A DNA stretch of 64,000 bases from a virus (lineage: Duplodnaviria > Heunggongvirae > Uroviricota > Caudoviricetes > Demerecviridae). The translations under genes were made by a program, and so were the position numbers. The stretch spans positions 7,425 to 71,424 of the IMG/VR virus record IMGVR_UViG_2974599810_000001. The stretch is one strand, 5' to 3'. Below are positions 1 through 64,000 of the stretch, one piece after another. The notes beneath the pieces are model-generated. The model saw nothing but the letters and a program-made list of their open reading frames with translations, was not told the DNA's origin and did not search any database. Numbering within the stretch: the first letter of the stretch is position 1; every line of letters starts with the position of its first letter.

Positions 1-13
1 TATTAATTCCGTC

Positions 14-190
14 ATGAAATTAATTATTAAATATGGTGGCGCGGAAATAATTGGCAATAAAGCGGTAATATACGCAAACCGATTAAAACAGCTTGTTTAT
101 ATTCCTGATAGTACCCGATGGGATGAATATGCTATCTTGCATGACGAACTGAAACGATGTTTCAATGTTGAATCCTTACAGGTAGTTTAG
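14..190 (+). CDS. small hypothetical protein (58 aa from first ATG; open frame continues to window start so may be 5'-partial)
   Basis: Stop-free frame from pos 2 to TAG at 188-190; followed by a rho-independent terminator. Confidence 0.4.
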   Translation: MKLIIKYGGAEIIGNKAVIYANRLKQLVYIPDSTRWDEYAILHDELKRCFNVESLQVV

Positions 191-202
191 TGTAAAGTTT
201 TG

Positions 203-232
203 TAAAGGTCGCCTTTTATGGCGGCCTTTTTT
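203..232 (+). terminator. rho-independent terminator (GGTCGCC..GGCGGCC stem + TTTTTTGTT)
   Basis: GC hairpin followed by T-run seen directly; lies inside the N-terminal part of track ORF 218..526. Confidence 0.6.
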
Positions 233-295
233 GTTATAATGCCTTTACACCAAAACGGTGGATTGAAAATTTTCCCAAAAATTTGGAGGCTTAAA

Positions 296-526
296 ATGGT
301 TGCTTATTCTTCTGCTAGTCATCTGTTTACCGCTCAAGGCTGGGTGTCTAACCGCGTCATCATTCATGACATGGTGCAGGAGTTCGGCATTGCTAAAACT
401 TATAACACCATCCAAGAACTATACAACGCCGATAAAATCGATCAGCAAACGGCTGGCTTTTTGCTGGATACCCTGAAAGCGGAACACTGTACCAAAAAAC
501 AAGCGGCAAAAATTGTTTTAATGTAA
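296..526 (+). CDS. hypothetical protein (76 aa)
   Basis: In-frame ATG at 296 preceded by GGAGG RBS; the upstream part of the listed ORF is a terminator plus TATAAT. Confidence 0.55.
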   Translation: MVAYSSASHLFTAQGWVSNRVIIHDMVQEFGIAKTYNTIQELYNADKIDQQTAGFLLDTLKAEHCTKKQAAKIVLM

Positions 527-575
527 TTAATAACGGGGCGTTACTTTCGCCCCACTAACTAGGGGAGTATTACAA

Positions 576-758
576 ATGGTTATTTTTCGAGCTATTCTGG
601 CGGGTATCTTGGGCGCTATTTTGACTCTTTTCGCCACCGCTTATGGTATTCAGGATTCCTACTGCGGTCTAGTAAATACAAAACCAATGGTTACTATTGG
701 TGCTGGCATTGCTGTATTTTCTTATCTGCTGGGCTGCATGACTAGTAAAGGAGAATAA
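576..758 (+). CDS. small membrane protein (60 aa, hydrophobic)
   Basis: RBS GGGGAG 7 nt upstream; two hydrophobic segments. Confidence 0.5.
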   Translation: MVIFRAILAGILGAILTLFATAYGIQDSYCGLVNTKPMVTIGAGIAVFSYLLGCMTSKGE

Positions 759-760
759 AA

Positions 761-973
761 ATGATCCGCAACGTTTCTCTTGCACGTTCGAAAGGCTTTA
801 AGCTGGTGGATGTTAACACGTTCGAGCGGGAAGATTGTAAAATCGAATATGTAGCACGTAACAAAAATGCCTTTCGTGTTACCGAGAAAAAATTTGATAA
901 GCGCGGCAACGTGATCGCTGAAACGGTTAAACACTTTGCCACCTTTTACGCTGCGTTTCGTGGGGTACTATGA
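761..973 (+). CDS. hypothetical protein (70 aa)
   Basis: RBS AAAGGAGAA upstream of ATG. Confidence 0.5.
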   Translation: MIRNVSLARSKGFKLVDVNTFEREDCKIEYVARNKNAFRVTEKKFDKRGNVIAETVKHFATFYAAFRGVL

Positions 974-1110
974 AAAGCGTTATCGTTATTGCCCTTGCAA
1001 TGGTTGGCGGTTTTACCGCCACCTTATTCAAAAATGACCCCATTTCGTTGGGGATCTTTATGTTATTATCTGGCTATCTAATTGGGAGGCTGTCAAATGG
1101 TTATTTATGA
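970..1110 (+). CDS. small hydrophobic peptide (46 aa), ATGA-coupled to the upstream gene
   Basis: ATG overlaps the TGA stop of 761..973; translated by hand; below the size cutoff of the ORF track. Confidence 0.3.
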   Translation: MKSVIVIALAMVGGFTATLFKNDPISLGIFMLLSGYLIGRLSNGYL

Positions 1111-1441
1111 GGGCAATCGTTTTGTTGCTAATTGCCGCCCAGCATTATTAGCAAACTATTTGAATCAGCTTTCACCAGCTTATAAGGGCGTTATTAATAT
1201 TTATGAGGGCAAGGCGCATTATAAAATCAATGCGGTCGTTGCCCGTGAACTAGCATTTCAATTTTTAACTTTTGCATCTTGTGACGTTCAAGTTATGGGT
1301 GAAGCATTAATTGCAGAAAATGAAGATGATTTTATTAATATTTTCCGCAAAGTATGCACTGAGCGCCTGATAATGAAAGGCGCGTATATTCAATCCACTG
1401 CGGATAGTATTGAAACAGCGTTTCGAAAGGTGGCGCAATGA
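1097..1441 (+). CDS. hypothetical protein (114 aa)
   Basis: ATG at 1097 preceded by GGGAGG; same frame as listed 1082..1441. Confidence 0.5.
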   Translation: MVIYEGNRFVANCRPALLANYLNQLSPAYKGVINIYEGKAHYKINAVVARELAFQFLTFASCDVQVMGEALIAENEDDFINIFRKVCTERLIMKGAYIQSTADSIETAFRKVAQ

Positions 1442-1653
1442 GTGAAATTACTTGGAATATGTTGCTAAAGGTTAAACGGGTAAAATTAACACAGGATTTA
1501 TGGGGAGTAGGTAAAATAGGGGATGTATTCAATGTATTTAAAGACGCTCATCATAGATTTATAAGAAGAAATAATAATACTGGCACAGCGTTTTATTTAA
1601 TTGATTTAATCAAATTATATGGTGAGGATATTTTCGAGCTAGAATATGAGTAA
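1438..1653 (+). CDS. hypothetical protein (71 aa)
   Basis: ATGA overlap with upstream stop; RBS AAAGGTGG. Confidence 0.5.
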   Translation: MSEITWNMLLKVKRVKLTQDLWGVGKIGDVFNVFKDAHHRFIRRNNNTGTAFYLIDLIKLYGEDIFELEYE

Positions 1654-1705
1654 CTATATAATTTTGGTGTATTGCAATGAGATTATATAGTAACGGAGCG
1701 TTATT

Positions 1706-1900
1706 ATGAGCAATAAAATTGTTGTAACCAAAATCAGTACAATGGTTGATGTTTTTTACGTGCCCGATACGCCTGAGAATCGGCAAGCGGTCGAGCGTGG
1801 CGATTATGATAAAGTGATTTATGATCACGATGGGTATTATCAGCATTTGGTGGATTCCTACGGGGAGGAGGAAAAAATCACGCATCGACTACCAGACTAA
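1706..1900 (+). CDS. hypothetical protein (64 aa)
   Basis: RBS ACGGAG upstream; last gene before the non-coding repeat region. Confidence 0.5.
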   Translation: MSNKIVVTKISTMVDVFYVPDTPENRQAVERGDYDKVIYDHDGYYQHLVDSYGEEEKITHRLPD

Positions 1901-1939
1901 TAATCACGGGGCGCAACTATCAGGAAGTGCCCCCAATTC

Positions 1940-1962
1940 TCAAATGAGAATGATTCTCATTT
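1940..1962. promoter_or_regulatory. perfect palindrome AAATGAGAATGATTCTCATTTG (operator-like; loosely Fur-box-like)
   Basis: Exact inverted repeat seen; related half-sites AAATG(A/C)GAAT recur at about 2296, 2355, 2401 and 2437. Confidence 0.5.
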
Positions 1963-2139
1963 GACCGCGCCCGCGATGGTTAGCCTGCTAATGATTAGGG
2001 TGTTACGTGTAGCCTTGTGTGATCGTTAGCGGGCTAACTAATTTTCAAGCCTCCTCCAATTTTGCCCTTGTTTTAGTATCCCCACCAAAATTAAACGCGT
2101 TAGAATGCGATCTAGGACGTTTTAGCGGTATATTAGAAT

Positions 2140-2275
2140 TATCCACTGCGTAGGAATACTGTGTATTTATACAGTAGGATAAGCTGTGGATAAGTCTGTT
2201 AATAACGCCTCAAAATGGCTAGGATTTTGTCAAGTCAAATCGTGCTGTTAATAAGTCTGTGGATAACTTAAATAA
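2140..2275. promoter_or_regulatory. cluster of three DnaA boxes (TTATCCAC(t), TGTGGATAA x2) with duplicated flank TTAATAAGTCTGTGGATAA
   Basis: Two matches to the E. coli DnaA-box consensus TTATCCACA (as TGTGGATAA) and one near-match, within 140 bp, seen directly. Confidence 0.6.
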
Positions 2276-2289
2276 TAGTGTTTCTCACT

Positions 2290-2465
2290 TCCATTCTTAA
2301 ATGCGAATCATTATCATTTGTATTTCACTATCTAACTAATAATCATTCCACTTTTTAAATGAGAATCGTTTCACTTCCTGAATAATTTTCGTTTCACTTT
2401 CTAAATGCGAATTATTATCATTCTCATTCCGCTTTTTAAATGAGAATGATTCTTATTATCATTCG
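2290..2465. repeat. array of about 5 AAATG(A/C)GAAT(C/G/T)ATT half-site repeats (GATAAT/ATCATT-rich, Fur-box-like)
   Basis: Direct repeats seen in sequence. Confidence 0.5.
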
Positions 2466-2471
2466 TATTTA

Positions 2472-2493
2472 GCGCAGGGCAATTGCCCTGCGC
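2472..2493. repeat. perfect GC-rich palindrome GCGCAGGGCAATTGCCCTGCGC
   Basis: 22-nt exact inverted repeat. Confidence 0.6.
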
Positions 2494-2499
2494 TTTTGT

Positions 2500-3110
2500 G
2501 CAAATCCGACATTGCTCCACGGGTGTTACGTGCGGGCGTGTATGTGCGAATCCGACAATTTTTGGTAGTGTGCAAATCCGACCCGAAAAATTTTTATAGT
2601 GTGCGAATCCGACAATGAATTTTCCCAAAAACTCCAGCAATCTCGAACTGCGTTCGAATCCTGTGGGGTATGTGCAAATCCGACATGGTTTTTCTAGGAT
2701 TAAGATGTGCGAAACCGACAAGATTTTTGTGACTCCGATTGGAGGATGTGTAATTGTGTGAGTTTGGAGAGAAGTTGAGAGAGCGAGAGAAAATTAGGGG
2801 AGAAGCTAGAGGGGCGCATGTTTGGTGCGAGGCACCCGATTTGCGGGGATTTTGGGGAAGAGTTGAGATAATTTGGGTTAATTGGGCTTGGGGCGAGATA
2901 AAGTAAAATTTTATTAGCAAAATGGGGCAAAATAGCTTGACAAGTGAAAATTTCTGTGGCTCTAAAAACTCAGGCAATCATGGGCCTTCGGCCCGAAATA
3001 ATGCTGCCATTTTCAGGAGATTATATATTCCTAAAAACTTAGGCAATTGTGCAAATCCGACCATAAATTTCTAGAAATACAATGTGCAAATCCGACAATA
3101 AAATCCGAAA
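2500..3110. repeat. iteron array: about 9 copies of TGTGC(A/G)AA(T/A)CCGAC(A/C) with irregular spacing
   Basis: Copies at about 2501, 2553, 2577, 2599, 2671, 2706, 3048, 3082 and 3090 seen directly. Confidence 0.6.
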
Positions 3111-3129
3111 ATGTGTTTTCAAAAAATGT

Positions 3130-3225
3130 CTCCTAGAAATAACCGCCCCCCCCATAACCGCCCTGTATTAACCGCCTAGTATATGTTCCTAGAAACTTAG
3201 GAGAACCGCCCACTAGAAGTGTGGT
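3130..3225. repeat. (A/T)AACCGCC iterons (4 copies) and CCTAGAAA/CTAAAAACTYAGGCAAT repeats
   Basis: Seen in sequence. Confidence 0.45.
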
Positions 3226-3575
3226 ATTTCGTGAGAACTCTGGGGTTTCTAGGAAAGTGTATGTGATCCTAGAGATGGAGAGCGGCAACAGGTGTATCAT
3301 CTTGAATGTAAATTATGTGGACAAAAGTTTTACCTTTTATTTAAATAAAAGATCCCCCAATCTCGTAAGTCTGCTGCTCTAGGCGTTCAAGATCTGTATG
3401 CTAATCCCGTGAAAACTGCTGCAGAATACATCCTAACGCCAGGGGCGCTGGTGTACTCTTCGAGTTGGGATAGCAATAATCTTGTTGCCTAGAGCTAAAA
3501 ACAGAAGTTGTTTTTAATCTATGAGATTATTATAACATGTGCCTTAATGAGTTGTCAAGAAGATTTTGTTAACGT

Positions 3576-4307
3576 TTATTCCTTCCGCTTGTATTTGAGA
3601 ACGATACCCTTCGAGACCATGAAGAGGAAAGTTGCAAGATAGGAATGTGGGGATTTTAGCGCATCATAATCTACAGTTCCGAAAGAACCTTCGCCAAATA
3701 CCTCAGAGTTCTCAAATGTAGGAAGTAAACGTGCCAATCCGACAGCTCCTATAATCTTAAAGAATTGATCCCAGTCATTTAACATTGCTTTATGCGCAGA
3801 CTGTAAGATTAATGGCATCTCTAAGTTCTTTTCGAGACATAGATGAACCTGCGCAATCGTAGAAGCAATCCCTAGCAACACTTCATCTTTTGTATAAGGG
3901 AATCCAGTATCTTTTCTTTGGAGTCTAGGAAGATGATCATATTCACAACGTTTAGGTGGGATGAACTTTTCCTCAGGATATAATTCTAATGCAACTCTAA
4001 CGTTTCCCTCTTTAAATACTGGAAGTTCCTGATCTGCAAAGACATGATATGAATCTGCCTTGAACCCTACAATCTTATCACCAACAGAATTGATGATCTT
4101 TCTCATTGCAATATAAGAAGGGGATAGAGTTACGAATTTTTCTTCTTTATTATATTTAACAACTCCAGCTTCTGTATAAGCTGCGGGATGAAACTCAGAA
4201 CAGAATGCTACTGCATGAGCTTCATCAGGAGTTAGTTCAGAAACACATTTGCCGTCTGCATTCTTAGCCAGCTTAATAATAGTCTTTAAATTCTCACTAA
4301 TACTCAT
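3576..4307 (-). CDS. hypothetical protein (243 aa)
   Basis: Long ORF; TAATG-type coupling to the downstream gene. Confidence 0.55.
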   Translation of the reverse strand: MSISENLKTIIKLAKNADGKCVSELTPDEAHAVAFCSEFHPAAYTEAGVVKYNKEEKFVTLSPSYIAMRKIINSVGDKIVGFKADSYHVFADQELPVFKEGNVRVALELYPEEKFIPPKRCEYDHLPRLQRKDTGFPYTKDEVLLGIASTIAQVHLCLEKNLEMPLILQSAHKAMLNDWDQFFKIIGAVGLARLLPTFENSEVFGEGSFGTVDYDALKSPHSYLATFLFMVSKGIVLKYKRKE

Positions 4308-4308
4308 A

Positions 4309-4692
4309 TTAAGCCTCCTGAACTTTGTCTTCCGGATAGAAATCTTCTAGTGAATTGTAGTGAGCAGTAAAGAACTCAAAACTTAAGTAATCAGCAGTAT
4401 TCTGGATGTAACGCAGTTCATTAATAAAAGACTCTTTGAAGATCTTACGATTAGGTTTGAGCTTTATGATTTCTTCTACCAAAATCTCTAGGATCTTTTT
4501 TGCATCTTCAACCTGAGGTACAGCTAAGGCTTGAGATTCATAGATTACTTCATCCACTCCATTAGTAACTAAAGATACTTCTATGATTATTCCCTCCTCT
4601 TCTGGATGGACTCTATTTGCATCCAGCTCACGAATGATAACACGAGTTTGACTAGTTATTTGACGATTTAATGCGATTGTGTAATGTAACAT
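4309..4692 (-). CDS. hypothetical protein (127 aa)
   Basis: ORF with RBS-like GGAG upstream. Confidence 0.5.
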   Translation of the reverse strand: MLHYTIALNRQITSQTRVIIRELDANRVHPEEEGIIIEVSLVTNGVDEVIYESQALAVPQVEDAKKILEILVEEIIKLKPNRKIFKESFINELRYIQNTADYLSFEFFTAHYNSLEDFYPEDKVQEA

Positions 4693-4763
4693 AATTTCTC
4701 CTAATATGCCTCCCCTGTTAAAAGGTCTGGAGAGGCGTAGACCTATAAATTAGTTAACGATCT

Positions 4764-5381
4764 TTATTGATCTTTTTTACTCTCGTTAATAGCAGCTCCC
4801 AACGCTTCAAAGATAGCATCACTTACACTCCCAGGCTTAAGATTATTAAAGTGAGTAACATAGATGGGACTTCTAAAACCCTTAGCATCCGCAGGTGCTA
4901 CGCTTCGCATATCAGATTCAAAAGCTTCTTGAGTATGTTTCAACTGTACAGAAGGGCCGTAATCTTCCGCAAACTTATATGACTGCGTACTACTTACCAC
5001 ACCCCCACAAGGAACATTGTGCATATCCGACATTAATCTTTTATCGGAGTTATTCAGCATTGAGATTGTCCCTGACTGCCACGGATCTCTAATAGTCACT
5101 GGAGTACTAGGGCGGTTCACCTCAGTCTTCACAAGTTTGTACCCTGCATCGATTAATGCGTTAATTAGATTATCAGCTGGGATGCGAGCCTTACCAAAAA
5201 TCTTACGAGCATCTTCGAGCTTACCTTCAAAATCTTTACACGCGCTAAGGTCGGTGTGCGCAAATGTTAGCTTCATAGATTTAAATTGTACAGTAGCAGT
5301 TAAATCTTTAAAGCTATAATCCCATGTGTTCAGTTCATGATCTGGCACTACTTGAATAGATTGTTGCGCATTAAAAGTCAT
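4764..5381 (-). CDS. hypothetical protein (205 aa)
   Basis: ORF; ATGA overlap with the next gene. Confidence 0.55.
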   Translation of the reverse strand: MTFNAQQSIQVVPDHELNTWDYSFKDLTATVQFKSMKLTFAHTDLSACKDFEGKLEDARKIFGKARIPADNLINALIDAGYKLVKTEVNRPSTPVTIRDPWQSGTISMLNNSDKRLMSDMHNVPCGGVVSSTQSYKFAEDYGPSVQLKHTQEAFESDMRSVAPADAKGFRSPIYVTHFNNLKPGSVSDAIFEALGAAINESKKDQ

Positions 5382-5566
5382 TATTTATTCTCCAGTTTGT
5401 CTAACAGTTTATGGGCTGCTAGATTATATTGTTTGAGTTCACGATTAAGGATTTGGTTTTCACACTTTAACTCTAGATTCTTGTTGTTAAGAATATTGCA
5501 GATTAGTAGAAGTGCTAGTATTAGTAACAGAGAACCTACGAGCATTAAAAGAAAAAGAGTTTCCAT
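5381..5566 (-). CDS. small membrane/coiled-coil protein (61 aa)
   Basis: Hydrophobic N-terminus LLMLVGSLLLILALLLI. Confidence 0.4.
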   Translation of the reverse strand: METLFLLMLVGSLLLILALLLICNILNNKNLELKCENQILNRELKQYNLAAHKLLDKLENK

Positions 5567-6030
5567 TATTTTATCTCCATTCTTAACTTTGAAAACTTAT
5601 TATACCAAACTATATGATTATCGTCAATTACAAATTTATGATAACATGCTGGTACGGTATAAGTTCCATAATCCGTGACACGCTGCACAACCTTGTGTGC
5701 GCACAGTCGACAACCATGCCCTTCTAAATGAGATCTAGCAGTTTGCCAGTAATAACCCTCATGATCTGGACAATAGATCTCGACTTGCTGTTGCATTGTT
5801 TTGTAATTTACACGCTCATATCCAAAGAAAGCTCCATGAACTGCAACAGCTTTCTTGATAAATATAAGGTTTAGTGCTTCTTGTTGAAAGTCGGGATGTA
5901 GCTGTTTAATCTTAGTTCTATTAATAGATCCATCCGATTTGATAAACCTATTTATTGGGAAGTTGTTAGCTTCCTCGATTAGTAATTCATTTACTTTTTC
6001 TCTCATAATATACACAAAAGGCCAGAACAA
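5566..6030 (-). CDS. Cys/His-rich putative zinc-binding protein (154 aa; possible nuclease-like)
   Basis: CPDHEGYYW..HLEGHGCRLCAH motif cluster. Confidence 0.45.
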   Translation of the reverse strand: MFWPFVYIMREKVNELLIEEANNFPINRFIKSDGSINRTKIKQLHPDFQQEALNLIFIKKAVAVHGAFFGYERVNYKTMQQQVEIYCPDHEGYYWQTARSHLEGHGCRLCAHKVVQRVTDYGTYTVPACYHKFVIDDNHIVWYNKFSKLRMEIK

Positions 6031-6046
6031 TTAAGCCCTGGCCTCT
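6021..6046 (-). terminator. rho-independent terminator (GGCCAGG stem, T-run on minus strand)
   Basis: Hairpin plus TTTTGTGT on minus strand downstream of 6051.. Confidence 0.5.
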
Positions 6047-6050
6047 AGAA

Positions 6051-6422
6051 TTAATGAAGTTGTTTACCACTTCTTAAAATAGTGGCCGTTTCCATAAGGT
6101 TTAACGTTGTATCGCGCTTTTTGATTTGTTTGTCGAGTTCATCGGTACGTTTGCCAATGTAAGCGTTAATAGCCATATTCATAGCTGAGGCGAGGTCTTC
6201 TTTGGTTATCTCTTCATCATCTAAAGCTAATTTAGCCAAAGAATCGAAAGTACTAGAAAGTCCTATAAGATCAGAAGCTTCACCGGCCAAAATAGGGTTA
6301 ACATTATCTATTGTTACTTCTAACATGGAGTTAACAATATCTTCACCGTCTACTAGACCAGATTCAATATTACTCTCCCATTCCTTCATCTGCTCCAGCA
6401 ATGGATTTTTCTTTTCTGTCAT
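6051..6422 (-). CDS. acidic hypothetical protein (about 123 aa; start moved to MTEKK with RBS AGGAAAC)
   Basis: Internal Met with good RBS; the listed 6488 start would overlap the neighbour by 119 nt. Confidence 0.45.
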   Translation of the reverse strand: MTEKKNPLLEQMKEWESNIESGLVDGEDIVNSMLEVTIDNVNPILAGEASDLIGLSSTFDSLAKLALDDEEITKEDLASAMNMAINAYIGKRTDELDKQIKKRDTTLNLMETATILRSGKQLH

Positions 6423-6831
6423 GGTAGAGGTTTCCTGTGTCAGTTGGTAAGAAGGACGATTGAGCTTTAGGTGGATGTTGTTTAGCAATCCAGTTAAGAA
6501 TCAGTACACGACTAGGAACAATATCAGTGTTGTGCCAGAAATCATGAACCCATTGACGAGCATCCTCAAACTTACCAAATTTATATGCTTTCTTAAACAA
6601 TTCAAACCCAAAACAATCTGGTGTAAAGTCTACTTCACGATATTGAACTACTTTAGAACCAGTTAGATCTTGGATCGCTGCATTAATTTCTGTATGCGAG
6701 AATTTTGTTTCGTGAAACTTATTAAAGAATCGGTAGTTGAAGCGTCCGTTCGTTTCGACAAACAACTGGATGAAGAGATCGTTAAATTGGTTATCAAACC
6801 AGTAATTCTGTAGTTGTTGTAGTGCTGTCAT
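6370..6831 (-). CDS. hypothetical protein (153 aa)
   Basis: ORF; overlaps the downstream gene start by about 50 nt. Confidence 0.45.
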   Translation of the reverse strand: MTALQQLQNYWFDNQFNDLFIQLFVETNGRFNYRFFNKFHETKFSHTEINAAIQDLTGSKVVQYREVDFTPDCFGFELFKKAYKFGKFEDARQWVHDFWHNTDIVPSRVLILNWIAKQHPPKAQSSFLPTDTGNLYHDRKEKSIAGADEGMGE

Positions 6832-7028
6832 TTACGAACTCCGTTAATTGCCACGATGATGCCTTCGTACATAAAAGGAAGTAGTCCAGAAGTGTAGAAG
6901 ATATTTTCTGTTATTCCTAGATGTCGAAAAAATATATTAAATAATGCTATTAGAAATACAATCTGAGGCAGTAATACAAAATACTCAGTTACAATCTTTG
7001 GTGCCTGATAAACAAGACGTTTTATCAT
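6828..7028 (-). CDS. small membrane protein (66 aa)
   Basis: Hydrophobic; ATGA overlap. Confidence 0.35.
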   Translation of the reverse strand: MIKRLVYQAPKIVTEYFVLLPQIVFLIALFNIFFRHLGITENIFYTSGLLPFMYEGIIVAINGVRK

Positions 7029-7127
7029 TGTTTTTAAGTCTCCTTATTACTTTGGCCTGCTCCACAATAATAAAAACTGCAAGCACTAATAGTGCTAATA
7101 GCCCCGCAGTAATTGGTACTAAATCAA

Positions 7128-7454
7128 TCATGGGAGACGCCATACGTAATTAGCTGTCTGTAGGATCTTAGGTGTGTCATCACTATACATTACTACAGAC
7201 TTTGGTGAATAGCTATCAGCTAGTTCTTTACGAATCATTTCACACTCTTCACCAGTATCAATATTTTTAACTATCACTTTCATATTAAGTGGTGTTAATA
7301 CAGAAAGTGGTTTCCAGGAGTCCTCAATCTCAATTCCTACCTTTTTCTCAATTATCATGAGAACTTCTAATGTATCATCCGGAATACTAATATTATTATT
7401 CACAAACTGTAATATCTCATGTAAGGTATTTAATTCATTAAAATTAAGCTTCAT
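7128..7454 (-). CDS. hypothetical protein (108 aa)
   Basis: ORF. Confidence 0.45.
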   Translation of the reverse strand: MKLNFNELNTLHEILQFVNNNISIPDDTLEVLMIIEKKVGIEIEDSWKPLSVLTPLNMKVIVKNIDTGEECEMIRKELADSYSPKSVVMYSDDTPKILQTANYVWRLP

Positions 7455-7689
7455 CTTTAAGAATATCCTCTACCATATCACAAGACTGTTGCAATTCATC
7501 AGCAATACGTTTAATATCGGTTTTTGTTACTTTACCAACTAACATCACCAGTAACATAGAAAAGATAATAAGTGGAACTGGAATAATAAATAATGCTACC
7601 TTAACAACATTCTTTGGCGTCCATGTATGGTATTTAGTGACTAGTACACCAACCACAATCAAATAAAATGCGAGAATAAACATCATCAT
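7444..7689 (-). CDS. membrane protein (81 aa, two TM segments)
   Basis: Hydrophobic segments. Confidence 0.45.
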   Translation of the reverse strand: MMMFILAFYLIVVGVLVTKYHTWTPKNVVKVALFIIPVPLIIFSMLLVMLVGKVTKTDIKRIADELQQSCDMVEDILKDEA

Positions 7690-7967
7690 TTTTTAATCTC
7701 CGTAATTATCTGTGCACGCATTACTTTATTAGGTAATTTTGTATTCCCAGCTATTGCTTCAATATTGTTTAGTTTTTCTTTTAGAATATCTGAGCGTCTC
7801 TGTGCTAGTTCAATATCTTGTTCTTGTTCTATTAAGCGGCCGTGAAGTCCACTATTAGTAATAAGCATACTCTCCATATTTTTTCGTATGCTTACAATAC
7901 CAATAATCCCACCTATAGCTACTAGTGTCATAAGCACTAGCAATCCAATGAGAATTTCTGTAATCAT
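7686..7967 (-). CDS. membrane-anchored coiled-coil protein (93 aa)
   Basis: N-terminal TM plus coiled coil; ATGA coupling on both sides. Confidence 0.45.
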   Translation of the reverse strand: MITEILIGLLVLMTLVAIGGIIGIVSIRKNMESMLITNSGLHGRLIEQEQDIELAQRRSDILKEKLNNIEAIAGNTKLPNKVMRAQIITEIKK

Positions 7968-8500
7968 TTATTTAATTCCTCTAAAGTAGGTAAGGGTTTT
8001 GTATGATCAAAAGTTTCTATAACAGCAGTAGGCCCATGTAATTCTAACCGTAGCTCGTTAGCTCTTTTAACCGCTAATTCTAAATCTAGGTAATCAAAGA
8101 GTCCGCCATACACAGGTTTTTTATTAATATCTTTATTTTGTACTTGCCATTTTTGGGCAGCTTTATGCCAAGAGATCCCTAAATAACCTGAGTTACTATA
8201 GCTAGTTCTATTTTTGTTATTTTCACTAGAAGTAATATCTCTCAGGTTATCCCATCTATTATCCCATGTAATCCTATTTTTATGGTCAACTTCTTCGGGA
8301 ATTTTACCCTCCATGTACAAAAAGGCCAGTCGGTGAGCTTTATACCTTTCCCTATCGATACCTATGATAATATATCCATCTTTATCTGATGTTCCAGCTA
8401 CAGAGCCTGCCTTAGCTCGGCCTCTGCTCACTCTCCTAATAAATTCGCCCGTTTCCGGGCGGTATTCAAATAGTTCTTTTAATCTTTCTTGTGTTAGCAT
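7964..8500 (-). CDS. HNH homing endonuclease with AP2 DNA-binding domain
   Basis: HRLAF..VDHKNRITWDNRWDNLR (HNH_3) and GYLGISWHKAAQKWQ (AP2). Confidence 0.75.
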   Translation of the reverse strand: MLTQERLKELFEYRPETGEFIRRVSRGRAKAGSVAGTSDKDGYIIIGIDRERYKAHRLAFLYMEGKIPEEVDHKNRITWDNRWDNLRDITSSENNKNRTSYSNSGYLGISWHKAAQKWQVQNKDINKKPVYGGLFDYLDLELAVKRANELRLELHGPTAVIETFDHTKPLPTLEELNK

Positions 8501-8790
8501 TTTTTCTTTAATTGCTTAACTTCACGCTCAAAGCTAGCTGCTCGGCGTTCTGCCACTGCTTGATGCTCCTTAGCAAAGCGTGCCTCTTGTTTTGCTAAGT
8601 TAAAGGCCATAGCGTTCTTGTTAAGGGAATCATACATCTTCTTCATTGCTGGAATAGACATTTTCATCAGTTGCCCCTCAAATCCTTGCATATCGAGGAG
8701 AATCGCTAATACATTGGCCATCTCAGTCTTAGTAAGGTTAGAGGCGTCGAAGTCTTTAGTCATGTTTTCCATTAGAATTTCCTCTCTCAT
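8494..8790 (-). CDS. hypothetical protein (98 aa)
   Basis: ORF directly downstream of a conserved early promoter. Confidence 0.5.
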   Translation of the reverse strand: MREEILMENMTKDFDASNLTKTEMANVLAILLDMQGFEGQLMKMSIPAMKKMYDSLNKNAMAFNLAKQEARFAKEHQAVAERRAASFEREVKQLKKKC

Positions 8791-8804
8791 TAATTTATGA
8801 ACTT

Positions 8805-8833
8805 ATTATACAGAATTTTAAGGCTTAAAGCAA
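8805..8833 (-). promoter_or_regulatory. conserved early sigma70 promoter (TTGCTT-17-TATAAT) with conserved leader TTTATAAATTGATGAGAGG
   Basis: -35/-10 hexamers with 17-nt spacer on minus strand; member of a family repeated more than 25 times. Confidence 0.65.
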
Positions 8834-8850
8834 CTGAATTTTTTAATTAC

Positions 8851-9282
8851 TTACCAATCGTTAACAACGCCGGAGAACTCAGAAGCAAAAACTTTTTCAA
8901 ATTTCTCTGCAATTTCAGGATGATCTTTGCAAATCAGCTCAATACAGGCTTCTGGAGTCATTCCTTCATCTTCAGGATCACCATAGTATTTATCCCAAAG
9001 ATCATCAGGAATGATATGCTCCGCCAAATCTTGGAAAGAGATTAACTGATAACGTTCTGCCTCCTCAGCGACAAGAATTTCGCACAGATCTTTATCTATA
9101 TCGCTACGATAATCCGCAATTAATAGGGCATTGCAAGCATGACATTCCCAGACCATCAAACGTTCAGAGATGGGGTTAGACTTATCTTGAACGTAAGACT
9201 GGAACAAGGTTCGGAAAGTCGCCTTAACTTGTTCAAACTTATCTGCTGCTGCGAAAACTAGAGCTTTATCAACTTTGTTCAT
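8851..9282 (-). CDS. hypothetical protein (143 aa)
   Basis: ORF downstream of the promoter at 9313. Confidence 0.5.
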   Translation of the reverse strand: MNKVDKALVFAAADKFEQVKATFRTLFQSYVQDKSNPISERLMVWECHACNALLIADYRSDIDKDLCEILVAEEAERYQLISFQDLAEHIIPDDLWDKYYGDPEDEGMTPEACIELICKDHPEIAEKFEKVFASEFSGVVNDW

Positions 9283-9312
9283 TTTTATTCCTTCTCATCA
9301 ATTTATAAAGTA

Positions 9313-9341
9313 ATTATACAGAAACTTAAGCATTTTAGCAA
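9313..9341 (-). promoter_or_regulatory. conserved early promoter (TTGCTA-17-TATAAT)
   Basis: Hexamers seen on minus strand. Confidence 0.65.
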
Positions 9342-9449
9342 ATAAAACTTTTAATTAAAATGCCTAATCCTGTACCAATAGCAATACAAATGATTATAAG
9401 TATTGCTATCGCTTGTACGATTCGTTTAATAATAGCCTCAGCTATATAC

Positions 9450-9971
9450 TTAGACATCTAACATCCAACTAGTTTTATCATGAGAGGTGTACTTACCACT
9501 CATGATGTCTTCCAGACGTACTGGTGATTTTGCATACTCGACACAAACGTTAATATAACGAGGATCCCCCATTAGCTCAAAGTGAGTATGCCCATGTAAG
9601 TTCTTCTTACCTCTCAGCTCCCCATGGTGTATTGGGGCATGGGAAAGCCAGAAGTTTTTATACTTAACTAGTGATTGTACGTTATCTACAATCCCTATTA
9701 AGTCTTTGAAAGATAATCCTTCTCGTTCTAAGTCGTGGTTTCCCAAAACTAACGTAGTTCTAACATTGCCAAAGAGTTTTTCGAACTTCTCCAAACCATT
9801 TCTAGATACAAATGCGTCTCCTAAAATATAGAATACTGTACGCTTATCTTTCACGGATGTAATAGTATCCATAATAAATTCGTCATGCTCTTCCATAGTA
9901 GAGAAGATTGGTCTGAATTTAGTAATATTTGCATGCCCCAAGTGGAGATCACTCCAAAAGCGAACTTTCAT
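9450..9971 (-). CDS. calcineurin-like metallophosphoesterase
   Basis: Motifs DLHLGH, GDAFVSR, GNHD, GHTH. Confidence 0.7.
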   Translation of the reverse strand: MKVRFWSDLHLGHANITKFRPIFSTMEEHDEFIMDTITSVKDKRTVFYILGDAFVSRNGLEKFEKLFGNVRTTLVLGNHDLEREGLSFKDLIGIVDNVQSLVKYKNFWLSHAPIHHGELRGKKNLHGHTHFELMGDPRYINVCVEYAKSPVRLEDIMSGKYTSHDKTSWMLDV

Positions 9972-10846
9972 TAAAGAATCCTCTGTACACCGCAGCTATC
10001 TTCCCGGAGTGTAGTAAATGTGGTGATTTTGCCGGTTTCATCATTAACTTGCGCAACCGTCAACTGCCCGTTGAAAACACCGCCAGTATCAAGATAAACA
10101 CGGTTTTTATAGAGAAGTGGGTAAGGAACCCCAGTATGTCCGTGAAATACGAAATCTACCCCTTTAACCTCTGGCACTTCTACCATGTATTTTTCTTTAA
10201 ATCCTGCATAACGCTGGAAATACGGGTGTTCCTCACCGTTTTTGGACAAGTAGAAGCCTATTTCTTGGATTACATCTCGATCCCATAAATATGGCTCAAT
10301 ATGGTATCCAGGATGATCATGTGGGTCTTCCTTAGCTGCTTCTACTTGTGCAATAAGATTATCCCATACTGGGGTTTCTACTTCATTACCGCATTCTTTG
10401 TATGTAAAAGGTACACCACCGTGAACAACACCAAATTTCTTACCACGATGTCTAACAGTTAGGAATATTGGCATTTTTTCAGCCATATCTTCGGCAATAT
10501 TTTTAATGGTGTCTGCATCCAGCTCATTCATAGCCCACATACCACCGTTATACATCCAATTAGCCCAATCTCCTACAATCATAAATTGGTCATGATTACC
10601 ACGGACACTGATAAAACGTGGATTATACAAGAATTTGGCTAAAACTTGTAAGTTTTGTGTGCCTCGATCAATTAAGTCACCAACACATACTACACAATCT
10701 TTTTTGCTATTATACCCAGCTAATTTCAACGCATCTTCTAGTAAATCGTTGCATCCATGAATATCACCAACGAAAAACAGGTTGGCGTCATCTGGCACTA
10801 CTAGAGTTTTATGTACATTAAATTCTTTTTTCATAATTATTCCCAA
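9971..10846 (-). CDS. Ser/Thr protein phosphatase (PPP/lambda-PPase-like)
   Basis: GDIHG, GDLIDRG, GNHD signature motifs. Confidence 0.85.
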   Translation of the reverse strand: MGIIMKKEFNVHKTLVVPDDANLFFVGDIHGCNDLLEDALKLAGYNSKKDCVVCVGDLIDRGTQNLQVLAKFLYNPRFISVRGNHDQFMIVGDWANWMYNGGMWAMNELDADTIKNIAEDMAEKMPIFLTVRHRGKKFGVVHGGVPFTYKECGNEVETPVWDNLIAQVEAAKEDPHDHPGYHIEPYLWDRDVIQEIGFYLSKNGEEHPYFQRYAGFKEKYMVEVPEVKGVDFVFHGHTGVPYPLLYKNRVYLDTGGVFNGQLTVAQVNDETGKITTFTTLREDSCGVQRIL

Positions 10847-11082
10847 ATAACAGTTAAAATAGTTGTGCCATAATCATTAGATAGTTGGAGAGTATAACCT
10901 TCTTTATATAGAGCTTTTATAGCTTCATAACTAATTTCATCACGATTAAACTGTACAAAAGAACCCCCAATCTCCACAGAAGAAACTATTCTCTTTTTAA
11001 CGTATTTATATGGTTTCTTTCTACTCTTAAGGAGTGTAGCTCTATTTATCCTGGCTAAACGTTTTGCTTGTTCCGCTAACAT
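10837..11082 (-). CDS. hypothetical protein (81 aa)
   Basis: ORF. Confidence 0.45.
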   Translation of the reverse strand: MLAEQAKRLARINRATLLKSRKKPYKYVKKRIVSSVEIGGSFVQFNRDEISYEAIKALYKEGYTLQLSNDYGTTILTVIWE

Positions 11083-11086
11083 TTAA

Positions 11087-11464
11087 TTATCTCCAGTGGT
11101 TAGTATGCTTTTCAGCTTCCTCATCGTTAGGCTCAAAGACAACATGGCAGTCAACTGCTTCCCAAAAAGCCTCACGGATTAAAGAGTTTTTAACTGAAAT
11201 GTCCAATTCTCCCCACTCTTCTAAAGTCTCTAGGTCTGTATCAACTTCGGTATCACAGCCAACCAACCCCAAAGAAACAACAATAGTAACGCGATCTTCA
11301 CGTTGTTCGGGATAAACATCAGCATATTCCCAAGCAGCTTCTTCAACATAATATTGTTGTTCCTTTTCTGGCAGTGACTTATACTTTTCTTCTGTAATAC
11401 CCATCTCAACGGCGCGAGTACCACAAACTACATTGTTATTAATAATTAGATATGCATAGTTCAT
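11087..11464 (-). CDS. acidic hypothetical protein (about 125 aa; start at MNYAYL with RBS AGGAA)
   Basis: Internal Met with RBS; the listed start overlaps the promoter leader. Confidence 0.5.
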   Translation of the reverse strand: MNYAYLIINNNVVCGTRAVEMGITEEKYKSLPEKEQQYYVEEAAWEYADVYPEQREDRVTIVVSLGLVGCDTEVDTDLETLEEWGELDISVKNSLIREAFWEAVDCHVVFEPNDEEAEKHTNHWR

Positions 11465-11575
11465 CGTAATATTCCTGTTTCTTGAAGGGCAAAGAAAGCC
11501 ATTAATATGACTAAAATCCATACAAAGATATGTGACATAATCATATTAATGTCTCTCTCATCAATTTATATAAGT

Positions 11576-11604
11576 ATTATACCAAAATTTTTAGCAAAAA
11601 GCAA
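11576..11604 (-). promoter_or_regulatory. conserved early promoter (TTGCTT-17-TATAAT)
   Basis: Hexamers seen. Confidence 0.65.
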
Positions 11605-11611
11605 GTAAAAT

Positions 11612-11640
11612 AAAAGCCTGATCAGCTAAGATCAGGCTTT
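11612..11640 (-). terminator. rho-independent terminator (AGCCTGATC..GATCAGGCT, T-run on minus)
   Basis: Hairpin plus TTTATTTT downstream of 11646..11936. Confidence 0.55.
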
Positions 11641-11645
11641 GTTTA

Positions 11646-11936
11646 TTAGTCCTCTGGATTATCATCCAGGAAATTTTTAATAGCTTCGTGCATAGTTTCT
11701 TTACGAAGCTGACGTCCAATCAGAATATGATTAGCTTCTACTCGACCATTAGGTAAGCGATCCGCCAGAACCACTACAGGAACTTGGCGCACTCCAAATT
11801 TCTGCATTAATTCTGTATTATCAGTCTCTTTATGGATTTCCAAATTATAATCACTGACTACTTTATCAAATACTGGCTCAAACATTTTGCAAGGATTGCA
11901 AGTGGAACCTTTCAATAGATATACTAATTTACTCAT
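11646..11936 (-). CDS. thioredoxin/glutaredoxin-like protein (CNPC active site)
   Basis: CxxC motif in N-terminal region, typical size (96 aa). Confidence 0.55.
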   Translation of the reverse strand: MSKLVYLLKGSTCNPCKMFEPVFDKVVSDYNLEIHKETDNTELMQKFGVRQVPVVVLADRLPNGRVEANHILIGRQLRKETMHEAIKNFLDDNPED

Positions 11937-12360
11937 AGTTATTAATGGCCTCTAAGAAGTTTCTCATAGTTTTTACGGTTGCGGTGCTCAGATCAAGATT
12001 TACACCCAAACACTCGGTTAATGCTTCCTGATAAGGAGCTTTTAATCTGCCTTCTGGGACTTCTACCTTTTTATACTCTTTATTTTTGACCTTTTTAATC
12101 ATAGTCTCTAGTACAAGAAGCGGTAATTTAGCACCTTCAATATCAGTACCCAAAAGTTCAGTTAAAATTTTATTAAGATCAAGACGAGTTAACTTTTTGC
12201 CCTTAGACATAGATGCACCTACCTTTGTATCAATAGATTTTTCCGCTTTCTTTTCGAGCTTTTTGTACTCAGGAGAGTCATGATCACGGAGTGCAATGTT
12301 TAGCTCGTAATGTGGTATACGAAAATGTTCCGCCATTTGAGTATAGAAACGATCAGACAT
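11929..12360 (-). CDS. hypothetical protein (143 aa)
   Basis: ORF downstream of the promoter at 12394. Confidence 0.5.
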   Translation of the reverse strand: MSDRFYTQMAEHFRIPHYELNIALRDHDSPEYKKLEKKAEKSIDTKVGASMSKGKKLTRLDLNKILTELLGTDIEGAKLPLLVLETMIKKVKNKEYKKVEVPEGRLKAPYQEALTECLGVNLDLSTATVKTMRNFLEAINNYE

Positions 12361-12393
12361 AATATATACCTCTCTTAACTAATTTATGTATAT

Positions 12394-12422
12394 ATTATAT
12401 AATAACTAGGGCTAAAAGTCAA
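12394..12422 (-). promoter_or_regulatory. early promoter (TTGACT-17-TATAAT)
   Basis: Hexamers seen. Confidence 0.6.
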
Positions 12423-12435
12423 CTACTTTTTTATC

Positions 12436-12852
12436 TTAATCTACTACATGTATAAATCTTTTCCTAACTAGATACATAGTTATTGGGTAAATTGAGTACA
12501 TAAGTATCGGGGAGAAAAGGGTGAAATACGCTGTAACTCCCCCAGCTAACATCAAAGGTATTAATGCTAGAGTAAGGGCCATAAGAATCATGCCGAATGA
12601 AACAGCCAAAGCTATGGATATAGGATTCTCTAGTTCCATCCATAACCAACAATATTTCGTATCTCTATGGCAATTGCATTTACAAACGCCGAATGAACCC
12701 ATAATTATATACTCTAGTCCGTGAATAACCTTTATTAATAAGCTATTTCGGGTAGTTAATGCAATGATAGTAAAGACTATCATTAAAACGAATACTACTA
12801 GACTTATCTTCCAGATACCTAGCAGCATCATAGTGAATAGTTCTGCAAACAT
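12436..12852 (-). CDS. polytopic membrane protein (138 aa)
   Basis: Multiple hydrophobic helices. Confidence 0.5.
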   Translation of the reverse strand: MFAELFTMMLLGIWKISLVVFVLMIVFTIIALTTRNSLLIKVIHGLEYIIMGSFGVCKCNCHRDTKYCWLWMELENPISIALAVSFGMILMALTLALIPLMLAGGVTAYFTLFSPILMYSIYPITMYLVRKRFIHVVD

Positions 12853-12929
12853 GGCTTTCTCCTATCTTCAAAAATTATTAAAGCCCCCTTTGCCTAAAAA
12901 GGCGGGAATATTCCCGCCTCAGTTATTAA

Positions 12930-13343
12930 TTAAACTAGTTCGACATGACCGCCATCATAGGTACCACGTTTTATTTCATCGTGATAATCTCCCGAAGCAT
13001 TCCAATCAGCACCAAAGCGAAGTTTAATGCCTAGTTCTTTACCCGCTTGTTCAAAAGCCTTTTTAACTGCCCAAAATGCTTCTAAATCATTCCAATCAAT
13101 TTTGCCATTAATGTATGGAGCAAAATCAAGGGCATCCCCAGTAATATGCTTGCTTTTACTAGGATCTTTTAAAAATGAAGTACCATTAGCAATATTCTGG
13201 GCACTTTGTGCTACTGTACGAATACCCTGTACGATCGTGAAATCATATGGAGATAATTCTAAAGCTCTACGAGCTACTTTTTGTAGCTCTGGCTTAACGG
13301 TAGCTAATTGTTTTTCGCTATTTTTACCAAATTTAAAACTCAT
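12930..13343 (-). CDS. lys: endolysin, zinc L-alanyl-D-glutamate peptidase (peptidase M15 family)
   Basis: HITGDALDFAP and DGGHVEL metal-ligand motifs; 137 aa matches the reported size of the T5 endolysin. Confidence 0.8.
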   Translation of the reverse strand: MSFKFGKNSEKQLATVKPELQKVARRALELSPYDFTIVQGIRTVAQSAQNIANGTSFLKDPSKSKHITGDALDFAPYINGKIDWNDLEAFWAVKKAFEQAGKELGIKLRFGADWNASGDYHDEIKRGTYDGGHVELV

Positions 13344-13996
13344 ATTGATCTACCTAAAGATCTCTGTTGTGGGGAACAGAGCTTTGTTAAATACTCGTTA
13401 AATTTCTCAGAATCGGCTGCATCTACAGGATTATCTTTCCAAGCAATACCAATATATCCAGCATAGATATTGTTTAGATTGAAATACGGACAAGTGTATA
13501 TGTAATTAAAAGTAACGTTCTTAAACGCAGGTATATTTAACCCCATGTATTTATTTACTTTTACACTTAAATCCGATGCGTAGTTGAAGCCGTCTAAGTG
13601 ACGTCTATATAGCTCAGACGTTTTATTTACCGCTTTATCAGCCAAGTCAGCCCTATCTAATTGCGCATTGCTTTCCCATGCAATAATGTTAGAATAATCA
13701 TTAACGGCATCGGGTTTATACTTGACGACAAAAACAGCATCCGCACCCGTTTGGGAGAAAAGCACCATGCTCTTTTCTCTAGCTACGTTAGGAAAATTAC
13801 TTATCCTTTGAGTTTGAACATCCTGTAGAACCGCAGACGTGGAGAAAGTCTTTAAGAAAGACATCACCTCGCTAGTATTACTAACAAATAAGAAAATAAT
13901 GACAGCAACTAAGATAGTTAGCAGACGTTTAAGAAGCGACGCTGGATCTTTCGCTTCTTGGAGCAGTACCGTTAATAATTGTAAGAACTTTTCCAA
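13340..13996 (-). CDS. putative holin (218 aa, N-terminal TM)
   Basis: Immediately upstream of and overlapping the endolysin; TM LLTILVAVIIFLFV. Confidence 0.5.
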   Translation of the reverse strand: MEKFLQLLTVLLQEAKDPASLLKRLLTILVAVIIFLFVSNTSEVMSFLKTFSTSAVLQDVQTQRISNFPNVAREKSMVLFSQTGADAVFVVKYKPDAVNDYSNIIAWESNAQLDRADLADKAVNKTSELYRRHLDGFNYASDLSVKVNKYMGLNIPAFKNVTFNYIYTCPYFNLNNIYAGYIGIAWKDNPVDAADSEKFNEYLTKLCSPQQRSLGRSI

Positions 13997-14112
13997 TTGT
14001 AACCTCCTCTAACCAGTACCATTATACTAATTTTGGAGGAAAATTACAATGTGTTTTTAAAGATCACTTCTGGAGCATAAAATTTTGTCGTTGTCAAGAA
14101 GAATTTTAGATA

Positions 14113-14140
14113 AAAGAAAAGCCAGGGTCGTTAAACCCTG
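14113..14140 (-). terminator. rho-independent terminator (AGCCAGGG..CCCTGGCT)
   Basis: Hairpin plus T-run on minus strand. Confidence 0.55.
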
Positions 14141-14152
14141 GCTTAAAACTAC

Positions 14153-14752
14153 TTACTCTTCGTTGTGCTCCTCGAATTGAGGTAATTGGGCTTTATTATA
14201 TTGCTCAGATCGATATTTTGCCAGGATTTCAATACGCTTATGGATTTCTTTGCTATCTAGATAGATATTTTTGTTGTCTTTTACCATCTCGTCGATTTCA
14301 TCTATTGAGAAGAATGGATAGTAGACATCTAGCATCATATCTTCTACAAACTTGTTGTAGGATTCATAGGCTTTCTTGATTTCTTGACCTTTCTCACAGA
14401 ACCCGCCAGAGAACGTGTGTCCCATTAGCGTAGCATGTGGATGTACTACCCATCCATGACAGGATAGGAAAATTGTGCAGTAAGCAGAAGCACTAGGACC
14501 AATCAGGTGTCCTATAACTGTTCCACGGCAATTAGCAATTAAGTTAGATAACTGTGCAGCAGTATCAACATAACCACCCGGGCCATTAATCATCAGATTA
14601 ATTTCGTCGTCCTCATTTGCCTGCATAAGTACCATTGATAAATCACGGTATTCATCAGGCGGACCTAATTCTTCATCAAAGAAAAAGGTATACTCGTTAG
14701 ATTGGCGAATGGAGTGAAACAGGTTAGTCTTTTCTTCTTTTTTATTAGTCAT
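14153..14752 (-). CDS. ClpP-like serine protease
   Basis: MINGPGGYVD (ClpP INSPGG-like), GPSASAY Ser and HPHATLMGH His motifs. Confidence 0.6.
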   Translation of the reverse strand: MTNKKEEKTNLFHSIRQSNEYTFFFDEELGPPDEYRDLSMVLMQANEDDEINLMINGPGGYVDTAAQLSNLIANCRGTVIGHLIGPSASAYCTIFLSCHGWVVHPHATLMGHTFSGGFCEKGQEIKKAYESYNKFVEDMMLDVYYPFFSIDEIDEMVKDNKNIYLDSKEIHKRIEILAKYRSEQYNKAQLPQFEEHNEE

Positions 14753-14764
14753 AGCGATCCTTGA

Positions 14765-15517
14765 TTATCCAACTAGTGGTTCTAGCTCTAAGTCACAGAA
14801 GTTATAAACTTCTAGTTTAAGGTTATTGATACCATCGAATTTATTAACTAATTCATGAGTAATATATTTTGCAGGAATACCACTTTCAGATGGATGATCT
14901 GATTTAATAGTGAACTTCTGCTCAGCGGGTACTACATTTACTATCAAAGAATCCATATCTAAATGGTTTGTTTCTCTGAGTAACTCTCCTTCATTGGGGA
15001 ATCTAACATCTGTTATTACGGCGACATCTGGGTCGTCTTTAGCGATGGATTGCTCCAGAATTATGAGCCAAATGCGTTCATGCACCAGCTGCCTTCCTAG
15101 CTCTGTCCCTACGAGCTGTAACATTTTTCTCGGAGAAATAAATAAACTATAAAGTCCGTCTTCTTTATTCTCTGAGATAAGTTGTTGAGGATTAAGATAT
15201 TTTTCCTCAAAAATAGGCCAAACGTACGAGAAGTCTTCAAACTTATCGATACCGTACTTAAACCACACATCCCTGGCTCGCTCCAATTGAGATTGTGTGA
15301 CCGTAAACCATTGGTCAATCTCTTTTCCTCTGCGCTCTCCTAGAAACTCTGGAGTTACACCGAGGATTACGGATGCAAGTTCATAAACGGGCTTAGCAAA
15401 ACTGTAACGACGGGGTAAACACGTTGGATACGTGTCATTACACCAATCGATAATTAATTTTGCAACGGTATCTTTTCCCGAACCAGCTTCACCATGTAAA
15501 CCGACTAATACTGACAT
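14765..15517 (-). CDS. deoxynucleoside monophosphate kinase-like P-loop kinase
   Basis: Walker A GEAGSGKDT at N-terminus; 250 aa as in T5-like dNMP kinases (from memory). Confidence 0.6.
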   Translation of the reverse strand: MSVLVGLHGEAGSGKDTVAKLIIDWCNDTYPTCLPRRYSFAKPVYELASVILGVTPEFLGERRGKEIDQWFTVTQSQLERARDVWFKYGIDKFEDFSYVWPIFEEKYLNPQQLISENKEDGLYSLFISPRKMLQLVGTELGRQLVHERIWLIILEQSIAKDDPDVAVITDVRFPNEGELLRETNHLDMDSLIVNVVPAEQKFTIKSDHPSESGIPAKYITHELVNKFDGINNLKLEVYNFCDLELEPLVG

Positions 15518-15870
15518 TAATCTTTCCTATTTGTAATGGGTGGATAGTAAACTAAGCAACGTTTTTCTTGTAAATCTTGACGATAGAAGCAGACCATACC
15601 AGTCAGTCGTGAAATGTAAGAGTAAACTGCTTCCTCACATTTTGCTTTTGCATTCCAATCTTTGTATGGTATAACAACTACTACGCCGTCTTCTCCATTT
15701 GTAGCTAATTTCTTTTCAAACCTAAAATTAAAGCTACAAGGTTGAAGTCCTTTAGGCCAGTCTACATGAGCTTGCTTTAACTCATGAGATGGCTCTGGTT
15801 TTATTTCTTCTGCACAGCCTGTGATTGTGATTGTGGCTGCGAGCAGTACTCCAAGTTTCCAGTTAAACAT
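15517..15870 (-). CDS. lipoprotein (LxxC lipobox; o-spanin candidate)
   Basis: Signal plus ITITGC lipobox; 5' end overlapped by the upstream coiled-coil gene. Confidence 0.45.
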   Translation of the reverse strand: MFNWKLGVLLAATITITGCAEEIKPEPSHELKQAHVDWPKGLQPCSFNFRFEKKLATNGEDGVVVVIPYKDWNAKAKCEEAVYSYISRLTGMVCFYRQDLQEKRCLVYYPPITNRKD

Positions 15871-16244
15871 GCTAATCTTTCCTCGAACTCTTTATTCTGC
15901 TTTTTAGCAATTAATGTTACCAATCCAGGCTTTGCAGCGATAACATCTTGACGACTAAGAGCTTTATCTAGCTGCTTAATCTTTTTGTCTAGATCTGCTT
16001 GCGAAATATTATTCATTGTGAAATACTGGTTCATTCGAGTCTCCCGAAGTTCGCTCTCAGCTTTCACCTTATTAAGGGAAGTTTCTAGAGAAGAGATCTT
16101 TTTAGCAGCTACTGCAAGATCTCCCGCTAAAGTCTCCACTTTATCTACTAAGTGATAAGCACCGAACCCGATGCCTATCGCTAGACCTGCTCCCAGGATA
16201 TACATCTTGTTATTCCAAACTAAGTCTACAAACCATTTCCGCAT
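15801..16244 (-). CDS. N-terminal TM plus periplasmic coiled-coil protein (i-spanin candidate)
   Basis: TM MYILGAGLAIGIGFGAYHLV followed by coiled coil; overlaps the lipoprotein gene as in Rz/Rz1 pairs. Confidence 0.45.
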   Translation of the reverse strand: MRKWFVDLVWNNKMYILGAGLAIGIGFGAYHLVDKVETLAGDLAVAAKKISSLETSLNKVKAESELRETRMNQYFTMNNISQADLDKKIKQLDKALSRQDVIAAKPGLVTLIAKKQNKEFEERLACLTGNLEYCSQPQSQSQAVQKK

Positions 16245-16741
16245 TAGCCTGTACTCGCAAACTCACCATGGAGTTCTTTGAGTTTGGTATCCCGCCATTT
16301 TATAGCCTCTTCCAAACTCTTAAGTGTTTTCGAAACTTGCTTACCATGTTTGGTAATTCTTACTTGGTAAGTCCCATTTGTTTTTCTATGGATATTTTTA
16401 ACGCCTAAATGGTTATCACTTCTTACTTTTTGGTTACAAGCATTATCAGATCTTGTAGCAGGTCTTAGATTCTCAAATCTATCATTAGTTGAGTCTTTGT
16501 CCTTGTGATCAACTATTTCAGGCCATTCTCCAGTATGCCATGCATAGATTAATCTATGTGCCCCTATAGCTATGGAACCATTATATAGTTCAACTACTCT
16601 ATGCCCTGTACTTTGTCTAGATCCTGCTACTGTTCCGGCGAATATCTTATTAAAATGTTCGTCCCCTTCCCTGGGTTTCCAGATAAGATTACCATCTTCT
16701 TGGTAATCGAACATTCTTCTTAGCTCTTCCTTACTGATCAT
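16244..16741 (-). CDS. HNH homing endonuclease with AP2 domain
   Basis: HRLIYAW..VDHKDKDSTNDRFENLR plus C-terminal AP2-like segment. Confidence 0.75.
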   Translation of the reverse strand: MISKEELRRMFDYQEDGNLIWKPREGDEHFNKIFAGTVAGSRQSTGHRVVELYNGSIAIGAHRLIYAWHTGEWPEIVDHKDKDSTNDRFENLRPATRSDNACNQKVRSDNHLGVKNIHRKTNGTYQVRITKHGKQVSKTLKSLEEAIKWRDTKLKELHGEFASTG

Positions 16742-17436
16742 CTTTTCATATTCCTAAAAGAAGTAACAGTATCAAATCCATGTGCAGCTAAGCGATCCTT
16801 ATCGGAAATCGTAATAGTATTTGGTTCACCGGTTCCTAACACGCCCCAGATATATTGCTCGATCATCTGGTGTAAACGGTATAAGTTACTTTCAATTTCC
16901 TGCCACGGAATACCGGACTGATGGAAACGAATGTTAGTCTGAATTACGAAGTTACGAACATCATCATTATCGTTCTTTTTAATACCTTTCACATATGCAA
17001 TCGGTACACGCAGTTCGGATAAGATACGTTCTGCTTTAGGTTTTGCTTCAGCGAGCAAATCACGCATTGTTTCACGAACATCTCCGCGATTCTTATCCAT
17101 TAAATAAGAGCGGGCATGCAATCCCATCTCTTCCATTTTATCGAACATAGTGTCGAGGTTGAACGTTTTGAAGCTAAATGCCGGATGCCAGCAGTACAGC
17201 TCGTGTAACCAGTAAACTTCACCTGCAACAAATAGTGGGTTTACAAAATATTCGAAATCACCACGAAAAGATAGCGAGCCATCACGAAATACCTGGCGAG
17301 TATGCACAATGTTCTTTTCTGCATCATCGGTTACTTTAACCAGCAACTCTTCAGTTTTACGCTCCCAAACACGATCTGGGTCGAACAAACTGTTCTGCAA
17401 ATCATACACATCGGCGAACTTAGAAATAATCCTCAT
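16738..17436 (-). CDS. hypothetical protein (232 aa)
   Basis: ORF downstream of the promoter at 17468. Confidence 0.55.
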   Translation of the reverse strand: MRIISKFADVYDLQNSLFDPDRVWERKTEELLVKVTDDAEKNIVHTRQVFRDGSLSFRGDFEYFVNPLFVAGEVYWLHELYCWHPAFSFKTFNLDTMFDKMEEMGLHARSYLMDKNRGDVRETMRDLLAEAKPKAERILSELRVPIAYVKGIKKNDNDDVRNFVIQTNIRFHQSGIPWQEIESNLYRLHQMIEQYIWGVLGTGEPNTITISDKDRLAAHGFDTVTSFRNMKR

Positions 17437-17467
17437 ATTTAATCCTCTTGCCTCAATCTATAAACAT

Positions 17468-17496
17468 ATTATACAAAAGTTTGGGCATCTAAGCAA
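17468..17496 (-). promoter_or_regulatory. conserved early promoter (TTGCTT-17-TATAAT)
   Basis: Hexamers seen. Confidence 0.65.
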
Positions 17497-17520
17497 CTAA
17501 AATTTTATTATAAAAATAGC

Positions 17521-17549
17521 CCAGTCGCAAAAGTGCAGGCTGGGCTTTG
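17521..17549. terminator. bidirectional-looking terminator hairpin AGCCCAG..CTGGGCT
   Basis: GC stem with T-rich flanks on both strands. Confidence 0.5.
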
Positions 17550-17590
17550 TCATTATTTGCTTTTGCTAGTAAGTTGACTTAGTGTCAATC

Positions 17591-17971
17591 TTATGTAATA
17601 TTAGTTTTTCTAGCTTTGTGCAGTACCCCTGCATTTCTCCACAATTTGATGTCAGCAACTGTTTCCTTATATGGAGCAATGGTGGAACCAATTGGGCCAG
17701 CAACTAATAGTCCAAAGAACCCTACAATACGCATATAGAACAAACATTCTTTGGCTGTCATATTATTTACTGCTTTTTTCTGTCTTTCATCTTTAAACTC
17801 ATGTTCTTGATCATCAATACGCAGATACTTAACAAACCATTCAGCAGAATATTCATCCAAATGTCTAATAATAGCTATTGCATATCCAGCACCGATTAAA
17901 AACCAGGTTGTAACAAGAATTAGTAATATAGTCATATTATCTCCAGTTAGGGCTAGCAGCCACCTCACCAC
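17591..17971 (-). CDS. membrane protein (126 aa)
   Basis: Hydrophobic helices. Confidence 0.5.
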   Translation of the reverse strand: MVRWLLALTGDNMTILLILVTTWFLIGAGYAIAIIRHLDEYSAEWFVKYLRIDDQEHEFKDERQKKAVNNMTAKECLFYMRIVGFFGLLVAGPIGSTIAPYKETVADIKLWRNAGVLHKARKTNIT

Positions 17972-18045
17972 TTACCGCACTAAGGGGCACGACTCCCTTA
18001 TCCGTAACAGTTGCAGGTGACGCAACTCGGTCCTACGCGAGTTCT

Positions 18046-18330
18046 TTAGGTATTCTGCATTTCAGCTTTAAATTTTTTCATATTACGAGTTTTTCTATAA
18101 AAGAAAAACACAGATGTTGGGCCTAGAAGAATATCCACAATAAATATCATAGATCTAGCACATCTGAGTAATGTTTTATCATCAAGAGGAGGCAGATCTA
18201 ACGGTCGAGTTTTATGTATAACGTATAATATTACATCTTTATTCTTAGAAATATACAGATCATCAACCAAGCTGTAAATAGCTACTATAGATCCAATGAC
18301 GAACCAAAGAGCAAATGGAGAGATAATCAT
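18046..18330 (-). CDS. membrane protein (94 aa)
   Basis: Hydrophobic. Confidence 0.4.
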   Translation of the reverse strand: MIISPFALWFVIGSIVAIYSLVDDLYISKNKDVILYVIHKTRPLDLPPLDDKTLLRCARSMIFIVDILLGPTSVFFFYRKTRNMKKFKAEMQNT

Positions 18331-18623
18331 TTCAGATCCTTTTCATTAATTAGAATATTAGTAAACAGTGGAGTAACTCCTAGACTCATAGTGGGTCCAA
18401 ACGTATTCAGGGCTACCCACAATTGCATAGTAATCATCCCATCTTTAATCTCTGGATCTTTATATTCTTCGATACGTTTTTTGGCAAAGGCAACTACATC
18501 TGGATTATTTTTATTTTCCTGAATATAGTCATGCCAAAACTGGGTATTCTCACTACGTAGGAATGTTAAAACATCCTTAGTTGCTGGAATCTGCACCGTG
18601 CTATTGATGTTTAGTCTTTTCAC
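18327..18623 (-). CDS. hypothetical protein (98 aa)
   Basis: ORF, ATGA coupling. Confidence 0.45.
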   Translation of the reverse strand: MKRLNINSTVQIPATKDVLTFLRSENTQFWHDYIQENKNNPDVVAFAKKRIEEYKDPEIKDGMITMQLWVALNTFGPTMSLGVTPLFTNILINEKDLK

Positions 18624-19020
18624 GTTCTTCTCTCCTACGTTTACTTTCTTTCATCATATGAGCTGCTACAACTTCATGGTAGTAGTCATTAATGTTACCT
18701 TCTGGTAAGAAATGCTTAATAGTCTCTAGCTGACAAATAACTCGATGAAGATGGTTATTTGGTAGACACAATTTTATACCTGCAACAAATCCAGAGAAGC
18801 CTGGAACACTGAACATGGGTTGGGCTTCTACTCTACCTTCAGAGTTGATATTAAGCTCAATTGAGATACCCATTTTCATACTATAAAGCTGGCAATATTC
18901 TCCATTACCAGACCTTGACCAAACAGTGAAATCCTCATCAATTTGATCTTGGATTTCTGTAATTGCAAATTTAATTCTAGGGTCTAAATTATTCATCTTC
19001 ACCTTCAAAGTCGCAATCAT
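18601..19020 (-). CDS. hypothetical protein (139 aa)
   Basis: ORF. Confidence 0.5.
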   Translation of the reverse strand: MIATLKVKMNNLDPRIKFAITEIQDQIDEDFTVWSRSGNGEYCQLYSMKMGISIELNINSEGRVEAQPMFSVPGFSGFVAGIKLCLPNNHLHRVICQLETIKHFLPEGNINDYYHEVVAAHMMKESKRRREEREKTKHQ

Positions 19021-19354
19021 AACGACAAGTAAAAGAACTGGAGCTATTAGTACGTTGAGTGGTTATTTCACCGCGTTTGCTAATAGTAACGGCTGGAGTA
19101 GAGAAGTTTTTATTAGTATAGATTTCTACTTTACCATTACGTTCCTTAACATCACGAACTTTACCATACTCGGTAATAATTCCGTTCTGTTGAACTTTAA
19201 CATTACCATTTTTCATAGAAACTTTGGTAGATGCCAGAGAACCGAAACTAACTGCGGAGATCATCAGTGCAATAATAAACTTATTCATCTTCATCCTCCC
19301 CACTACAATCACGACATACATCATAATCGTTGAAAGAACGTTCGTGAGCTTCAC
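18989..19354 (-). CDS. secreted/periplasmic protein with signal peptide (121 aa)
   Basis: N-terminal signal-like hydrophobic stretch ending SLAST. Confidence 0.45.
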   Translation of the reverse strand: MKLTNVLSTIMMYVVIVVGRMKMNKFIIALMISAVSFGSLASTKVSMKNGNVKVQQNGIITEYGKVRDVKERNGKVEIYTNKNFSTPAVTISKRGEITTQRTNSSSSFTCRYDCDFEGEDE

Positions 19355-19562
19355 ACCACCAAGAACAAGAATCGCAGAGAAACATTTCGGTTTTCTCCAG
19401 TGCTTGGCCTAAAAGATCATCAGCTTCCTCAGTAGTAATCTTCAATCCGCACACATCTGCCACACGTTCTTTAATTAAACGACCTGCTTCGTGGTAAGAC
19501 ATACAGGTTCCCGCAACATTATGTTCAAGAACATGAACAGCACAGTCTAGACGAGTTTTCAT
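19281..19562 (-). CDS. Cys-rich acidic protein (93 aa)
   Basis: CDSCSWWC..CRDCSG motifs. Confidence 0.45.
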   Translation of the reverse strand: MKTRLDCAVHVLEHNVAGTCMSYHEAGRLIKERVADVCGLKITTEEADDLLGQALEKTEMFLCDSCSWWCEAHERSFNDYDVCRDCSGEDEDE

Positions 19563-19592
19563 TTCAAACCTCTCTCATCAATTTATAAACAT

Positions 19593-19621
19593 ATTATAGC
19601 AAGAAAAGAGAGGTTTAGCAA
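19593..19621 (-). promoter_or_regulatory. conserved early promoter (TTGCTA-17-TATAAT)
   Basis: Hexamers seen. Confidence 0.65.
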
Positions 19622-19638
19622 ATGAATTATTTCAGAAT

Positions 19639-19986
19639 TTAGTCATAGCACCACCATAATCCACGCTTACGCATGTCATGATCGCGATTATAATCATAAT
19701 TTTCTGGATCTTTCATCACGCGGTGGAGTTCTTGACGATTTCCTTGACGAACCATTTTATTAGAATGCCACTTAACATTCTTACTAATAGAATTCCAGTT
19801 ATAACCATCCTTTTTCTCATTACGAATGGTTGCTTCCTTCATTTCTTTCTTGATGTCGTCCCAAGATTTGGCATAAATAACACGAATCCAGTAGCCATTT
19901 TCTTTGAGGAAAGAATATTCTTGAGAGAATTGTTCTTTAGACTTCCACCACTGATCACCAGATTGTTTACGATAAGTACGGCTCAT
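19639..19986 (-). CDS. hypothetical basic protein (115 aa)
   Basis: ORF. Confidence 0.5.
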   Translation of the reverse strand: MSRTYRKQSGDQWWKSKEQFSQEYSFLKENGYWIRVIYAKSWDDIKKEMKEATIRNEKKDGYNWNSISKNVKWHSNKMVRQGNRQELHRVMKDPENYDYNRDHDMRKRGLWWCYD

Positions 19987-20069
19987 ATTACCTCCATTAA
20001 GTCTTTTAAATTAACCTAATGTGGATGAATTTTATTATACATATATTATGTACCTTTATACAGAAAAAC

Positions 20070-20098
20070 CCCAGACTACTTATTCAATAGCTGGGGTT
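20070..20098 (-). terminator. rho-independent terminator (CCCCAG..CTGGGG + T-run)
   Basis: Hairpin plus TTTTTCTG on minus strand. Confidence 0.55.
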
Positions 20099-20107
20099 TG
20101 TTATTAA

Positions 20108-20413
20108 TTACAGATCAGGGCGTTCATCTTCGAACGCCACGAAGCCATCAAATTCATCATTTGAAATACCACCAGTATAGGTGATGTCCGCAATCATCGC
20201 TTCCATTTTCCGGATCTCCGAGGTTTTCATGCCTGCTTTGCTATTCTTATAGTATTTGCGAGGGTTCCCACACATCCAACAAGAACAGATGCAAGGAGTA
20301 GTAGTGACAATACCTAACCGCTTAGGGCTTTCTTCATGTGGAAAGACTGTCCAATACTTCTTGCGGTTGTTCTTCACACGTTGCCGGTGATGACGTCTTA
20401 ATGCTCGATCCAC
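20108..20413 (-). CDS. hypothetical Cys-containing protein (101 aa)
   Basis: ORF. Confidence 0.45.
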   Translation of the reverse strand: MDRALRRHHRQRVKNNRKKYWTVFPHEESPKRLGIVTTTPCICSCWMCGNPRKYYKNSKAGMKTSEIRKMEAMIADITYTGGISNDEFDGFVAFEDERPDL

Positions 20414-20494
20414 ACATTTCTCCTAAAACTTGGGAGATAAATGGAGTTTGCTCGACTACCTTGCGTAGTTCGGAGAAACCGTATCCAAACCCCA

Positions 20495-20863
20495 TTACAT
20501 CGCCTGAGTAAATGTACGACTAATAACGTCGTTCTGTTGTTCACGAGTCAGTGCATTAAATCGAACAGCGTAGCCAGAGACACGGATGGTCAACTGAGGA
20601 TATTTTTCAGGATGTTTCTGCGCATCCAAAAGCTGATCACGGCTTAACACATTGACATTTAGGTGCTGACCACCTTCGATTTGAGGGGCGACTTCCACTT
20701 TGACTTCACGGAAGGCTTCGGGATCGAATTGTGGTGTGATACCTTCTAGATCTTCAACTAGAACTTTCTGTTTAAGTTCACCATTGTCGGAGTATAGCTG
20801 AATAATCTGATTTTCATGAACAAGGTTAATTACGCCAGATTTAAGATTTTGATATGCTTTCAT
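20495..20863 (-). CDS. grcA: autonomous glycyl-radical cofactor (GrcA/YfiD-like)
   Basis: C-terminal [29 protein letters not shown] matches the glycyl-radical fingerprint [10 protein letters not shown] of E. coli YfiD; about 122 aa. Confidence 0.8.
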
Positions 20864-20905
20864 TAGATCTCCCCGATGTTAGAATTTGGCTCAGCTCTTT
20901 ATTCT

Positions 20906-21100
20906 TTATACTTTCCCATAGTATACGGAAACTGTCTTACCAGTTTGGTTCATGACGTATGCTACTTCATCTTCTTTTAAAAAGATGGCTTGATCTACTC
21001 CAACTATAGCCAATCTCTTATTTCTAGGATTAAAGCTTACGCTTTTGACCGTATGGATATGTTCACCATTCTTGGCTGACATTATTTTAATTGTTAACAT
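20906..21100 (-). CDS. hypothetical protein (64 aa)
   Basis: ORF. Confidence 0.4.
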   Translation of the reverse strand: MLTIKIMSAKNGEHIHTVKSVSFNPRNKRLAIVGVDQAIFLKEDEVAYVMNQTGKTVSVYYGKV

Positions 21101-21137
21101 AGCTGCTCCTAAATTTAGCTATCTCTAGCTATTTTAA

Positions 21138-21213
21138 TGGTAGTTAGTAGTGGATTTGAACCACTGTAGTCGCTCCGTATGAAGGAGGTGCATAACCACT
21201 CTGCCAACTAACT
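21138..21213 (-). tRNA. tRNA anticodon CAU (Met or Ile2-lysidine)
   Basis: Cloverleaf folded by hand: acceptor AGTTAGT/ACTAACT, T-loop TTCAAAT, anticodon loop TTCATAC, CCA encoded. Confidence 0.65.
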
Positions 21214-21309
21214 GTTATGTTTTACTAGACTAAGTAAGTATTCTTTATACTCTTTAGACCAATTAGCTTTTTTAAACTTTCCTGGACGCATAGTCTTAAT
21301 TCCTAAATT

Positions 21310-21386
21310 TGGTACTCCGGGAGGGATTTAAACCCCCGATCTCTCGGTTATCAGCCGAGTGCTTTAGATCGCTAAGCTACCGAAGC
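21310..21386 (-). tRNA. tRNA-Ile (GAU)
   Basis: Acceptor GCTTCGG/CCGGAGT (2 G-U), anticodon arm CTCGG-CTGATAA-CCGAG, T-arm GGGGG-TTTAAAT-CCCTC. Confidence 0.65.
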
Positions 21387-21387
21387 A

Positions 21388-21615
21388 TTAATATTTAATT
21401 GCAGAACGTTTACCATTTCTAGGCGCACCTGGAAGTCGTGCACGTTCTGCCATTCTTCGCTTAATCTTTGAGATATTTTCTAGTATTTGTTCTTCAGGCT
21501 TAATACCTGAAACACTACACCACTGATTACCATCCCATGCGGTAATGATCATAACACCATTACCCATAATCTTTTCTGTGAAAGTAATTCTCATTATAGC
21601 AACTCGTCTAAGCAA
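21388..21615 (-). CDS. hypothetical protein (75 aa)
   Basis: ORF. Confidence 0.4.
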   Translation of the reverse strand: MLRRVAIMRITFTEKIMGNGVMIITAWDGNQWCSVSGIKPEEQILENISKIKRRMAERARLPGAPRNGKRSAIKY

Positions 21616-21887
21616 GAGGTATATTTAAGTTTACCATCTTTATCTACTTTGATTTCGACTTCCGCTCGTGGTACTTGACGAACTACACCATGAATCATCT
21701 TATAGCGAATGCCTTTAGCTGGTTCACGATCTTTTGGAAATACTTGCTTAACCGTTACTACCTTGAAACCCTCACGCGGTGTTAACACTACTACTTGATC
21801 ACCTTCTTTGATTTTCCAAGAAGATGGAAATTCATATGTATAGCGTTGACCACCAGTTTGGAACACAACAGAAAGATAACGTTTCAT
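21594..21887 (-). CDS. hypothetical protein (97 aa)
   Basis: ORF downstream of the promoter at 21918. Confidence 0.45.
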   Translation of the reverse strand: MKRYLSVVFQTGGQRYTYEFPSSWKIKEGDQVVVLTPREGFKVVTVKQVFPKDREPAKGIRYKMIHGVVRQVPRAEVEIKVDKDGKLKYTSCLDELL

Positions 21888-21917
21888 TTGGTTTCCCTCT
21901 CATTAATTTATATAAAT

Positions 21918-21946
21918 ATTATAACAAGAAATAAGAGAGAAAGCAA
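21918..21946 (-). promoter_or_regulatory. conserved early promoter (TTGCTT-17-TATAAT)
   Basis: Hexamers seen. Confidence 0.65.
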
Positions 21947-22136
21947 ATGAATTTTTAATAAAGTTTAGTCACTTCATAAACTATACTACGAGATTCTTTA
22001 TTACGTTGTATTAAATTAGCATATGCTTCTTCAGCTTCATTTTTAGTATTAAAGTCTATAACGTGAGAGGTATTAGCTCTATTTGATTGGCTATACCAGA
22101 TAACTACTAGGAGTTTAAACATACTAGTCCTTAAAT

Positions 22137-22223
22137 TGGTGCTGGGCACAGGATTCGAACCTGCAACGGGATTACTCCTCCTGATTACAAATCAGGTGCA
22201 TTCAACCATTCTGCCAACCCAGC
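22137..22223 (-). tRNA. tRNA with anticodon UGU (Thr) and a 15-nt variable arm carrying a GGA-GTAA-TCC mini-hairpin
   Basis: Acceptor GCTGGGT/GCCCAGC, anticodon arm CCTGA-TTTGTAA-TCAGG, T-arm GCAGG-TTCGAAT-CCTGT, CCA encoded; 87 nt. Confidence 0.55.
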
Positions 22224-22388
22224 AGAACCCGTTATTTCAACGGGATTTCTTTTTCAATAACAGGAGACTTATCAGTCATGACTGCCATTGCCATTTGTTG
22301 TAGAAACTCAAAGGTGAAGGCTACACGTTCTTCACCAATCTCTACTTCTACACGTTTCTTTTGTTTATCGATCTTGACTTTTAGGTTA

Positions 22389-22610
22389 TCAGCCATCTTC
22401 GGGTTCTCGTTGCTGCGCTACTTCTAGCCAGTCTGGTAGAAGAAACTTTGTACGAAATTCTTCGTAAGTTTCTTTGGGATAAAAGCTAAAACCTCCTTTC
22501 TCGTCATTCAGGATAACAGAGCCGTCAGTTTGTTCGTATGCTCGGTATGTTTCTCCAATAACAATAACTCGTTTATCGGTACTTTTATTACGAAATTCAA
22601 AAACGTGCAT
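22389..22610 (-). CDS. hypothetical protein (73 aa)
   Basis: ORF between tRNAs. Confidence 0.4.
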   Translation of the reverse strand: MHVFEFRNKSTDKRVIVIGETYRAYEQTDGSVILNDEKGGFSFYPKETYEEFRTKFLLPDWLEVAQQREPEDG

Positions 22611-22625
22611 AACGTTTCCTTAAAG

Positions 22626-22702
22626 TTGGAGCGGCTAGAGGGAATCGAACCCTACTCAGCGAGGCTTGGAAGGCCTGCGACACAACCCGTGTGCTTAACC
22701 GC
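22626..22702 (-). tRNA. tRNA-Gly (UCC)
   Basis: Acceptor GCGGTTA/TAGCCGC, anticodon loop CTTCCAA, T-arm AGGG-TTCGATT-CCCT. Confidence 0.6.
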
Positions 22703-22710
22703 TTATTGTT

Positions 22711-22786
22711 TGGCTGGAGAAGGAGGAATCGAACCTACCATTAACGGAGTCAAAGGCCGTTGTGCTAACCGTTACACTACTCTCCA
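22711..22786 (-). tRNA. tRNA-Gln (UUG)
   Basis: U1-A72 and G73 (as in E. coli tRNA-Gln); anticodon loop CTTTGAC. Confidence 0.65.
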
Positions 22787-22792
22787 ATTATT

Positions 22793-22868
22793 TGGCTGGA
22801 GTGCCTGGGATCGAACCAGGAACCTTCGGAGTCAGAGGCCGACGATCTGCCAATTGATCTACACTCCA
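22793..22868 (-). tRNA. tRNA-Gln (CUG)
   Basis: Acceptor TGGAGTG/CACTCCA, G73, anticodon loop CTCTGAC, T-arm CCTGG-TTCGATC-CCAGG. Confidence 0.7.
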
Positions 22869-22876
22869 ATAACCCT

Positions 22877-23077
22877 TTACTCTACAGGAACCGTGGCGAT
22901 TGGTTCTGGATCTTCTAAACGTTTGCCTTCATGATCTACTCGAATAACTCCGCATCCTTCGCAAATCACAACAGCACCGTAGCCTTCTTTAACTTCAGCT
23001 TCTGTAATCAAACCAGAAAGATCACCAGTATCTCTGCCCCACATATCAATGGAGCATTGTTTGCAGAAATCAGCCAT
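22877..23077 (-). CDS. zinc-ribbon protein (66 aa; CxxC..CxxC)
   Basis: CKQC and CEGC pairs. Confidence 0.4.
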   Translation of the reverse strand: MADFCKQCSIDMWGRDTGDLSGLITEAEVKEGYGAVVICEGCGVIRVDHEGKRLEDPEPIATVPVE

Positions 23078-23102
23078 ATTTTATTTCCTATTTAAGTTAA
23101 TT

Positions 23103-23179
23103 TGGGGTGGCTAGTGGAATTCGAATCCACATAGGCCTGATTCACAATCAGGATCATTAACCAATTATGATATAGCCAC
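23103..23179 (-). tRNA. tRNA-His (GUG)
   Basis: Perfect acceptor GTGGCTA/TAGCCAC, C73, anticodon loop TTGTGAA, T-arm GTGGA-TTCGAAT-TCCAC; no encoded G-1. Confidence 0.7.
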
Positions 23180-23548
23180 AATTGAAAACTCGCAGGGTTA
23201 GCGAAACCTTCCTCAATTAGCATGTTCTAGAATACTAATCAAGTTATCTCCTATTGCACGCAGCTCAAGACGAGTACGAATTTTCAATTGTGGCGGCTCT
23301 CCGAAACTCTTCTACCCTAGCCTTAGCAGCTTACTCCCGAACGCATGTCGGGGAAGTCTTACTAAGAGCATCAAATAGCACCGTTACACTTTGAGCCATA
23401 GATATATCAAGAAGCAGAAGGACTTGAACCTTCACGAGATAGACCATTTATCTCAGCCGCTTTATGAGGTATGTTGCAAGGAGTGGATGTTCCTTATAAA
23501 CCTTTTAGGCAGCCCCGTCTACCGATTCCGGCATACTTCAAGAATTAT

Positions 23549-23752
23549 TTAAAACTTGTAACCTTCAGGAACCTTATCTTTAACACCGTCATATTTAGCC
23601 TGAATGTAGTAGTCAGGTACATGATCTTTCGGCAGATTCTTATTAGTATCATGAACTTCAGCTCTAGCTTCTTCTTCAGAATCAAAACCACGATACCAGA
23701 TTTCACCACCCCAACCACGTTCGCTTTCGGTATACTTAACAATGTGTTTCAT
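23549..23752 (-). CDS. hypothetical acidic protein (67 aa)
   Basis: RBS AAGGAAAA upstream; protein-like composition. Confidence 0.5.
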   Translation of the reverse strand: MKHIVKYTESERGWGGEIWYRGFDSEEEARAEVHDTNKNLPKDHVPDYYIQAKYDGVKDKVPEGYKF

Positions 23753-23770
23753 AAGGTTTTCCTTATTAGT

Positions 23771-23865
23771 TGGAGGTAGGTAAGGGGATCGAACCCTTAC
23801 ACCGTATCACTACGATCAACCGATTTCAAGTCGGAGTCCAGCGCCAGCCATTGGATTGACCTACC
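23771..23865 (-). tRNA. tRNA-Ser (UGA), class II
   Basis: Acceptor GGTAGGT/ACCTACC, anticodon loop CTTGAAA, long variable arm, T-arm AAGGG-TTCGATC-CCCTT. Confidence 0.6.
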
Positions 23866-23877
23866 ATATAAGTTGTT

Positions 23878-23968
23878 TGGCGGAAGAGGAGAGATTTGAA
23901 CTCTCAAGCCGTTTTACCAGTCAGCCACTTTCCAAGCGGTTTTCGTCACCAATTCGATTTGCTCTTCC
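23878..23968 (-). tRNA. tRNA-Ser (GGA), class II
   Basis: Acceptor GGAAGAG/CTCTTCC, anticodon arm ACCGC-TTGGAAA-GTGGC (like E. coli serV), T-arm GAGAG-TTCAAAT-CTCTC. Confidence 0.6.
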
Positions 23969-24081
23969 AATAATAAGATGATGCCTCTATCACACCAGGC
24001 AGTTACGCCTCGCTGGGATTCGAACCCATTAAAACAGCTCAACCGAGATAGTAGGTTTAATTTACTCTGACCATCAAATTT

Positions 24082-24158
24082 GGTGCGTGACAAGGGATTC
24101 GAACCCTCAAAACCCGACTTCTAAGGACGGTATGTATGCCAATTCCATCAATCACGCA
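24082..24158 (-). tRNA. tRNA with anticodon UAG (Leu) but class-I architecture (5-nt variable loop GTTTT)
   Basis: Acceptor GCGTGAT/GTCACGC, A73, anticodon arm CCGTC-CTTAGAA-GTCGG (one U-U), T-arm GAGGG-TTCGAAT-CCCTT. Confidence 0.55.
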
Positions 24159-24163
24159 TGTTT

Positions 24164-24242
24164 GGTGGAGAATAACGGAATCGAACCGTTCTGATGTCCT
24201 CGGTGCAAGCGAGGTGTCCACTCCATGCAGACCCATTCCCCA
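24164..24242 (-). tRNA. tRNA-Ala (UGC)
   Basis: Acceptor GGGGAAT/ATTCTCC with G3-U70, anticodon arm CCTCG-CTTGCAC-CGAGG, T-arm AACGG-TTCGATT-CCGTT. Confidence 0.65.
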
Positions 24243-24479
24243 AATTCTTTAGTTTACTAAGGCTATTAGCTCGGCGTAACTACAGCACCTTCGCTTCAAG
24301 CGGAAGGAACCGCGTCATCTCGCAAACCCGATACACTATTCAGTTGCCGCTGAATCTAGTGGACTAATCTAGAACTTCTCCCGAATCGTAGGGATCGTGC
24401 TTTTTGGCAGCCAGTCCTAGGTCGAGCTAATACCTTAGTGAACTATGATGAGGATTTCTCCTCATCAATTTATATAAAT

Positions 24480-24509
24480 ATTATAACAAGAAATTAAGCA
24501 TCAAGCAAG
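24480..24509 (-). promoter_or_regulatory. conserved early promoter driving the ncRNA plus tRNA cluster (Ala..Ser) leftward
   Basis: TTGCTT-18-TATAAT on minus strand overlapping the 3' end of gene 24501..24869; leader forms the hairpin TGATGAGGA-gaaa-TCCTCATCA. Confidence 0.55.
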
Positions 24510-24869
24510 TACATTTTTAGCGATTTCTTGTAGTTCCTTTACATCACGAACGTAAAGGTAATCAGAGCTTCCAGAGTGCATACTTTGCATAACCACACCT
24601 TCATCTGGTGCATTATCCTTCAGAGTAATTCCTAACCAGAACTCGGCAAAACTAGGTGTTACCTCACCTTGACTTGCCTTGAACACATCATATTCTGTAA
24701 TTTCTTGACCAGTAGATAAACCCAAATAGGCAGAACTAAGATCAATCTCTTTATGAGACTCATAAAATTCCGACAGATCTTTTTCCATATCCCAGCCATG
24801 CTGTAACGCGAACTCCATTGTCACATGACCGAAATAACCTTGAATCTTGCTTGATAATTGCATTTGCAA
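24501..24869 (-). CDS. hypothetical protein (122 aa)
   Basis: ORF. Confidence 0.5.
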   Translation of the reverse strand: MQMQLSSKIQGYFGHVTMEFALQHGWDMEKDLSEFYESHKEIDLSSAYLGLSTGQEITEYDVFKASQGEVTPSFAEFWLGITLKDNAPDEGVVMQSMHSGSSDYLYVRDVKELQEIAKNVLA

Positions 24870-24888
24870 TTCCTTACTTTGAGTTAAT

Positions 24889-24962
24889 TGGTACTCGGTG
24901 ATAGAATCGAACTATCGCAACCGCCGTGTAAAGACGGGGTTCTCCCATTAAACTAACCGAGC
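24889..24962 (-). tRNA. tRNA-Val (UAC)
   Basis: Acceptor GCTCGGT/ACCGAGT, anticodon arm CCGTC-TTTACAC-GGCGG, T-arm ATAG-TTCGATT-CTAT. Confidence 0.6.
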
Positions 24963-24966
24963 AATT

Positions 24967-25045
24967 TGGTAGACCGCCTGGGACTCGAACCCAGAACCTT
25001 CCGATTAAAAGTCGGATGCTACTAAACCTATTGAGCTAGCGATCT
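24967..25045 (-). tRNA. tRNA-Lys (UUU)
   Basis: Anticodon arm TCCGA-CTTTTAA-TCGGA, T-arm CTGGG-TTCGAGT-CCCAG. Confidence 0.6.
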
Positions 25046-25234
25046 ATTAGTAACCATTATATACTTCTTTAATAGAGTGAACTTTCAAGTAAGGGTGATT
25101 AGTATTAAATTCTACCATTACTTCATCCCAATTTTTACCATAATGAGCAAGTAAGGATTTTGATGTATTCTTACCTGAACGTTTGTCACTTACTACTAAT
25201 CGAAATACTTTCATTTCGAAATCCTCTATTAAAA

Positions 25235-25312
25235 TGGAAGCGGGTGTAGGAATCGAACCTACCTCTTTCTAGCTTATGAGACTAGCGATCTCTACCAGAG
25301 ATCTAACCCGCA
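25235..25312 (-). tRNA. tRNA anticodon CAU (Met/Ile2) with a U1-U72 mismatch and a 6-bp D-stem
   Basis: Anticodon arm CTAGT-CTCATAA-GCTAG, T-arm GTAGG-TTCGATT-CCTAC, CCA encoded. Confidence 0.55.
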
Positions 25313-25318
25313 ATTGTT

Positions 25319-25394
25319 TGGTCAGTGCGGCAGGACTCGAACCTGCGACCCGAAGCATCCAAGGCTCCCACGCTACCAACTGCGCTACGCACTG
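25319..25394 (-). tRNA. tRNA-Pro (UGG)
   Basis: Acceptor CAGTGCG/CGCACTG, anticodon arm GGAGC-CTTGGAT-GCTTC, T-arm GCAGG-TTCGAGT-CCTGC. Confidence 0.65.
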
Positions 25395-25424
25395 TTAATT
25401 TTGTTAACTCACTTTATAAAATAT

Positions 25425-25453
25425 ATTATACAGATAATTAAGCAGAATAGCAA
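25425..25453 (-). promoter_or_regulatory. conserved early promoter driving the tRNA-Pro/Met/Lys/Val cluster
   Basis: TTGCTA-17-TATAAT on minus strand. Confidence 0.6.
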
Positions 25454-25599
25454 ATGAATTTTTAATAAATTTACTTATTGTGTAGGCCACCTGGAGGCTA
25501 TCAACCCCACGGCTGACAAAGAAGTTTGCGAGACCTCTCTTAAATGCCAGAATAGACCCGCCGATCTACCGGAACCTACATAATAAGTAAACTTTATAG

Positions 25600-25725
25600 T
25601 GTCATTCTAGACAGGACTCGAACCTGTTATCACTTGTGCGGACTTACGAGAACCATTCTTTCACTCGAATCGAACGAGCTTCTGCCCTCGCCAAGCTGGT
25701 TTCCCCATCAACCACGCTAGAATGT
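25600..25725 (-). ncRNA. tRNA-like element of about 121 nt (ATTCTAG..CTAGAAT acceptor-like pairing, D-arm-like and canonical T-arm ACAGG-TTCGAGT-CCTGT) with about 45 extra nt in the anticodon region
   Basis: Folded by hand; an internal second T-arm-like hairpin GCTCG-TTCGATT-CGAGT; not a canonical tRNA. Confidence 0.35.
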
Positions 25726-25845
25726 TTGATTGTTTTCAGTGCAAGAGTCCGAGTCTTGGACACGACCGCTTCGCAAGTACATAGGCAGCTTATCATGAGT
25801 CGGCACTTCCGAATTGCTAGCTCCGTGTTCTGCACTGAAATTTTG

Positions 25846-26193
25846 TTAATTTAATAGTAAAGTACGATCTACTTCACCATTAATTGTTCGGCATTCTTCT
25901 GGGATTGCTGGGGTGGCCTTGTATTCCCACCACTCAGAACCATCATATTCACCACGTTCTAACCAAGTCCCATCAGTAAACCACACGTTACCATAAAGCA
26001 ATTGCCCACCATAACCAGAATCATATTTAAAGTCTAGATTATTTAGAAAATCTTCAATATCTTTTTCTGTATAACCTACTGGTAATACCCAAACTTCTTT
26101 GTTCCCATAATAACCGAATTCTATCTTAATACACTTAACTTCAGACTTAGTATTCTTTAGGGCAAGTAACAATTCTTCTTTAGCATTAATCAT
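25846..26193 (-). CDS. hypothetical protein (115 aa)
   Basis: ORF. Confidence 0.5.
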   Translation of the reverse strand: MINAKEELLLALKNTKSEVKCIKIEFGYYGNKEVWVLPVGYTEKDIEDFLNNLDFKYDSGYGGQLLYGNVWFTDGTWLERGEYDGSEWWEYKATPAIPEECRTINGEVDRTLLLN

Positions 26194-26219
26194 AGCATAT
26201 TTCCCGTGCTAGTTTAATT

Positions 26220-26296
26220 TGGCGCGACCGATGGGATTCGAACCCACATTCTCTCCCGTGACAGGGGAGTACCATTACCAAGCCAGCCCCGGTCGC
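26220..26296 (-). tRNA. tRNA-Asp (GUC)
   Basis: Acceptor GCGACCG/CGGTCGC, G73, anticodon arm CTCCC-CTGTCAC-GGGAG, T-arm ATGGG-TTCGAAT-CCCAT. Confidence 0.7.
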
Positions 26297-26305
26297 ATAA
26301 TTCAT

Positions 26306-26491
26306 TTACTCAGCTTTGAGTTTTTCAATAGCTGCATTAAGTTCCTTAAGAAACTCTTTTCGTACATTAAGACGATTAAGACTTACTAGTATATCATGTT
26401 TAAGTTCTTCGATGTATTTCTTCTCAACTTCAATATTGTTGATAGTGCTATCACGATGAACTTCTAGCTGCGCAATTACATTCTTGGACAT
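26306..26491 (-). CDS. small coiled-coil protein (61 aa)
   Basis: ORF. Confidence 0.35.
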   Translation of the reverse strand: MSKNVIAQLEVHRDSTINNIEVEKKYIEELKHDILVSLNRLNVRKEFLKELNAAIEKLKAE

Positions 26492-26593
26492 GCTTGTTTC
26501 CTCAGTTATTAATGAAAATGGTATCTGTGTCTGAATTCGATGTCAGCAATGATAGCTGGTTGGCTACCGGTTTACTTAACTCTACACAGAATT

Positions 26594-26676
26594 TGGCGGG
26601 CCGTGTAGGATTCGAACCTACGTTGTCTTTCGACATGGATTAACAGTCCACCGCCAAACCGCTTGGCTAACGACCC
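26594..26676 (-). tRNA. tRNA-Asn (GUU) with a 13-nt variable arm containing a GTC-GAAA-GAC tetraloop hairpin
   Basis: Acceptor GGGTCGT/ACGGCCC, anticodon arm GTGGA-CTGTTAA-TCCAT, T-arm GTAGG-TTCGAAT-CCTAC; 83 nt. Confidence 0.55.
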
Positions 26677-26828
26677 TAAATTTATATTGCTGACTAGGAT
26701 TTTCACCTAGACGGAGTTAGCACCGTAGCGTGTAGCGGCATACCTCTCCAAACCGTGCCTCATCTTTCAATTACGGAGACAGTGTTCCTACGCGTGCCTG
26801 AATTGATTTAACAATTCTTTCAGCAAAT

Positions 26829-26904
26829 TGGACGACCGCATGAGATTTGAACTCACATAAAAAGGATTTGCAATCCTTCGCCTAAGCCATTCAGCCAACG
26901 GTCG
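26829..26904 (-). tRNA. tRNA-Cys (GCA)
   Basis: U73 discriminator, anticodon arm AAGGA-TTGCAAA-TCCTT, T-arm GTGAG-TTCAAAT-CTCAT. Confidence 0.65.
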
Positions 26905-26952
26905 ATTTATCTTGTTCTGTCATGTTGCTTCTCCAGTTCAATTTATGTAATT

Positions 26953-26981
26953 ATTATACAGAACTTTTGGAAACTAAGCAA
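26953..26981 (-). promoter_or_regulatory. conserved early promoter driving the tRNA-Cys/Asn/Asp cluster
   Basis: TTGCTT-17-TATAAT on minus strand. Confidence 0.6.
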
Positions 26982-27261
26982 CTACATTTTTTAAGAATTT
27001 GATGCCTTTCTTTTTCTTCTTATATTTCCATGTTAAGGGATTCTGTCGATTATGAACGCTTGAGATCTTCGTCTCGTCAAAGTTCTTCAATATCATGTAA
27101 TCACAAGATAATTGTTCTAGTGGAATGTGATCACCGTCAAAAGCGTATACATAAGGCTGTTGACTAGCACGATAATGATAGACTTTGTTAATTCTACGTT
27201 TCAGCGACTTATCAGCGCAGTAAATAAAGAAGTTTTCAGGATGCATCAGCAGCTCCTTCAA
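26974..27261 (-). CDS. hypothetical basic protein (95 aa)
   Basis: ORF. Confidence 0.45.
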   Translation of the reverse strand: MKELLMHPENFFIYCADKSLKRRINKVYHYRASQQPYVYAFDGDHIPLEQLSCDYMILKNFDETKISSVHNRQNPLTWKYKKKKKGIKFLKNVVA

Positions 27262-27263
27262 TT

Positions 27264-27338
27264 TGGTGCACCCTGTTCGAATCGAACGAACCTCTCAAGC
27301 TCTTCAGGCAAGCGCTAATCCATCTCAGCTAAAGGTGC
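27264..27338 (-). tRNA. tRNA-Phe-like (GAA); anticodon stem contains two U-U mismatches
   Basis: Acceptor GCACCTT/AGGGTGC, A73, anticodon loop CTGAAGA, T-arm GTTCG-TTCGATT-CGAAC. Confidence 0.45.
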
Positions 27339-27344
27339 AAATTT

Positions 27345-27421
27345 TGGCAAACCTACTAGGACTCGAACCTAGACCGTACGGTTTTGGAGACCGACATGCT
27401 GTCCAGTAACACTCTAGGAAT
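27345..27421 (-). tRNA. tRNA-Trp-like (CCA); acceptor stem has two U-U mismatches (possible pseudogene)
   Basis: Anticodon arm TCGGT-CTCCAAA-ACCGT, D-arm GTGT..GCAT, T-arm CTAGG-TTCGAGT-CCTAG, G73, CCA encoded. Confidence 0.45.
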
Positions 27422-27429
27422 GCAGAAAT

Positions 27430-27506
27430 TGGCGTCCTGTGCGGGGATCGAACCCGCAAATCCTACCTTGAAAGGGTAGTGACTTTACCAGTTTGTCTAA
27501 CAGGAC
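27430..27506 (-). tRNA. tRNA-Glu (UUC)
   Basis: Acceptor GTCCTGT/ACAGGAC, anticodon arm CTACC-CTTTCAA-GGTAG, T-arm GCGGG-TTCGATC-CCCGC. Confidence 0.7.
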
Positions 27507-27512
27507 TTAAAT

Positions 27513-27600
27513 TGGTGGGGAAAGATGGAGTCGAACCACCCGAGTCGCAATGACAACTGATTTACAGTCAGCTCTGCTACCACTTACAGAATATTTCCCC
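27513..27600 (-). tRNA. tRNA-Tyr (GUA), class II
   Basis: Acceptor GGGGAAA/TTTCCCC, A73, anticodon arm GCTGA-CTGTAAA-TCAGT, long variable arm, T-arm GGTGG-TTCGACT-CCATC. Confidence 0.65.
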
Positions 27601-27731
27601 ATATTTAGAAGTATTCAAAAAATTCTAATTTAAACACTTTTAAATATGTTTCCAAATTAGATAAATATTATACCAAGTTTTAAGGCACTGAGCAAGTCAA
27701 ATTTTAAAGAACTTGCTCAGTGCTGTATTAG

Positions 27732-28007
27732 TTAGTCGAACTTAGGAGTGACAGTTAAGGAAAACGGAAGTTCGAAAACTTCTTCCCCCTCATCACTAAC
27801 AGTAATTACACGACCTTTAAGTTCAGACATTGAAATATCAATATCAGCTTTTGCATCTGGAGCCATGCCAGCTTCAATACATTTAGCTTTAATTTCCGGC
27901 AGAAGTTCTACATCGTAGAAATAAAGCCATTCAATCTCACCTTCCCAGCCTTCCCAGGATTTACAGATTGCACTTTCAATACCAGCTGCTATAACACGAT
28001 TTTGCAT
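27732..28007 (-). CDS. hypothetical acidic protein (91 aa)
   Basis: ORF downstream of the promoter at 28038. Confidence 0.45.
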   Translation of the reverse strand: MQNRVIAAGIESAICKSWEGWEGEIEWLYFYDVELLPEIKAKCIEAGMAPDAKADIDISMSELKGRVITVSDEGEEVFELPFSLTVTPKFD

Positions 28008-28037
28008 TCGTTAACTCCTTCATCAATTTATATAACT

Positions 28038-28067
28038 ATTATATCAGAAATTTAAAGCAAAAGGCAA
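28038..28067 (-). promoter_or_regulatory. early promoter (TTGCCT-18-TATAAT)
   Basis: Hexamers seen. Confidence 0.5.
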
Positions 28068-28097
28068 GTACATTTTTAAAAATTCTGTTTGGAGGAG

Positions 28098-28304
28098 CTA
28101 AACTCCAGATTCTTCAGCCAAGTCTAGACTAATAAGAGATATAGCCATAATTGCCGCTCCATGCTCTTTTTCTCCAGTCTCTTTAGCTAGAGTTATAATG
28201 TCAAGAAATTGCTTATGAAAATCTGCAACCTCTTGAGTTATACCTGCCTCAGCAATCATGCCTTTAAGCATGAAACGTTGCGCTGTAATTTCAGGATTAG
28301 CCAT
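28098..28304 (-). CDS. hypothetical protein (68 aa)
   Basis: ORF. Confidence 0.4.
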   Translation of the reverse strand: MANPEITAQRFMLKGMIAEAGITQEVADFHKQFLDIITLAKETGEKEHGAAIMAISLISLDLAEESGV

Positions 28305-28479
28305 ATTGTTTCTCCAGTTTCATCTTTAATAGTCTACAAATAAAATCAATGTCTTCATCCGTGCCTAGATCTCTGTCTTCAAGAGTTGCCTTGAAGTTTT
28401 TAGTCAATTCCATGAGAATAACTTCTCTAGAACGACGTGTTGGCGGAGGTGGATGTCTATACATCTTATTTCCTTAATT

Positions 28480-28556
28480 TGGTAGGGGTGGTGGGATTCG
28501 AACCCACAAAACCTGAATTTTAAGTCCAGTACCTATGCCAATTCGATTACACCCCC
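28480..28556 (-). tRNA. tRNA with anticodon UAA (Leu) but class-I architecture (variable loop GTTTT)
   Basis: Acceptor GGGGGTG/CACCCCT, A73, anticodon arm CTGGA-CTTAAAA-TTCAG, T-arm GTGGG-TTCGAAT-CCCAC. Confidence 0.55.
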
Positions 28557-28563
28557 GTGTAGT

Positions 28564-28752
28564 TTAGTCAATTACTTTTGAGGCTTCAAGGTAGTCGATA
28601 TAGTGTACGTTTTCTACCGTAATCATATAATCCGCCACTTTATCCATAGCTTGGGCTTCAGAGGTAGCTCTGGCTAACCTATATCCTTTTTTATATTCAT
28701 CCGGGTATTCTCTATCTTGAATAAACACAACATAAACTATATATAGATCCAT
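28564..28752 (-). CDS. hypothetical protein (62 aa)
   Basis: ORF. Confidence 0.4.
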   Translation of the reverse strand: MDLYIVYVVFIQDREYPDEYKKGYRLARATSEAQAMDKVADYMITVENVHYIDYLEASKVID

Positions 28753-28770
28753 TTGTGACCTCTATTTAAT

Positions 28771-28848
28771 TGGTGGCTCCCCGAGGATTCGAACCTACGT
28801 ACCTTCCGGTTATGAGCCGGGTGCTCATACCATATGAGCTTGAGAACC
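28771..28848 (-). tRNA. tRNA anticodon CAU (third CAU species; T-stem imperfect)
   Basis: Acceptor GGTTCTC/GGGAGCC, D-arm GCTCATA..TATGAGC, anticodon arm CCCGG-CTCATAA-CCGG. Confidence 0.45.
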
Positions 28849-28854
28849 AAAATC

Positions 28855-28943
28855 TGGCGGAAGAAGTGGGAATCGAACCCACAAGGCTATATTTCAAACC
28901 GACAGATTAGCAATCTGCTGCAATACCGTTATGCTATTCTTCC
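28855..28943 (-). tRNA. tRNA-Ser (GCU), class II
   Basis: Acceptor GGAAGAA/TTCTTCC, G73, anticodon arm GCAGA-TTGCTAA-TCTGT, 19-nt variable arm, T-arm GTGGG-TTCGATT-CCCAC. Confidence 0.65.
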
Positions 28944-28964
28944 GAATTTATAAGATATATTATA

Positions 28965-29483
28965 TTAGAAATTTAGCTTCATAGCAAGAAAATTTTTCAA
29001 GTTTTCGGTAGACATCTCATCCACATCTACAGGAGAAACAAAGCCGTTTAATTTTCTAGCAAATTTTTCACCATCGGGATCATTGTCCCCGACAGCTACC
29101 AATTTAAAAGGTAGTAATTTCAGTTGCTTTAATAACGCTTTTCCTGGAGAAGAACCCAACATTGCCAGGGCTGGATAACCCGCATTATGTAACGCAACTG
29201 CCTTAAATACAGATTCAGCAATCAATACTACTTTTTCATCTCCATTGAGAGTTTCTAGTCCCCATACACACTGTGTAGTAGAGTAGGTAAAATATTTAGC
29301 CTCAAAGGGGCATTTACCATGCCCTTTTGGAGCAGAAGGATTATACGTCTGATAGCCCCTCAACATCCCAGAGAAGTCATACAATGGGACTGTTAGCCAC
29401 CCTTCCGGGCTTAACCAGCAATGATATTTATCTGTATCAAATCCTCTAGATAAGAGGTGCTGTGTTAGCTCATCAACATTCAT
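28965..29483 (-). CDS. Toprim-domain protein (about 173 aa from the MNVDEL start)
   Basis: LVAVGDNDPDGEKFA (Toprim DxD) and AESVFKAVAL motifs; internal Met with RBS GAGAGAGGAA; start coordinate +/-1. Confidence 0.5.
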   Translation of the reverse strand: MNVDELTQHLLSRGFDTDKYHCWLSPEGWLTVPLYDFSGMLRGYQTYNPSAPKGHGKCPFEAKYFTYSTTQCVWGLETLNGDEKVVLIAESVFKAVALHNAGYPALAMLGSSPGKALLKQLKLLPFKLVAVGDNDPDGEKFARKLNGFVSPVDVDEMSTENLKNFLAMKLNF

Positions 29484-29514
29484 ATCTGATTCCTCTCTCA
29501 AATTTATAGATATA

Positions 29515-29543
29515 TTATACAGAGAATTTAGCATTCAAGCAAT
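29515..29543 (-). promoter_or_regulatory. conserved early promoter (TTGCTT-17-TATAAT)
   Basis: Hexamers seen. Confidence 0.6.
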
Positions 29544-29660
29544 CAAAATTTTTAATTTTTTAGAGAAAAATCATAGGGCACTTAAGGGTAGCGGATAAGT
29601 GGTGAGGACCAAAATTTGTGACCCCACTAAAAATCCGGGGGCAATTTTTAAAGACCCCTT

Positions 29661-29689
29661 GACATTTTCGCTGGGGTAGTGTAAAGTAT
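29661..29689 (+). promoter_or_regulatory. plus-strand sigma70 promoter (TTGACA-17-TAAAGT) for the low-complexity cassette
   Basis: Consensus -35 with a plausible -10; followed by AGGAGGTG RBS and ATG at 29750. Confidence 0.55.
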
Positions 29690-29749
29690 ATGTTATGGAT
29701 GAGTGATCAAAGAGACACACATTTTCTATATACTAGGAGGTGTCAAAAA

Positions 29750-30742
29750 ATGACAGAAGAAGTAGCTAAGAGTCCTGAGACCGTCGCTAGCGTTGCAGCA
29801 GAACTGCACCGTCACGAGGAATCAGATAAGAAAAAGTGGGAGAAGGTCAGAGCCTACGAAGAGAAACATCGTGAACACGATGAAGATGATGAAGAAGATG
29901 ACGATGATGAGTATTGTCATAAATATGGAAAACGTAAAATGCAAGAACCAGTAAACGTATTCACTAGTGGCTTCCCTGGCCTAATGGGTGGTTACCCAGC
30001 AAACGCAGGTGCTTTTGGTGGTGAAGGTATGGGTCTATTCGGAGCTATCCTAATCGGTGCTCTATTAACAGGCGGATTCGGTGGTTTCGGTGGATTCGGT
30101 GGACGTGGTGTAGTTGGTGATGGTACCGCAGTTGATGCAGTACTTCAGAACCAAGATACCGCTAGTATTCTAGCAGCTATTAACACTACTCGTACAGAAG
30201 CTAATCAGGGTACTGGAGCTGTTTTAAGCGCAGTTAACAATGGTTTTAGCCAGACATCCCAAAACCAGAGCCGTGATACTCAGTCTGTACTAACTACGAT
30301 CTATGGTACAGGTGCTAATCTGTCTAATCAGATCTGTCAGGAAACTCGCAACGTTATTCAGGGTCAGTTCGATCTTTCTCGCCAGATTGATCAATCTTTC
30401 GCAGCTAACCAGATAGCTCGTGCGCAAGATAAGTTTGATTCTGCACAGATCGCTTTCCAGCAGACTTTACAAACTAATAACCAGTTTGCCGCTGTTCAGG
30501 CTCAGATGTGTGCTAACCAGAACTCTCTGGAACGTCAGATCGCTGAATGTTGCTGTGAACTTCAGACTGCGATCGCTGGTGTAACTACTGCGCGTATCCA
30601 GGATGAGTTAGACGCATGTCGCCTACGTGAAGCAATCGCTGCGGGTAGCGGTGCTAACGGTCAGGTAATTAATCAAATCGCTTTAAGTCTTGGTGCTATC
30701 ACTCAGACTCTGGCTGGTCTGCAGGCTAAACTGCCGGCTTAA
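29750..30742 (+). CDS. low-complexity protein (330 aa): acidic N-terminus (DEDDEEDDDDE), glycine-zipper/TM-like segment (GLFGAILIGALLTGGFGGFGGFGG), long Q/N/A/S/T-rich C-terminal region
   Basis: ATG at 29750 with AGGAGGTG RBS, in frame with listed ORF 29690..; host-optimal codons (CTG, CGT, GGT, CAG). Confidence 0.6.
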   Translation: MTEEVAKSPETVASVAAELHRHEESDKKKWEKVRAYEEKHREHDEDDEEDDDDEYCHKYGKRKMQEPVNVFTSGFPGLMGGYPANAGAFGGEGMGLFGAILIGALLTGGFGGFGGFGGRGVVGDGTAVDAVLQNQDTASILAAINTTRTEANQGTGAVLSAVNNGFSQTSQNQSRDTQSVLTTIYGTGANLSNQICQETRNVIQGQFDLSRQIDQSFAANQIARAQDKFDSAQIAFQQTLQTNNQFAAVQAQMCANQNSLERQIAECCCELQTAIAGVTTARIQDELDACRLREAIAAGSGANGQVINQIALSLGAITQTLAGLQAKLPA

Positions 30743-30763
30743 TATTAAGGGGAGGAGCCCATT

Positions 30764-31192
30764 ATGAGTAAATATGGTTTTGTAAATAACGGACTTAATC
30801 AAAGTATGGGCTCCCAGCAGCCCATTCCGGGTCTAGATAACCCCTACTTACAACAATTGCAACAGCGTTTAGCAGAAGCGCAACAGATGCAGCAACAACT
30901 CCAGCAAAACCCTGGAAGTGTGAGTCCTATGCAAATGATGCAGCAAATGAATGGGCAGTCGCAAATGCCCCAACAAATGCAGCAACAGATGCAGCAACAG
31001 ATGCCGCAGCAGCAAGTTCAGCAACAAACCCAACAACCGCAGGTTTCTGCGGAAGGACAGGCAGTACTAGCCCTTTTCGAAGACTTCGCAAAGACAGAGG
31101 ATGGGAAGCAGCTTGTATCACTTATGGGTAAGTTTAATAGCTTCTGCCAAAGCCAAGTTGCAAAAGCTCAAAATGGTGGTAATAACTCCTAA
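30764..31192 (+). CDS. polyQ/M-rich protein (142 aa; QQMQQQMQQQMPQQQVQQQTQQPQ)
   Basis: RBS GGGGAGGAG upstream; extreme Q content. Confidence 0.55.
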   Translation: MSKYGFVNNGLNQSMGSQQPIPGLDNPYLQQLQQRLAEAQQMQQQLQQNPGSVSPMQMMQQMNGQSQMPQQMQQQMQQQMPQQQVQQQTQQPQVSAEGQAVLALFEDFAKTEDGKQLVSLMGKFNSFCQSQVAKAQNGGNNS

Positions 31193-31201
31193 GGAGGAAT
31201 T

Positions 31202-31396
31202 ATGTGTTGCAGAAAATCTGTTTCGTGCTGCCCAATGCCTGTAGCACGTTGTTGCTCTTCAGCAATGTTTACACAAATACCGGCGTTCAATCCGTTTGCC
31301 TTTAAGCCTACTCTTATCCTGCCCCCTAGAGTAGATTTTCAGTCAAGGTTGGCCTCCCGTATGGGTGGTTGCTGTAATAAGAGTATATGGTTCTAA
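31202..31396 (+). CDS. small Cys-rich protein (64 aa; four CC doublets)
   Basis: RBS AAGGAGGAA upstream; MCCRKSVSCCPMPVARCCSS..GGCCNK. Confidence 0.45.
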   Translation: MCCRKSVSCCPMPVARCCSSAMFTQIPAFNPFAFKPTLILPPRVDFQSRLASRMGGCCNKSIWF

Positions 31397-31409
31397 AGAA
31401 CCAAACAAT

Positions 31410-31445
31410 AAAGCCCCTAGTCGAAAGACTTAGGGGCTTTTCTTT
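31410..31445 (+). terminator. rho-independent terminator (AAGCCCCTAG..CTAGGGGCTT + TTTCTTTT)
   Basis: Perfect 10-bp stem plus T-run closing the plus-strand cassette. Confidence 0.7.
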
Positions 31446-31460
31446 TATCTTAAATACAGA

Positions 31461-31495
31461 AAAACCCTGCGCTCTTCAGGGAACGCAGGGCTTAC
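31461..31495 (-). terminator. rho-independent terminator for the minus-strand SPFH gene (GCCCTGCG..CGCAGGG + T-run)
   Basis: Hairpin plus TTTTTC on minus strand; faces the plus-strand terminator. Confidence 0.6.
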
Positions 31496-31516
31496 TTCAG
31501 ATGTTACATGCGGGTA

Positions 31517-32464
31517 TTATTTATTACGCATATCCATGATCATTTGACCATCGTAGCCAGTACCTACCACAGTCTGGGGTACACCACCTTGATATTTCTG
31601 AGCACGAATCATTTCGACTTCCAGTTGCTTCCAGCGAATCATCTCAGGAGTAATGGTACGTTGTAATGCGGCGTTAGCTTCAGCTTCTTTCTTAGCTGCG
31701 TATAGTTTAGCATCTGCGTCACGTTCATTGGCAATAGCTTGGTTGTTGCGGGCTTCACGATCTGCTTCTGCTTGTTTAACTTTTTGCTGTGCTTCCTGCT
31801 CAACACGAGCTAATTCAGCTTTAGCAGCATTAACCTGTTCTTCACGAACTTTGGTATTCTGTACCTGTTCCATGATTACCGGTGGCAAAGTAATATCCTG
31901 AAGGAACACCTGCTTAACTGTGTAACCATATGGGCGTGCGTACTCTTCAACTTCCTGTTGAATTGCAGTTTGCAATTGAGCCTGAATTTTAGCATCAAAC
32001 AAATCTTGTGCTTTAGGTACAGACTTACCAAACTCACGAATAGTAGACAGTAATTTTTCAGTTACATATTTGTCTAACGCTTGATCCTGAGTACCTGCAT
32101 TAATACGGTTAATCGGTGCCTTAGAACCATCAAACTGCAACATAACAGTCAGGTCAACAGTGGATTTAAACTTATCCTGACTAGGAACCTGAAGTTTATC
32201 TAATTTTAGAGCAATATCTTTTGTACTAAAAGTATCGAAAGAAGCAAAAGGATTTACAATATGAAAGCCGGGTAATACTGGATTAGGGTCTACTTTACCC
32301 AGGAAAGTCTGGGTTTTAACAGTACCGTCTTGAACAACAGTATAGGAGTTAAGGGCCAGAACTAAACCTACCAAACCAACTGCAGCACCAATACCCCAAC
32401 GTTTGATATTACGCATCAATTTTTGCTCATAAGTCAGTTCTTTAGTGTTTTTAGTAGCAAACAT
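31517..32464 (-). CDS. SPFH/band-7 (prohibitin/HflK/C-like) membrane protein
   Basis: N-terminal TM, then YTVVQDGTV..FLGKV..LPGFHI..PF band-7 core, long coiled-coil C-terminus. Confidence 0.7.
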   Translation of the reverse strand: MFATKNTKELTYEQKLMRNIKRWGIGAAVGLVGLVLALNSYTVVQDGTVKTQTFLGKVDPNPVLPGFHIVNPFASFDTFSTKDIALKLDKLQVPSQDKFKSTVDLTVMLQFDGSKAPINRINAGTQDQALDKYVTEKLLSTIREFGKSVPKAQDLFDAKIQAQLQTAIQQEVEEYARPYGYTVKQVFLQDITLPPVIMEQVQNTKVREEQVNAAKAELARVEQEAQQKVKQAEADREARNNQAIANERDADAKLYAAKKEAEANAALQRTITPEMIRWKQLEVEMIRAQKYQGGVPQTVVGTGYDGQMIMDMRNK

Positions 32465-32498
32465 ATATTTCCTTTGTTTTAGTTACAGTTAATAAAAT

Positions 32499-32573
32499 TG
32501 GCCGAGGTGACAGGATTCGAACCTGCATAAAGGAATTTAGAAGACTCCTGCCTCTCCCTTAGACTACACCCCG
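32499..32573 (-). tRNA. tRNA-Arg (UCU)
   Basis: Acceptor CGGGGTG/CACCTCG, G73, anticodon arm GGAGT-CTTCTAA-ATTCC, T-arm GCAGG-TTCGAAT-CCTGT. Confidence 0.65.
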
Positions 32574-33370
32574 TTTAAGTATTTTTAAGAACTCTCGTAA
32601 AAACTCTTAAAAATACAGACGATACCGGGAGAGTCATAAGTCTCACTCATTAAGTATTTCAAGACAAAATACGGTAACGTCTATTATTTTCCAGTTTAAG
32701 TCAGGGTGACTTAGTGGTTATGTCCTGCGGTATATTGAGGACTCGGTTAGGCTTGGGGTCATGACTTCCCGCCTTTTGCTGCTACTCAACAGGAGTTATC
32801 GCGAATTACCTGTGATATTGTGCACCATTAGTGACATCTCTCATGTCAGCATTTCCCACTTTGTGGATAGCTTGAAAAACTACTCCGATATGGAGGAAGA
32901 ACTTCACTATCCTAGAATACCTTCTAAAGTTCTTCTTTAGCCTGGACATAGTTAAATCGTAATAAAACTATTCAGCAGACTGGTTGGTTAGTCTGGAACC
33001 AACTACCGCGTGGTTTAGGCAGTGCGCAACTAACCTCGGAAGCTTTTACATTAAAAGCACCAGTTATCCAGTTCTTACCGACCGTAGGATTCGAACCTAC
33101 ATCTTCCACCAGTTACGGCTTGATAATACCAATTATATTAGGACGGCAGTGTTACTACATAAGTGATTTCCACACCCCACTATTTATAAATTAGAGAAGA
33201 GTTTAGGGGAGAGGTTTCAGACGCCTCATTTTACACGTTCTAGCCACTAACCGGGATTGCCGCCCCCTGTGTACTAGTTTTACAACTAACCCACCGACTC
33301 TATTCAATGCGCTCCGGTTGGGATTCTGCACTCAGCGTAATCGGCTCGCTGTTCCCTAATTTATGAATAT

Positions 33371-33399
33371 ATTATACAGAATTTAAATGCATTTAGCAA
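33371..33399 (-). promoter_or_regulatory. conserved early promoter pointing into the 800-nt ORF-free region and tRNA-Arg
   Basis: TTGCTA-17-TATAAT on minus strand. Confidence 0.55.
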
Positions 33400-33407
33400 A
33401 TAAATTT

Positions 33408-33851
33408 TTAATTAAATTCGCCAGCAATCTGAGCAGCAGTACCACCATCATAACGCCCAGGAAATTCTTCCTTAATCGCTTTCATCAGCATACCTTTTGT
33501 AATTCCAGGGTTTAGCTTAACTAATTCTGCAAAGTATTTACGAATCTCAGTATCAGATAACTGAGGAGGCAGATACTCCTGCAACCACTTATTTAGAATG
33601 TATTCATACTGAGCAGACTGCAAGCTATAACTATCAAGATCTTGACCATGAAGTTTAGCTTTCATCTGGTTAATGCTTTTTAGTTGAGCTTTGAGATAAG
33701 ACACAAATTGTTCAGAAGTGATGAAATCTTTATCAATACGCTGAAGATCCCCAATTATGGTCTGATAGCTTTTAGCGACTTCTTTATCAGAACCATTAAA
33801 CTTAGAATCCTGCAAAGCTCTACGCAAAACATCTAAAATATTCTCTTCCAT
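33408..33851 (-). CDS. GatB/YqeY-domain-like protein (147 aa)
   Basis: Helical protein ending ..GRYDGGTAAQIAGEFN, reminiscent of YqeY domain proteins; weak. Confidence 0.4.
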   Translation of the reverse strand: MEENILDVLRRALQDSKFNGSDKEVAKSYQTIIGDLQRIDKDFITSEQFVSYLKAQLKSINQMKAKLHGQDLDSYSLQSAQYEYILNKWLQEYLPPQLSDTEIRKYFAELVKLNPGITKGMLMKAIKEEFPGRYDGGTAAQIAGEFN

Positions 33852-33855
33852 TATT

Positions 33856-34023
33856 TCATTCCTAACGCTTGGTTAAAAGATTGTTCTGTCATAACTGCTG
33901 AGACTTTGGCGAAATCAAACTTTTTAGGGTTCGTAGTGATTTCAGCAACGTTAGAAGTTTTAACAGTTTTCGTAGTACGAATACCGCGAGTGTTAACACC
34001 AATAATTACAACTGATTTCATAC
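33856..34023 (-). CDS. small protein MKSVVIIGVNTRGIRTT.. (about 56 aa, below the track cutoff)
   Basis: Hand translation; RBS GAGAGGAAG upstream; sits between promoter 34053 and gene 33408.. Confidence 0.35.
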
Positions 34024-34052
34024 TTCGCTTCCTCTCATTAATTTATGGAAGT

Positions 34053-34081
34053 ATTATACGGAAATTTAAGTATTTAAGCAA
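34053..34081 (-). promoter_or_regulatory. conserved early promoter
   Basis: TTGCTT-17-TATAAT. Confidence 0.6.
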
Positions 34082-34089
34082 GTAAATTT

Positions 34090-34557
34090 TTAAGTTTTAG
34101 TGACAACAGGTTTATAAAACGTATGTCCCTTAATCTTAGTTGTTTTCTTAAACTTCTTTGTCCAGTAAGGTTTATCTTTACCACTATGGAAGTATAGTGC
34201 TCCATATGTAGGATCTTGTGGTAAATCAACGTAGTATATCACTCTAGCTAAATTCTTAGCGGTTTGCCAAGCCTCATCAGTTTTATCAACTTTTGGTCTC
34301 TTAGATACCCAAGAGAACTGGTTAGACTGATATACTACTTTACAGTAGGAATCTGGGAATTTACCGGAGTTTACACGGTTTTTAGTAACATGTGCAATCG
34401 CCGTCATTCCCTTTATGCCCTCACCACGACTCTCGAAATAGATATTTTTAGCAATGCAATCTATTTCTTTTGCATCGTGCGATGCCTGACTACTAAAGCT
34501 GAAGGTAAGGGCAGCTACTAAAAGCAAAGCTGCCTTCATTCTTTTTACTCCTGCCAA
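34090..34557 (-). CDS. secreted cell-wall hydrolase (SleB/CwlJ Hydrolase_2-like)
   Basis: Signal peptide; NIYFESRGEG..AIAHVTKNR..YQSNQFSW motifs. Confidence 0.6.
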   Translation of the reverse strand: MAGVKRMKAALLLVAALTFSFSSQASHDAKEIDCIAKNIYFESRGEGIKGMTAIAHVTKNRVNSGKFPDSYCKVVYQSNQFSWVSKRPKVDKTDEAWQTAKNLARVIYYVDLPQDPTYGALYFHSGKDKPYWTKKFKKTTKIKGHTFYKPVVTKT

Positions 34558-34862
34558 TCATATTCAACACGATTGGGATTTTCTTTATACCCTAAGTCAA
34601 GCAAATCATTACGCATATTTTGCTTAGCTACTGGGTTCGAGGTTACTAGTACCACTTTCTTTGGTCTCTGCCCAAATTCTAAGAGTAAACGAAGAATTTG
34701 ATAACCTTCCATACCATCTACAGCCAAGTCATTATCCATATAAACGAAATGGCCTGTGGTATCAGTTTTATTCAGAAACTCTACAGCGGCTTCTGGGGTT
34801 CGAATGATAATGTCCATTCCGTGAAGATTACGCACATCATCAATCAAAATATGAAAAGTCAT
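34545..34862 (-). CDS. CheY-like receiver-domain-like protein (105 aa)
   Basis: ILIDDV..DIIIRT..FVYMDNDL..GMEGYQIL..KVVLVTSN pattern resembles the receiver fold; weak. Confidence 0.35.
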   Translation of the reverse strand: MTFHILIDDVRNLHGMDIIIRTPEAAVEFLNKTDTTGHFVYMDNDLAVDGMEGYQILRLLLEFGQRPKKVVLVTSNPVAKQNMRNDLLDLGYKENPNRVEYDWQE

Positions 34863-34892
34863 AATAGCCTCGTTTCATCAATTTAAAAATAT

Positions 34893-34921
34893 ATTATACA
34901 TATAATTTAGTAGATTAGCAA
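34893..34921 (-). promoter_or_regulatory. conserved early promoter
   Basis: TTGCTA-17-TATAAT. Confidence 0.6.
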
Positions 34922-35304
34922 ATACATTTTTAAATTGTGAAACTAGTAAACCGATAAACAGCCTAGAGGCGCCACAGGCCATATCTTATGAGCCATGTAC
35001 CTTTGATCTAGGGTTTGAATCATCAACGAATACTTTGCATCTTTTAGCTTTAGAAGTTTAGAAGTTTGAGTTCTTTAAACTTTTCAGCTTTCATACTTAA
35101 ATGTTGATCTTTGAAGTTGTGTCGGTAATATCAACGACGCTTTGTTCTTACGTGTCAGCTTAAAAGGCTGGTGTAATAAACATAATCTCCAATAGATTAT
35201 ACTTTATAGTATGGTCAGCGGTCCTATTTAACCTCGTATTTCAACCGCTGCTGCGAGGTAAGATGCTTGGGCTTTCGTCTACCGATTTACTAGCTTTTAA
35301 ATTA

Positions 35305-35943
35305 TTACTCTACTTCAATGAAGGTAGAGGCGTTAGACTCGGACAGAACAAAGTCAACATTTGTTGCAAAGTCCTGGTATTCCTCGTCATGCTGCTTAAT
35401 CAGCTTTTCCAGTTCCAGCGGATCAATCAAGAATGGAGTATTCTTGAGTTCCAGCAGGTTGAGCTGCATTTTAACTTCATCTTCGGAAGTTTTCTTATCG
35501 CGGGTAGCCATGCTATCCTGCAAACGCTCATATTTAGCATCAAACTGTGCTTTCTGCGTATTAAACTTAACCGTAGCGGCATGGAACTGCTTACGCATGT
35601 TAGCCAGCAGTTGAGCTTTAAGCTCCATAGAACGCTTAGCTTCAATTGCTTCCGCAACAGTCATTTTACGAGAACCGATCTCAACTATTGTTTCTGCATT
35701 GCTCTTAATCAGAGCAGATTTGATACTATCACGCTTAGACATCATATCCAGTAGAGACTGGAAATCAGTCTTAATACGAGTAGACAGGGCATCTATTTCG
35801 ATTGCAGCGCCAACTACAACCTGGTTTTTATCCTTACCTTCACCAACAGCAATCAGGAGCTGTTGTTCAGTAGCTTTACGGATTTTAGCTTCCAGAGATT
35901 TGATAGTTGCCAGAGCGCGAGTTTTAGAAATACGAGTAGTCAT
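35305..35943 (-). CDS. coiled-coil hypothetical protein (212 aa)
   Basis: Long ORF, helical composition. Confidence 0.5.
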   Translation of the reverse strand: MTTRISKTRALATIKSLEAKIRKATEQQLLIAVGEGKDKNQVVVGAAIEIDALSTRIKTDFQSLLDMMSKRDSIKSALIKSNAETIVEIGSRKMTVAEAIEAKRSMELKAQLLANMRKQFHAATVKFNTQKAQFDAKYERLQDSMATRDKKTSEDEVKMQLNLLELKNTPFLIDPLELEKLIKQHDEEYQDFATNVDFVLSESNASTFIEVE

Positions 35944-35996
35944 TATTTGCTTCCTTATATGAAGTTTGAGATTTGAATTTGTTTAAATTTGGTCTA

Positions 35997-36179
35997 TTAC
36001 AGACCAATTGCCAGCAGAGTGCGCAGAACAGTATCGTTACTGTTATCAATTTTAGGATTAGCACGATTTAGCAGATCAAAGATTTTCTGGACACCTGATT
36101 GACGTTCAGCCATACGACGGATACCCAGATTACGAGTAGCTTTCTTACCATTTTTACGAACATTTTTAGATACTGGCAT
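35997..36179 (-). CDS. small basic protein (60 aa)
   Basis: ORF downstream of the promoter at 36220. Confidence 0.4.
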   Translation of the reverse strand: MPVSKNVRKNGKKATRNLGIRRMAERQSGVQKIFDLLNRANPKIDNSNDTVLRTLLAIGL

Positions 36180-36219
36180 ATTTGTTTTCCTTTTATTGTT
36201 TTCTCAAATTTATGAATAT

Positions 36220-36248
36220 ATTATACAGAATTTTGGGGCCGGAAGCAA
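36220..36248 (-). promoter_or_regulatory. conserved early promoter
   Basis: TTGCTT-17-TATAAT. Confidence 0.6.
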
Positions 36249-36249
36249 A

Positions 36250-36951
36250 TCAAATTTTCATTTTTTCGATCATAGCTGCAACACAATAGCTCTCAACTAA
36301 GGCATCGAATGCTGGGTCGTGCTTAACCGGATAGATCCCATAACGAATGGTGTCCATCTTCTCCATTTTAGCTTTTGCCCAGCTAACACCTTCAGCCTCT
36401 AGATCTTTGTAACTATAACCCGCTTGCATCCAGAGATTACGAAGAGATCGAACATTGCCCAAATTCCAGAATTTCCACGGAACTACTTCTCCATTGGTTC
36501 CAGCATGGAACGTGTTTGCAGAGTAGATAGTCATATCAAACTCTGGACCATTACCATAATACAAAGCATTTTCGCCTAGAGCCAACTCCATAATATTTTG
36601 AGCCATAGAGAAGGCAGCATAGTTTGAGCCTAATTTATTAGTGCAATGATGTTTACCATTTTGGAAGGCAATCAGTTTTGGATTACGTTCCCTCATAGCT
36701 TCCATAATGTGGATAGCAGACGGGCTATTTTTAGCTTGATCCATCCAGAATGCTAGAGTAGATGCTGTAACTTTGGCACCAGAATTAAGTTGATCTTGTA
36801 CATCCAAAGTAACAAATACTAGATCAGGGTCTTTATCAATTCCATGCATAGCCACAAAAGCGAATGAAGGCATTGCTATATGAGTAGTACCACAGTCTCC
36901 TGGAGTTCCTAGAGATTCAATATCTAGCATACCAAATGGTTTTACTTTCAT
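36250..36951 (-). CDS. DEDDh-type 3'-5' exonuclease (DnaQ-like)
   Basis: Exo I MLDIESLG and Exo III YPVKHDPAFDALV motifs. Confidence 0.55.
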   Translation of the reverse strand: MKVKPFGMLDIESLGTPGDCGTTHIAMPSFAFVAMHGIDKDPDLVFVTLDVQDQLNSGAKVTASTLAFWMDQAKNSPSAIHIMEAMRERNPKLIAFQNGKHHCTNKLGSNYAAFSMAQNIMELALGENALYYGNGPEFDMTIYSANTFHAGTNGEVVPWKFWNLGNVRSLRNLWMQAGYSYKDLEAEGVSWAKAKMEKMDTIRYGIYPVKHDPAFDALVESYCVAAMIEKMKI

Positions 36952-36979
36952 AACTTATCCTTTATTGTGTAGAAAACTA

Positions 36980-37216
36980 TTAAAGAGCTGTCTCTTTAAT
37001 AGACTCCCACTTCTTGGGGTCTTTAAAACCAGGAAGCATATCCTCACTGACATCCCAGTTTTCTTCTATAGAGAAGTCGGGCCATTCATTCCAGCTACCT
37101 TCTAGCTCTTCATAACAGGTGTCCATTACCTCATGACTAGAAAGTCGTGTATAATCTCTAGCGGACTTATGAGTGCTAGCACGGTTAAAATCATTCTTTG
37201 CTACAAAATTACGCAT
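36980..37216 (-). CDS. hypothetical acidic protein (78 aa)
   Basis: ORF. Confidence 0.4.
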   Translation of the reverse strand: MRNFVAKNDFNRASTHKSARDYTRLSSHEVMDTCYEELEGSWNEWPDFSIEENWDVSEDMLPGFKDPKKWESIKETAL

Positions 37217-37257
37217 AGTTTCTCCAAATAAGAGGGGCTTTCGCCCCTATTTATCTA

Positions 37258-37773
37258 TTACTTCGCTTTACGCTTGCGAGCTGGTTTAGCAGATTTACGA
37301 GCGGAATCACCCGTGAACTTAATGCCTACACCGTAACACAGAGCACGAACATTATCTTTACTATACTCTACGCCAAAGATATTTGGTTTAACAGAACCAA
37401 ACTGTCCACGAGTATCACGCAATACATCTGCTGTTGGTTTACGCTTCTGGTTAACTGCCTTCTCATAGTCTTTCATAGACATACCATTACGAGAGAACAA
37501 TTCAGCCCCAGCGTTGAAGCTCAGGGAAACTGAGACAGATTTGTGGCCGTAATTTTCTACATACATAACCATTTTGTAGGATTTACGGGTGGCATTTTTA
37601 GCTTTAGGCTTCTGACGAATAGGAGCCGGATTATTCAGTGCTTGCGCAGCCTGAGCATCGGTAGGATGCTTACGCAGGTGGCGTTCCAGACGAGCTTTGC
37701 GATTAGCCTCGGTCTGCGGGAAAGTTTTAACTGCCGGAGCTGCTTGAGTTTTTGCGTTTTTCTGCTTAGCCAT
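37258..37773 (-). CDS. basic hypothetical protein (171 aa; Lys/Ala-rich termini)
   Basis: ORF downstream of the promoter at 37812. Confidence 0.5.
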   Translation of the reverse strand: MAKQKNAKTQAAPAVKTFPQTEANRKARLERHLRKHPTDAQAAQALNNPAPIRQKPKAKNATRKSYKMVMYVENYGHKSVSVSLSFNAGAELFSRNGMSMKDYEKAVNQKRKPTADVLRDTRGQFGSVKPNIFGVEYSKDNVRALCYGVGIKFTGDSARKSAKPARKRKAK

Positions 37774-37811
37774 TATTTGTTTTCCTTTTTGTTTATCAAT
37801 TTATGAAGTAT

Positions 37812-37840
37812 ATTATACGAGAATTTGAAGCGTTTAGCAA
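37812..37840 (-). promoter_or_regulatory. conserved early promoter
   Basis: TTGCTA-17-TATAAT. Confidence 0.6.
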
Positions 37841-37856
37841 ATGAATTTTTTAAAAA

Positions 37857-38135
37857 TTATCTACCAACCATCTTAGCTTGTTCGGCATCTGAGACATATT
37901 GATACGCTCCTTTATTATACGCTGGAGCAGTACACATTTTCTTACGCTCAATCTCTTCTTGAGCTTTTCTTTCGCGTTCAGCTAATTCTTCGTCCAGATA
38001 AACTAAACGTTGTTCTGGAGGAGGTGGAAGTCGTGTCTCTGGCTCACCAATATTAGCCTTTCTTATTTGACGAGGTGATTGTGCACGTTTTCTCAATGGT
38101 TTAAATCCTAATGAATTTGAGTTATAGATCCGCAT
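37857..38135 (-). CDS. hypothetical protein (92 aa)
   Basis: ORF. Confidence 0.45.
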   Translation of the reverse strand: MRIYNSNSLGFKPLRKRAQSPRQIRKANIGEPETRLPPPPEQRLVYLDEELAERERKAQEEIERKKMCTAPAYNKGAYQYVSDAEQAKMVGR

Positions 38136-38160
38136 AAAGCCCTCCTCACTTTCAATACGA

Positions 38161-38189
38161 ATATTATACTAAATTAGAAGGCTTTAAGC
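38161..38189 (-). promoter_or_regulatory. conserved early promoter
   Basis: TTGCTT-17-TATAAT. Confidence 0.6.
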
Positions 38190-38212
38190 AAGAAAATTTT
38201 TTAATTTATTTA

Positions 38213-38689
38213 TCACATCTCGGCAAGTTCTTGCTCAGTAATAACTGTGTTACATAAGGCATCTACAGCTTCATTACCACTAATACCAGAATGTCCTTTA
38301 ACCTTAATAAAGGTAGGGTTAGTATTATGAAAGTTGATATACTGCTGTGTTAATTTAAATGCTTCCTGCCAAAGTTCTAGATTAAGAGGAACTTCACCAT
38401 CTGCTTTCTTCCAGCCTTTCCTTTGCCAAGAAAACATCCAACTTTCCATGCCATTTTTGCAATAAGCAGAGTCAGTATAGATAGCAATTGGTCTATTATC
38501 TTTTTTAACGGACCAACGTAGAGCTTCTACAATAGCTGTGAGTTCCATCTCATTATTTGTGGTTTTAGGATTATAACCAGATTTAGAGCCTAAACGATCG
38601 TCGTTATCATTATAGACAATAAAACCCCAAGCACCTGGACCTGGGTTAGACTTACAAGCACCATCTGTGTAAATGTGGAAAACCGACAT
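38213..38689 (-). CDS. rnh: ribonuclease H (RNase HI-like)
   Basis: HIYTDGAC, ELTAIVEAL, IYTDSAY motifs; start at MSVFH with GGGAGG RBS (TAATG coupling). Confidence 0.85.
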   Translation of the reverse strand: MSVFHIYTDGACKSNPGPGAWGFIVYNDNDDRLGSKSGYNPKTTNNEMELTAIVEALRWSVKKDNRPIAIYTDSAYCKNGMESWMFSWQRKGWKKADGEVPLNLELWQEAFKLTQQYINFHNTNPTFIKVKGHSGISGNEAVDALCNTVITEQELAEM

Positions 38690-38970
38690 TATACCTCCCA
38701 ACTAATTTTAAGACCCATGTCTACAAAGGCAGCTTCTCGGTAGTATTGAGAGATATGATACCCCTTATCCGATAAGGTTTTTAGTACCGATTTAGCTGCC
38801 CCTGGCATTTCTCTAGGATTATATAGCCACCTAGCGTAAGGATTATCTCGAATAATTACTTCTGTATTTCCAGACTTAGCAGCTTCTACAATCTTTTCTT
38901 CTATAAACTTTAGAAATGCTGGTACTTCTGTTAATCCTGCAAGTTCTTGAGCTTCTTTGGCTGAAATCAT
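38689..38970 (-). CDS. hypothetical protein (93 aa)
   Basis: ORF downstream of the promoter at 38996. Confidence 0.5.
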   Translation of the reverse strand: MISAKEAQELAGLTEVPAFLKFIEEKIVEAAKSGNTEVIIRDNPYARWLYNPREMPGAAKSVLKTLSDKGYHISQYYREAAFVDMGLKISWEV

Positions 38971-38995
38971 TATATACCTCCAATTTATAAAATAT

Positions 38996-39024
38996 ATTAT
39001 ATTTAAATCTCACTAAATAAGCAA
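38996..39024 (-). promoter_or_regulatory. conserved early promoter
   Basis: TTGCTT-17-TATAAT. Confidence 0.6.
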
Positions 39025-39063
39025 ATGAAATTTAAATATAATAGCCCCGAAGGGCTATTTGAG

Positions 39064-39417
39064 TTAAATTATAATTAAGATTATGAGAGCATAGGTTAAG
39101 TAATGGAGTAACTGATCAAATCCTAAAGCTATCCAAAACCTGGAATCACTTATATCGTATTTACAGCATTGTGCTTTCCAGTAATCTATGATAAAGTGTA
39201 GAATTAATTCCATTATAGCTAAAGTTATAGCCATTCCTAGTGATGTGAACATAGTAAGAATTATAAAGGTTAGTCCAGCATGTACTAGAGAATGGGTTAG
39301 TAATGGAAGTTTCCATCCTATTTTGTTGGTCTTCCTTAACATGTATGGAGTTTGGAGGGGATAATCAGCCATAAAATGTTTCAAGAAGAATATAACAAAT
39401 AATAATATTGTCAACAT
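39064..39417 (-). CDS. membrane protein (117 aa)
   Basis: Hydrophobic helices. Confidence 0.5.
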   Translation of the reverse strand: MLTILLFVIFFLKHFMADYPLQTPYMLRKTNKIGWKLPLLTHSLVHAGLTFIILTMFTSLGMAITLAIMELILHFIIDYWKAQCCKYDISDSRFWIALGFDQLLHYLTYALIILIII

Positions 39418-39420
39418 ATA

Positions 39421-40275
39421 TTATACCGTAAAGGGATATGCAATAGCAGGGTGGTGTTCGTAACCACGAACAGTAAAATCATCCTTACTTACCCAGGTCA
39501 ATACATCCTCTAGAGTTCGGATATTTGGATTGATTTCTAGAGTAGGATGTGCAAAAGGTTTACGATCGAATTGCTTATGCTCCATCAAAACATTATACTG
39601 ATCCTCATAGATATGAAGATTGATAATCTTCTGGCGTGCAATTCCAGGTTTAAGGCCTGTAATCTGTGCCATTAATGCTAGAAGCGTATAGCACTGAACC
39701 ATGTTAAATACTTGGCCTAACAGGAAGTCATTAGATCTCTGGAAAGAGTTCAGGTATAACGTATCTCCCAAAATAGAGAACTGATGAGTGTGCATACATG
39801 GACGTAAGCAACCCTTTGAGAACTCTCCCGGATTCCAGAATGTTAGAATTTCCCCACGATCATCAATGCCCTTCTTCAGGTTATGATAAATCTTGGCTAG
39901 TTGGTCAAACATAAGACCATCGGAATTAGTCCACTGACGTCCTTGAACACCATAGACTCGTCCCATATCATCCTCACCTTTACGGTATGGATTGTCTAGC
40001 CAAGCTAAGTTTTCATTTGCATTAGCATTCCATGTGTTAACACCAATAGCGCGGAATTGTGCTGCTGAGTCATACCCACGTAGATACCCAATCATTTCCA
40101 TTATTGCTTGTTTTGCAAACGCCTTACGGGTAGTAATAAGGGGAAATTCACCTGCACCTACGTTAAAAGTAAAATCTGCATCAATAATAGTTAGGCAACG
40201 AACCCCTGTTCTAGGATTCGTTACCCACTGACCTTCTGATAGAATACGTTTTCCAACTTCGATATACTGATCCAT
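39421..40275 (-). CDS. thyA: thymidylate synthase
   Basis: [10 protein letters not shown] (catalytic Cys) and [18 protein letters not shown] motifs. Confidence 0.9.
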
Positions 40276-40808
40276 TAATAAGTAACCAATTCCTGTACAA
40301 ATCGCAGGCTGTTATCACTGTTTGCGCCGGTTGCGTAAACTAAACGAGTAGATTCATAGTTGTAATCTAGAATCATATTATCCAGATGTACATCTGCCTC
40401 TAGTTTTTGATTACTAAAGATTGTTGATACAAAAGCACTTTCAATATGTCCATGAATATACATTTCGTACAGTAATGTTGCGCCACCTAAAACCACTGTC
40501 TGTTGATCTTTTAAGAATGTAGGTAATGTATCCCCAATCTTAGAAATTGGAGTGTAAATACTATGTTTAATATCATCAGGCAGAGGACGATCCGCACGAA
40601 TAAAGAGGTCAGATTCTCCAATCATACGTTGCCGAACAACTTCTGGAAGTGCTAAATAAGTACCCGCACCAATGATGATGTTATCTGGATTCAACACGTC
40701 CAGTTGAGAGTAGAAAGCATCTAGTTCTTCTTTGAAGGAACCCCATGGAAGTTTACCTCGGAGGCCGAACTCCCCGTTCGGCCCAACTGCATATATTGCT
40801 GTAATCAT
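40275..40808 (-). CDS. folA: dihydrofolate reductase
   Basis: [23 protein letters not shown]-terminal DHFR signature; ATGA coupling to thyA. Confidence 0.85.
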
Positions 40809-41950
40809 AAGAAATCTCCAAATTCATTACCCAGATCTTTCAGAGTATCCGTAGAGGTCTCAGTTACCTGACCTACACGGTAGGCTGCACCAATCTGGAT
40901 TTCTTGTGGAGCAGGCTGTAAAGAAGTGGTATCCAACCAGTTCATGATCCACGGAATAGGGTTTTTGGTGATTACTGGTAAATGACTAGGCCATTCTACA
41001 CCAATGTGCATAAACGCATTACGTCCCACAAAGTACAAATACTCTTCTAGAAGTTCTGCATTCAGGCCAATCAGACTACGACCTTTGAAAATGAAGTGAC
41101 CCCATTCAATTTCAGTTTTCAGAGTTTTCAGGAGCTGTGCTGGTGCTTTAGCCACTGCTTCATCCACCAGGTCTTTGTCAAACTGCTGGAACATAATCTG
41201 GATGATTGCTTTGGACATCTGAGTGTGCAGAGCTTCATCTTTAGCGATTAATTGCAGATTTTTAGCAATACCTTGCAGAATATCGTTCTCTGCTAATGCA
41301 AAGGTACATGCAAAGGATGCGTAAAACTGCATTGCTTCCAGACCATAGATCGCAAAGTAAGCGTCTAATAACTTAGCCTGAGTTTCACGTTTAACTTCAG
41401 GGAACTCAGTTTCTGGGTATGTATTGTCGCCACGATGATCGCGTACTGCAATGAAATACTGACCTAACTGGTACAGTTCATCGAATAGTTCAACAGAATC
41501 AGCGATGCGTGCGAATGCTTCTTGGTTTTTGGTTACAGAATCAATAAATTCTGCTGGATCAGTTAACACATTACGAATAATATTGCTATAAGCACGACTA
41601 TGCAGATCTTCAAAATAGCTCCACTGCTTGAGCATACCTTCCAATTCTGGACGACTTACAAGCGGCATAATAGCTGCTTCAGGAGCACGACTGATAAAGG
41701 AATCAGTTTGAGTCTGCCATGCTAAGTTCAGGAGTGTAATTTCCTGAATTTCACGCGGGAGATTAGGCCATTGTTTCTTATCTGCTTCCAGACTGATTTC
41801 AGTTTCAGTCCAAAATTGAGAGCGTTGCAGAAGTGCCAGACGTTCTAGTTCTGGATGTGCTACACGTACATAATCTGCGATACCGAGAGAATCTCCCAGG
41901 AAAAGGTCAGCGTTAGTATGATCCCAATTCAGGTTTAGTAAAGTAGTCAT
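40805..41950 (-). CDS. nrdB: ribonucleotide reductase class Ia small subunit
   Basis: Ferritin-like di-iron motifs (..DEALHT.., EAMQFYASFA..); adjacent to nrdA. Confidence 0.9.
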   Translation of the reverse strand: MTTLLNLNWDHTNADLFLGDSLGIADYVRVAHPELERLALLQRSQFWTETEISLEADKKQWPNLPREIQEITLLNLAWQTQTDSFISRAPEAAIMPLVSRPELEGMLKQWSYFEDLHSRAYSNIIRNVLTDPAEFIDSVTKNQEAFARIADSVELFDELYQLGQYFIAVRDHRGDNTYPETEFPEVKRETQAKLLDAYFAIYGLEAMQFYASFACTFALAENDILQGIAKNLQLIAKDEALHTQMSKAIIQIMFQQFDKDLVDEAVAKAPAQLLKTLKTEIEWGHFIFKGRSLIGLNAELLEEYLYFVGRNAFMHIGVEWPSHLPVITKNPIPWIMNWLDTTSLQPAPQEIQIGAAYRVGQVTETSTDTLKDLGNEFGDFL

Positions 41951-41981
41951 TGATTTTCCTCTTTCTCACTATTTCAGGAAT

Positions 41982-42010
41982 ATTATAGCAAATCTGGTAG
42001 CGATTAGCAA
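41982..42010 (-). promoter_or_regulatory. conserved early promoter upstream of nrdB
   Basis: TTGCTA-17-TATAAT. Confidence 0.6.
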
Positions 42011-42056
42011 GTAAAATTTCAAAGAAAAAGGAGACCCGAAGATCTCCTTGTTTTTA

Positions 42057-44387
42057 TTAAATAGTACAACCACCGGATGCACAACCGGCTGCTTCTTCTC
42101 CAGCACCTCCACCATTTGCGGTATTGAAGTTAGCATAGTAGAAAGTTTTCCACCCATACTTAACAGCAGTCATGAAATCACGAACTACTACTGGGCCAGG
42201 AATGATTTCATTCTCAAACTTGGTGTAGTCATAGTACATATTCGTACTGATAGACTGACTGAAGAATTTCTGCATAGTTGCTACCCATTTGATCCACTCG
42301 ATACGATCTACGTCATAAGCCAGTTTATAGCTCATTAACGTTTCCCAATCGGTTGCACCTGGAGCAATTGCAATTACTTTATTTACTGCACTACCCTTGA
42401 TAGATACAATCTTACGAGGTGGTTCGATAGAGTTAGTAACACCTAATAGAACAGAAGAACTTTCTCCTGGCATCTGAGCAGTCAGAACAGAGTTACGCAT
42501 ACCATATTTCAGAATATCCGCACGCAGAGACTCCCAATCCATTTCTAGACCTACGGATACCAGTTCATCAACAGTTTTCTTGTACGTATCGATTACTAGA
42601 ATTCCTTTAGATGGTTTAGTATGATCAAACCACTCACATGCACCCTGTTCCTTAGCCAGGCGTACAGAGGCTTTATGCAGGAAGTAAGACAGTTTTTCAG
42701 CCTCACGGTGAATCCAGTTACGGGCTTCAATACCTTCGTAAGCCAGACCTTCTGCTGCCATTGCACCTGCTGCATTCATCAGGCCAATACCAACATTACG
42801 ACGTTTCTTAGCCGTATATTCCATAGTTGGGAACGGATAATCCTGAATTTCAATAATTGTATCAACGAATTTCAGGAGGATGTAGCAAGTTTTTTCCCAC
42901 TCAGCCAGAGATTCCATGCGCCCAAGTACAACACCACCTAAGTTACACAGAGATACTTCACCAATATCCTCCGGCTTCATTTGATCAAGCTGCTCTTTTG
43001 TCTTGTACAGCTCTGTAATGTGATGGAACGGGCGTGTAGGCTGAGTAATTTCAACACAAAGGTTTGTCATACGGATCGGATCAAGGAAGTTACCGTGACG
43101 ATTAGATTCCCCGATGTGATGAGCATACATACGTCCTGTTTCCATTCGGATACGTAGCCAAGTATCTAGGATTTCTTTTGCAGAGACTTTAGGAGCTGCT
43201 GGAACTGTTTTTCCTTCGTGGTCGATCTTTGTAAGAGATGCCACACGTTTCTCCGCTGCCACGTAGATTTCTTCAAATTTAGCCTCGTCATCACTATAAA
43301 ACGCTTCATGAACTTCTGGAGCATAGAAGTATGACATTAGCGTAATATCTTCGTTTTTAAGATAACGTTTTAACAAAAGATTGTTAAAGCTCAGAGAATA
43401 ATCCATCTTATCGATTTTATTCTCATCTGTAGCACGTTGCTGCTTAACCTGCATCAATTGAATGATTTCAGGGTCGAAGTATGGATAAGACACTGTGGCA
43501 GAACCACCACGAGTTTGCTGAGTATTGGCCTTTACTGAGCGGTCAATGTGTCGATAATATGGCAGTTTTCCGGAATGCGGGAATGCCCCATTTCGCACCG
43601 GATCAGCAATTGATCGACTTTCAAGATGATACCCGATTCCCGCTCTGGCTGCGACCATTTTGAAGACGATGTGCTCGGCGGTGTCGATTGAATCCAACGT
43701 GTCAGTGGAATCCACGAGGCAGCAACTAGCAAATCCACGGTCACTAGAGCGCAGACCAACCAGTGGCGGCGTAGGAACGTTAATTTTGTGGAGTGACATT
43801 GCGTTGTAGAGGTCGATTGCATCTAGAATTGTCCAGTTAGGTTGAGATAGCATCGCCATTGCCATACCCATGTAGGCAAACTGCGGAGTTTCATAAACTT
43901 CACCAGTGGCTATGTTGCGACGAGAATACTTATCAAAGAACTGCTTCAGTCCACCACTAGTAAAAAGACGGTCACGATCATGGTCGATAACCTGATTCAG
44001 AGCTTCAAATTGCTCATCGGTAATCCATGCACTCATGTCTTCCCATGCACCTACGCTAACCATGTGATCATGGAAGAAGCGTAGAGAAGGTGGTTCGAAA
44101 GAATCATAAAGGCGTTTACGCATTTGCGCAAGACGTAATTCCTTTGCTGGCACATCATATGCTGGATTATCTTTAATAAGACTTTCAGCAGCTTTAATTA
44201 ATGCATCCATCAGAGTGTCGGAATCTACAACCCCTTTAGGCAGAGTTTTTTGAGCAGCCATAGTAATGGCTGACCAACTTACATCAACTGTTTTGCAACC
44301 ATACTCTGCCCAACCATTGATTTTTTCAGGAGCAAAGTCTTCTACAGTACCGTCACGTTTAATTACTTTTTCAATGCGATGGCTCAT
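42057..44387 (-). CDS. nrdA: ribonucleotide reductase class Ia large subunit
   Basis: ATP-cone at MSHRIEKVIKRDG (start with AAGGAAAG RBS), NLCVEI active-site motif; the listed ORF extends 35 aa further upstream. Confidence 0.9.
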   Translation of the reverse strand: MSHRIEKVIKRDGTVEDFAPEKINGWAEYGCKTVDVSWSAITMAAQKTLPKGVVDSDTLMDALIKAAESLIKDNPAYDVPAKELRLAQMRKRLYDSFEPPSLRFFHDHMVSVGAWEDMSAWITDEQFEALNQVIDHDRDRLFTSGGLKQFFDKYSRRNIATGEVYETPQFAYMGMAMAMLSQPNWTILDAIDLYNAMSLHKINVPTPPLVGLRSSDRGFASCCLVDSTDTLDSIDTAEHIVFKMVAARAGIGYHLESRSIADPVRNGAFPHSGKLPYYRHIDRSVKANTQQTRGGSATVSYPYFDPEIIQLMQVKQQRATDENKIDKMDYSLSFNNLLLKRYLKNEDITLMSYFYAPEVHEAFYSDDEAKFEEIYVAAEKRVASLTKIDHEGKTVPAAPKVSAKEILDTWLRIRMETGRMYAHHIGESNRHGNFLDPIRMTNLCVEITQPTRPFHHITELYKTKEQLDQMKPEDIGEVSLCNLGGVVLGRMESLAEWEKTCYILLKFVDTIIEIQDYPFPTMEYTAKKRRNVGIGLMNAAGAMAAEGLAYEGIEARNWIHREAEKLSYFLHKASVRLAKEQGACEWFDHTKPSKGILVIDTYKKTVDELVSVGLEMDWESLRADILKYGMRNSVLTAQMPGESSSVLLGVTNSIEPPRKIVSIKGSAVNKVIAIAPGATDWETLMSYKLAYDVDRIEWIKWVATMQKFFSQSISTNMYYDYTKFENEIIPGPVVVRDFMTAVKYGWKTFYYANFNTANGGGAGEEAAGCASGGCTI

Positions 44388-44508
44388 TTGGCTTTCCTTT
44401 TTATAGTTATCAGGATTTAAGGAATATTCTACTTTATTATCGGTCATTAGGCAAATAAAATTTTCTGATAGAAAAGGCCCGAGTATTTTCATACCCAGGC
44501 CCTGTATA

Positions 44509-44751
44509 TTACCAGTCTAGCTTTTTAGCTTGTTCAATTACTTTAGCTCTAGCTGCCTCTTTTAATAGAATATCTATGGAGGTGCTCAACTCGTTATAAT
44601 TGAATGGTTTATTTGGATTTGAGGTTACAATTTTCCACGCTAGGGTTGTCTTAGGACTTTCTTCCCCTTCCTTACGTGTAATCATATTAGCAGCACTCAG
44701 TGAAGTACGATGTATTTTAGTTTTACGGCTCAGATGAACGACGTTTCCCAT
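44509..44751 (-). CDS. hypothetical basic protein (about 80 aa; start MGNVVHL)
   Basis: Internal Met with GGGGAAGGTG RBS; TAATG coupling to phoH stop. Confidence 0.4.
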   Translation of the reverse strand: MGNVVHLSRKTKIHRTSLSAANMITRKEGEESPKTTLAWKIVTSNPNKPFNYNELSTSIDILLKEAARAKVIEQAKKLDW

Positions 44752-44752
44752 A

Positions 44753-45505
44753 TTACACCTTCCCCATGTCTTTAAAAATATCATAGAATGCTTTAGACTC
44801 AACAGAACGAACGTTATCAATCAATTCGATCATTGAGAATGGGGCATTTTCGTATTTTTCATAGACTTCCATAAGGAGTGCTAGACCTGAGTCACCTTTA
44901 ATGTCTTTCTGAGCTATATCTCCGCAGATAATTAAACGGCAGTCTTGTCCTACACGAGTTAGGAGACAAATCATTGCCTCAACGGAAATATTCTGAGCTT
45001 CATCGACAATTACATAGGAGTTGTTGAAAGTTCTGCCACGAGCATGTTCGACAGCCAAAAATTTAATTTTTTGACGTTCGACATATCCTTTATACGCATG
45101 ATCGCCGATGGCCCATTTCATACCATCAGCTATTGGCTCCAACCAAGGCTCTAGCTTTTCCGCTAGATCACCAGGAAGCATACCAAGAGACTTACCTAGA
45201 GGTTCATTAGGACGTACGAGGATCACTTGCTCAATATCTGAGTGAATGTCTACGAGTTCCTGAGCTGCAAGAACGGACGGAATAAAGGTTTTACCAGTAC
45301 CTGGCTCACCGATACCCACAGTCACTGTGTTGTTCTTGATCATATTGATATATGATTTTTGCTCGCGGTTTTTACCTACTAGGGATTTAGCAACTGGGTT
45401 AGCGTAATCAGTAGAAAAATCAGCCTGAATTACGTTGTTCTCATATTTGTTGCCACGCTTTCTTGAACCATTGCGGTTCTCTCTTTTTTGACGTGCTTTT
45501 CCCAT
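44753..45505 (-). CDS. phoH: PhoH-like ATPase
   Basis: Walker A GIGEPGTGKTF; Walker B VIVDEAQN; start at M4 with GGAG RBS. Confidence 0.85.
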   Translation of the reverse strand: MGKARQKRENRNGSRKRGNKYENNVIQADFSTDYANPVAKSLVGKNREQKSYINMIKNNTVTVGIGEPGTGKTFIPSVLAAQELVDIHSDIEQVILVRPNEPLGKSLGMLPGDLAEKLEPWLEPIADGMKWAIGDHAYKGYVERQKIKFLAVEHARGRTFNNSYVIVDEAQNISVEAMICLLTRVGQDCRLIICGDIAQKDIKGDSGLALLMEVYEKYENAPFSMIELIDNVRSVESKAFYDIFKDMGKV

Positions 45506-45578
45506 AAATAACACTCCTATAGTGTACTTCGCTAACAGAGGATCAACAAAAAGATCTTGTTTATCAACTTACAAATAT

Positions 45579-45607
45579 ATTATACCAATATATACAGTAA
45601 AAAGCAA
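45579..45607 (-). promoter_or_regulatory. conserved early promoter upstream of phoH
   Basis: TTGCTT-17-TATAAT. Confidence 0.6.
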
Positions 45608-45798
45608 CTACAATTTTAAATAAGCCTATGATATTGCATTTAAATAAAAAATTTGCTTGCTTTTAACGTGAGATGTGTGATACTAGATAATCATTTTATA
45701 TCGCGTGCACGAGTGCGTGATTATACAATTTTTAATAGAAATTGGCAAATAAAATTTTTTGACTCAGATCATGTTACAGAACCTTATAGTAAAATATT

Positions 45799-45827
45799 GT
45801 TGACATCCGCCCTCGAATGAGTTATAA
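45799..45827 (+). promoter_or_regulatory. consensus sigma70 promoter (TTGACA-17-TATAAT) upstream of nrdD; further promoter-like sites at about 45655 and 45745
   Basis: Perfect hexamers seen. Confidence 0.7.
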
Positions 45828-45857
45828 TAGTAGTCTTAGTTAGAGAAGGAGAGTATA

Positions 45858-47732
45858 ATGAATCGCAATGAAGAACTAAAGTATAAAGAAATGCAGGCGT
45901 TAATTAGAAACTGCAAAGAGATTATCGAAGGGTCAGCAGATGAAGAGCTGCTGTTTAATAATGCCAATAAACCCTCAGAACGTTTCCCTACACAAAGGGA
46001 TATGCTTGCAGGTGAATTGAGTAAGTATCTGATTCTAGAAGAAATGCCAATTCAGATTCGAAATGCTCACATGATTGGGGATATTCATTTCCATGATGCT
46101 GATTATGCTGCATTAGGCATGACTAACTGTTGTCTGGTAGCTCTGGAAGATATGTTGAAGAATGGTATGAAGGTTGGTAATGCTGAAATTAGCACTCCAA
46201 ACTCTATCACTACTGCGGCGGCTATTACTGCTCAGATTATCACTCAGGTTAGCTCCCATCAGTATGGTGGTACTTCTGTAGATCGCCTTGATGAAGTATT
46301 AGCCCCTTATGTTCGTAAATCCTATGACAAAAATCATGCGTTTGCAAAACGTTGGACTAAGGATGAAGCCAAAGCATCCGTAATGGCTACGGAGATGACT
46401 GAAAAAGAAGTCTATGATGCCTGTCAAGGTCTGGAGTATGAAATCAATACGATGTTCAACTCTAATGGTCAGAGTCCATTTATTACCTTTGGTTTTGGTC
46501 TAGGAACTTCTTGGGAAGCACGTCTAGTACAGAAAGCAATACTGAAAGTACGCATGGATGGTTTAGGTATCAATAAACGTACAGCTATCTTCCCGAAACT
46601 GGTATTTGTACTTCGTGATGGTGTTAACATGAAACCGGGAGATGTTAATTATGACATCAAGAAGTTAGCTATGAAATGTACTGCTGAACGTATGTATCCA
46701 GATTATATCAGCTATGACAAGGTTGTAGAAGTTACTGGAGACTACAAAGTTTCTATGGGCTGCCGTTCATTCCTAGCTGCTACAGAAGATGGTGAAACTG
46801 CCGGTCGTAATAACTTAGGTGTTGTTTCTGTAAACTTGCCTAGAATTGCTATCGAAGCTGAAGGAAATATTGACCTATTCTTTGATTTGCTTGAGCTACG
46901 TGTAGATACAGCGTTAAAAGCGTTGGAGTGGAGAGTTGATCGCTTAAAATACATTCAAGCCAAAGCCGCACCCATCCTCTATATGTCAGGAGCCTTTGGG
47001 TTACGCTTGGGGCCTGAGGAATATGTATTCGATCATTTCTATAACCGTGCTTCTGTATCTCTAGGGTATATTGGCTGCCATGAAATGCTACAGTTCATGT
47101 TTGGCAAAGATGTAGATACAATGTCCGAGACCTGCATCAAGTTTGTTCAGCGTGTATTGCAGTACATGCGGGATAGGGTCGATCAGAAGAAGGAAGAAAC
47201 TAAATTAGGTTATAGCCTGTATGCTACACCATCAGAATCCCTATGTGACCGTTTTTGTCGTCTAGACCGTGAATATTTCCCGGAGCATGAAGATATTCTG
47301 TCCAAAGGATACTACACTAACTCTCACCACCTTGATGTGGAACGTAAAGTTGCTCCTAACGTGAAATTTGATTATGAGTCTAACTTTACTCCGATTGCTT
47401 CTGGTGGGTGCATTTCCTATGTAGAACTACCGGATATGAAACGATTCCCAGATGCACTGGAATGGGTTATTAATTATGCTGCTAGTAAGGTTCATTACTT
47501 CGGTATTAATACTCCAGTGGATTCTTGTGGTAAATGTGGATTCTTAGGTGAAACAATAGCATCCGAAGATGGATTTAAGTGCCCTATCTGTGGTAATCAT
47601 GACCCCGAAACTCTTGAAGTAACTCGTCGAGTTTGTGGGTATCTTGGAAATCCGGGTGCTCGTCCATTTAACCCCGGCAAACAGCACGAGGTGATGGGCA
47701 GAGTGAAACATCAGGATATTCGAGCTAAATAA
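45858..47732 (+). CDS. nrdD: anaerobic ribonucleoside-triphosphate reductase (class III RNR)
   Basis: C-terminal zinc ribbon CGKCGF..CPICG and glycyl-radical motif RVCGYLGNP; size 624 aa. Confidence 0.9.
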   Translation: MNRNEELKYKEMQALIRNCKEIIEGSADEELLFNNANKPSERFPTQRDMLAGELSKYLILEEMPIQIRNAHMIGDIHFHDADYAALGMTNCCLVALEDMLKNGMKVGNAEISTPNSITTAAAITAQIITQVSSHQYGGTSVDRLDEVLAPYVRKSYDKNHAFAKRWTKDEAKASVMATEMTEKEVYDACQGLEYEINTMFNSNGQSPFITFGFGLGTSWEARLVQKAILKVRMDGLGINKRTAIFPKLVFVLRDGVNMKPGDVNYDIKKLAMKCTAERMYPDYISYDKVVEVTGDYKVSMGCRSFLAATEDGETAGRNNLGVVSVNLPRIAIEAEGNIDLFFDLLELRVDTALKALEWRVDRLKYIQAKAAPILYMSGAFGLRLGPEEYVFDHFYNRASVSLGYIGCHEMLQFMFGKDVDTMSETCIKFVQRVLQYMRDRVDQKKEETKLGYSLYATPSESLCDRFCRLDREYFPEHEDILSKGYYTNSHHLDVERKVAPNVKFDYESNFTPIASGGCISYVELPDMKRFPDALEWVINYAASKVHYFGINTPVDSCGKCGFLGETIASEDGFKCPICGNHDPETLEVTRRVCGYLGNPGARPFNPGKQHEVMGRVKHQDIRAK

Positions 47733-47737
47733 GCTAA

Positions 47738-47775
47738 TCAGCCGGGTTGCTAGTCGACCTGGCTTTTATTTTATT
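47738..47775 (+). terminator. rho-independent terminator after nrdD
   Basis: AGCCGGG..CCTGGCT stem plus TTTATTTTATTT. Confidence 0.6.
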
Positions 47776-47803
47776 TGCTTTCAGCCAAAAATTTATATAT
47801 AAT
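47775..47803 (+). promoter_or_regulatory. conserved early promoter (plus-strand copy: TTGCTT-17-TATAAT + leader TTTATAAATTTGAGAGGAG)
   Basis: Same element family as the minus-strand promoters. Confidence 0.65.
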
Positions 47804-47831
47804 AGATTTATAAATTTGAGAGGAGAAAGCT

Positions 47832-48113
47832 ATGAGCGAATTGCTTCCTAAAGTAGATGTCTCCCATCTTGGAGAGCCTAGTGAAGAACGTAAGGCTCTA
47901 GATTGGTTGGGCGGATTTGATTATCGTCGTGTTGTTGCAACATGGAATGATAAGAAAGTTAAGAAGTTTCGGGTACATTATGTAGGTAAAGACAAGTGGC
48001 TCTGGATTGATTATGAAGAATCGAAGGGGTCTACTAAGGCTGTGAAAATTTATCGTATGTATGGGTATTATTATGCTCACTGTGATAAGAATGAATTTAC
48101 AGTACAGAACTAA
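47832..48113 (+). CDS. hypothetical protein (93 aa)
   Basis: RBS GAGAGGAG upstream. Confidence 0.55.
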   Translation: MSELLPKVDVSHLGEPSEERKALDWLGGFDYRRVVATWNDKKVKKFRVHYVGKDKWLWIDYEESKGSTKAVKIYRMYGYYYAHCDKNEFTVQN

Positions 48114-48122
48114 GGAACAAGA

Positions 48123-48326
48123 ATGAAAAACGTAAAACATCTTAAATATCGCTTAATTTACAACGGACGTATGGAAACAGAAGATCTGGCCCAATTAGCT
48201 ATTAATTCTAATGAGGTTACAGTGCGTGCGCTGGCAATTGAAAAGTTGCGTGCCTCTTATGAAAATCGTGTTATGGAACTAGAGGAGAAACTGTATGGCA
48301 TTCTCGAAGCCGATGCTACCAGATAA
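48123..48326 (+). CDS. hypothetical protein (67 aa)
   Basis: ORF with AAGGAA RBS. Confidence 0.45.
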   Translation: MKNVKHLKYRLIYNGRMETEDLAQLAINSNEVTVRALAIEKLRASYENRVMELEEKLYGILEADATR

Positions 48327-48516
48327 GGGGTTAAACGCCGCTTTGGAAAATGCATTAATGCAGCAGTGGGAAACGGGCTATAAGGATGGTGTTGAATCCT
48401 GTGCTACTATGCTAGAAGTTATTGCTAATACCTTAATGGAGAAAGGCAATAAAGAATTAGCTGAGCTATTAGACAGTATTGGGCAAAACTTCAGAGAACA
48501 GGTGAGAAGTGCGTAG
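48295..48516 (+). CDS. hypothetical protein (73 aa)
   Basis: ORF overlapping its neighbours. Confidence 0.4.
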   Translation: MAFSKPMLPDKGLNAALENALMQQWETGYKDGVESCATMLEVIANTLMEKGNKELAELLDSIGQNFREQVRSA

Positions 48517-49324
48517 ATTAATTATTATTAGTGGTGCAGGTTTGAGTGTTGAAAGTGGTGTACGAGCTTTTCGTACTGATACTGCTAGCGGTAAAGCATT
48601 GTGGGATGATTATGATCTAGAAGAAGTATGTAATATTCATGCCTTTCGTGGTAATTTTTATCATAAAACCCATATGTTTTACAACAAGCGTCGTGAAGAG
48701 CTAAAAACTGTTGAACCCAATCTTGCACATTTGCGTATTGGTGAATGGTATAAACAATATCCAGGTCAAGTAGTAAACTTGACTACCAACGTTGATGACC
48801 TTATTGAGCGTGCTGGCGTTCCACATAGTGACATTCTGCACATTCACGGATATTTAAAAGAGGTTGTTGTAGCTGATAGCTACAATAGTAGCAATAAACG
48901 GATTATTGATGTAGGATACAATTCTATTGACCTAGATGATTATAAATGGGTTAAACCTAATGTAATCTTCTTTGGGGAGCATGCTCCTGCATACGCAGAA
49001 ATGTATAATGTTTTTGATGGTATTACCAGTCAAGATATGATCATTGTGGTTGGTTGCTCTAACCAAGTAATTAACTTCTACTGGGAATTATTTCCTGTTC
49101 TTAATTTGACTGCTGCGAAACTTATGGTTGTTAACTACTATGATAGTGCCCTAGCGGCGGAACCGGGCTATCAAGGTATGACTCGTAGTGAGATGTACCA
49201 GCTAGAAGAACGTGGTATCCCCTACTGGAGTAAAGGTGCGGTAGATGCTTTTAGTGACCCTAATTTTATTGCTCGTGTAGAAGCTCATTTAGAGGGTAGA
49301 CCTTATGTGTCAGGAAATAAGTAA
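48509..49324 (+). CDS. Sir2-family (sirtuin-like) NAD-dependent protein
   Basis: N-terminal IISGAGLSVESGVRAFRTD matches the sirtuin GAGIS.ESGIPTFR Rossmann motif. Confidence 0.7.
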   Translation: MRRLIIISGAGLSVESGVRAFRTDTASGKALWDDYDLEEVCNIHAFRGNFYHKTHMFYNKRREELKTVEPNLAHLRIGEWYKQYPGQVVNLTTNVDDLIERAGVPHSDILHIHGYLKEVVVADSYNSSNKRIIDVGYNSIDLDDYKWVKPNVIFFGEHAPAYAEMYNVFDGITSQDMIIVVGCSNQVINFYWELFPVLNLTAAKLMVVNYYDSALAAEPGYQGMTRSEMYQLEERGIPYWSKGAVDAFSDPNFIARVEAHLEGRPYVSGNK

Positions 49325-49817
49325 TACTCCAATTATTTTTCTAGATATTGATGGGGTGCTCAATTCGAGCATCTCCCACCATCATGCACCTGATAATGAA
49401 AAGATTTTCTTTGGAAGTGACTGGGTTTTCAAACCGCTTCTCAAGGCTTTTCAGGATTTTATTCGTCCTTCTCCGATAATGATTGTTGGAGTATCATCTT
49501 GGTTCTCTGTCAGAAATGAGATGGAGAACGTTCAGATTATGACCGGATTAGGTCTTATCGATCGTTTTCTTGGTACAACGGATTTTACTGGGGGTGGATT
49601 ATCTAGGGGTAATTCTGTTCTTCGCTTCGTTGAAAAGCATAAGCTCAAACATTGGTGTGTGCTTGATGATGCGGGTGCTATGATGTATCAGTATCCAACG
49701 GTTATAGTCAACGGTAGGACTGGGATAAATCTTCAAGATCTAAAAGCTGTTAGCTATATGCTAGAATTTAGCCCAGATCTTGAAATGTGTAAATCCTTAC
49801 AACAATTTAAGGTGTAA
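49305..49817 (+). CDS. HAD-superfamily phosphatase-like protein
   Basis: Motif I FLDIDGVLN at the N-terminus; overlaps the Sir2-like gene by 20 nt. Confidence 0.5.
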   Translation: MCQEISNTPIIFLDIDGVLNSSISHHHAPDNEKIFFGSDWVFKPLLKAFQDFIRPSPIMIVGVSSWFSVRNEMENVQIMTGLGLIDRFLGTTDFTGGGLSRGNSVLRFVEKHKLKHWCVLDDAGAMMYQYPTVIVNGRTGINLQDLKAVSYMLEFSPDLEMCKSLQQFKV

Positions 49818-49819
49818 AT

Positions 49820-50248
49820 ATGTTCAATAATGTATTCTCTAAAGAAGCTAACCCAATTTTGGTTAACTTTTGGCGTACTCTCCCAGCTAGCCTGTATAAT
49901 GAGGCTATTAACTCTTTGAAAATATGGTGTGAGAATAACGAAATCTCCTTTGCTTTTAAAGATGATATTGATGAGGCCCCCTGTATTGGTTTAATTGTTC
50001 AGGTAGAGGAGGGTCTTGAAGAGATTGTCGGCTGGAAAGAGTTAGATGAAATGGGCTTAGTTTTTGCGTTAAACTATAAGCTGTTTATGCCTAACAAACA
50101 CCGTATTGCTATTAATTATAAAACAGGTGAATCTCCCGGTTTTCAGGTTAATGAACGTTACGGTTGGTCTTACTCACCGGAAGAAGTGAATGAGGGTATC
50201 CAAAAACTTCGCCGTTTCGGGTATATGATCCCAGGTTTAACTGCTTAA
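49820..50248 (+). CDS. hypothetical protein, paralog A (142 aa)
   Basis: Shares GL(V/I)xALN(Y/F)xLF(M/H)P and G(Y/I)(M/Y)(I/V)PGL blocks with the next gene. Confidence 0.5.
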   Translation: MFNNVFSKEANPILVNFWRTLPASLYNEAINSLKIWCENNEISFAFKDDIDEAPCIGLIVQVEEGLEEIVGWKELDEMGLVFALNYKLFMPNKHRIAINYKTGESPGFQVNERYGWSYSPEEVNEGIQKLRRFGYMIPGLTA

Positions 50249-50257
50249 GGAGGCAGA

Positions 50258-50650
50258 ATGGAACAAGTATATTGGCGTCAGATTGATCCTAGTTTGGTGA
50301 AACGTGCGGAGAAGCTGCTACAACGTTGGTTGGGGGTAAGACAAGCCTCCTTCACTTTTCCGGAGCAGCAAACGGATGATCCCTGTGTTGGTGTTTTCCT
50401 ATCCGGCTATGCGGGGGAATGGGAATTGGATTGGAATGAATTGTCTGCTATAGGTTTAATTGTTGCCCTAAACTTCTCTTTGTTCCATCCACGTGGTTTG
50501 GCCATATGTCGTGTGCCTGGTGACGGTTGTTCGCCCCATCTTTTACAGGTGAAAGATGACATTTGGGAGTACACTCCAGATATTCTCGCAGAAGCTAAAG
50601 AACAATTAAATCGTGTTGGGATCTATGTTCCGGGATTAAATGATGAATGA
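50258..50650 (+). CDS. hypothetical protein, paralog B (130 aa)
   Basis: Tandem paralog of 49820..50248. Confidence 0.5.
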   Translation: MEQVYWRQIDPSLVKRAEKLLQRWLGVRQASFTFPEQQTDDPCVGVFLSGYAGEWELDWNELSAIGLIVALNFSLFHPRGLAICRVPGDGCSPHLLQVKDDIWEYTPDILAEAKEQLNRVGIYVPGLNDE

Positions 50651-50684
50651 TTTTTATTAGCTGAACTCTGATTACCGAGTCATT

Positions 50685-50712
50685 TTGGCTCGGTTTTATC
50701 CGTACTCAAGAC
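50685..50712 (+). terminator. rho-independent terminator (ACCGAG..CTCGGT + TTTT)
   Basis: Hairpin plus T-run. Confidence 0.55.
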
Positions 50713-50741
50713 CAATGATAGCACCATCCGGAAAATTTTAC

Positions 50742-50770
50742 TTGCAGGATGCCCAAAATCTTGATATAAT
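50742..50770 (+). promoter_or_regulatory. sigma70 promoter (TTGCAG-17-TATAAT) at the head of a 500-nt ORF-free region
   Basis: Hexamers seen; no ORF until 51268. Confidence 0.55.
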
Positions 50771-51267
50771 ATTTATATTGAATTGAGAGACATTAGTAAA
50801 AATTGATTTTGCTAATTTTTCTTGTTTACAATCCGCGATACGGAACAGTTAGGCTGCCCCATTAAGGGTTGTTTTAACTATTACTAGTGTTTATATTGCA
50901 TTAGTTAATCTTCAATTAAGTGATCTGTGTACCCTGAATTCGGAAAGGTAAATCCAAACCGTGCATATTTAGCTCGTTATATAGGCAGAGCTTTATATGG
51001 GGGTGCGAACGAAAAGAGCAGCGAATGGCGGCACGTACAGTAGTCACCTACCAATAGGATAGTGAGGACAAATAGAATCGGCTTAGCGGCCAATGACCTA
51101 GGTTCTATTCTGTATATGAGCGAAGAGAGCACAGCACTGAGATATGATAACTTATTCATATTGTTTGATGATAATTGATGTTTACGTAAATAGTAGTAAT
51201 AGTTGTTCTATTCTTTCTGAATAGTCCTAAAGAAAAGATTTCGATTAATCAACACAGGAGTATTGTT

Positions 51268-54057
51268 GTGTTTTCTATCCTCCAAGGTCACGCCGGGTTT
51301 TCTCGTGATTTAGCAACAGGTATTTGGCGAGAAATCAAAGCGGAAGATTATACCTTTGCCAAACGATTCTCGAAAGAGCATCCAGAAGGTAAACCAGCTT
51401 CTATGCCCTTCAAATTTGATGTAATAGAAGAGCACGACCCACAAAGCCTTGCCGAAATGTTACCACTTATGAGACGTTTAACGTCTGACCCTCATATCGT
51501 TGCGATACGAGGTCGATGTCTTGCACCTAAAAATAATGTGCGACGTAAGAAAGGTAACTTTAATGTATCCAATCCTAGCAATATTATTGCTATGGATGTG
51601 GATGGTATCCTAGATACCGGTGGGTACGACAAGTTTAATCTTGTAGGTATGGCCCGCCACATTATTAAGATGTTGAATAGTATTAGTGAGGACATGTTTC
51701 CTCTTGATGCAGGGTTTATTGCTCATGCATCGTCTTCGGCTGGCCTAAAACCAGGTATCCGAATGCACTTAATGCTAGAATCTAACGTCAAGGTAACTCA
51801 AGGTCAGTTAAAGTTCTTATTTACGTCTATCAATGATAGTAGTAAGCAAAAATTCGGTTTTGATATTGCCGACTTAGCTTATTATTCATCTGTCCAGCTT
51901 CACTATTTTGCCGACCCTTTATTTAGTGATGGTATTGTTGATCCGTTTAAAGCGGAGAGTAAGCCACGTCTGGTATATGTTAAGGGTTCGAAGGTAAATT
52001 TGCCTAATAATCTGGTTGACTATGAAACAACTAGAGGTGAGTTTAAGGAGGAGTTTTACTCTTTACTCGATCAAATTAAAGGCAAAAAGATTGCTTCTGA
52101 TAAAGTAGAAGAAACCATCAGCGAATTGGAAGAAGCTGAGGATGGGGTATACTTGCGTATTATCCCCAAACTATACCATAGAGCTTTGGAGGATGGTGTT
52201 GATTTTGCATGGCTAGAACGTGAAATTAAACCCGCTTTGTCTGAATATATTGCAACTAAAGATAACAGTCGTAATATTCAAGATTACTTTAATAACGGTC
52301 GTAAGCAGGCTCTCAAAGCGTTTGTTAATAATTCTAAACGTGAGATCCCATTAAATCTGAAGGGTGTTCCACTCAAGAAATTAGAAGTGGATTCTCCACC
52401 AGAAGTTCCATACCTGAAGATTAACATTGTGCCCCCAAAAGGCCATATAACATTTGTTAAGGCAAGTCTTGGTACTGGTAAAACTACGGCAGTAACTAAA
52501 TGGCTGGACGCAGGTGTTCTTCCTGGCAACTTTTTAGCAGTTACAAATACTAGAGCGCTGGTATCTTCAAATGCTAAGAAATTTAGCGCAGGACAATATG
52601 ATAAGTCTGTAGATATGCTCAACTTTAAACGTGGAGCTATTGATCGTATGTCTACAACTATTCACTCTTTGCATAAGTTCAAAAGTTTTATTGGTCAAAT
52701 AGACACCATCTTTATTGATGAATGTGACGCTGTAATGAATGATCTATTATTCGCCCCAGTTGTTAAACAACGTCGCGAATGTATTCAAGTTCTACGTGAC
52801 ATCCTCATGACAGCTAAAACTGTAATTCTATCAGATGGTGATATTAGTGCCGAAACTATTGAAGCATATGGTTCTCTAATTGATTTTGATAAACCAGTAG
52901 CATTTTATAATCATCATCGTAAAATGCTGTCAAAAGCTCATGCTTATGAGTTCCCTGATGAATCCAGTATTTGGGTTGCACTTCAGACTTCTCTAGAGAT
53001 GGGTGAGAAATCTATCTTAGTATCTGACTGTGGGCCGGATGAGCTGAATGAGAAGGGCATGGCATTGCGTCGTAATACAGGTGCGTTAGTTAAGGAAATC
53101 CACTCAAATTCTACATCGGATGTAGATATTCGACGTATTCTGGATTACACAACTAATGAGCTAATTGATCAACAAATTGATTGCTTATTATGTAGTCCAT
53201 CAGTAACTAGTGGTGTTGACTTCAACTATTTTGATAACGTATTCGTTATTACTAGAACCAGCAACCAAGCGCCAAACATGCGTTTTCAAGCAATCAGGCG
53301 CGACCGTGGCGCTCAGAACATTTATTATTTTATTGATAAATCTACGAGTGGATTCTCCGCAGGTTCTGAGCAATATAACATTGATGAAGGTTGGCTGGAG
53401 TTAGCACAGCAATTATACGCACGTCGTAGAGAGCTGGAATCTAGGAACTATACTAGTACTTTACGTTATTACTTGCTTGATCAGGGTGCAACTATTGATA
53501 TTTTCAGTGAAAGCTGGGGAACTATCGAAGGTGCTGGGAAGGAATATACGGAAGAGCGAATCAAAGCTATTTTATATTCAACCCCTGATTATTGTGCTCC
53601 ACGCCATGCTGATGCGTATGAAGCTAAACTACTTCTTGTTCGCTATTATCATCTTGAGTCTATTAAAGATGTAACAGTTGAGCATGTTGAACAGTATATT
53701 AAGGATAAACCGAATGATCGAGCTGCATTCTTTCATAAGATGCACGAGATGTTCTGGGAAGATATTAAGAAGTGTTCAAATGTCACTATCAAACCATTCA
53801 TAGAAGCTCTGAAAGGTAAGAAGAAAGATTTCTTCCTTAAAACAGGTCAGAGTGCTAACCCAAAATATGCCAGAATGTATCTTGGTATGATGGGTATTGG
53901 TAAGGATATGAACACGGAGAATATTGTAGACTGGTACAGAACCTATTGTAAAATCGAGTGTATGCCAATCCCGTATAAGTTTATGACTGATGAGGAGAAA
54001 CATATGCATGATGAAGCAATGGCAGAGCTAGGTGCTAGAAATGACAGTGAAGAATAA
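51268..54057 (+). CDS. large SF2 helicase-like protein (929 aa), replication-origin-binding-protein-like
   Basis: GTG start with CAGGAG RBS; Walker A SLGTGKTTAV and Walker B IFIDECDAV in the central region. Confidence 0.6.
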   Translation: MFSILQGHAGFSRDLATGIWREIKAEDYTFAKRFSKEHPEGKPASMPFKFDVIEEHDPQSLAEMLPLMRRLTSDPHIVAIRGRCLAPKNNVRRKKGNFNVSNPSNIIAMDVDGILDTGGYDKFNLVGMARHIIKMLNSISEDMFPLDAGFIAHASSSAGLKPGIRMHLMLESNVKVTQGQLKFLFTSINDSSKQKFGFDIADLAYYSSVQLHYFADPLFSDGIVDPFKAESKPRLVYVKGSKVNLPNNLVDYETTRGEFKEEFYSLLDQIKGKKIASDKVEETISELEEAEDGVYLRIIPKLYHRALEDGVDFAWLEREIKPALSEYIATKDNSRNIQDYFNNGRKQALKAFVNNSKREIPLNLKGVPLKKLEVDSPPEVPYLKINIVPPKGHITFVKASLGTGKTTAVTKWLDAGVLPGNFLAVTNTRALVSSNAKKFSAGQYDKSVDMLNFKRGAIDRMSTTIHSLHKFKSFIGQIDTIFIDECDAVMNDLLFAPVVKQRRECIQVLRDILMTAKTVILSDGDISAETIEAYGSLIDFDKPVAFYNHHRKMLSKAHAYEFPDESSIWVALQTSLEMGEKSILVSDCGPDELNEKGMALRRNTGALVKEIHSNSTSDVDIRRILDYTTNELIDQQIDCLLCSPSVTSGVDFNYFDNVFVITRTSNQAPNMRFQAIRRDRGAQNIYYFIDKSTSGFSAGSEQYNIDEGWLELAQQLYARRRELESRNYTSTLRYYLLDQGATIDIFSESWGTIEGAGKEYTEERIKAILYSTPDYCAPRHADAYEAKLLLVRYYHLESIKDVTVEHVEQYIKDKPNDRAAFFHKMHEMFWEDIKKCSNVTIKPFIEALKGKKKDFFLKTGQSANPKYARMYLGMMGIGKDMNTENIVDWYRTYCKIECMPIPYKFMTDEEKHMHDEAMAELGARNDSEE

Positions 54058-54282
54058 AAAATGGGAAACAAGGAAGTTCCCAGTAAAAGAACGTAAAGTT
54101 CCTGTTTACGACACTTCGGAAAAGCTATGTAGGGTGGTACCGCATAGATTAGCTGGCATCCCTAACATATCCGAGTGGTTACTTAAACAACGGAAAAATA
54201 ACGTGTCTCTTCGCATCGGCTTTGAGTTAGATAAAGTCTATGCTGAACTTGCTTCTTTGCTCAAGGAATCGTAAAAATTTAT

Positions 54283-54311
54283 TTGCATAGTGCAAAAAAT
54301 TTCTGTATAAT
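54283..54311 (+). promoter_or_regulatory. conserved early promoter (plus)
   Basis: TTGCAT-17-TATAAT + leader GATTCATAAATTTGAGAGAGGAG. Confidence 0.6.
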
Positions 54312-54342
54312 AGATTCATAAATTTGAGAGAGGAGTTTAAAT

Positions 54343-55047
54343 ATGGCTGGTTCTCGTAGAAAGAAACATATCCATGAAATCCCGGATGAAGTCTTTAAAA
54401 AGGTTATAGAGCATCTGGAGAACGGGGGTACTAAGAAAGCAGCATGTGAAATGCTAGGCGTATCATCCAATCCAACGATGGAAAGGATGATTGAAGAATG
54501 GCAAGACCGCCAGATTCAAGTTGCCGAAATGAAGAAAAAGAAACGTGGCACACTTATTGAAGGCATCGAGTTAGCTAACGTTATTGAGCAGTATTTATCT
54601 GGTGATTCTTTTGAAGAGATTGCCGATCGTAATTATCGCTCTGTAGCAATGGTTAAATCTGTCTTGGAACGCCATGGTGCTCTACTTCGTTTGAACGATA
54701 TTGTAGATCCATTGAATCCTCCAATTATTCCTGATGATGCTGTAGCAGAAGAATTTGCAGTTGGTGAGCTTGTTTGGGTTCCTGGATACCAGTGTATCGG
54801 TGAAATCAAAAAAGCAATGGATAACCCTGTTGGTTGCTACCGTGTATGGCTCCTATCAGAAGGCAAACAACAGAACGTCCATTATATGAATTACGAGCTG
54901 GCTTCTGTTAAACATCTGGAAAAGTTAGGGGTTGACGTAAAATCTCTAGGGTACAAGTGGACTCGCGAAGAAATTATTACGTTGATTAACGAAGCTGTTA
55001 AGGCTGCCCTGAAACTTGATAAAGAAAAAGGAAAACGCCGTGAGTAA
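54343..55047 (+). CDS. HTH DNA-binding protein (234 aa), putative transcription regulator
   Basis: N-terminal NGGTKKAACEMLGVSSNPT helix-turn-helix-like segment. Confidence 0.5.
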   Translation: MAGSRRKKHIHEIPDEVFKKVIEHLENGGTKKAACEMLGVSSNPTMERMIEEWQDRQIQVAEMKKKKRGTLIEGIELANVIEQYLSGDSFEEIADRNYRSVAMVKSVLERHGALLRLNDIVDPLNPPIIPDDAVAEEFAVGELVWVPGYQCIGEIKKAMDNPVGCYRVWLLSEGKQQNVHYMNYELASVKHLEKLGVDVKSLGYKWTREEIITLINEAVKAALKLDKEKGKRRE

Positions 55048-55291
55048 GCTAACAGATTTGCTTAAAGATGGTGAAACAAAAACCGTGTATCGTAAAAGTT
55101 GGGATAACGATAATAACGGTTTAGTATTATTAACTTTGGATACTGATTCGGATGTAGTTACCCAACATACCTGGGTAGCTGGTAATTATCCCTATAGTGA
55201 GGTTGTTACGTTAACAGTATGCGAAGCTATTGCCGACGATTGGGAGATTGCCAGCATTGATGATATGCTCGCTGTTGGCCTGGTGGAGTAA
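55040..55291 (+). CDS. hypothetical protein (83 aa; GTG start)
   Basis: GTG preceded by AAAAAGGAAAA; the listed TTG start lies inside the upstream gene. Confidence 0.4.
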   Translation: MSKLTDLLKDGETKTVYRKSWDNDNNGLVLLTLDTDSDVVTQHTWVAGNYPYSEVVTLTVCEAIADDWEIASIDDMLAVGLVE

Positions 55292-55308
55292 CTACAGAAA
55301 AATTTCAG

Positions 55309-55337
55309 TTGCTTAATCCTATAATTCTTGATATAAT
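55309..55337 (+). promoter_or_regulatory. conserved early promoter (plus)
   Basis: TTGCTT-17-TATAAT. Confidence 0.6.
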
Positions 55338-55394
55338 ATTCTCATAGTTTGAAAGAACTATTCTGTTTAATTCTTAATTAAGGAAATATAAAAT

Positions 55395-55805
55395 ATGACT
55401 ACTCCAACTCAGTGGACTGATGAACTGTTCGAAAAAATGTCTTCCGAATACGTTGCTCGTATGGAGCAATTCCCAGAGGATGAACGTCCGGGTGTTAGCA
55501 TGGAAATTGTTAGCGAAATTGCCCAGGAAAATGGTGTAACTCCGAACGGTTTTCGTATGAAGCTAACTAAAGCAGGTGTGTATATTAAGAAAGCTGCTGG
55601 CTCCGCTGCTAAATCTAGCGCATCTACTGGAGAAAAAGCTTCCGGTGGTTCTCGTACCTCCAAAGCCCAAGCTCATGCCGATCTTCGTTCAGCATTCTCT
55701 GATGCTGGCTTAGCACCAGATTTTCTGGATGATGCAATTATCGACAAACTGACCGGTAAAGCAGCCGCTCATCTGGCAGAAGCAATCCGAGCTATCACTA
55801 AGTAA
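55395..55805 (+). CDS. DNA-binding-like protein (136 aa) with one copy of the HTH-like repeat found fourfold in 58701..59468
   Basis: SMEIVSEIAQENGVTPNGFRMKLTKAGV resembles the repeats of the 255-aa protein; host-optimal codon usage. Confidence 0.5.
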   Translation: MTTPTQWTDELFEKMSSEYVARMEQFPEDERPGVSMEIVSEIAQENGVTPNGFRMKLTKAGVYIKKAAGSAAKSSASTGEKASGGSRTSKAQAHADLRSAFSDAGLAPDFLDDAIIDKLTGKAAAHLAEAIRAITK

Positions 55806-55841
55806 TTTTTAGATAAATCCACCAACAAAAGGAACACAGTT

Positions 55842-56138
55842 ATGACCAAAGCTGAAATTATCGCACAATGTGAAAAATTTGGTGAGTTTTATCTTCATTA
55901 CGAGAAACTTCGTCAGAAAGGAACCACGTACCTTCAGGGTACGATGGAATTTGATCCAGCCCAAGATAAATATCTGGCTGAGCGTATTAAACGTGAACGT
56001 ATTCGTAAAGCGAAAGATGATGAGATCCTTGTCTTCTCTCGTACTAATGATAGCTTCCGTTTTATTCCTGTCGAGAAAGTCCGTCGTGTGACTAGCCTCC
56101 AATCAGAGTTAGATCGTGCTTCTCCAGTAGGCCGATAA
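55842..56138 (+). CDS. hypothetical basic protein (98 aa)
   Basis: RBS AAAGGAA upstream. Confidence 0.5.
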   Translation: MTKAEIIAQCEKFGEFYLHYEKLRQKGTTYLQGTMEFDPAQDKYLAERIKRERIRKAKDDEILVFSRTNDSFRFIPVEKVRRVTSLQSELDRASPVGR

Positions 56139-56149
56139 GAAACCAATTA

Positions 56150-56175
56150 GCCCCTATATGGGGCTTTTTGTGTAT
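56150..56175 (+). terminator. rho-independent terminator (AGCCCC..GGGGCT + TTTTTG)
   Basis: Seen directly. Confidence 0.6.
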
Positions 56176-56188
56176 TTGGGATATGTAA

Positions 56189-56497
56189 ATGAGCGAACAG
56201 GTAAATCAAAACTATGAAGGACACGTTGATGACCAGTCCATCATACTTTGGGAGAAGGAGGGAGAACAAGTAAGATTAACAGTATCTGAATTTCGTGGGA
56301 ATCTATACATGGGTATTCGTTACTGGCTTCTTGATATTAATGATGAGTGGTTTCCAACGAAATCTGGCTTCTCTTTTCCTTACACCCTAGAAACAACATC
56401 ACAGCTTTTCTATGCGTTTACACAGATTCTTAGCGAATCTGAGGTTTTACATGAAGTACAGAAACGAGCTGAAGAACTCAAAGCCAAGAATGCCTAG
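56189..56497 (+). CDS. hypothetical protein (102 aa)
   Basis: ORF; terminator hairpin GCCAAGAA..TTCTTGGC overlaps its 3' end. Confidence 0.5.
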   Translation: MSEQVNQNYEGHVDDQSIILWEKEGEQVRLTVSEFRGNLYMGIRYWLLDINDEWFPTKSGFSFPYTLETTSQLFYAFTQILSESEVLHEVQKRAEELKAKNA

Positions 56498-56524
56498 TTC
56501 TTGGCTTTTTCTTTATAAATGTAT

Positions 56525-56553
56525 TTGCTTTCAACTCAGTTTTGTTATATAAT
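56525..56553 (+). promoter_or_regulatory. conserved early promoter (plus)
   Basis: TTGCTT-17-TATAAT + leader TTTATATAAGTTGATGAGAGG. Confidence 0.6.
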
Positions 56554-56582
56554 ATTTATATAAGTTGATGAGAGGATCAATT

Positions 56583-56771
56583 ATGAACATAACACTTCCA
56601 AAAATTCAAGCAAAGTTAAACCTAGTATCAACTGCTAGAAATAACTATCTAGATAACTTTGGTGGAATCAACGATAAAGCGTACAAAGATGCGTGGTTGA
56701 AAGAAGCGCAAGAGTTAGCCGATCTCACTACTCAGTATAATAAAGAACTACAGGTAGAAATGAATGACTAA
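56583..56771 (+). CDS. small hypothetical protein (62 aa)
   Basis: ATG with GAGAGG RBS; ATGA-type overlap with the ligase N-terminal gene. Confidence 0.4.
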   Translation: MNITLPKIQAKLNLVSTARNNYLDNFGGINDKAYKDAWLKEAQELADLTTQYNKELQVEMND

Positions 56772-57735
56772 TGTAAAAGACTTTATTAAACGTTGTCAAG
56801 AAGCATATTACCAGGGAATGTCTTTAATCTCTGACGAAGAATATGATCGTCTGATTAAAAGATTTCCGTTAGAAGAAGAGATCGGGCCTAAGGGTGATAT
56901 TCCACATCTGTATCGTATGTATTCTTTACAGAAAGTTTATTATAATCGCGGAGATAAACCTCCATTTAATCCATTAGGTCAGGTAGAAACTGATAAGTTA
57001 GATGGTTGTGCGATTTCTCTGTTATATATTAATGGAGAATTTGTTCAAGCACTAACTCGTGGTAATGGTATTCTAGGGAATGATGTCACAAGCAACGTAA
57101 GATTGCTGAACATCCCTAAAAAGATTTCCCAAAAAGTACCTACTCAAATCACTGGTGAAGTTCTAATTACAAAAGAAGTAGAAAATAAACGTAACTTTGC
57201 CTCTGGTGCTATTAACCTAAAAGATAGTGATGATTTCATACAACGTATCGGAGAAGGTGGTTTAATCTTCGTTGCATATGGTATCCAGTGTTCTGCTGAA
57301 TCTGTAGGTATTACAGAAACGTATTTAAAAGATATGCTTTGGCTAGAGAATGAGAACTTCTTAACAGTTGTTAATGTGCGTTCCTTCTTTAAATGGATTC
57401 CGACGGATGGTAAAGTTGTTCGTATTAATGACAACAACAAATTTTTCCGAGAAGGCTGGACTAATAAATTTCCTCGTGGAGCATTCGCTATTAAAGAGGA
57501 TGAAGAAGGCGAGATTACAACTCTTACTAAAGTTGAGTGGCAGGTAGGGGCTTCTGGTAAAGTAACTCCAGTTGGTTATTTCGAACCGGTAATTATTGAT
57601 GATGCTACAATTGTTAAAGCGACTCTTAATAACGTTGATTATATTAACTCTCTCGATCTAGAGATCGGTTGCCAGATTCGAGTAATTCGTGCTGGTGGTG
57701 TAATCCCGTGCATAGTAGAGCGAGTATACGATTAA
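56764..57735 (+). CDS. ligA: NAD-dependent DNA ligase, N-terminal (adenylation/OB) subunit
   Basis: KxDG adenylation motif TDKLDGCAISL; NAD-ligase Ia-like N-terminus; ends before the Zn-finger/HhH/BRCT part. Confidence 0.8.
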   Translation: MTNVKDFIKRCQEAYYQGMSLISDEEYDRLIKRFPLEEEIGPKGDIPHLYRMYSLQKVYYNRGDKPPFNPLGQVETDKLDGCAISLLYINGEFVQALTRGNGILGNDVTSNVRLLNIPKKISQKVPTQITGEVLITKEVENKRNFASGAINLKDSDDFIQRIGEGGLIFVAYGIQCSAESVGITETYLKDMLWLENENFLTVVNVRSFFKWIPTDGKVVRINDNNKFFREGWTNKFPRGAFAIKEDEEGEITTLTKVEWQVGASGKVTPVGYFEPVIIDDATIVKATLNNVDYINSLDLEIGCQIRVIRAGGVIPCIVERVYD

Positions 57736-57784
57736 TACATAACCCTTTGCTACCCATCTACCATATCGGAATTATAAAGTGGTT

Positions 57785-57814
57785 ATTGACATTTTCGCCG
57801 CTTAGGTATATACT
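57785..57814 (+). promoter_or_regulatory. sigma70 promoter (TTGACA-18-TATACT) inside the ligase A/B intergenic region
   Basis: Seen directly. Confidence 0.55.
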
Positions 57815-57878
57815 ATTATCATTCAGTTGAGGGATAGAAAGTTATGGCGAGGGTAAGCAAAGTTAGTTAAAATTGTAG

Positions 57879-57907
57879 TTGCTAAATGCTTAAATACTTG
57901 CTATAAT
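57879..57907 (+). promoter_or_regulatory. conserved early promoter (plus) immediately upstream of the ligase C-terminal gene
   Basis: TTGCTA-17-TATAAT + leader. Confidence 0.6.
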
Positions 57908-57937
57908 ATTTATATAAATTGATAAGGAAGAAATTTG

Positions 57938-58708
57938 ATGAAAATCGAAATTCCAACACAATGTCCCTCTTGTGGTTCTAAGCTAGATCTTGTCAACGGA
58001 CAATTATTCTGTAGGAATAAGTCCAACTGTCCAGCGCAATCAAGTAAGTTAATTGAGAACTTCTGTACAAAAATGAAGTTAAAGGGCTTTGGCCCAAAAA
58101 CTATTGAGAAGCTGGAGCTGACGAAGATTTCAGAACTGTTTTACCTAACCGAAGAAAATTTGGTTAGAGCCGTGGGTAGCAAGGTTGCCGCTAAGTTAAT
58201 TAGCGAATTAAATACTAAAGTTCGCGGAGACATTGACTTTGGTTCAGTTCTCGGTTCTTTAGGAATCCCTCTAATTGGAGAGGTTGCAGCAAAGAAATTA
58301 TCCCAAAATTGCACTAGCTTCCACGATGTGAAGGCTGACGGCAAGGCTGGAGAAAATTATAAAGCCTGGCTAAATTCCCCACAAGGCAAGGATGTTATCG
58401 AACTACCGTGGAAATTCTCAACTGGTGCAAAAGCTAATATCATCATTACAGATGAATTAGTTGCCCAGCCAAATGGAATCGCGGTATGTATTACCGGATC
58501 TTTGCAAGATTTTGCAAATAGAACGGATGCAACAAACTATTTAGAAAGTCTAGGGTATACGGTTAAGAAATCCGTTACTAAAGACGTCAAATACCTAATC
58601 TGTGAGGATGAATCAAAACGTTCTTCCTCATCTTATAAGAAAGCCGAAACGAATGGGATAGAAATCCTGTCGATTAAAGAACTATTGGAGAAAAATAATA
58701 ATGTCTAA
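57938..58708 (+). CDS. ligB: NAD-dependent DNA ligase, C-terminal (Zn-finger/HhH/BRCT) subunit
   Basis: CPSCGSKL..C..C zinc finger, HhH-like GFGPKTIEKL, C-terminal BRCT-like ITGSL..; ATG with AAGGAAG RBS. Confidence 0.75.
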   Translation: MKIEIPTQCPSCGSKLDLVNGQLFCRNKSNCPAQSSKLIENFCTKMKLKGFGPKTIEKLELTKISELFYLTEENLVRAVGSKVAAKLISELNTKVRGDIDFGSVLGSLGIPLIGEVAAKKLSQNCTSFHDVKADGKAGENYKAWLNSPQGKDVIELPWKFSTGAKANIIITDELVAQPNGIAVCITGSLQDFANRTDATNYLESLGYTVKKSVTKDVKYLICEDESKRSSSSYKKAETNGIEILSIKELLEKNNNV

Positions 58709-59468
58709 ACTGAACTGGAACGTAGAAGGTGTAACCGAGTCTCTGAAAGCAAAAGCCACTGCTCTGGGTGTTGCTGTAATCTCCCAAGAACAAGTAGCTG
58801 CTATCGCTGCTGAACTGGCTGCTGAAACTGGCAAAGATGTTACTGCTCGCTCTGTTGGCTCTAAACTGCGTAAAGAAGGTTTTGAAGTACAGAAAGCTAA
58901 CGAAGTACAGAAATCTCCGTGGACTCCTGAGCAGGAAGCTGAACTGGTTGATTTCCTGAACGCTCATGCTGGTCAGTATACCTATGCTGAAATCGCTGCT
59001 GCTGTAGCTGGTGGTCAGTTCGGTGCTAAACAGGTACAGGGTAAGATCCTGAGTCTGGAAATGACCGCTTCTGTTAAACCAACTGAAAAAGCTGCTGCTG
59101 TTCGTTCCTTCACTCCGGATGAAGAAACTGATTTTGTTAATCAGGTTGTTGCTGGTGCTACTATTGAAGCTATCGCTGCTCACTTCGGTCGTAATATCAA
59201 GCAGATCCGTGGTAAAGCTCTGAGCCTGCTTCGTGAAGGTCGTATTGCTGCTATGCCGGTACAGGAAACTTCAAGTGCTAAAACTCGTGAAGATCTGTTA
59301 GAAGGTCTGGATCTGGTTAACATGACTGTTGCTGAGATCGCTGAGAAAACTGGTAAGTCTGAGCGTGGTGTTAAATCTATGCTGTCTCGTCGTGGTCTGG
59401 TTGCTAAGGACTATGATGGTGCCGCTAAGCGTGCTAAACTGGATGCAAAAGCTGCGGCTGCTGAATAA
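58701..59468 (+). CDS. abundant-looking DNA-binding protein with four tandem HTH-like repeats (255 aa)
   Basis: Four repeats of the type (V/I)AAIAAxxGxxxxxVxGKxLSxxRxG; very host-optimal codons (CTG, GCT, CGT, GGT); followed by a strong terminator. Confidence 0.6.
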   Translation: MSKLNWNVEGVTESLKAKATALGVAVISQEQVAAIAAELAAETGKDVTARSVGSKLRKEGFEVQKANEVQKSPWTPEQEAELVDFLNAHAGQYTYAEIAAAVAGGQFGAKQVQGKILSLEMTASVKPTEKAAAVRSFTPDEETDFVNQVVAGATIEAIAAHFGRNIKQIRGKALSLLREGRIAAMPVQETSSAKTREDLLEGLDLVNMTVAEIAEKTGKSERGVKSMLSRRGLVAKDYDGAAKRAKLDAKAAAAE

Positions 59469-59477
59469 TCTGGTAAA

Positions 59478-59515
59478 TTAAACCTAAGGGGAGGGGGCTA
59501 TGCTCCTTCCCCTTT
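59478..59515 (+). terminator. rho-independent terminator (AAGGGGAGG..CCTTCCCCTT + TTTT)
   Basis: Seen directly. Confidence 0.7.
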
Positions 59516-59550
59516 TTGCATTTAGAAGGCACGAAAGCGTGCAAAGGAGA

Positions 59551-61023
59551 ATGACCTTGTTTAACGTGCAAGCTGTAGTGTTGAAGATGCTTCTAGCTTC
59601 TGAACAGAAGCAAATAGCATTGGAAACATTCTCAAAACTGCATAAAGATCATTTTAATGACGCTTTCTCCTCAATTTACCAAGCCGTCCAGAATTATTAT
59701 AAAAAATATAACACAATGCCGTCCATTGACGCACTTATGCTTGAAGCTAATAGGAACGCCCGCCTTTCTCAAGCTCTAGTCGTCTTAGCTAACACTCAAA
59801 TTCCAGAAGTGAGCATGGAACAGGCACTTGAAGTCCTAGAAGCCGAATATACACAGGATTTATTCCTGAAACTTCTAGAAACAGATGTGCTTCAAGATTT
59901 AACAATGCTGGATCAGGGAGAAATTCTCAACCGAGTTGCCTCCCTTCACTTAAAATTAGAAGAGAAAGTAACGAATACTGGAAAAGTATTCAACGCAGAT
60001 AACATGCGTATTTTCCAGAGAGAAGAAGATACCAAACTGAACTTAATCGCTCTTGGTATTTGTAATGAGTTCGACGCTCAAATTGGTTTAGCTCGCACAG
60101 AAACGTTACTGCTTGGTGGTTGGCGTGGTACTGGTAAATCCATTATCTGTTCAAACATACAGGTTCAGCAATATTTGAATGGAGATATTGCTCCATACTT
60201 CTCAATTGAGATGAAAGAACACGAAGTATTTAGACGTAATCTAGCCATGTTAGCAGGTGTATCAGCACTAGCAATGCGTAATAATACTCTAGAAGGTGCA
60301 GCTCTGTTGAGATTAGCCAGAACTAGAGCTAGAATGTTTAATGGTGGTGAAGAGCTTTTCGATAACTTCGTTAAACAGTACACAATGGCTAAGATGAGTG
60401 ATTTCTACGATATGGAGAGTAAGCTAATAGAGGGGTATGAACTACACACTCCTATGATTATTGTTTATGACCCTGAACTGTCCATTACAACAGTTGACGT
60501 AGAATTAAATAAATTAGTTGCTAGATATGGTGATAAAGTTACAGTAGCTTTACTGGACTATATTAACCAAACCCGACTTCCAGACTCTAAAACCATTGAT
60601 ATGTATGACTGGAAAGAACAGATGGTTGTCAGCTCGTCTTTCAAATCTATCTGCCAGAAACATAACGTGGCTGGTGTAGCTCCTTACCAGATCGATCAAG
60701 ATGGTAGAACACGTATGTCAAAGGGGATTCTTGATTCCGCAGACATGGCTGCTAATCTTAATGCTGCAAAAGCTGATAATGGTCAAGGTGCTATTATGTT
60801 TGACTTCGTTAAGACTCGTTCTTCTGATAGCGTGAAGTTTATGCCTAAAATGAACTGGGAAACTCTGCGAATGGATAACACTACCAACCTAGCAATGGAA
60901 GATATATCTCAAATGGAAGCTGAGTTCGTTATCCCTATTGAGAAGGATAAGCCGGCTCAACCTAAACGTGCTAAGAAAGACAAAGCTGAAAATTCAACAG
61001 GTGAACAGGCCAGCGATATATGA
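59551..61023 (+). CDS. DnaB-like replicative helicase (RecA-fold C-terminal domain)
   Basis: Walker A GWRGTGKS; start at ATG 59551 with AAGGAG RBS (the listed start lies inside the terminator). Confidence 0.7.
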   Translation: MTLFNVQAVVLKMLLASEQKQIALETFSKLHKDHFNDAFSSIYQAVQNYYKKYNTMPSIDALMLEANRNARLSQALVVLANTQIPEVSMEQALEVLEAEYTQDLFLKLLETDVLQDLTMLDQGEILNRVASLHLKLEEKVTNTGKVFNADNMRIFQREEDTKLNLIALGICNEFDAQIGLARTETLLLGGWRGTGKSIICSNIQVQQYLNGDIAPYFSIEMKEHEVFRRNLAMLAGVSALAMRNNTLEGAALLRLARTRARMFNGGEELFDNFVKQYTMAKMSDFYDMESKLIEGYELHTPMIIVYDPELSITTVDVELNKLVARYGDKVTVALLDYINQTRLPDSKTIDMYDWKEQMVVSSSFKSICQKHNVAGVAPYQIDQDGRTRMSKGILDSADMAANLNAAKADNGQGAIMFDFVKTRSSDSVKFMPKMNWETLRMDNTTNLAMEDISQMEAEFVIPIEKDKPAQPKRAKKDKAENSTGEQASDI

Positions 61024-61910
61024 GTAGAATAACAGAACTACTTGATCTGAAAGGCATTGAATATAAAGACACAGGTGGGGACATCCTCATCTGTTGTCTC
61101 AATCCAGATCATGACGATAAACACCCAAGTTTGCGTATTGATCCTGAAACAGGTATTATGCACTGCTTGAGTTGTGGCTTCGGTAAAGGTATACCGAGCA
61201 TTTACCATTATTTTAATGAGACTCAGTACCGACAGTCCCCAAGACTATCGCAGGTACGTAAAAAGATTTCAGAGATTAGGAATGGATCTACGAATCTTGC
61301 AATTCCTGAATCTGCTTACCTTTTCGAAGGTGATTTCCGAGGTATAAGTTCTAAGACCTTGAAGAAATATTTTGCTTTCCAACACCAAGCAGACTGGGAA
61401 GGCAGAATTGTATTCCCAATCACAGATGCTGTTGGACGCAATATCCTATTTTTGGGTCGTTCTATAAACAGTTCTGCCCCTCCTAAATACTTAGTAAAAC
61501 CAAAACAAGTTTCACCACCGATTTTCCCTGTACGATATAATACTCCAGTTCTTATTCTAGTTGAAGGTATCTTTGATATGCTGAACCTAGAGGATAATGG
61601 TATAGACTATGCTTCTTGCTGCTTTGGTACACATCAGTTCACTTCAGATAACATTGCAGATAAGTTCAGTCCTTATATTATTGCTGGTGTAAAAGTTGTT
61701 GTTATCTTACTAGATAATGATGCTTCTGGTAATAAAGCTGCACAAGCATTGGCTAAGCTAATTCGTACAAAAACGCGTTTAACACCTGTAGTTGCTAACT
61801 TCCTCCTGCCTGAAGGTAAAGATCCAGGTGATTTAAACAAAGATGAAATTGATATGTTAGCAAAACGTATTGAAATTTTAGTTGCTGAATCGCTTAAAGA
61901 TTTGGTATAA
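61020..61910 (+). CDS. DnaG-like DNA primase (zinc-binding plus Toprim)
   Basis: CHC2-type Zn motif C..H..C..C; Toprim VVILLDNDASGNKAA; ATGA coupling. Confidence 0.8.
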   Translation: MSRITELLDLKGIEYKDTGGDILICCLNPDHDDKHPSLRIDPETGIMHCLSCGFGKGIPSIYHYFNETQYRQSPRLSQVRKKISEIRNGSTNLAIPESAYLFEGDFRGISSKTLKKYFAFQHQADWEGRIVFPITDAVGRNILFLGRSINSSAPPKYLVKPKQVSPPIFPVRYNTPVLILVEGIFDMLNLEDNGIDYASCCFGTHQFTSDNIADKFSPYIIAGVKVVVILLDNDASGNKAAQALAKLIRTKTRLTPVVANFLLPEGKDPGDLNKDEIDMLAKRIEILVAESLKDLV

Positions 61911-61931
61911 TATATTGGTAAGTTAGAGAAG

Positions 61932-61960
61932 AAACACTGAAGTTATACTTACTTACCAAG
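61932..61960 (+). promoter_or_regulatory. 8-bp-stem hairpin (TGGTAAGT..ACTTACCA) immediately upstream of the pol RBS
   Basis: Seen directly; function inferred only. Confidence 0.3.
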
Positions 61961-61971
61961 AGGAGATTAAA

Positions 61972-64000
61972 TTTGAAAATCGCAGTAGTTGATAAAGCTC
62001 TAAATAACACTCGTTACGATAAACATTTCCAGCTATACGGCGAGGAAGTCGATGTATTCCATATGTGTAACGAGAAGTTATCTGGTCGTTTGCTTAAAAA
62101 GCATATTACTATCGGGACTCCGGAAAACCCATTTGACCCGAATGATTATGATTTTGTTATACTGGTAGGTGCCGAACCTTTCCTGTACTTTGCGGGTAAG
62201 AAAGGTATTGGTGATTATACCGGTAAACGTGTAGAGTATAATGGATATGCTAACTGGATTGCTAGTATCAGCCCAGCCCAGTTACACTTTAAGCCTGAAA
62301 TGAAGCCAGTTTTTGATGCAACAGTAGAGAATATCCACGATATTATCAATGGTCGTGAGAAGATTGCAAAAGCTGGTGATTACCGTCCTATTACTGACCC
62401 TGACGAGGCGGAAGAATATATCAAGATGGTATATAATATGGTTATCGGACCTGTCGCATTCGACTCCGAAACCTCAGCACTATACTGTCGAGATGGTTAT
62501 CTGCTTGGTGTTTCTATGTCTCACCAAGAATATCAGGGTGTGTATATTGATTCTGATTGCCTCACAGAAGTTGCAGTATATTATCTCCAGAAAATTCTGG
62601 ATAGTGAAAACCACACTATTGTTTTTCACAACTTGAAGTTTGATATGCACTTTTATAAGTACCACCTGGGACTTACTTTTGATAAAGCACATAAAGAACG
62701 CAGGCTCCATGATACAATGTTGCAGCATTATGTTCTAGATGAGCGTCGTGGTACTCATGGCTTGAAATCTCTAGCAATGAAGTATACCGATATGGGTGAC
62801 TATGACTTTGAACTAGATAAGTTCAAGGAGGATTACTGCAAAGCACATAAAATCAAGAAAGAAGATTTCACCTATGATTTAATTCCGTTTGATATTATGT
62901 GGCCTTACGCTGCAAAAGATACCGATGCCACCATACGTTTGCACAACTTCTTCTTACCTAAAATTGAGAAGAACGAAAAACTTTGCAGTCTGTATTATGA
63001 TGTTTTGATGCCTGGTTGTGTATTTCTCCAGCGTGTTGAGGATCGTGGTGTACCAATTTCTATTGATCGCTTGAAAGAAGCACAGTACCAGTTAACCCAT
63101 AATCTGAATAAAGCTCGTGAAAAGCTGTATACTTATCCAGAAGTCGTTCAACTAGAGAAAGATCAGAACGAGGCGTTTAACCCAAACTCTGTTAAGCAGC
63201 TACGTGTTCTTCTGTTTGATTATGTTGGCTTAACTCCAACAGGTAAATTGACGGATACTGGAGCAGACTCTACAGATGCAGAAGCTCTAAACGAATTGTC
63301 TACGCAGCATCCAATTGCTAAGACTCTGCTAGAGATTCGTAAGCTGACTAAGCTGATCTCTACTTACGTTGAGAAGATTCTTCTGAGCATTGATGCTGAT
63401 GGTTGCATTCGTACTGGCTTCCACGAACACATGACTACTTCTGGTCGTTTGAGTTCTTCTGGTAAACTGAACCTACAACAGTTACCTCGTGATGAATCTA
63501 TTATCAAGGGTTGTGTAGTAGCTCCTCCTGGGTATCGTGTAATTGCATGGGACTTAACAACTGCGGAAGTTTATTATGCTGCTGTTCTATCTGGGGATAG
63601 AAATATGCAACAAGTATTTATCAACATGAGAAATGAACCTGATAAATACCCTGATTTCCACTCTAACATCGCGCACATGGTATTTAAACTCCAATGCGAG
63701 CCTCGTGATGTTAAAAAGTTATTCCCAGCTCTGCGTCAAGCAGCTAAAGCAATCACCTTCGGTATTTTGTACGGTTCTGGTCCGGCTAAAGTAGCTCATT
63801 CTGTTAACGAAGCTCTTTTGGAACAGGCTGCTAAGACAGGCGAACCGTTTGTAGAATGTACGGTTGCAGATGCTAAAGAGTACATTGAAACGTACTTCGG
63901 TCAGTTCCCGCAGCTTAAGCGTTGGATTGATAAATGTCACGACCAGATCAAGAATCATGGATTTATCTATAGTCACTTTGGTCGTAAACGTCGTCTGCAT
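61972..64000 (+). CDS. family-A DNA polymerase (3'-5' exo plus pol), 3'-partial (runs off the window)
   Basis: TTG start with AGGAG RBS; Exo I FDSETSAL, pol motif A DLTTAEVYY, motif B RQAAKAITFGILYG; not in the ORF track because it has no stop. Confidence 0.85.

Follow-up and report, generated by a model that had tools for sequence, protein, structure and literature searches.

The repeat-rich non-coding interval of Salmonella phage L6jm corresponds to the T5-family injection stop signal region and carries Fur-box-like palindromes and a candidate hairpin RNA

Introduction

What does a T5-like phage do with a gene-free interval packed with DnaA boxes, direct repeats and palindromes? We asked this of positions 1901-3575 of a 64-kb stretch of viral DNA, hereafter called the window. 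Two-step DNA transfer by T5 has been known since the 1960s, and a first reading of the interval made from its letters alone (the sequence-only reading) noted that T5-type phages are reported to carry a region rich in DnaA boxes and repeats near the end of the DNA transferred in the first step, with a proposed role in pausing injection, while also offering a replication origin and a host-protein sponge as alternatives. The T5 stop needs no protein synthesis and is missing when the DNA is ejected into FhuA proteoliposomes, and second-step transfer requires A2, a DNA-binding dimer (Davison, bioRxiv 10.1101/866236). That DnaA acts in the T5 stop is a proposal from the literature. Here, we establish what the interval corresponds to, describe its elements, and weigh what those elements may do.

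Results

The interval corresponds to the T5 injection stop signal region

A T5-like Tequintavirus, Salmonella phage L6jm, matches the window at 100% identity, and matches to the query were found in about 450 T5-like phage records, 151 of them with at least 80% query coverage. In L6jm, the left terminal repeat ends within the interval, which takes in its non-coding right-hand part and then about 600 bp of unique DNA. The left terminal repeat is 10,386 bp long and its last base lies at window 2962, with ...CTGTGGCTC on the repeat side of the junction and TAAAAACTC beyond it. This position coincides with the right end of the L6jm record, and its homologue is the LTR end also in T5 AY587007 and in phiR201. 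Records place the end of the terminal repeat differently, at window 2962, about 2755 or 2492, the last being where the PhageTerm 'repeat end' of Seafire falls.

Aligned with T5, the interval is collinear with T5 9194-10409 at a mean column identity of 84% (pairwise alignment), and 28 of the 29 annotated T5 features could be mapped onto the window, DR D copy 9 being the sole absentee. In T5 record AY543070 the homologous stretch is labelled 'injection stop signal (iss)' (misc_feature 9140-10149), and the features annotated in AY587007 across 9194-10409 include palindromes, IR and DR elements, and the 7.9% nick. Every motif within the T5-shared part of the interval has a named T5 counterpart: DR B, within IRD'/IRC', for the DnaA-box pairs; DR C and palindromes E-I for the AAATGAGAAT units; palindrome J for the GC palindrome; and DR D1-8 for the 15-mer. 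The same DnaA-box pairs, DRE/DRD repeats and palindromes have been reported in 25 T5-like phages (Davison, bioRxiv 10.1101/866236). Across Tequintavirus and Epseptimavirus the non-coding blocks are nearly invariant, and the neighboring ORFs diverge. Genes of the A1 and A2 type and dmp were located in the L6jm terminal repeat; the A1-type product (556 aa) belongs to phrog_1745, 'DNA transfer protein' (E = 1.8e-244), and the A2-type product to phrog_1725, 'DNA binding protein', with the L6jm record calling ORF7 'A2 protein'.

We consider it close to certain that the interval is the L6jm copy of the T5-family 'Repeat Region 3', or injection stop signal (iss), region. The leading interpretation of the sequence-only reading, a T5-type region of this kind, is borne out by the identity with L6jm, the position of the repeat end, the collinearity with T5 and the iss annotation. 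The likeness to T5 takes in location, collinear sequence, IRD'-spacer-IRC', DR C/DRE, palindrome J with its nick, DR D and DR A, a repeat that ends at the same nucleotide, and an inverted partner upstream. There are also differences. T5 has nine DR D copies to the eight of L6jm; a terminator-like hairpin and a perfect palindrome of 25 nt, together at 1908-1964, are additional in L6jm; both DR B boxes are perfect TTATCCACA in L6jm and only one is in T5, where copy 1 reads TTATCCCCA; and beyond the leftward promoter the two phages carry hairpin cassettes of different types. An iss-type region is itself already known, and the L6jm copy alone adds nothing new.

The interval is bounded by ORF 1706-1900 (+), the last rightward pre-early ORF, and ORF 3576-4307 (-), a leftward early ORF, and their products match only PHROG families of unknown function. 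The sequence-only reading had correctly located it between a plus-strand block of tiny genes and a minus-strand early block, though it took as the start of the latter what is its 3' end, at 3576. Its description of the interval as gene-free also holds, as no ORF inside 1901-3575 is conserved among related phages. The GenBank L6jm record annotates a 50-aa ORF19 at 2754-2906. This and the other ORFs of the interval are frame-shifted or stop-ridden in related phages, with the exception of 2922-3074. ORF 2922-3074 is open in most relatives, with variable columns distributed 16/20/22 over codon positions 1/2/3, and its ATG is lost in T5; we rejected it as a gene because it shows no codon-position bias and T5 has no ATG. 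A Pfam search of ORF19 and the flanking ORFs returned no match, an Rfam scan of 1800-3700 at permissive thresholds returned only sub-threshold chance matches, and a tRNA/tmRNA scan of 1-8000 returned none. The features of the interval are collected in Table 1.

Table 1. Sequence features of the interval, in window coordinates
Feature	Position	Strand	Remarks
GC-rich stem-loop GGGGC...GCCCC	1908-1934	+	just past stop of ORF 1706-1900; terminator-like
Perfect 12-1-12 palindrome TCAAATGAGAAT-G-ATTCTCATTTGA, 25 nt	1940-1964		core matches Fur 7-1-7 consensus at 12/14 positions
DnaA-box-like TTATCCACT	2139-2147	+	orientation opposite to other boxes; position conserved, TTATTCACT in most relatives
IRD'-spacer-IRC'	2159-2290		includes palindrome D (2157-2176) and two DnaA/DnaA* pairs
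T5 DR B copies 1, 2 (DnaA/DnaA* pairs)	2184-2206, 2245-2267		mapped from T5
Perfect DnaA box TTATCCACA	2185-2193, 2258-2266	-	from sequence
AT-rich array, AAATG(A/C)GAAT units, 27-28% GC	2285-2464		T5 DR C1-4, DRE1/2, palindromes E-I
Perfect GC palindrome AGCGCAGGGCAATTGCCCTGCGCT, then TTTTG	2471-2494	+	T5 palindrome J
15-mer TGTGC(A/G)AATCCGACA, six direct copies (T5 DR D1-6)	2497, 2543, 2569, 2600, 2671, 2706 (2497-2720)	+	nearly invariant in 10 phages
G-/purine-rich tract, GC skew +0.6	2700-2950	+	holds T5 DR A copies 2, 3 (2849-2887); runs to terminal-repeat end
Most conserved block of region, 96 bp	2925-3020		spans repeat end 2962; stem-loop GGGCCTTCGGCCC at 2982-2994
CTAAAAACTYAGGCAAT, two copies	2962-2978, 3031-3047	+	first copy starts exactly at repeat/unique junction
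DR D copies 7, 8	3048-3062, 3083-3097	+	outside terminal repeat; T5 ninth copy deleted in L6jm
(A/T)AACCGCC(C/T), four copies, yCTAGrA motifs between	3139-3211	+	CTAGAAATAACCG invariant in 10 phages
Candidate ncRNA, about 180 nt	3341-3522	-	predicted fold downstream of promoter
Perfect sigma-70 promoter, extended -10 (TTGACA, 18 nt, TGnTATAAT)	3529-3558	-	12/12 hexamer positions

Direct repeats and an invariant block flank the end of the terminal repeat

The 15-mer TGTGCAAATCCGACA is present in eight copies at no more than two mismatches, all on the plus strand. The sequence-only reading had described this family as about nine copies of a 14-mer; the family is real, and its unit and copy number are those given here. 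With up to three mismatches allowed, the whole window holds 12 copies against 1.55 expected, a count reached in none of 100 shuffles. The AACCGCC and CTAAAAACTYAGGCAAT repeats are present as previously noted. Within the block that spans the repeat end, the 26-mer GGGCCTTCGGCCCGAAATAATGCTGC is identical in 10/10 aligned phages and in 25 IMG/VR stretches. These are the true T5-like stretches recovered by searching IMG/VR with the 26-mer; a search with a 14-mer recovered mostly chance matches and was set aside.

The right half of the interval (about 2500-3220) may serve mainly to mark the genome end. A terminase or end-processing enzyme would then recognize the 15-mers and the invariant block around 2962, create the right end and duplicate the terminal repeat. 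Measured from the repeat end, six of the iterons fall 240-465 bp to the inside and two 86-135 bp to the outside, no other part of the region is as conserved as the 96-bp block across that end, and motifs of the same kinds recur at the extreme left end of the genome, with TGAGAATGAGTCTCA at record 19-33 and TTACCGCCC at 34-42. Packaging should begin with the right end, given that ejection begins with the left. However, the annotated repeat ends vary by record, the iterons are irregularly spaced (26-71 bp), and the left and right boundaries, inspected by eye, resemble each other weakly; the similarity between them (TTGAC...AAATTTC, GTGGC(C)TC) is too weak to claim. We regard a predominantly end-marking right half as possible, with the odds leaning against it. 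Such a function is compatible with a stop signal in the left half.

Two GC-rich hairpins are terminator-like. The position of the stem-loop at 1908-1934 agrees with the T5-annotated terminator/palindrome C. The second, the perfect GC palindrome picked out by the sequence-only reading and confirmed here as palindrome J, resembles an intrinsic terminator for rightward transcription, is given as a TransTerm stem-loop in the AKFV33 record, and is the homologue of the T5 'major single-stranded nick 1, 7.9%', at window ~2486-2493. A simple terminator scan found 0 sites, missing palindrome J by one T and leaving 1908-1934 uncalled.

Fur-box-like palindromes lie at the estimated first-step boundary

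The estimated T5 shear point, at 9618, corresponds by homology to window 2445. This would place the boundary among the AAATG(A/C)GAAT units, of which there are five (starting at 1942, 2299, 2357, 2403 and 2438), in agreement with the roughly five half-sites counted before. The perfect palindrome reported with them as 22 nt in length is present at 1940-1964 and measures 25 nt (12-1-12). Its core, TGAGAATgATTCTCA, agrees with the Fur 7-1-7 consensus at 12/14 positions, and the palindrome is found in the group of L6jm, AKFV33 and chee24 and is absent in T5.

Scanning the array with the 19-bp Fur consensus yielded matches of 16/19 at 2442-2460, 15/19 at 2407-2425 and 14/19 at 2297-2315, so that the description of the sites as Fur-box-like is justified at the sequence level. 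The stretch 1946-2460 contains the two best Fur-consensus matches of the 64 kb and four of the eight sites scoring at least 14/19. Sites at or above this score are conserved in relatives, numbering two to six in the DRE (about 200 bp) of each of 10 phages and eight in a Klebsiella Sugarlandvirus. The gene fhuA, which encodes the T5 receptor, is Fur-regulated, and its promoter region scores no more than 14/19 in the same scan. A 12-mer, ATAATCATTCTC, is common to the fhuA promoter and phages S116 and IrmaTschudi, and L6jm shares TAATAATCATTC with this promoter. Judged by consensus score, the AT-rich repeats at the boundary match the Fur box as well as the promoter region of fhuA does, in 11/11 related phages examined. 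A Fur-box match at the estimated boundary goes beyond annotation and the searchable literature, in which we found no link between Fur and iss.

The phage sites are like Fur operators such as the fhuA iron box in score (14-16/19 against no more than 14/19), but differ from them in lying off the promoters of downstream genes and in having G or C for T at symmetric position 3 of the hexamer (GAGAAT/GCGAAT, not GATAAT). Promoter-like matches within the array are weak (9/12 hexamer positions), and the array has no gene downstream of it, the terminator-like palindrome coming next.

The palindromes may instead be the operators of a phage protein, either the dimeric A2 or another pre-early product, which would restart transfer, shut off pre-early transcription, or both. 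Their 7-1-7 units suit a dimer, an A2-type gene is present, and A2, which binds DNA as a dimer, is needed for the second step. Across the terminal repeat the palindrome family has 9 matches where 0.7 are expected, and Epseptimavirus relatives have a related unit just 5' of a ribosome-binding site (alignment columns 240-270). The Fur-like sites, with their deviation at position 3, could equally serve a phage protein such as A2. On the other hand, they fit the Fur consensus no worse than does the promoter region of the Fur-regulated fhuA. Because the pause needs no phage protein synthesis, a phage protein would explain release and not the stop. We take operators of this kind seriously while thinking them rather unlikely.

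DnaA-box pairs occupy an inverted-repeat module

All three DnaA-box matches of the sequence-only reading were found (Table 1). Both perfect boxes are partnered by TTATTAACA, 3 bp off, giving TGTGGATAA-gtc-TGTTAATAA at 2185-2205 and the mirror order TGTTAATAA-gtc-TGTGGATAA at 2246-2266. Across the 64 kb, the number of perfect boxes is not significant (2 against 0.67 expected, with at least two in 14 of 100 shuffles), nor is the relaxed DnaA consensus enriched (8 against 7.75 expected). Across the terminal repeat, matches with at most one mismatch number 12 in 11.2 kb against 2.9 expected, and none of 200 shuffles reaches 12. The positions of the boxes are conserved in 10 phages. We take the boxes as real because they are clustered, paired, conserved in position and enriched across the terminal repeat. 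The module that holds them is one arm of a 132-nt inverted repeat, 77% complementary, formed by L6jm record 5669-5800 and 9583-9714 (IRD'-spacer-IRC'). The inverted partner (IRC-spacer-IRD, Repeat Region 2) lies 3.8 kb upstream, outside the window, and bears three perfect DnaA boxes on the other strand.

Clustered DnaA boxes, an adjoining AT-rich segment (27% GC) and eight direct, same-strand copies of a 15-mer recall the anatomy of E. coli oriC and iteron plasmid origins, and the sequence-only reading had suggested a replication origin. At such an origin DnaA would be recruited, the AT-rich repeats would unwind and the 15-mers would bind an initiator. This alternative is not supported, and we consider it very unlikely. 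T5 origins lie near the genome center and the replication genes lie outside the first-step DNA (Davison, bioRxiv 10.1101/866236). There is no adjoining initiator gene, the flanks encoding PHROGs of unknown function without a Pfam match; the AT-rich repeats are palindromic and operator-like, followed by a terminator-like hairpin, and do not look like 13-mer unwinding repeats; and the inverted duplicate of the DnaA-box module 3.8 kb away is not origin-like.

Fur and DnaA are present at thousands of molecules per cell. A sponge titrating the two host proteins, the other alternative raised and one that the dense packing of DnaA-like and Fur-like sites might bring to mind, is unsupported and implausible in the extreme, since the first-step stage offers one DNA copy with about five sites of each kind, and since host DNA is degraded within minutes of T5 infection (Davison, bioRxiv 10.1101/866236), leaving the phage little to gain from relieving host regulation.

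A leftward consensus promoter precedes a candidate hairpin RNA

The leftward promoter at 3529-3558 is conserved in 10/10 aligned phages and in 20/20 distinct sequences collected, and it has no annotation in the T5 or L6jm records. The segment downstream is predicted to fold into a 5' hairpin (3516-3496), an imperfect 120-nt hairpin (3495-3376) and a short hairpin (3364-3349) with a U-rich tail, at -70 kcal/mol (z = -6.6). After GC correction, no other 160-nt segment of the 64 kb is as stable in the minus sense. The short hairpin has a conserved GGGGG arm followed by an interrupted U-tract, and was uncalled by the terminator scan. Among relatives we observed at least eight sequence-unrelated types of this segment, all with the same long hairpin (z from -3.2 to -7.4), and of the two senses it is the minus sense that folds more stably in 8/8 types. 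Within one hairpin type, there are three compensatory changes, three wobble changes and one break.

Because the sequence varies by phage type and the structure is kept, we consider the hairpin unit a candidate non-coding RNA. The promoter and hairpin together (3558-3341, minus strand) go, as a candidate, beyond annotation and the searchable literature, in which we found no T5 small RNA or transcript data at the hairpin locus. The region has no conserved ORF, Rfam match or tRNA match. A search of 5,426 E. coli genomes found no host homologue of the T5 hairpin RNA, and the L6jm DNA examined contained no antisense target for its own hairpin beyond chance.

The RNase III processing hairpins of T7 early mRNA and adenovirus VA RNA are long irregular hairpin RNAs made early, from a strong host-type promoter. 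The L6jm unit would resemble them as a candidate long irregular hairpin behind a promoter of that kind. It differs in that it stands alone, behind a consensus promoter of its own and with no gene downstream, and in that the hairpin sequences of T5-like phages form discrete, unrelated types among close relatives.

Discussion

How might these elements act together? In the model that we propose, the left end of the genome would enter first and halt after about 8% of the genome, near window 2445 as placed by T5 homology. Since no phage protein synthesis is needed for the halt, and since FhuA proteoliposomes do not show it, the brake should be a factor already present in the host that acts on DNA sites in cis. 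Host DNA-binding proteins, the strongest candidates, would assemble on the DnaA pairs of IRD'-spacer-IRC' (2159-2290) and on the adjoining Fur-box-like array (2285-2464), in a complex that may be linked across 3.8 kb to the inverted upstream copy, and a nucleoprotein block would form at the membrane. Pre-early A1 and A2, encoded in the same repeat, would then release it. We advance this mechanism, a host nucleoprotein brake at DnaA- and Fur-like elements that A1 and A2 release, tentatively and as somewhat less than an even bet. A more specific form, in which Fur cooperates with DnaA and polymerizes on the palindrome array exactly at the first-step boundary, we consider improbable.

Other roles may be layered on the same DNA. 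The hairpins at 1908-1934 and 2471-2494 may terminate rightward pre-early transcription, and ~2486-2493 would be the homologue of the T5 7.9% nick site. The eight same-strand 15-mers and the invariant block flanking the repeat end are candidate end-processing or packaging signals, and the leftward consensus promoter would drive the structured hairpin RNA (3558-3341). For the explanation as a whole, the identity of the interval together with its proposed working, we estimate a probability of roughly 0.8.

T7 also brings in a leading segment first, with early functions preceding the rest of the genome, and its entry continues by transcription from rightward promoters on that segment. T5-like phages likewise take in a leading segment whose early functions act before the rest, but they make a true pause at a defined non-coding region, and resumption needs A1 and A2.

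The interval divides into separable modules, namely the stop, the nick and terminator, the iterons around the repeat end, and the promoter with its hairpin RNA, and each could be deleted individually with current T5 reverse-genetics tools. That the estimated boundary coincides with a family-wide Fur-like array beside DnaA-box pairs sharpens the questions that can be put to such deletions. If expressed, the hairpin RNA would be an undescribed early non-coding RNA in a classic model phage family. If a brake built of Fur and DnaA were true, it would tie the pause in DNA entry to the iron status of the host; Fur also regulates the receptors (FhuA, FepA) of such phages.

Identity and correspondence with T5

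In a sequence search, the 1,675-bp region (window 1901-3575) was 100% identical to positions 9325-10999 of Salmonella phage L6jm (MN956514.1; genus Tequintavirus, family Demerecviridae), so that window positions are record positions minus 7424. Searches with the interval found related sequence in approximately 450 phage records, nearly all of them T5-like phages of Salmonella and Escherichia, with at least 80% query coverage in 151. A more sensitive search with the core returned 548 records, partial matches in Klebsiella T5-like phages included. Two short records named for Listeria phages also matched, LM 4-14-1 (OR849063.1; 100% identity across the hairpin segment described below) and LM 4-11-1 (OR846838.1; 76.5% identity over 132 nt of the DnaA-box area); these are probably mislabelled or contaminant contigs.

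The L6jm record contains the interval twice. At its right end (position 118452, ...ttctgtggctc) the record matches window 2962, and the left terminal repeat (LTR) of L6jm is therefore record 1-10386. Window 1901-2962 lies within the LTR, the first-step-transfer DNA, which carries dmp and genes for an A1-type ‘DNA transfer protein’ and a DNA-binding protein of the A2 type; 2963-3575 is unique DNA. To the left are small rightward ORFs, the final one at 1706-1900. To the right is the 3' end of a leftward early gene block, whose last gene occupies 3576-4307; the sequence-only reading had placed the start of this block here, but 3576 is where it ends.

The interval aligns collinearly with T5 (AY587007, ~9190 to ~10800) with a mean column identity of 84%, and the T5 features were carried over one by one to window coordinates (see table). 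In a second T5 record, AY543070, the homologous stretch is labelled ‘injection stop signal (iss)’. A preprint by Davison that compares 25 T5-like phages describes a ‘Repeat Region 3’ that lies mostly within the LTR with a 270 bp overrun, contains DnaA boxes paired 3 bp apart, two 66-bp DRE and nine DRD, and has an inverted partner in ‘Repeat Region 2’ (10.1101/866236). We confirmed this partner in L6jm, where 132 nt at record 5669-5800 are 77% complementary to 9583-9714 (window 2159-2290) and carry three perfect DnaA boxes on the opposite strand. Given the collinearity with T5, the iss label, the anatomy described by Davison and the inverted partner, the main interpretation of the sequence-only reading, a T5-type injection-pause region, is correct: this is the injection stop region of the T5 family, a feature already known.

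Features of the region in window coordinates
Feature	Position	Strand	Basis or remark
Palindrome D	2157-2176		Transferred from T5
IRD'/IRC' with DR B copies 1 and 2 (DnaA-box pairs)	2184-2206, 2245-2267		Transferred from T5
DR C1-4 and palindromes E-I (AAATGAGAAT units)	2295-2464		Transferred from T5
Palindrome J (GC palindrome), ‘major single-stranded nick 1, 7.9%’	nick ~2486-2493		Transferred from T5
DR D1-8 (the 15-mers)			Transferred from T5
DR A2/3	2849-2887		Transferred from T5
LTR end	2962		Transferred from T5
Perfect sigma-70 consensus promoter	3558-3529	-	TTGACA, 18 nt, TATAAT preceded by TG

Every motif listed in the earlier reading is found in the region, with some adjustment. The repeat described as a 14-mer in about nine copies is a 15-mer, TGTGCAAATCCGACA, with eight good copies, all on the + strand, and the ‘perfect 22-nt palindrome’ is a palindrome of 25 nt (12-1-12, at 1940-1964). 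The DnaA boxes are present in a number that is not significant by itself; we regard them as real because they are clustered, paired 3 bp from a TTATTAACA box, conserved in position across ten phages and enriched in the LTR.

Conservation and coding potential

We aligned ten phages of Tequintavirus and Epseptimavirus, including T5, AKFV33, chee24, S116, Seafire, IrmaTschudi, poul149, phiR201 and oselot. Non-coding blocks are much better conserved than the adjoining ORFs, namely IRD'-IRC', palindrome J with DR D1, the DR D series and a block around the repeat end. One 26-mer, GGGCCTTCGGCCCGAAATAATGCTGC (2982-3007), is invariant in 10/10 phages and in 25 IMG/VR stretches.

The region was called gene-free, and no frame within it holds up as a gene in this alignment. 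The L6jm record annotates ORF19 (50 aa) here, other phage records annotate different, non-homologous ORFs, and the T5 records annotate none. Indels and stops break all of these frames. A 50-aa + strand frame at 2922-3074 that spans the repeat end is open at equal length in 8/10 phages. We rejected it as a gene on the grounds of its flat distribution of variable columns over codon positions 1/2/3 (16/20/22), the loss of its ATG in T5, and the lack of any Shine-Dalgarno seen upstream on reading the sequence. Strong nucleotide conservation keeps the frame open as a side effect.

The stop mechanism and a Fur-like array

According to the literature, T5 DNA entry halts at about 7.9% without phage protein synthesis, ejection into FhuA proteoliposomes shows no halt, and resumption requires A1 and A2. 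From the halt without protein synthesis and its absence in proteoliposomes, we infer that a host factor already present in the cell serves as the brake by way of cis-acting DNA; Davison has proposed membrane-associated DnaA on the box pairs. When each position of the 64-kb window was scored against the 19-bp Fur consensus, the best two matches (16/19 at 2442-2460 and 15/19 at 2407-2425) fell within the AT-rich palindromic array adjoining the DnaA boxes. Eight sites in 64 kb reach 14/19 or better, four of them inside 1946-2460, and the T5 shear-point estimate (9618) maps by homology to window 2445. Each of the ten phages has 2-6 Fur-like sites per ~200-bp array, and a distant Klebsiella Sugarlandvirus has eight, one of them 17/19. 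Scored likewise, the promoter region of fhuA, the Fur-regulated receptor gene, reaches at most 14/19; it shares the 12-mer ATAATCATTCTC with S116 and IrmaTschudi and TAATAATCATTC with L6jm. The palindrome family is enriched over the terminal repeat (9 matches vs 0.7 expected), with one copy lying 19 bp from the far left end of the genome. A literature search turned up no link between Fur and the T5 stop signal.

Motifs of the kinds seen in the stop region also occur at the extreme left genome end (TGAGAATGAGTCTCA at record 19-33, then TTACCGCCC at 34-42), and dmp contains a perfect Fur 7-1-7 consensus, TGATAATCATTATCA (record 219-233).

The most likely mechanism, to which we give about one chance in three, would be a host-protein roadblock in which DnaA plus a Fur-like binder on the region’s DNA stops entry. 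The main alternative is that the array palindromes are operators for a phage dimer such as A2, which could explain release of the pause but cannot explain the stop itself. Packaging signals and operators for phage proteins are add-ons that can coexist with the stop-signal reading and are not true rivals. A replication origin, which the sequence-only reading had offered, is not supported: the DnaA boxes, AT-rich stretch and iterons are origin-like in anatomy, but T5 origins map elsewhere, no initiator gene adjoins the region, and the DnaA module is duplicated in inverted orientation. Its other suggestion, a host-protein sponge, is implausible given a single DNA copy and a host genome under destruction.

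On the minus strand, DR D copies with a TGTGCAAAT core (2497-2720, 3048-3097) include ATTTGCACA, which differs at one position from the relaxed DnaA consensus TTWTNCACA and is oriented like both perfect DnaA boxes; copies of the TGTGCGAAT variant, as read from the sequence, differ at two. The DR D iterons might thus be weak DnaA sites.

Terminator-like hairpins, the nick homologue and the repeat end

Two hairpins resemble terminators of rightward pre-early transcription: a GC hairpin at 1908-1934 and palindrome J, which runs into TTTTG. Palindrome J is annotated as a TransTerm stem-loop in AKFV33 and is the homologue of the T5 7.9% nick. Public records place the repeat end at 2962 in T5, phiR201 and L6jm, at ~2755 in chee24 and poul149, and at 2492 in Seafire; the last, a PhageTerm ‘repeat end’, coincides exactly with the nick homologue, which suggests that the nick was mistaken for a terminus in Seafire.

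The physical repeat end at 2962 is flanked by the invariant block and by the DR D iterons, six of them on the repeat side and two beyond it; 250 bp of G-rich sequence (GC skew +0.6) lead up to this end. Ejection begins with the left end, so packaging should begin with the right, and a role for the iterons and invariant block in end formation or packaging is plausible on that ground. Near-copies of DR D occur inside minus-strand early genes at 3730-3744 (CGTGCCAATCCGACA, two mismatches) and 5018-5032 (TGTGCATATCCGACA, one mismatch), on the + strand like the region’s eight copies. Downstream of the repeat end are AACCGCC repeats and a local yCTAGrA cluster. Seven yCTAGrA motifs lie in 3071-3269 (e.g., TTTCTAGAAA and TCCTAGAAA), several invariant across the ten phages, and the 500-bp bin 3000-3499 holds nine CTAG, the highest in the window.

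A leftward promoter and a hypervariable hairpin unit

Immediately beyond the stop codon of the last early gene is a leftward sigma-70 promoter (see table) that is kept in 10/10 phages and 20 distinct sequences and carries no annotation in the L6jm or T5 records. The ~180 nt downstream contain no conserved ORF. In L6jm the predicted fold of this segment (-70 kcal/mol, z = -6.6) has three parts: a small hairpin on the 5' side, an imperfect one of 120 nt (3495-3376), and a short one that runs into a U-rich tail. The segment cannot be aligned between phage types, falling into at least eight discrete, sequence-unrelated types that are discretely distributed among relatives, yet the same long hairpin recurs in every type (z -3.2 to -7.4). 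Folding in the minus sense is favoured over the plus sense in 8/8 types, by 4-13 kcal/mol; stem substitutions within the T5 type are compensatory (3), wobble (3) or disruptive (1); and after GC correction no other minus-sense 160-nt window in 64 kb is as stable. Strand specificity, compensatory changes and top stability argue for an RNA rather than a DNA-level inverted repeat. We found no Rfam or tRNA match for the unit, no E. coli homologue of the T5 version, no antisense target of the L6jm hairpin in the L6jm DNA examined, and nothing relevant in a literature search. Judged by sequence and predicted folding, the unit at 3558-3341 (-) makes a good candidate for a structured non-coding RNA produced early in infection, or for a processing element of the RNase III type. 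Other unusually stable 160-nt windows, at ~51561, 31361, 11481, 20041 and 59361-59481 (GC-corrected z ~-3.1 to -3.9), may be RNA genes or terminators.

What remains of value beyond the known stop region is a pair of leads that can be tested: the cluster of Fur-like sites where entry pauses, and the candidate RNA unit with its hypervariable hairpin.

Follow-up and report, generated by a model that had tools for sequence, protein, structure and literature searches.

Why would a T5-like phage encode both a small glycyl-radical protein and an anaerobic ribonucleotide reductase (RNR), and which activases would serve them? The question is raised by a window of 64,000 nucleotides, i.e., the whole stretch of DNA analyzed here, whose origin could be established precisely. 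With a 4-kb query spanning the grcA-like gene, Salmonella phage L6jm (MN956514.1; Demerecviridae, Tequintavirus; 118,452 bp) was matched at 100% identity, and the complete window matches positions 7425..71424 of the L6jm record exactly. The gene is ORF58 of this record, where it is annotated as a "putative acetyltransferase-like protein"; the labels given to it in other T5-like records are "pyruvate formate-lyase," "glycyl radical cofactor," and "autonomous glycyl radical cofactor." The gene, its signals, and the end of the unit in which it lies are as follows.

20495..20863, minus strand: grcA-like gene, homologous to T5.056; 122 aa from ATG to stop, of the autonomous glycyl-radical "spare part" type
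20869..20874, minus strand: Shine-Dalgarno-like GGGGAG (ribosome-binding site [RBS]), 6 nt 5' of the ATG of the grcA-like gene, as read from the sequence
20498..20698, minus strand: C-terminal glycyl-radical domain, residues 56-122, corresponding to YfiD 61-127 and PflB 693-759
20555..20584, minus strand: 10-residue glycyl-radical motif, residues 94-103, as read from the sequence
20573..20575, minus strand: codon of Gly97, the predicted radical site
20108..20413, minus strand: 101-aa ORF (homologue of T5.055) with a GTG start and an AGGAG RBS, the next conserved ORF 3' of the grcA-like gene
~20062..20099, minus strand: GC-rich hairpin with a T-run (aaaccccag...ctggggttttt), a likely intrinsic terminator

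Like the stand-alone proteins of the GrcA/YfiD class (~120-130 aa), the reading frame has its own RBS and stop codon and lacks an in-frame extension at its 5' side. Its place on the minus strand is the distal end of a tRNA cluster, for which ARAGORN predicted 22 tRNAs at 21138..32573 (minus strand); tRNA-Met is followed by a 64-aa ORF (20906..21100), the grcA-like gene, the T5.055-like 101-aa ORF, and the hairpin. The hairpin is kept in four T5-like phages (L6jm, T5, KKP_3831, and SHSML-45), and the T5 record has a rho-independent terminator annotated at the equivalent position; the hairpin and its T-run likely close a unit consisting of the tRNA cluster, the 64-aa ORF, the grcA-like gene, and the T5.055-like ORF. 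None of the 22 tRNA genes predicted by ARAGORN in this region is annotated in the GenBank record of L6jm. The orthologue in phage T5 is T5.056 (YP_006884.1; "putative acetyltransferase-related protein"; InterPro IPR001150, the glycine-radical domain), which likewise has 122 aa and is found at the same distal end of the tRNA cluster, with the T5.055 homologue and the terminator coming next. In T5, tRNA-Met is located directly 5' of T5.056, whereas in L6jm the 64-aa ORF lies between tRNA-Met and the gene.

The first-pass annotation, made from the letters of the sequence, had taken the 122-aa product for a phage-encoded GrcA-like spare-part protein. This was borne out, far beyond chance and for a gene on the minus strand, by matches to Pfam PF01228 Gly_radical (E = 3.7e-18; 66 bits versus a cut-off of 22) and to the NMR structure of E. 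coli GrcA (PDB 6owr; E = 1.4e-30), and matches were also obtained for the 62 C-terminal residues of E. coli PflB (E = 5e-27) and, over the full length, for phrog_1209 (8e-48). The score against the GrcA equivalog of NCBIfam, TIGR04365 (spare_glycyl), was 121 bits and hence below the cut-off of 170, with a match confined to residues 50-122, because the N-terminal half is divergent. The C-terminal ~65 residues are homologous to positions 693-759 of pyruvate formate-lyase (PFL), including the RVSGYAV loop; the identity amounts to 80% between residues 62-122 and the C terminus of PflB (699-759) and to 74% between residues 51-122 and residues 54-127 of E. coli GrcA. The last residues, TFTQAM, are nearer to those of PflB (TFTQSM) than to those of GrcA (TFTESL). 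The 10-residue motif is identical to that of E. coli GrcA/YfiD (P68066; 6OWR), likewise a stand-alone protein of ~14 kDa. The protein had been said to end with this motif, which is correct with respect to its presence but only approximately so with respect to its position, since 19 residues follow. Its conservation, on which the initial proposal had been made to depend, was confirmed by an alignment of 22 T5-like, jumbo-phage, T4-like, and bacterial homologues, in which residues 88-103 are invariant. The heptapeptide RVSGYAV is present exactly in the phage protein, and this 7-mer alone is a competent substrate of PFL-AE (PMC10665898). Judging from the identity of the substrate peptide, we infer that host PflA would install the radical on Gly97.

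The fold of the C-terminal domain is settled by homology at the sequence level. An AlphaFold model calculated from the 22-sequence alignment, with a pLDDT of only 67, places in the C-terminal half a helix at residues 75-83, a hairpin (92-95/98-101) with Gly97 at its tip, and a second helix at residues 107-117, as expected. For the N terminus it predicts a beta meander with low confidence, whereas residues 1-60 of YfiD, whose domain limits were adopted here from PMC8683613, are disordered according to NMR. The N-terminal half of the phage protein (residues 1-55) is divergent and can barely be aligned with that of E. coli GrcA; it contains a 13-residue insertion of the T5 type and has the MKAYQ start and scattered further positions in common with the T-even protein. 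Residues 1-60 of YfiD contribute to the binding of cleaved PFL and to efficient installation of the radical (PMC8683613). Because residues 1-55 have diverged and this half matters in YfiD, the PFL-binding properties of the phage protein may differ from those of YfiD.

The first issue to be settled is whether the gene has any role in the phage at all, since it might be a fragment recently captured from a host. Its 3' half has 75-77% DNA identity to E. coli grcA and pflB, and an exchange of this gene between phages and hosts does occur: in the T-even phages, the last 60 aa are identical to those of E. coli GrcA, and 185 bp at the 3' end of T2 vs.6 have 97% DNA identity to E. coli grcA, in combination with a phage-specific 5' half, which looks like a recent gene conversion or exchange between host and phage. 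The T5 type, however, is an older and independent lineage. A tblastn search recovered the protein in 1586 phage records, comprising about 430 with an identity of at least 90%, all of them T5-like among the matches listed, and about 1000 with roughly 50% identity, of which those sampled were mostly T4-like (gene vs.6). The gene keeps its frame, start codon, RBS, and position. L6jm and T5.056 differ at 36 nucleotides, which change 28 codons synonymously and 6 non-synonymously; the six exchanged amino acids are all within residues 1-55, i.e., the N-terminal half, and for residues 56-122 we counted 16 synonymous codon differences and not a single non-synonymous one. The same substitution pattern was found for two further T5-like phages, and, measured by these codon differences, purifying selection on the glycyl-radical domain is strong in this group. 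With synonymous changes so clearly in excess and the gene so widely maintained, a passively acquired host fragment is scarcely credible as an explanation.

A functional precedent is provided by phage T4, whose Y06I protein (vs.6) is a phage-encoded spare part, too, and is 52.7% identical to the L6jm protein over 129 alignment columns and the full length, including the common MKAYQ start. According to the account of Wagner et al. (2001) in PMC8683613, PFL activase introduces a glycyl radical into both E. coli YfiD and T4 Y06I, and the two proteins reconstitute PFL that has been fragmented by oxygen, and these two proteins are still the only validated spare parts (PMC8683613). The mechanism of E. 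coli GrcA/YfiD, in which PFL-AE installs the radical and the small protein docks on oxygen-cleaved PFL, is presumed to be the same for the phage protein, and a restoration of PFL by the latter is extrapolated from YfiD and Y06I. The presence of an exact activase substrate peptide, together with an N-terminal half that has diverged from bacterial GrcA, could also indicate a decoy or modulator that soaks up PFL activase or caps host PFL and thereby redirects the flux of pyruvate. This is improbable, inasmuch as every PFL-like residue of the catalytic loop and helix has been kept under purifying selection, which is needed by a replacement part rather than by a mere binder, and the T4 homologue restores activity.

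The second glycyl-radical protein of the phage is encoded on the opposite strand about 25 kb away. The respective features are listed below together with the genes in the vicinity.

45858..47732, plus strand: nrdD, class III RNR of 624 aa without an ATP-cone (Pfam NRDD 4.4e-172, Gly_radical 9e-23; PRK09263)
47637..47639, plus strand: codon of Gly594, the glycyl radical site of NrdD
44753..45514, minus strand: PhoH-like ATPase, between nrdA and nrdD
47832..48113, plus strand: 93-aa ORF (ORF102), directly 3' of nrdD
48509..49324, plus strand: Sir2-like protein, about 0.8 kb 3' of nrdD

The assignment of this gene as nrdD, already made by the first-pass annotation, is correct (Pfam, E = 4.4e-172; NCBIfam PRK09263, 842 bits versus a cut-off of 657). 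Aligned with E. coli NrdD over 599 residues, the phage enzyme shows 54% identity, and the ATP-cone is missing from its N terminus. Its residues C91, M300, C302, N319, and G594 correspond to C175, M382, C384, N405, and G681 of E. coli, and the Zn-ribbon cysteines C557/560/575/578 correspond to C644/647/662/665. All sequence features expected for a class III NrdD of the formate type are therefore present, i.e., scores above the cut-offs for the NRDD fold, the Cys/Met/Cys set, RVCGY, and the Zn-ribbon. We take the Cys/Met/Cys set to be the mark of formate-dependent NrdD, as in the enzymes of E. coli and T4, and because this catalytic set is kept, the phage NrdD is classified from its residues as the formate-dependent type. 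Formate is the reductant of the characterized enzymes of the E. coli/T4 type (PMC4493059).

Two observations concern the surroundings and the variability of nrdD. The location of the PhoH gene between nrdA and nrdD has previously been noted for T5, SPC35, and EPS7 (PMC3653736). The NrdD of the T5 reference genome (574 aa) has an in-frame deletion of 50 aa compared with that of L6jm, which removes a conserved stretch, ..RASVSLGYIGCHE.., that E. coli NrdD has as well, and the enzyme of laboratory T5 may be impaired by this deletion.

Which activases could act on these two proteins was addressed by a search of the complete L6jm genome, translated in six frames into 1060 stop-to-stop segments of at least 40 aa, using phmmer without filters and E. 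coli NrdG, T4 NrdG, phage A4 NrdG, and E. coli PflA as queries. No credible homologue of NrdG or PflA was detected in the 118 kb of L6jm (best E = 0.026), and the same six-frame procedure detected none in the complete type genome of T5 (122 kb). As positive controls, the NrdG proteins of the T4, A4, AsFcp_4, and Muenster loci were recovered at 1e-41 to 1e-47. Homologues of NrdG were found in 2273 phage records, and none of 40 evenly spaced rows sampled from these was T5-like, compared with at least 430 T5-like records in the collection. T4 encodes its own NrdG, whereas the T5-like phages do not.

The earlier statement that no radical-SAM activase is visible in the window was thus correct and holds for the whole genome of L6jm, and the nrdG gene that was to be sought in the remainder of the genome is encoded neither there (118,452 bp) nor in T5. 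The accompanying statement that the window contains no activase ORF with CxxxCxxC needs to be qualified: the activase is indeed absent, but the string itself occurs, namely as CICSCWMC in the 101-aa ORF, which is not a radical-SAM protein; its only other occurrence within the window is a 57-aa segment between stop codons that runs antisense to an annotated gene. In the six frames of L6jm, CxxxCxxC was confined to short segments, none of them an ORF as large as an activase. Of the two sources of activation that had been proposed, a gene outside the window is excluded by the search of L6jm, and dependence on host NrdG and PflA gained support as the reading that is left: since neither the L6jm nor the T5 genome holds an activase, both phage proteins would rely on host PflA and NrdG.

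That the phage nevertheless encodes a non-canonical activase missed by sequence searches, e.g., the 101-aa CICSCWMC protein or another hypothetical protein, is very unlikely. The 101-aa ORF combines CxxxCxxC with weak matches to the NCBIfam radical-SAM models HxsC (E = 0.013) and TIGR04190 (E = 0.11), and we considered it as a minimal radical-SAM enzyme. It is, however, far too short in comparison with NrdG (154-159 aa), the smallest activase compared; the "GG" stretch that resembles a SAM motif is deleted in the homologues of T5 and SHSML-45; and the protein has no match in Pfam and belongs to phrog_4499 (function unknown). The radical-SAM matches are probably spurious. The second candidate, the 93-aa ORF102 next to nrdD, gave the best match to E. 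coli NrdG (E = 0.026), extending over 22 residues, and could have been a degraded nrdG. It contains a single cysteine, is not matched by the NrdG of T4 or A4, has no Pfam or NCBIfam match, and is replaced at the same position of T5 by the unrelated T5.100, and it was rejected accordingly.

The ORF directly 3' of nrdD is thus exchanged between the two phages (93 aa, phrog_7953, in L6jm; 126 aa, T5.100, in T5), and this variable cassette is the place where other phages carry nrdG. The 57-codon segment (30847..31017, minus strand) is very rich in cysteine (CCCGICCCICCCICWGICDC...) and antisense to ORF78 of L6jm, and T5 has a similar one; such a segment is probably an artefact of composition, caused by the gene on the sense strand.

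Whether host NrdG would accept the phage NrdD can be judged to some degree from the C terminus of the latter. The 31-residue radical segment of the L6jm enzyme is identical to that of E. coli NrdD at 25 of 31 positions, compared with 18 of 31 for T4, and this closer similarity lends weak support to an activation by host NrdG. The idea that the NrdD C terminus as a whole is unusually host-like, which would have been an argument for the use of host NrdG, had to be abandoned, because over the last ~105 residues L6jm (52%) and T4 (50%) are equally distant from E. coli. Since this larger part is no closer than that of T4, the sequence alone does not prove compatibility with host NrdG.

Taken together, the most plausible answer, to which we assign a probability of roughly 0.7, is that the phage gene provides a PFL spare part for host PflB that is activated by host PflA, while the phage NrdD is activated by host NrdG. 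The setting would be an anaerobic or microaerobic, oxygen-stressed cell of Salmonella or E. coli, in which the phage protein would dock on host PflB that has been cleaved by oxygen at Gly734, and PflA of the host would place the radical on Gly97 and thus bring PFL activity back. T5-like phages degrade the host DNA and shut off host expression (as annotated for T5 A1), so that neither new PflB nor an induction of host grcA could be expected, and it is for this reason, i.e., the inability of a shut-off host to replace PflB or to induce grcA, that a phage-encoded spare part would be useful. Restored PFL would supply acetyl-CoA, ATP, and formate, the last being the reductant for a formate-type RNR such as the phage NrdD, and the latter would have to be activated by host NrdG that is already present in anaerobically grown cells.

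A possible connection between the two phage proteins is suggested by gene order in other phages. Six further phage lineages or phage-like contigs that we looked at have a grcA-like gene next to RNR genes, and these are unrelated to each other, i.e., Asteriusvirus, Alcyoneusvirus, Aeromonas Angelvirus, a Vibrio T4-like phage, and two metagenomic contigs. The order is nrdD-grcA-DUF4326-nrdG in the Escherichia jumbo phage A4, nrdD-grcA-x-nrdG in Klebsiella phage Muenster and a 39.5-kb metagenomic contig, nrdD-nrdG-vs.6-nrdC-nrdH in Aeromonas phage AsFcp_4, and nrdA-nrdB-grcA in Vibrio phage D479; in a 330-kb contig, nrdD, nrdG, and grcA follow each other in this order within 4 kb. No RNR gene was located near the grcA-like gene in the context of P0070, which looks bacterial. 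In L6jm, the distance of 25 kb between the grcA-like gene and nrdD means that there is no linkage with the class III RNR, and the two genes are not adjacent in T4 either, but both genes are present in T4-like and T5-like phages.

The occurrence of grcA-like genes in or beside the nrdD-nrdG operons of several phages could be taken to mean that the small protein is a spare part for the oxygen-cleaved C terminus of the phage's own NrdD rather than for host PFL, and spare parts for other glycyl-radical enzymes have been the subject of speculation (PMC8683613). We regard this as quite unlikely for L6jm. The domain is of the PFL type throughout, with the 80% identity to PflB 699-759 described above, it has just RV.GY in common with the radical loop of NrdD (RRVCGYLGNPGARPFN), and the C-terminal Zn-ribbon of NrdD is absent from the small protein; furthermore, it is PFL that is rescued by T4 Y06I. 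The simplest reading of the gene order is that the phage GrcA-like proteins would belong to an anaerobic dNTP-supply module instead of acting as a general "energy" gene; host PFL would be kept alive after the shut-off to deliver formate to the phage NrdD. This reading is tentative, and we consider the odds to be somewhat against it. It is proposed because grcA-like genes recur by nrdD/nrdG or nrdAB and because grcA-like genes and nrdD co-occur in T4- and T5-like phages, and formate would be the connecting metabolite because it is consumed by NrdD of the formate type and produced by PFL. Neither the idea of formate supply nor phage grcA as an auxiliary metabolic gene was found in the searchable literature, and a search for T5-like phages in combination with glycyl radical, PFL, nrdG, or anaerobic RNR retrieved nothing.

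The gene, its functional class, and the pattern of nrdD without nrdG are all already known, and in this respect L6jm only adds another T5-like phage to what has been described. In hundreds of T5-like genomes the gene carries an annotation as pyruvate formate-lyase or glycyl-radical cofactor, and the lack of nrdG in T5-type phages has been covered by published RNR surveys. The RNRdb of 2009 contained 30 NrdD but 21 NrdG proteins of phages (PMC2795772), and many phages carry nrdD alone, i.e., without nrdG, alongside nrdAB (Dwivedi et al. 2013); L6jm is a further instance of such phages and does not differ from them. Of use are the genome-wide negative result for activases in L6jm and T5 and, as a modest new aspect, the observed linkage of grcA with RNR genes, which makes the supply of formate to a phage class III RNR a testable hypothesis. 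With two phage-made glycyl-radical proteins and no activase of its own, the phage would be wholly reliant on host PflA and NrdG. If the concept of a dNTP module is correct, the T5-like phages would be its extreme case, with both radical proteins made by the phage and both activases borrowed. The prediction is that the anaerobic fitness of T5-like phages is sensitive to the pflA and nrdG genotype of the host, which may be relevant to phage therapy in the gut.

The small ORFs next to the grcA-like gene deserve a separate comment. The basic N terminus and the motif TTTPCICSCWMCGNPRK of the 101-aa ORF are identical in the four T5-like phages, and its C terminus is variable due to in-frame indels; only the last 55 codons of this ORF are annotated in the L6jm record. 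One further ORF is annotated in between.

20334..20495, minus strand: 53-aa ORF (L6jm ORF57, phrog_31464), whose start overlaps the stop codon of the grcA-like gene (TAATG)

The 53-aa ORF overlaps the T5.055-like ORF in another frame. The substitutions in the overlap among the four phages are silent in the frame of T5.055 and change amino acids in that of the 53-aa ORF, and because they are silent in the former frame only, the 53-aa ORF may not be a real gene. The 81-nt spacer between the grcA-like gene and the T5.055-like ORF is unusually conserved.

Follow-up and report, generated by a model that had tools for sequence, protein, structure and literature searches.

A counterpart that has been annotated and in part tested is the tRNA region of phage T5; the T5 record covers promoters and stable RNAs as well as attempts at amber suppression. 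Three of its products, tRNA-Lys, tRNA-Thr and tRNA-Asn, counter the PARIS nuclease AriB, as demonstrated for the T5 alleles (PMC12409363).

We analysed a 64,000-nt window that matches Salmonella phage L6jm (Tequintavirus) at 100% identity and many other Tequintaviruses at 95–98%. Positions 21138-32573 hold 26 minus-strand tRNA genes, each with an encoded CCA (26/26), which together serve 20 of 20 amino acids with one or more tRNA each. The region is syntenic with that of T5, supporting the initial annotation, made by hand folding, of a T5/BF23-type array with non-canonical members. ARAGORN at its default threshold and Rfam at gathering each find 22 tRNAs, and the union of the two comes to 23. 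A relaxed ARAGORN threshold (-ps85/90) gives exactly 26 tRNAs, the same set as hand folding, with the same anticodons and types throughout and with the ends at 21138 and 32573 exact; among the inner gene limits, only the start of tRNA-Tyr most likely needs a small correction (see below). The members below the Rfam gathering threshold, Gly(UCC), Ser(UGA) and Ser(GGA), are detected by ARAGORN at the relaxed setting only. The genes are as follows, with percentages giving identity to the T5 counterpart.

21138..21213, minus: tRNA-Met(CAU), elongator type, 76 nt (ARAGORN; Rfam 51.5 bits; T5 tRNAM(CAU) 100%)
21310..21386, minus: tRNA-Ile(GAU), 77 nt (ARAGORN; Rfam 64.7 bits; T5 tRNAI1 99%)
22137..22223, minus: tRNA-Thr(UGU), 87 nt (ARAGORN; Rfam 58.9 bits)
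22627..22702, minus: tRNA-Gly(UCC), 76 nt, U73 (ARAGORN relaxed; best Rfam match tRNA-Sec model, 30.9 bits)
22711..22786, minus: tRNA-Gln(UUG), 76 nt (ARAGORN; Rfam 50 bits; T5 allele differs, 62%)
22793..22868, minus: tRNA-Gln(CUG), 76 nt (ARAGORN; Rfam 58.5 bits; T5 allele differs, 59%)
23103..23179, minus: tRNA-His(GUG), 77 nt (ARAGORN; Rfam; T5 gene identical)
23771..23865, minus: tRNA-Ser(UGA), class II, 95 nt, U73 (ARAGORN relaxed; Rfam tRNA-Sec model, 37.6 bits)
23878..23968, minus: tRNA-Ser(GGA), class II, 91 nt (ARAGORN relaxed; Rfam tRNA-Sec model, 22.9 bits)
24081..24157, minus: tRNA-Leu(UAG), class-I shape, 77 nt (ARAGORN; Rfam 47.5 bits)
24163..24241, minus: tRNA-Ala(UGC), 79 nt (ARAGORN; Rfam 36.3 bits in small-window scan only)
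24889..24962, minus: tRNA-Val(UAC), 74 nt (ARAGORN; Rfam; T5 96%)
24967..25045, minus: tRNA-Lys(UUU), 79 nt (ARAGORN; Rfam; T5 70%)
25235..25312, minus: initiator-type tRNA(CAU), 78 nt (ARAGORN; Rfam; T5 tRNAfM 99%)
25319..25394, minus: tRNA-Pro(UGG), 76 nt (ARAGORN; Rfam; T5 allele differs, 64%)
26220..26296, minus: tRNA-Asp(GUC), 77 nt (ARAGORN; Rfam; T5 99%)
26594..26676, minus: tRNA-Asn(GUU), 83 nt (ARAGORN; Rfam)
26829..26904, minus: tRNA-Cys(GCA), 76 nt (ARAGORN; Rfam; T5 100%)
27264..27338, minus: tRNA-Phe(GAA), 75 nt (ARAGORN; Rfam; T5 99%)
27345..27421, minus: tRNA-Trp(CCA), 77 nt (ARAGORN; Rfam 36.3 bits)
27430..27506, minus: tRNA-Glu(UUC), 77 nt (ARAGORN; Rfam; T5 97%)
27513..27600, minus: tRNA-Tyr(GUA), class II, 88 nt (ARAGORN, start 27599; Rfam match ends 27600)
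28480..28556, minus: tRNA-Leu(UAA), class-I shape, 77 nt (ARAGORN; Rfam 57.4 bits)
28771..28848, minus: tRNA(CAU), 78 nt, T5 homologue annotated as tRNA-Ile2 (Rfam 40.3 bits; ARAGORN relaxed; T5 tRNAI2(CAU) 97%)
28855..28943, minus: tRNA-Ser(GCU), class II, 89 nt (ARAGORN; Rfam; T5 100%)
32499..32573, minus: tRNA-Arg(UCU), 75 nt (ARAGORN; Rfam; T5 100%)

The array itself is a well-known, ordinary tRNA cluster of a T5-like Salmonella phage; the added interest is modest and lies in its conserved odd architectures, shapes that are phage-wide and that we found barely described. Fourteen of the tRNAs are near-identical to those of T5, whereas 11 same-position slots hold unrelated alleles, and by this comparison the array is a mosaic of alleles relative to T5. 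At the slots with odd L6jm forms, T5 carries a class-II Leu(UAG) and canonical class-I Thr and Asn; on the same comparison, the odd forms are alternative alleles to those of T5. The T5 record notes that attempts to make amber suppressors failed for several T5 tRNAs (Thr, Asn, Phe, Trp and others). Suppressor conversion thus demonstrates function for only some T5 members, and these failures say nothing on the L6jm alleles.

Both Leu(UAG) and Leu(UAA) have the class-I shape read from hand folding, with A73 and a 5-nt variable loop, GUUUU; the D loop of Leu(UAG) is GAAUUGGCAUA. The T5 allele at the Leu(UAG) slot is class II, with 85 nt; Leu(UAA), absent from T5, is found in T5_ev212, STG2 and Proteus phage 2. 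Relatives of Leu(UAG) with 77–78 nt occur in Seunavirus, Felixounavirus, Mydovirus and one Vibrio phage, and the long arm is missing in ~40% of phage Leu tRNAs in IMG/VR samples, with A73, A14, G18 and U48 retained. Across 24 phage class-I Leu tRNAs, pairing holds in 99% of stem cells, and both partners vary in 19 of 20 pairs. Covariation in this phage class-I Leu set scores 1.01, compared with 0.28 in shuffles (0 of 500 shuffles reach it); A14, G18, U48 and A73 are invariant, and conservation is 90% or more for A15 and G19. Leucine determinants in E. coli are A73, A15-U48, G18G19 and A20a, and the long arm is not among them (reviewed in PMC9976931). Judged by their nucleotides, the arm-less Leu tRNAs carry all determinants listed for E. 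coli LeuRS, the long arm being unneeded.

The GNRA-capped variable arms of 13–15 nt noted in tRNA-Thr and tRNA-Asn are likewise seen. The Thr variable region, AGGAGUAAUCCCGUU, forms a 15-nt arm (GGA-GUAA-UCC); this tRNA has a 3-bp D stem, an 11-nt D loop, G1-C72, C2-G71 and A73. The T5 counterpart is a 75-nt class-I tRNA with only 60% identity, and relatives of the L6jm form retain the arm with GUAA, GCAA or GAAA loops. In tRNA-Asn, the variable region GUCGAAAGACAAC forms a 13-nt arm (GUC-GAAA-GAC), position 73 is G and the anticodon arm is E. coli-like, whereas T5 has a 78-nt class-I allele with 64% identity. Arm-bearing Asn relatives are present in 561 phage records and at least 119 IMG/VR loci. 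The arm, mostly GNRA-capped, is found in ~16% of pattern-matching phage Asn(GUU) genes in IMG/VR samples compared with 1/139 in cellular genomes. In an in-register alignment of 29 sequences, 87.9% of the arm cells are paired; the Asn arm covariation score is 0.907 (0.186 shuffled; reached by 0 of 500 shuffles), and 48 of 85 Asn arms have a GNRA loop, a frequency of 0.7% in shuffles. The arm-bearing Thr and Asn tRNAs retain the determinants for ThrRS and AsnRS, respectively.

The L6jm Thr and Asn retain a host-like AriB motif at positions 36–41, and PARIS resistance therefore cannot be assumed. In tRNA-Lys, these positions read UAAUCG, compared with UAAACC in the PARIS-resistant T5 allele (PMC12409363). 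One test for a link between the odd shapes and the PARIS nuclease motif was negative.

The U·U stem mismatches reported for three members are present. In the Phe anticodon stem, 28-42 and 29-41 are consecutive U·U mismatches; the tandem is retained in Vibrio River4, Yersinia phiR2-01 and Proteus phage 2 (there as U·U plus A·C), with covariation in the adjacent pairs. tRNA-Trp has A1-U72 followed by tandem U2·U71 and U3·U70, a further U27·U43, and G73. T5 carries an unrelated 71-nt Trp allele; in Klebsiella Roth50 and Pectobacterium DU_PP_V, the AUU...UUU ends are constant while pairs 4–7 covary. The initiator-type tRNA(CAU) combines a U1·U72 mismatch with A11:U24, G2-C71 and C3-G70, and its anticodon stem is without the three G-C pairs.

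Hand folding had also found no encoded G-1 in tRNA-His, and indeed a T precedes G1; the discriminator is C73. Six Demerecviridae share T at -1 and C73, and the T5 record gives a His gene 1 nt longer at the 5' end than the ARAGORN call. Since E. coli HisRS relies heavily on G-1 (PMC9976931), the L6jm tRNA may be a poor substrate, barring other 5'-end formation.

Some members are atypical beyond the oddities picked out by hand. In tRNA-Ala, G3·U70 is present, the D arm is atypical (position 8 is G) and the variable loop has 7 nt; the same 79-nt tRNA-Ala is found in STG2 and Proteus phage 2, whereas the T5 allele has 75 nt. Gly(UCC), with a single spacer nucleotide and a mismatched anticodon stem, is 100% identical to T5 tRNAG1, which according to the T5 record gave an effective amber suppressor on conversion. 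Ser(UGA) and Ser(GGA) are also atypical and have identical genes in T5_ev212, annotated as tRNA-Ser; Ser(GGA) is the weakest of the 26 calls. For tRNA-Tyr, the true start is most likely 27600, because with the upstream G all seven acceptor pairs are perfect, matching the 88-nt T5 tRNA-Tyr.

The odd architectures are also found in phages far outside the T5 group, and the Phe and Trp tandem mismatches and the missing His G-1 are fixed across Demerecviridae subfamilies. Each odd form persists in distant relatives, where other positions show compensatory changes, and none looks decayed: the hand-folded stems stand, the odd members are not pseudogene-like, and they are probably functional, selected variants.

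We thus consider it very likely that the region is a T5-like tRNA array, mosaic in its alleles, whose transcripts would be made, matured and charged by the host and whose odd members would be functional. Homology to annotated T5 promoters suggests that host RNA polymerase would transcribe it from T5-type early sigma-70 promoters. Approximately nine T5-annotated promoters map to the array by blastn, among them P13a, and a promoter scan finds TTGCTA-17-TATAAT at 25453-25425, 28987-28959 and 33399-33371, coinciding with mapped T5 promoter sites. Host RNase P and 3' nucleases would then mature the transcripts, and host aminoacyl-tRNA synthetases would charge the tRNAs; no synthetase gene is annotated within or beside the array. 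The products may serve phage-preferred A/U-rich codons, for example UUA, CUA, AGA, ACA and GGA (in the long ORFs of the window, UUA and CUA make up 26% and 19% of Leu codons, AGA 21% of Arg and ACA 24% of Thr) and, by analogy with T5, could double as spares upon host tRNA depletion.

Small ORFs and stable tRNA-like RNAs are interspersed among the tRNA genes. By blastn of T5-annotated features, together with one further tRNA-like match, we located the following.

23181-23286, minus: T5 RNAIII homologue (99% identity)
23291-23397, minus: T5 RNAI homologue (90% identity)
23398-23542, minus: T5 RNA1 (tRNA-like) homologue (87% identity)
25409..25472, minus: T5 early promoter P13a homologue
33075..33148, minus: 27th, tRNA-like element without CCA, beyond the array (Rfam 35.1 bits in E-value mode; ARAGORN relaxed)

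A weak Rfam tRNA match (25.2 bits) lies at 23409-23540. The element at 33075..33148 sits within the homologue of T5 'RNAX' and is annotated as 'tRNA' in T5_ev212.

A megablast search with positions 21000–33000 returned Salmonella phage L6jm (MN956514 / NC_048852; Demerecviridae, Tequintavirus) at 100% identity, and well over a hundred T5-like phages match the same stretch at 95–98%. The tRNA array is thus both a known kind of element and a known instance of it, with a published genome and near-identical annotated arrays. The two L6jm records nevertheless list zero tRNAs and only small hypothetical ORFs at 21138–32573 (record 28562–39997; the record coordinate minus 7424 gives the window coordinate), whereas T5_ev212 and similar relatives have about 27 tRNA-type features annotated in the corresponding region. 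Both the GenBank and the RefSeq annotation of L6jm can be corrected in this respect. The array itself offers nothing new, as the sequence of the T5-type tRNA region is already available, relatives carry its annotation and recent work on phage tRNAs as counter-defence has made use of it; what we add concerns its conserved odd members, the phage-wide architectures to which they belong and the natural allele pairs with T5 that are open to direct testing.

ARAGORN at its default setting and Rfam at the gathering threshold each find 22 tRNAs, with a union of 23. At a relaxed threshold ARAGORN recovers the same 26 minus-strand genes that had been folded by hand in the initial annotation, and its reading of a T5-type array with non-canonical members is supported, since every oddity it listed is present in the sequence. 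All 26 genes encode CCA at the 3′ end, and together they cover all 20 amino acids. As a cloverleaf we took a 7-bp acceptor stem, a 5-bp T stem, a GTTCRA-type T loop and a 7-nt anticodon loop with U33; ARAGORN folds all 26 tRNAs, and 23 of them reach the Rfam gathering score (RF00005). The weakest calls are Gly(UCC), Ser(UGA) and Ser(GGA), which lie below the Rfam thresholds and are found by ARAGORN only at the relaxed setting. The start of tRNA-Tyr is most likely one base earlier, at 27600, which results in seven perfect acceptor pairs, as in T5. We rejected tRNA-Ala(UGC) as a pseudogene candidate: it scores 36.3 bits in a small Rfam scan, and the large scans dropped it through their speed filters only. 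This tRNA (24163–24241, minus strand), which the initial annotation had not flagged, is non-canonical as well: position 8 is G rather than U, the D arm is distorted and the variable loop has 7 nt. G3·U70 is kept, and the same form occurs in Salmonella phage STG2 and Proteus phage 2.

The T5 reference record (NC_005859, genes T5t01–T5t25) lists 25 tRNAs with amber-suppressor notes, together with named promoters and eight stable RNAs. The T5 and L6jm regions agree in position, strand and gene order as well as in their flanking genes and promoters. Homologues of all eight stable RNAs (RNAI, RNAIII, RNA1, RNA2H, RNAIV, RNA2, RNA3 and RNAX) and of about nine T5 promoters were mapped in the window, the promoter scan finding TTGCTA-17-TATAAT at three of the promoter sites. 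In synteny and identity, with flanks, promoters and stable RNAs included, this is a Tequintavirus tRNA region. The following stable RNA homologues and protein genes lie in or beside the array:

20495–20863, minus strand: GrcA-like glycyl-radical protein (66.4 bits), just downstream of the array
23181–23542, 24261–24432, 25479–25724 and 26519–26591, minus strand: homologues of RNAIII, RNAI, RNA1, RNA2H, RNAIV, RNA2 and RNA3, between tRNA genes
28965–29534, minus strand: ORF76, 189 aa, annotated as 'DNA primase', within the tRNA array; marginal Toprim_2 match (22.6 bits)
31517–32464, minus strand: SPFH/Band 7 protein (63.6 bits), annotated as 'lipoprotein', between tRNA-Ser(GCU) and tRNA-Arg
33408–33851, minus strand: ORF82, 147 aa, annotated as 'tRNA amidotransferase', directly upstream of the tRNA region; YqeY-like domain only, at 25.4 bits against a Pfam cut-off of 27 bits

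The T5 record describes its stable RNAs as 'with unknown functions' and calls three of RNAIII, RNAI, RNA1, RNA2H, RNAIV, RNA2 and RNA3 tRNA-like. The RNA2 homologue holds a 68-nt cloverleaf without CCA (25655–25722). A 27th tRNA-like element (33075–33148, minus strand) lies outside the array range, inside the homologue of RNAX (32574–33203); it scores 35.1 bits against the Rfam tRNA model, lacks CCA and has an ambiguous anticodon loop. Since RNase M5 shares the Toprim fold with AriB and OLD, nucleases that cut tRNA, an RNA-processing or anti-defence role of ORF76 is conceivable.

Under the shared gene order, the array content of L6jm is a mosaic relative to that of T5. Fourteen tRNAs are 92–100% identical to their T5 counterparts, including His, Phe, Gly, the initiator-type CAU tRNA, Cys and Arg, whereas 11 slots hold unrelated alleles (52–71% identity): Thr, both Gln, Ser(UGA), Ser(GGA), Leu(UAG), Ala, Lys, Pro, Asn and Trp. 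The Leu(UAA) gene is present in L6jm and missing in T5. The T5 allele of Leu(UAG) is class II (85 nt), and those of Thr (75 nt) and Asn (78 nt) are class I. The T5 region also contains the HNH endonuclease genes hegA, hegC and hegD, whereas none is annotated in the L6jm region. In T5_ev212 the alleles are almost all those of L6jm, Tyr (69%) being the exception. Because T5 differs at the same slots, the odd forms of L6jm are alternative alleles at fixed slots and not universal in T5-like phages. T5 (extract L003, 8178–8248) and Salmonella phage rutana (extract L365) have an alternative Trp allele that is only 71 nt long and whose D arm is much reduced; the T5 copy was missed by ARAGORN even at the relaxed threshold.

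The poor scores of Gly(UCC), Ser(UGA) and Ser(GGA), the missing G-1 of tRNA-His (see below) and the presence in the region of the tRNA-like homologues of RNA1, RNA2, RNA3 and RNAX, with the CCA-less element at 33075–33148, could be taken to mean that the odd members include pseudogenes or tRNA-like RNAs with no part in translation, such as decoys, processing signals or regulators. We consider this very unlikely. Each of the 26 genes retains CCA, an intact T loop, an anticodon loop of 7 nt and a discriminator that suits its anticodon, and the flagged members are identical across dozens to hundreds of phage records. The two unusual Leu tRNAs are the only Leu tRNAs of the array, and their anticodons fit the much-used codons UUA and CUA. 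The amber-suppressor notes of the T5 record cover genes identical to those of L6jm, for example Gly and His, and bear indirectly on maturation, charging and use in translation; the Gly(UCC) gene is 100% identical to T5 tRNAG1, which according to that record could be converted into an effective amber suppressor. The odd members are conserved, belong to phage-wide tRNA architectures and do not look like decaying genes.

Leu(UAG) and Leu(UAA) had been singled out as class-I molecules, and both indeed have 77 nt and a 5-nt variable loop (GUUUU) in place of the stem-loop-forming variable region of at least 10 nt that characterizes class II. Each has A73 and a D arm made up of a 3-bp stem and an 11-nt loop (GAAUUGGCAUA), and they are best described, from their sequences, as Leu-like tRNAs that nevertheless are not class II. 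E. coli LeuRS recognizes A73, A14, the A15–U48 pair, G18G19 and A20a, and the long arm is dispensable (PMC9976931). All of these determinants are found in both L6jm tRNAs, which are predicted on sequence grounds to be LeuRS substrates.

Class-I Leu(UAG) tRNAs of 77–78 nt are also encoded by Seunavirus PVP-SE1, Felixounavirus, Mydovirus and Vibrio phage River4, and further class-I forms by Proteus phage 2 and STG2. When 24 phage class-I Leu tRNAs are aligned without gaps, 99% of the stem cells are paired and both partners vary at 19 of the 20 pairs; covariation scores 1.01, compared with 0.28 in shuffles and at most 0.18 with the partners shifted along. All 24 have A14, G18, U48 and A73, and A15 and G19 are at least 90% conserved.

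We drew two samples of IMG/VR contigs, one with arm-bearing Asn tRNAs (sample 1; 1188 distinct tRNAs, biased toward such contigs) and one with canonical Asn tRNAs (sample 2; 678 tRNAs, free of this bias); both consist of ARAGORN calls from loci picked by an Asn pattern and are rough samples, not a full census. Short-loop Leu tRNAs make up 47 of 114 in sample 1 and 20 of 50 in sample 2 (Ser, 0/47; Tyr, 1/19), so that about 40% of the phage Leu tRNAs in these samples are without the class-II arm; the bacterial control is small (5 Leu). A73 is found in 58 of the 67 short-loop tRNAs, and the loop ends in U in all 67.

A Leu anticodon with a short variable loop is also seen in animal mitochondrial class-I tRNA-Leu and in minimal E. 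coli tRNA-Leu variants, where recognition relies on A73, A14 and tertiary pairs joining D loop and T loop, not on the arm (PMC9976931). Unlike these, the L6jm tRNAs have retained a complete D arm of the Leu type together with a standard T arm, and as phage genes they need the bacterial cytosolic LeuRS beside the class-II Leu tRNAs of the host. On phage class-I Leu tRNAs, the searchable literature yielded only one passing mention of an arm-less Leu tRNA: a single sentence, without analysis, notes a Leu(TAG) with a short variable loop in tRNA gene clusters of the Mycobacterium mucogenicum group (PMC6582537). That tRNA is likewise arm-less and sits in a horizontally mobile array, which has an HNH endonuclease gene, but its host phylum and its sequence differ from those of L6jm Leu(UAG).

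The dispensability of the arm for E. coli LeuRS bears on a possible, if somewhat doubtful, explanation, in which the odd features are tolerated and functionless drift that spreads between phage tRNA arrays by recombinational or homing-endonuclease-driven exchange, with host synthetases, EF-Tu and the ribosome neither needing a Leu arm nor being hindered by a short extra hairpin. The variable region of Leu(UAG) indeed forms a graded series of 13 nt (T5), 9 nt (STG2) and 5 nt (L6jm). HNH endonuclease genes lie within the T5 array, and unrelated groups of phages have the same tRNA families in common. The STG2 molecule (extract L019, 15057–15137; 81 nt; variable region UCUUCGGGU) is intermediate between the T5 and L6jm forms.

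The mini-hairpins proposed for the variable regions of Thr(UGU) and Asn(GUU) are borne out. Thr has a 15-nt variable region with GGA-GUAA-UCC and Asn one of 13 nt with GUC-GAAA-GAC, each a 3-bp stem with a GNRA loop where a class-I tRNA has a variable loop of 4–5 nt. The arm-bearing Asn form matches 561 phage records, including those of T4-like Klebsiella phages, Serratia X20, Proteus phage 2 and a Phapecoctavirus, and a pattern scan of IMG/VR located it at at least 119 loci with at least 84 distinct sequences. With one pattern that admits variable regions of either length, an arm-bearing Asn is present at 19 of 120 viral loci, compared with 1 of 139 matches from bacteria and archaea. A considerable fraction of the Asn(GUU) tRNAs of phages has gained a short, covarying and mostly GNRA-capped arm that is almost absent in cellular genomes. 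Relatives of the Thr tRNA keep the arm with GUAA, GCAA or GAAA loops. Among the normally class-I tRNAs of sample 1, long variable regions occur, apart from Asn, mainly in Thr(UGU) (8/34), Trp (5/37) and Cys (6/38), with 1/48 for Lys(UUU) and 0/15 for Thr(GGU/CGU). The same kind of GAAA-capped mini-arm is present in an 87-nt Trp(CCA) of Erwinia phage IT22 (extract L011, 52–138) and in an 87-nt Gly(UCC) of River4 (extract L020, 16772–16858).

In 29 arm-bearing Asn sequences aligned in register, the three inner arm pairs are 97–100% paired with many changes on both sides, and the covariation score is 0.907 compared with 0.186, a value of 0.907 being reached in 0 of 500 shuffles. This ungapped subset was used in place of a MAFFT alignment of the full-length tRNAs, which is ragged in the arm region and on which RNAalifold did not call the arm helix. 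A GNRA loop caps 48 of 85 Asn arms (56%), compared with 0.7% in shuffles; for Tyr arms the count is 3 of 60. The compensatory changes and the GNRA excess indicate selection on the Asn arm itself, which argues against functionless drift.

AsnRS recognizes G34, U35, U36 and G73, and the determinants for ThrRS lie in the acceptor stem and anticodon (PMC9976931). L6jm Asn has GUU and G73 and is a predicted AsnRS substrate. The specific determinants of E. coli ThrRS are G1–C72, C2–G71, G35 and U36; L6jm Thr has all four and would be charged accordingly by ThrRS. We found nothing on arm-bearing Asn or Thr tRNAs of phages in the open-access literature; an eLife paper on anticodon-loop mutations contains nothing on variable arms, Leu or T5.

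Long variable arms on anticodons other than Leu, Ser or Tyr are known from nematode nev-tRNAs (PMC3333845) and bacterial allo-tRNAs (PMC5389517), where charging according to the class-II body, established or proposed, leads to miscoding. The phage Asn and Thr tRNAs share this combination of arm and anticodon but keep the determinants for the synthetase of their own anticodon, a standard 7/5 acceptor branch and an arm of only 3–4 bp with a GNRA loop. By analogy with the nev-tRNAs, SerRS, LeuRS or TyrRS might charge the arm-bearing tRNAs, with recoding of ACA or AAY as the outcome. The D arm of Thr(UGU) resembles that of class II (3-bp stem, 11-nt loop) and its discriminator is A73, and in the census the D arms closest to those of arm-bearing Thr, Trp and Cys are mostly from Ser and Tyr tRNAs. 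However, the arms of E. coli Ser tRNAs are longer than 3 bp, these tRNAs have G2–C71 where the phage Thr has C2–G71, and TyrRS reads the anticodon, all of which speaks against class-II charging. ACA accounts for 24% of Thr codons and AAY for all Asn codons in phage genes, and their recoding would damage every protein. With cognate determinants intact and the codons heavily used, we regard recoding as extremely improbable. The nearest D arm is from Ser or Tyr for 8 of 12 arm-bearing Thr tRNAs and for 24 of 87 Asn tRNAs, which is suggestive of an origin from class-II tRNAs by anticodon change for Thr, Trp and Cys and weak for Asn; since the similarity could reflect structural convergence, we do not adopt this reading.

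The U·U mismatches noted in stems are located at 28–42 and 29–41 in Phe, at 2–71, 3–70 and 27–43 in Trp and at 1–72 (U1·U72) in the CAU tRNA at 25235–25312. The Trp ends AUU...UUU are fixed in Klebsiella phage Roth50 and Pectobacterium phage DU_PP_V, while pairs 4–7 and the T stem change in a compensatory manner. The tandem mismatch of Phe is kept in River4, Proteus phage 2 and phiR2-01; work on the recognition of T5 tRNA-Phe by PheRS is noted in a review of tRNA identity (PMC9976931). Drift would not keep tandem U·U pairs fixed amid covarying neighbours. Neutral tolerance with array exchange explains the spread of the odd forms, but not the arm covariation, the GNRA bias or the fixed U·U pairs.

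Bacterial initiator tRNAs have a 1–72 mismatch, a purine11:pyrimidine24 pair and three G–C pairs at 29–41, 30–40 and 31–39. The CAU tRNA at 25235–25312 has A11:U24 and a U discriminator, and its anticodon stem (C–G, U–A, A–U, G–C, U·G) is without the G–C triplet. The T5 gene that is 99% identical to it is annotated as an initiator.

The initial annotation was also correct in that tRNA-His lacks an encoded G-1. The gene has T at -1 and C73 as discriminator, so that the genome-encoded G-1 that stands opposite C73 in bacterial tRNA-His is missing. All six Demerecviridae examined, among them the divergent Vibrio and Proteus phages, have T at -1 and C73. Among 60 phage His genes from IMG/VR, 19 combine C73 with T and 22 with G at -1, a count blurred by ARAGORN sometimes setting G-1 as position 1. 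tRNA-His without G-1 is known from some alpha-proteobacteria and their phages (PMC9976931, PMC5389517), but these have A73 instead of C73 and a co-evolved HisRS. The hosts of T5-like phages are enterobacteria, and HisRS uses the G-1:C73 pair, as shown for E. coli (PMC9976931). A search of the open-access literature gave nothing on C73 tRNA-His without G-1 in enterobacterial phages.

AriB, the tRNA-cutting nuclease of PARIS, cleaves host Lys(UUU), Thr(UGU) and Asn(GUU) between positions 40 and 41 within U36AAUC↓A, and its second subunit has been modelled as facing the D loop (PMC12409363). It is neutralized by T5 tRNA-Lys, Thr and Asn together, as described for T5 only (PMC12409363, PMC11464382). 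L6jm, a close relative of T5, encodes the same three isoacceptors. The T5 alleles are substituted at positions 39–41: Lys has UAAACC (PMC12409363), and we read UAAGCA for Thr and UAAGUU for Asn from the T5 sequences. In contrast, L6jm Thr (UAAUCA) and Asn (UAAUCC) have the host motifs, and Lys (UAAUCG) is changed at position 41 only. Instead of changes at or beside the cleavage site, as in T5, L6jm Thr and Asn have extra variable arms, and on present evidence the L6jm Thr, Asn and Lys tRNAs would not be classified as PARIS-evading. We considered arm and anticodon-stem mutation as alternative routes of escape from AriB, but this is unsupported: in the IMG/VR sample UAAUC is kept equally often in long-arm (6/12) and short-loop (26/53) Thr(UGU) tRNAs. 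The Asn sample is unusable for this comparison, as the search pattern itself fixed the UAAUC motif.

The odd features may, tentatively, still be adaptations that evade tRNA-targeting nucleases or toxins of the host while the tRNAs are charged by host synthetases. Loss of the Leu arm would remove a handle for nucleases that recognize class-II tRNAs, and the Asn/Thr arm and the mismatches in the Phe anticodon stem or Trp acceptor stem would block nucleases that dock onto helices. The long variable regions on Asn and Thr(UGU), both E. coli targets of AriB with Lys(UUU), their absence from Thr(GGU/CGU) and the viral bias of the Asn arm agree with such evasion, as does the reported cleavage of the tRNA-Tyr variable loop by Septu (PMC13096335). 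Conversely, the UAAUC motif is retained irrespective of the arm, and Lys(UUU), the main AriB target, is almost never arm-bearing. For the Leu arm, no nuclease that requires it is known from bacteria. An arms race with tRNA-targeting defences fits the arm on isoacceptors targeted by AriB, its UGU specificity in Thr and the different alleles at these slots in close relatives. We propose, with low confidence, that the shapes are recurrent, selected and phage-specific architectures that keep synthetase identity while altering the surfaces read by nucleases or toxins, with slot alleles swapped in this arms race. The proposal embraces arm-less Leu, GNRA-armed Asn and Thr (elsewhere Trp, Cys and Gly), the tandem mismatches of Phe and Trp, and His without G-1. 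If the shapes do counter tRNA-cleaving immunity, the picture would extend from point mutations in the anticodon loop and stem to wholesale changes of architecture. The natural T5/L6jm allele pairs, which differ at precisely the AriB target tRNAs, would provide a ready-made test set.

By homology with T5 and from established knowledge, the array would be transcribed by host RNA polymerase from T5-type early promoters, its transcripts matured by host RNase P and 3′ nucleases, and the tRNAs charged by host synthetases. As CCA is encoded, no CCA addition would be needed. The window has a G+C content of 39%, and in its long ORFs UUA (26%) and CUA (19%) are favoured among Leu codons, AGA (21%) among those for Arg, ACA (24%) for Thr and GGA (21%) for Gly. 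The array anticodons UAA, UAG, UCU, UGU and UCC match these five codons.
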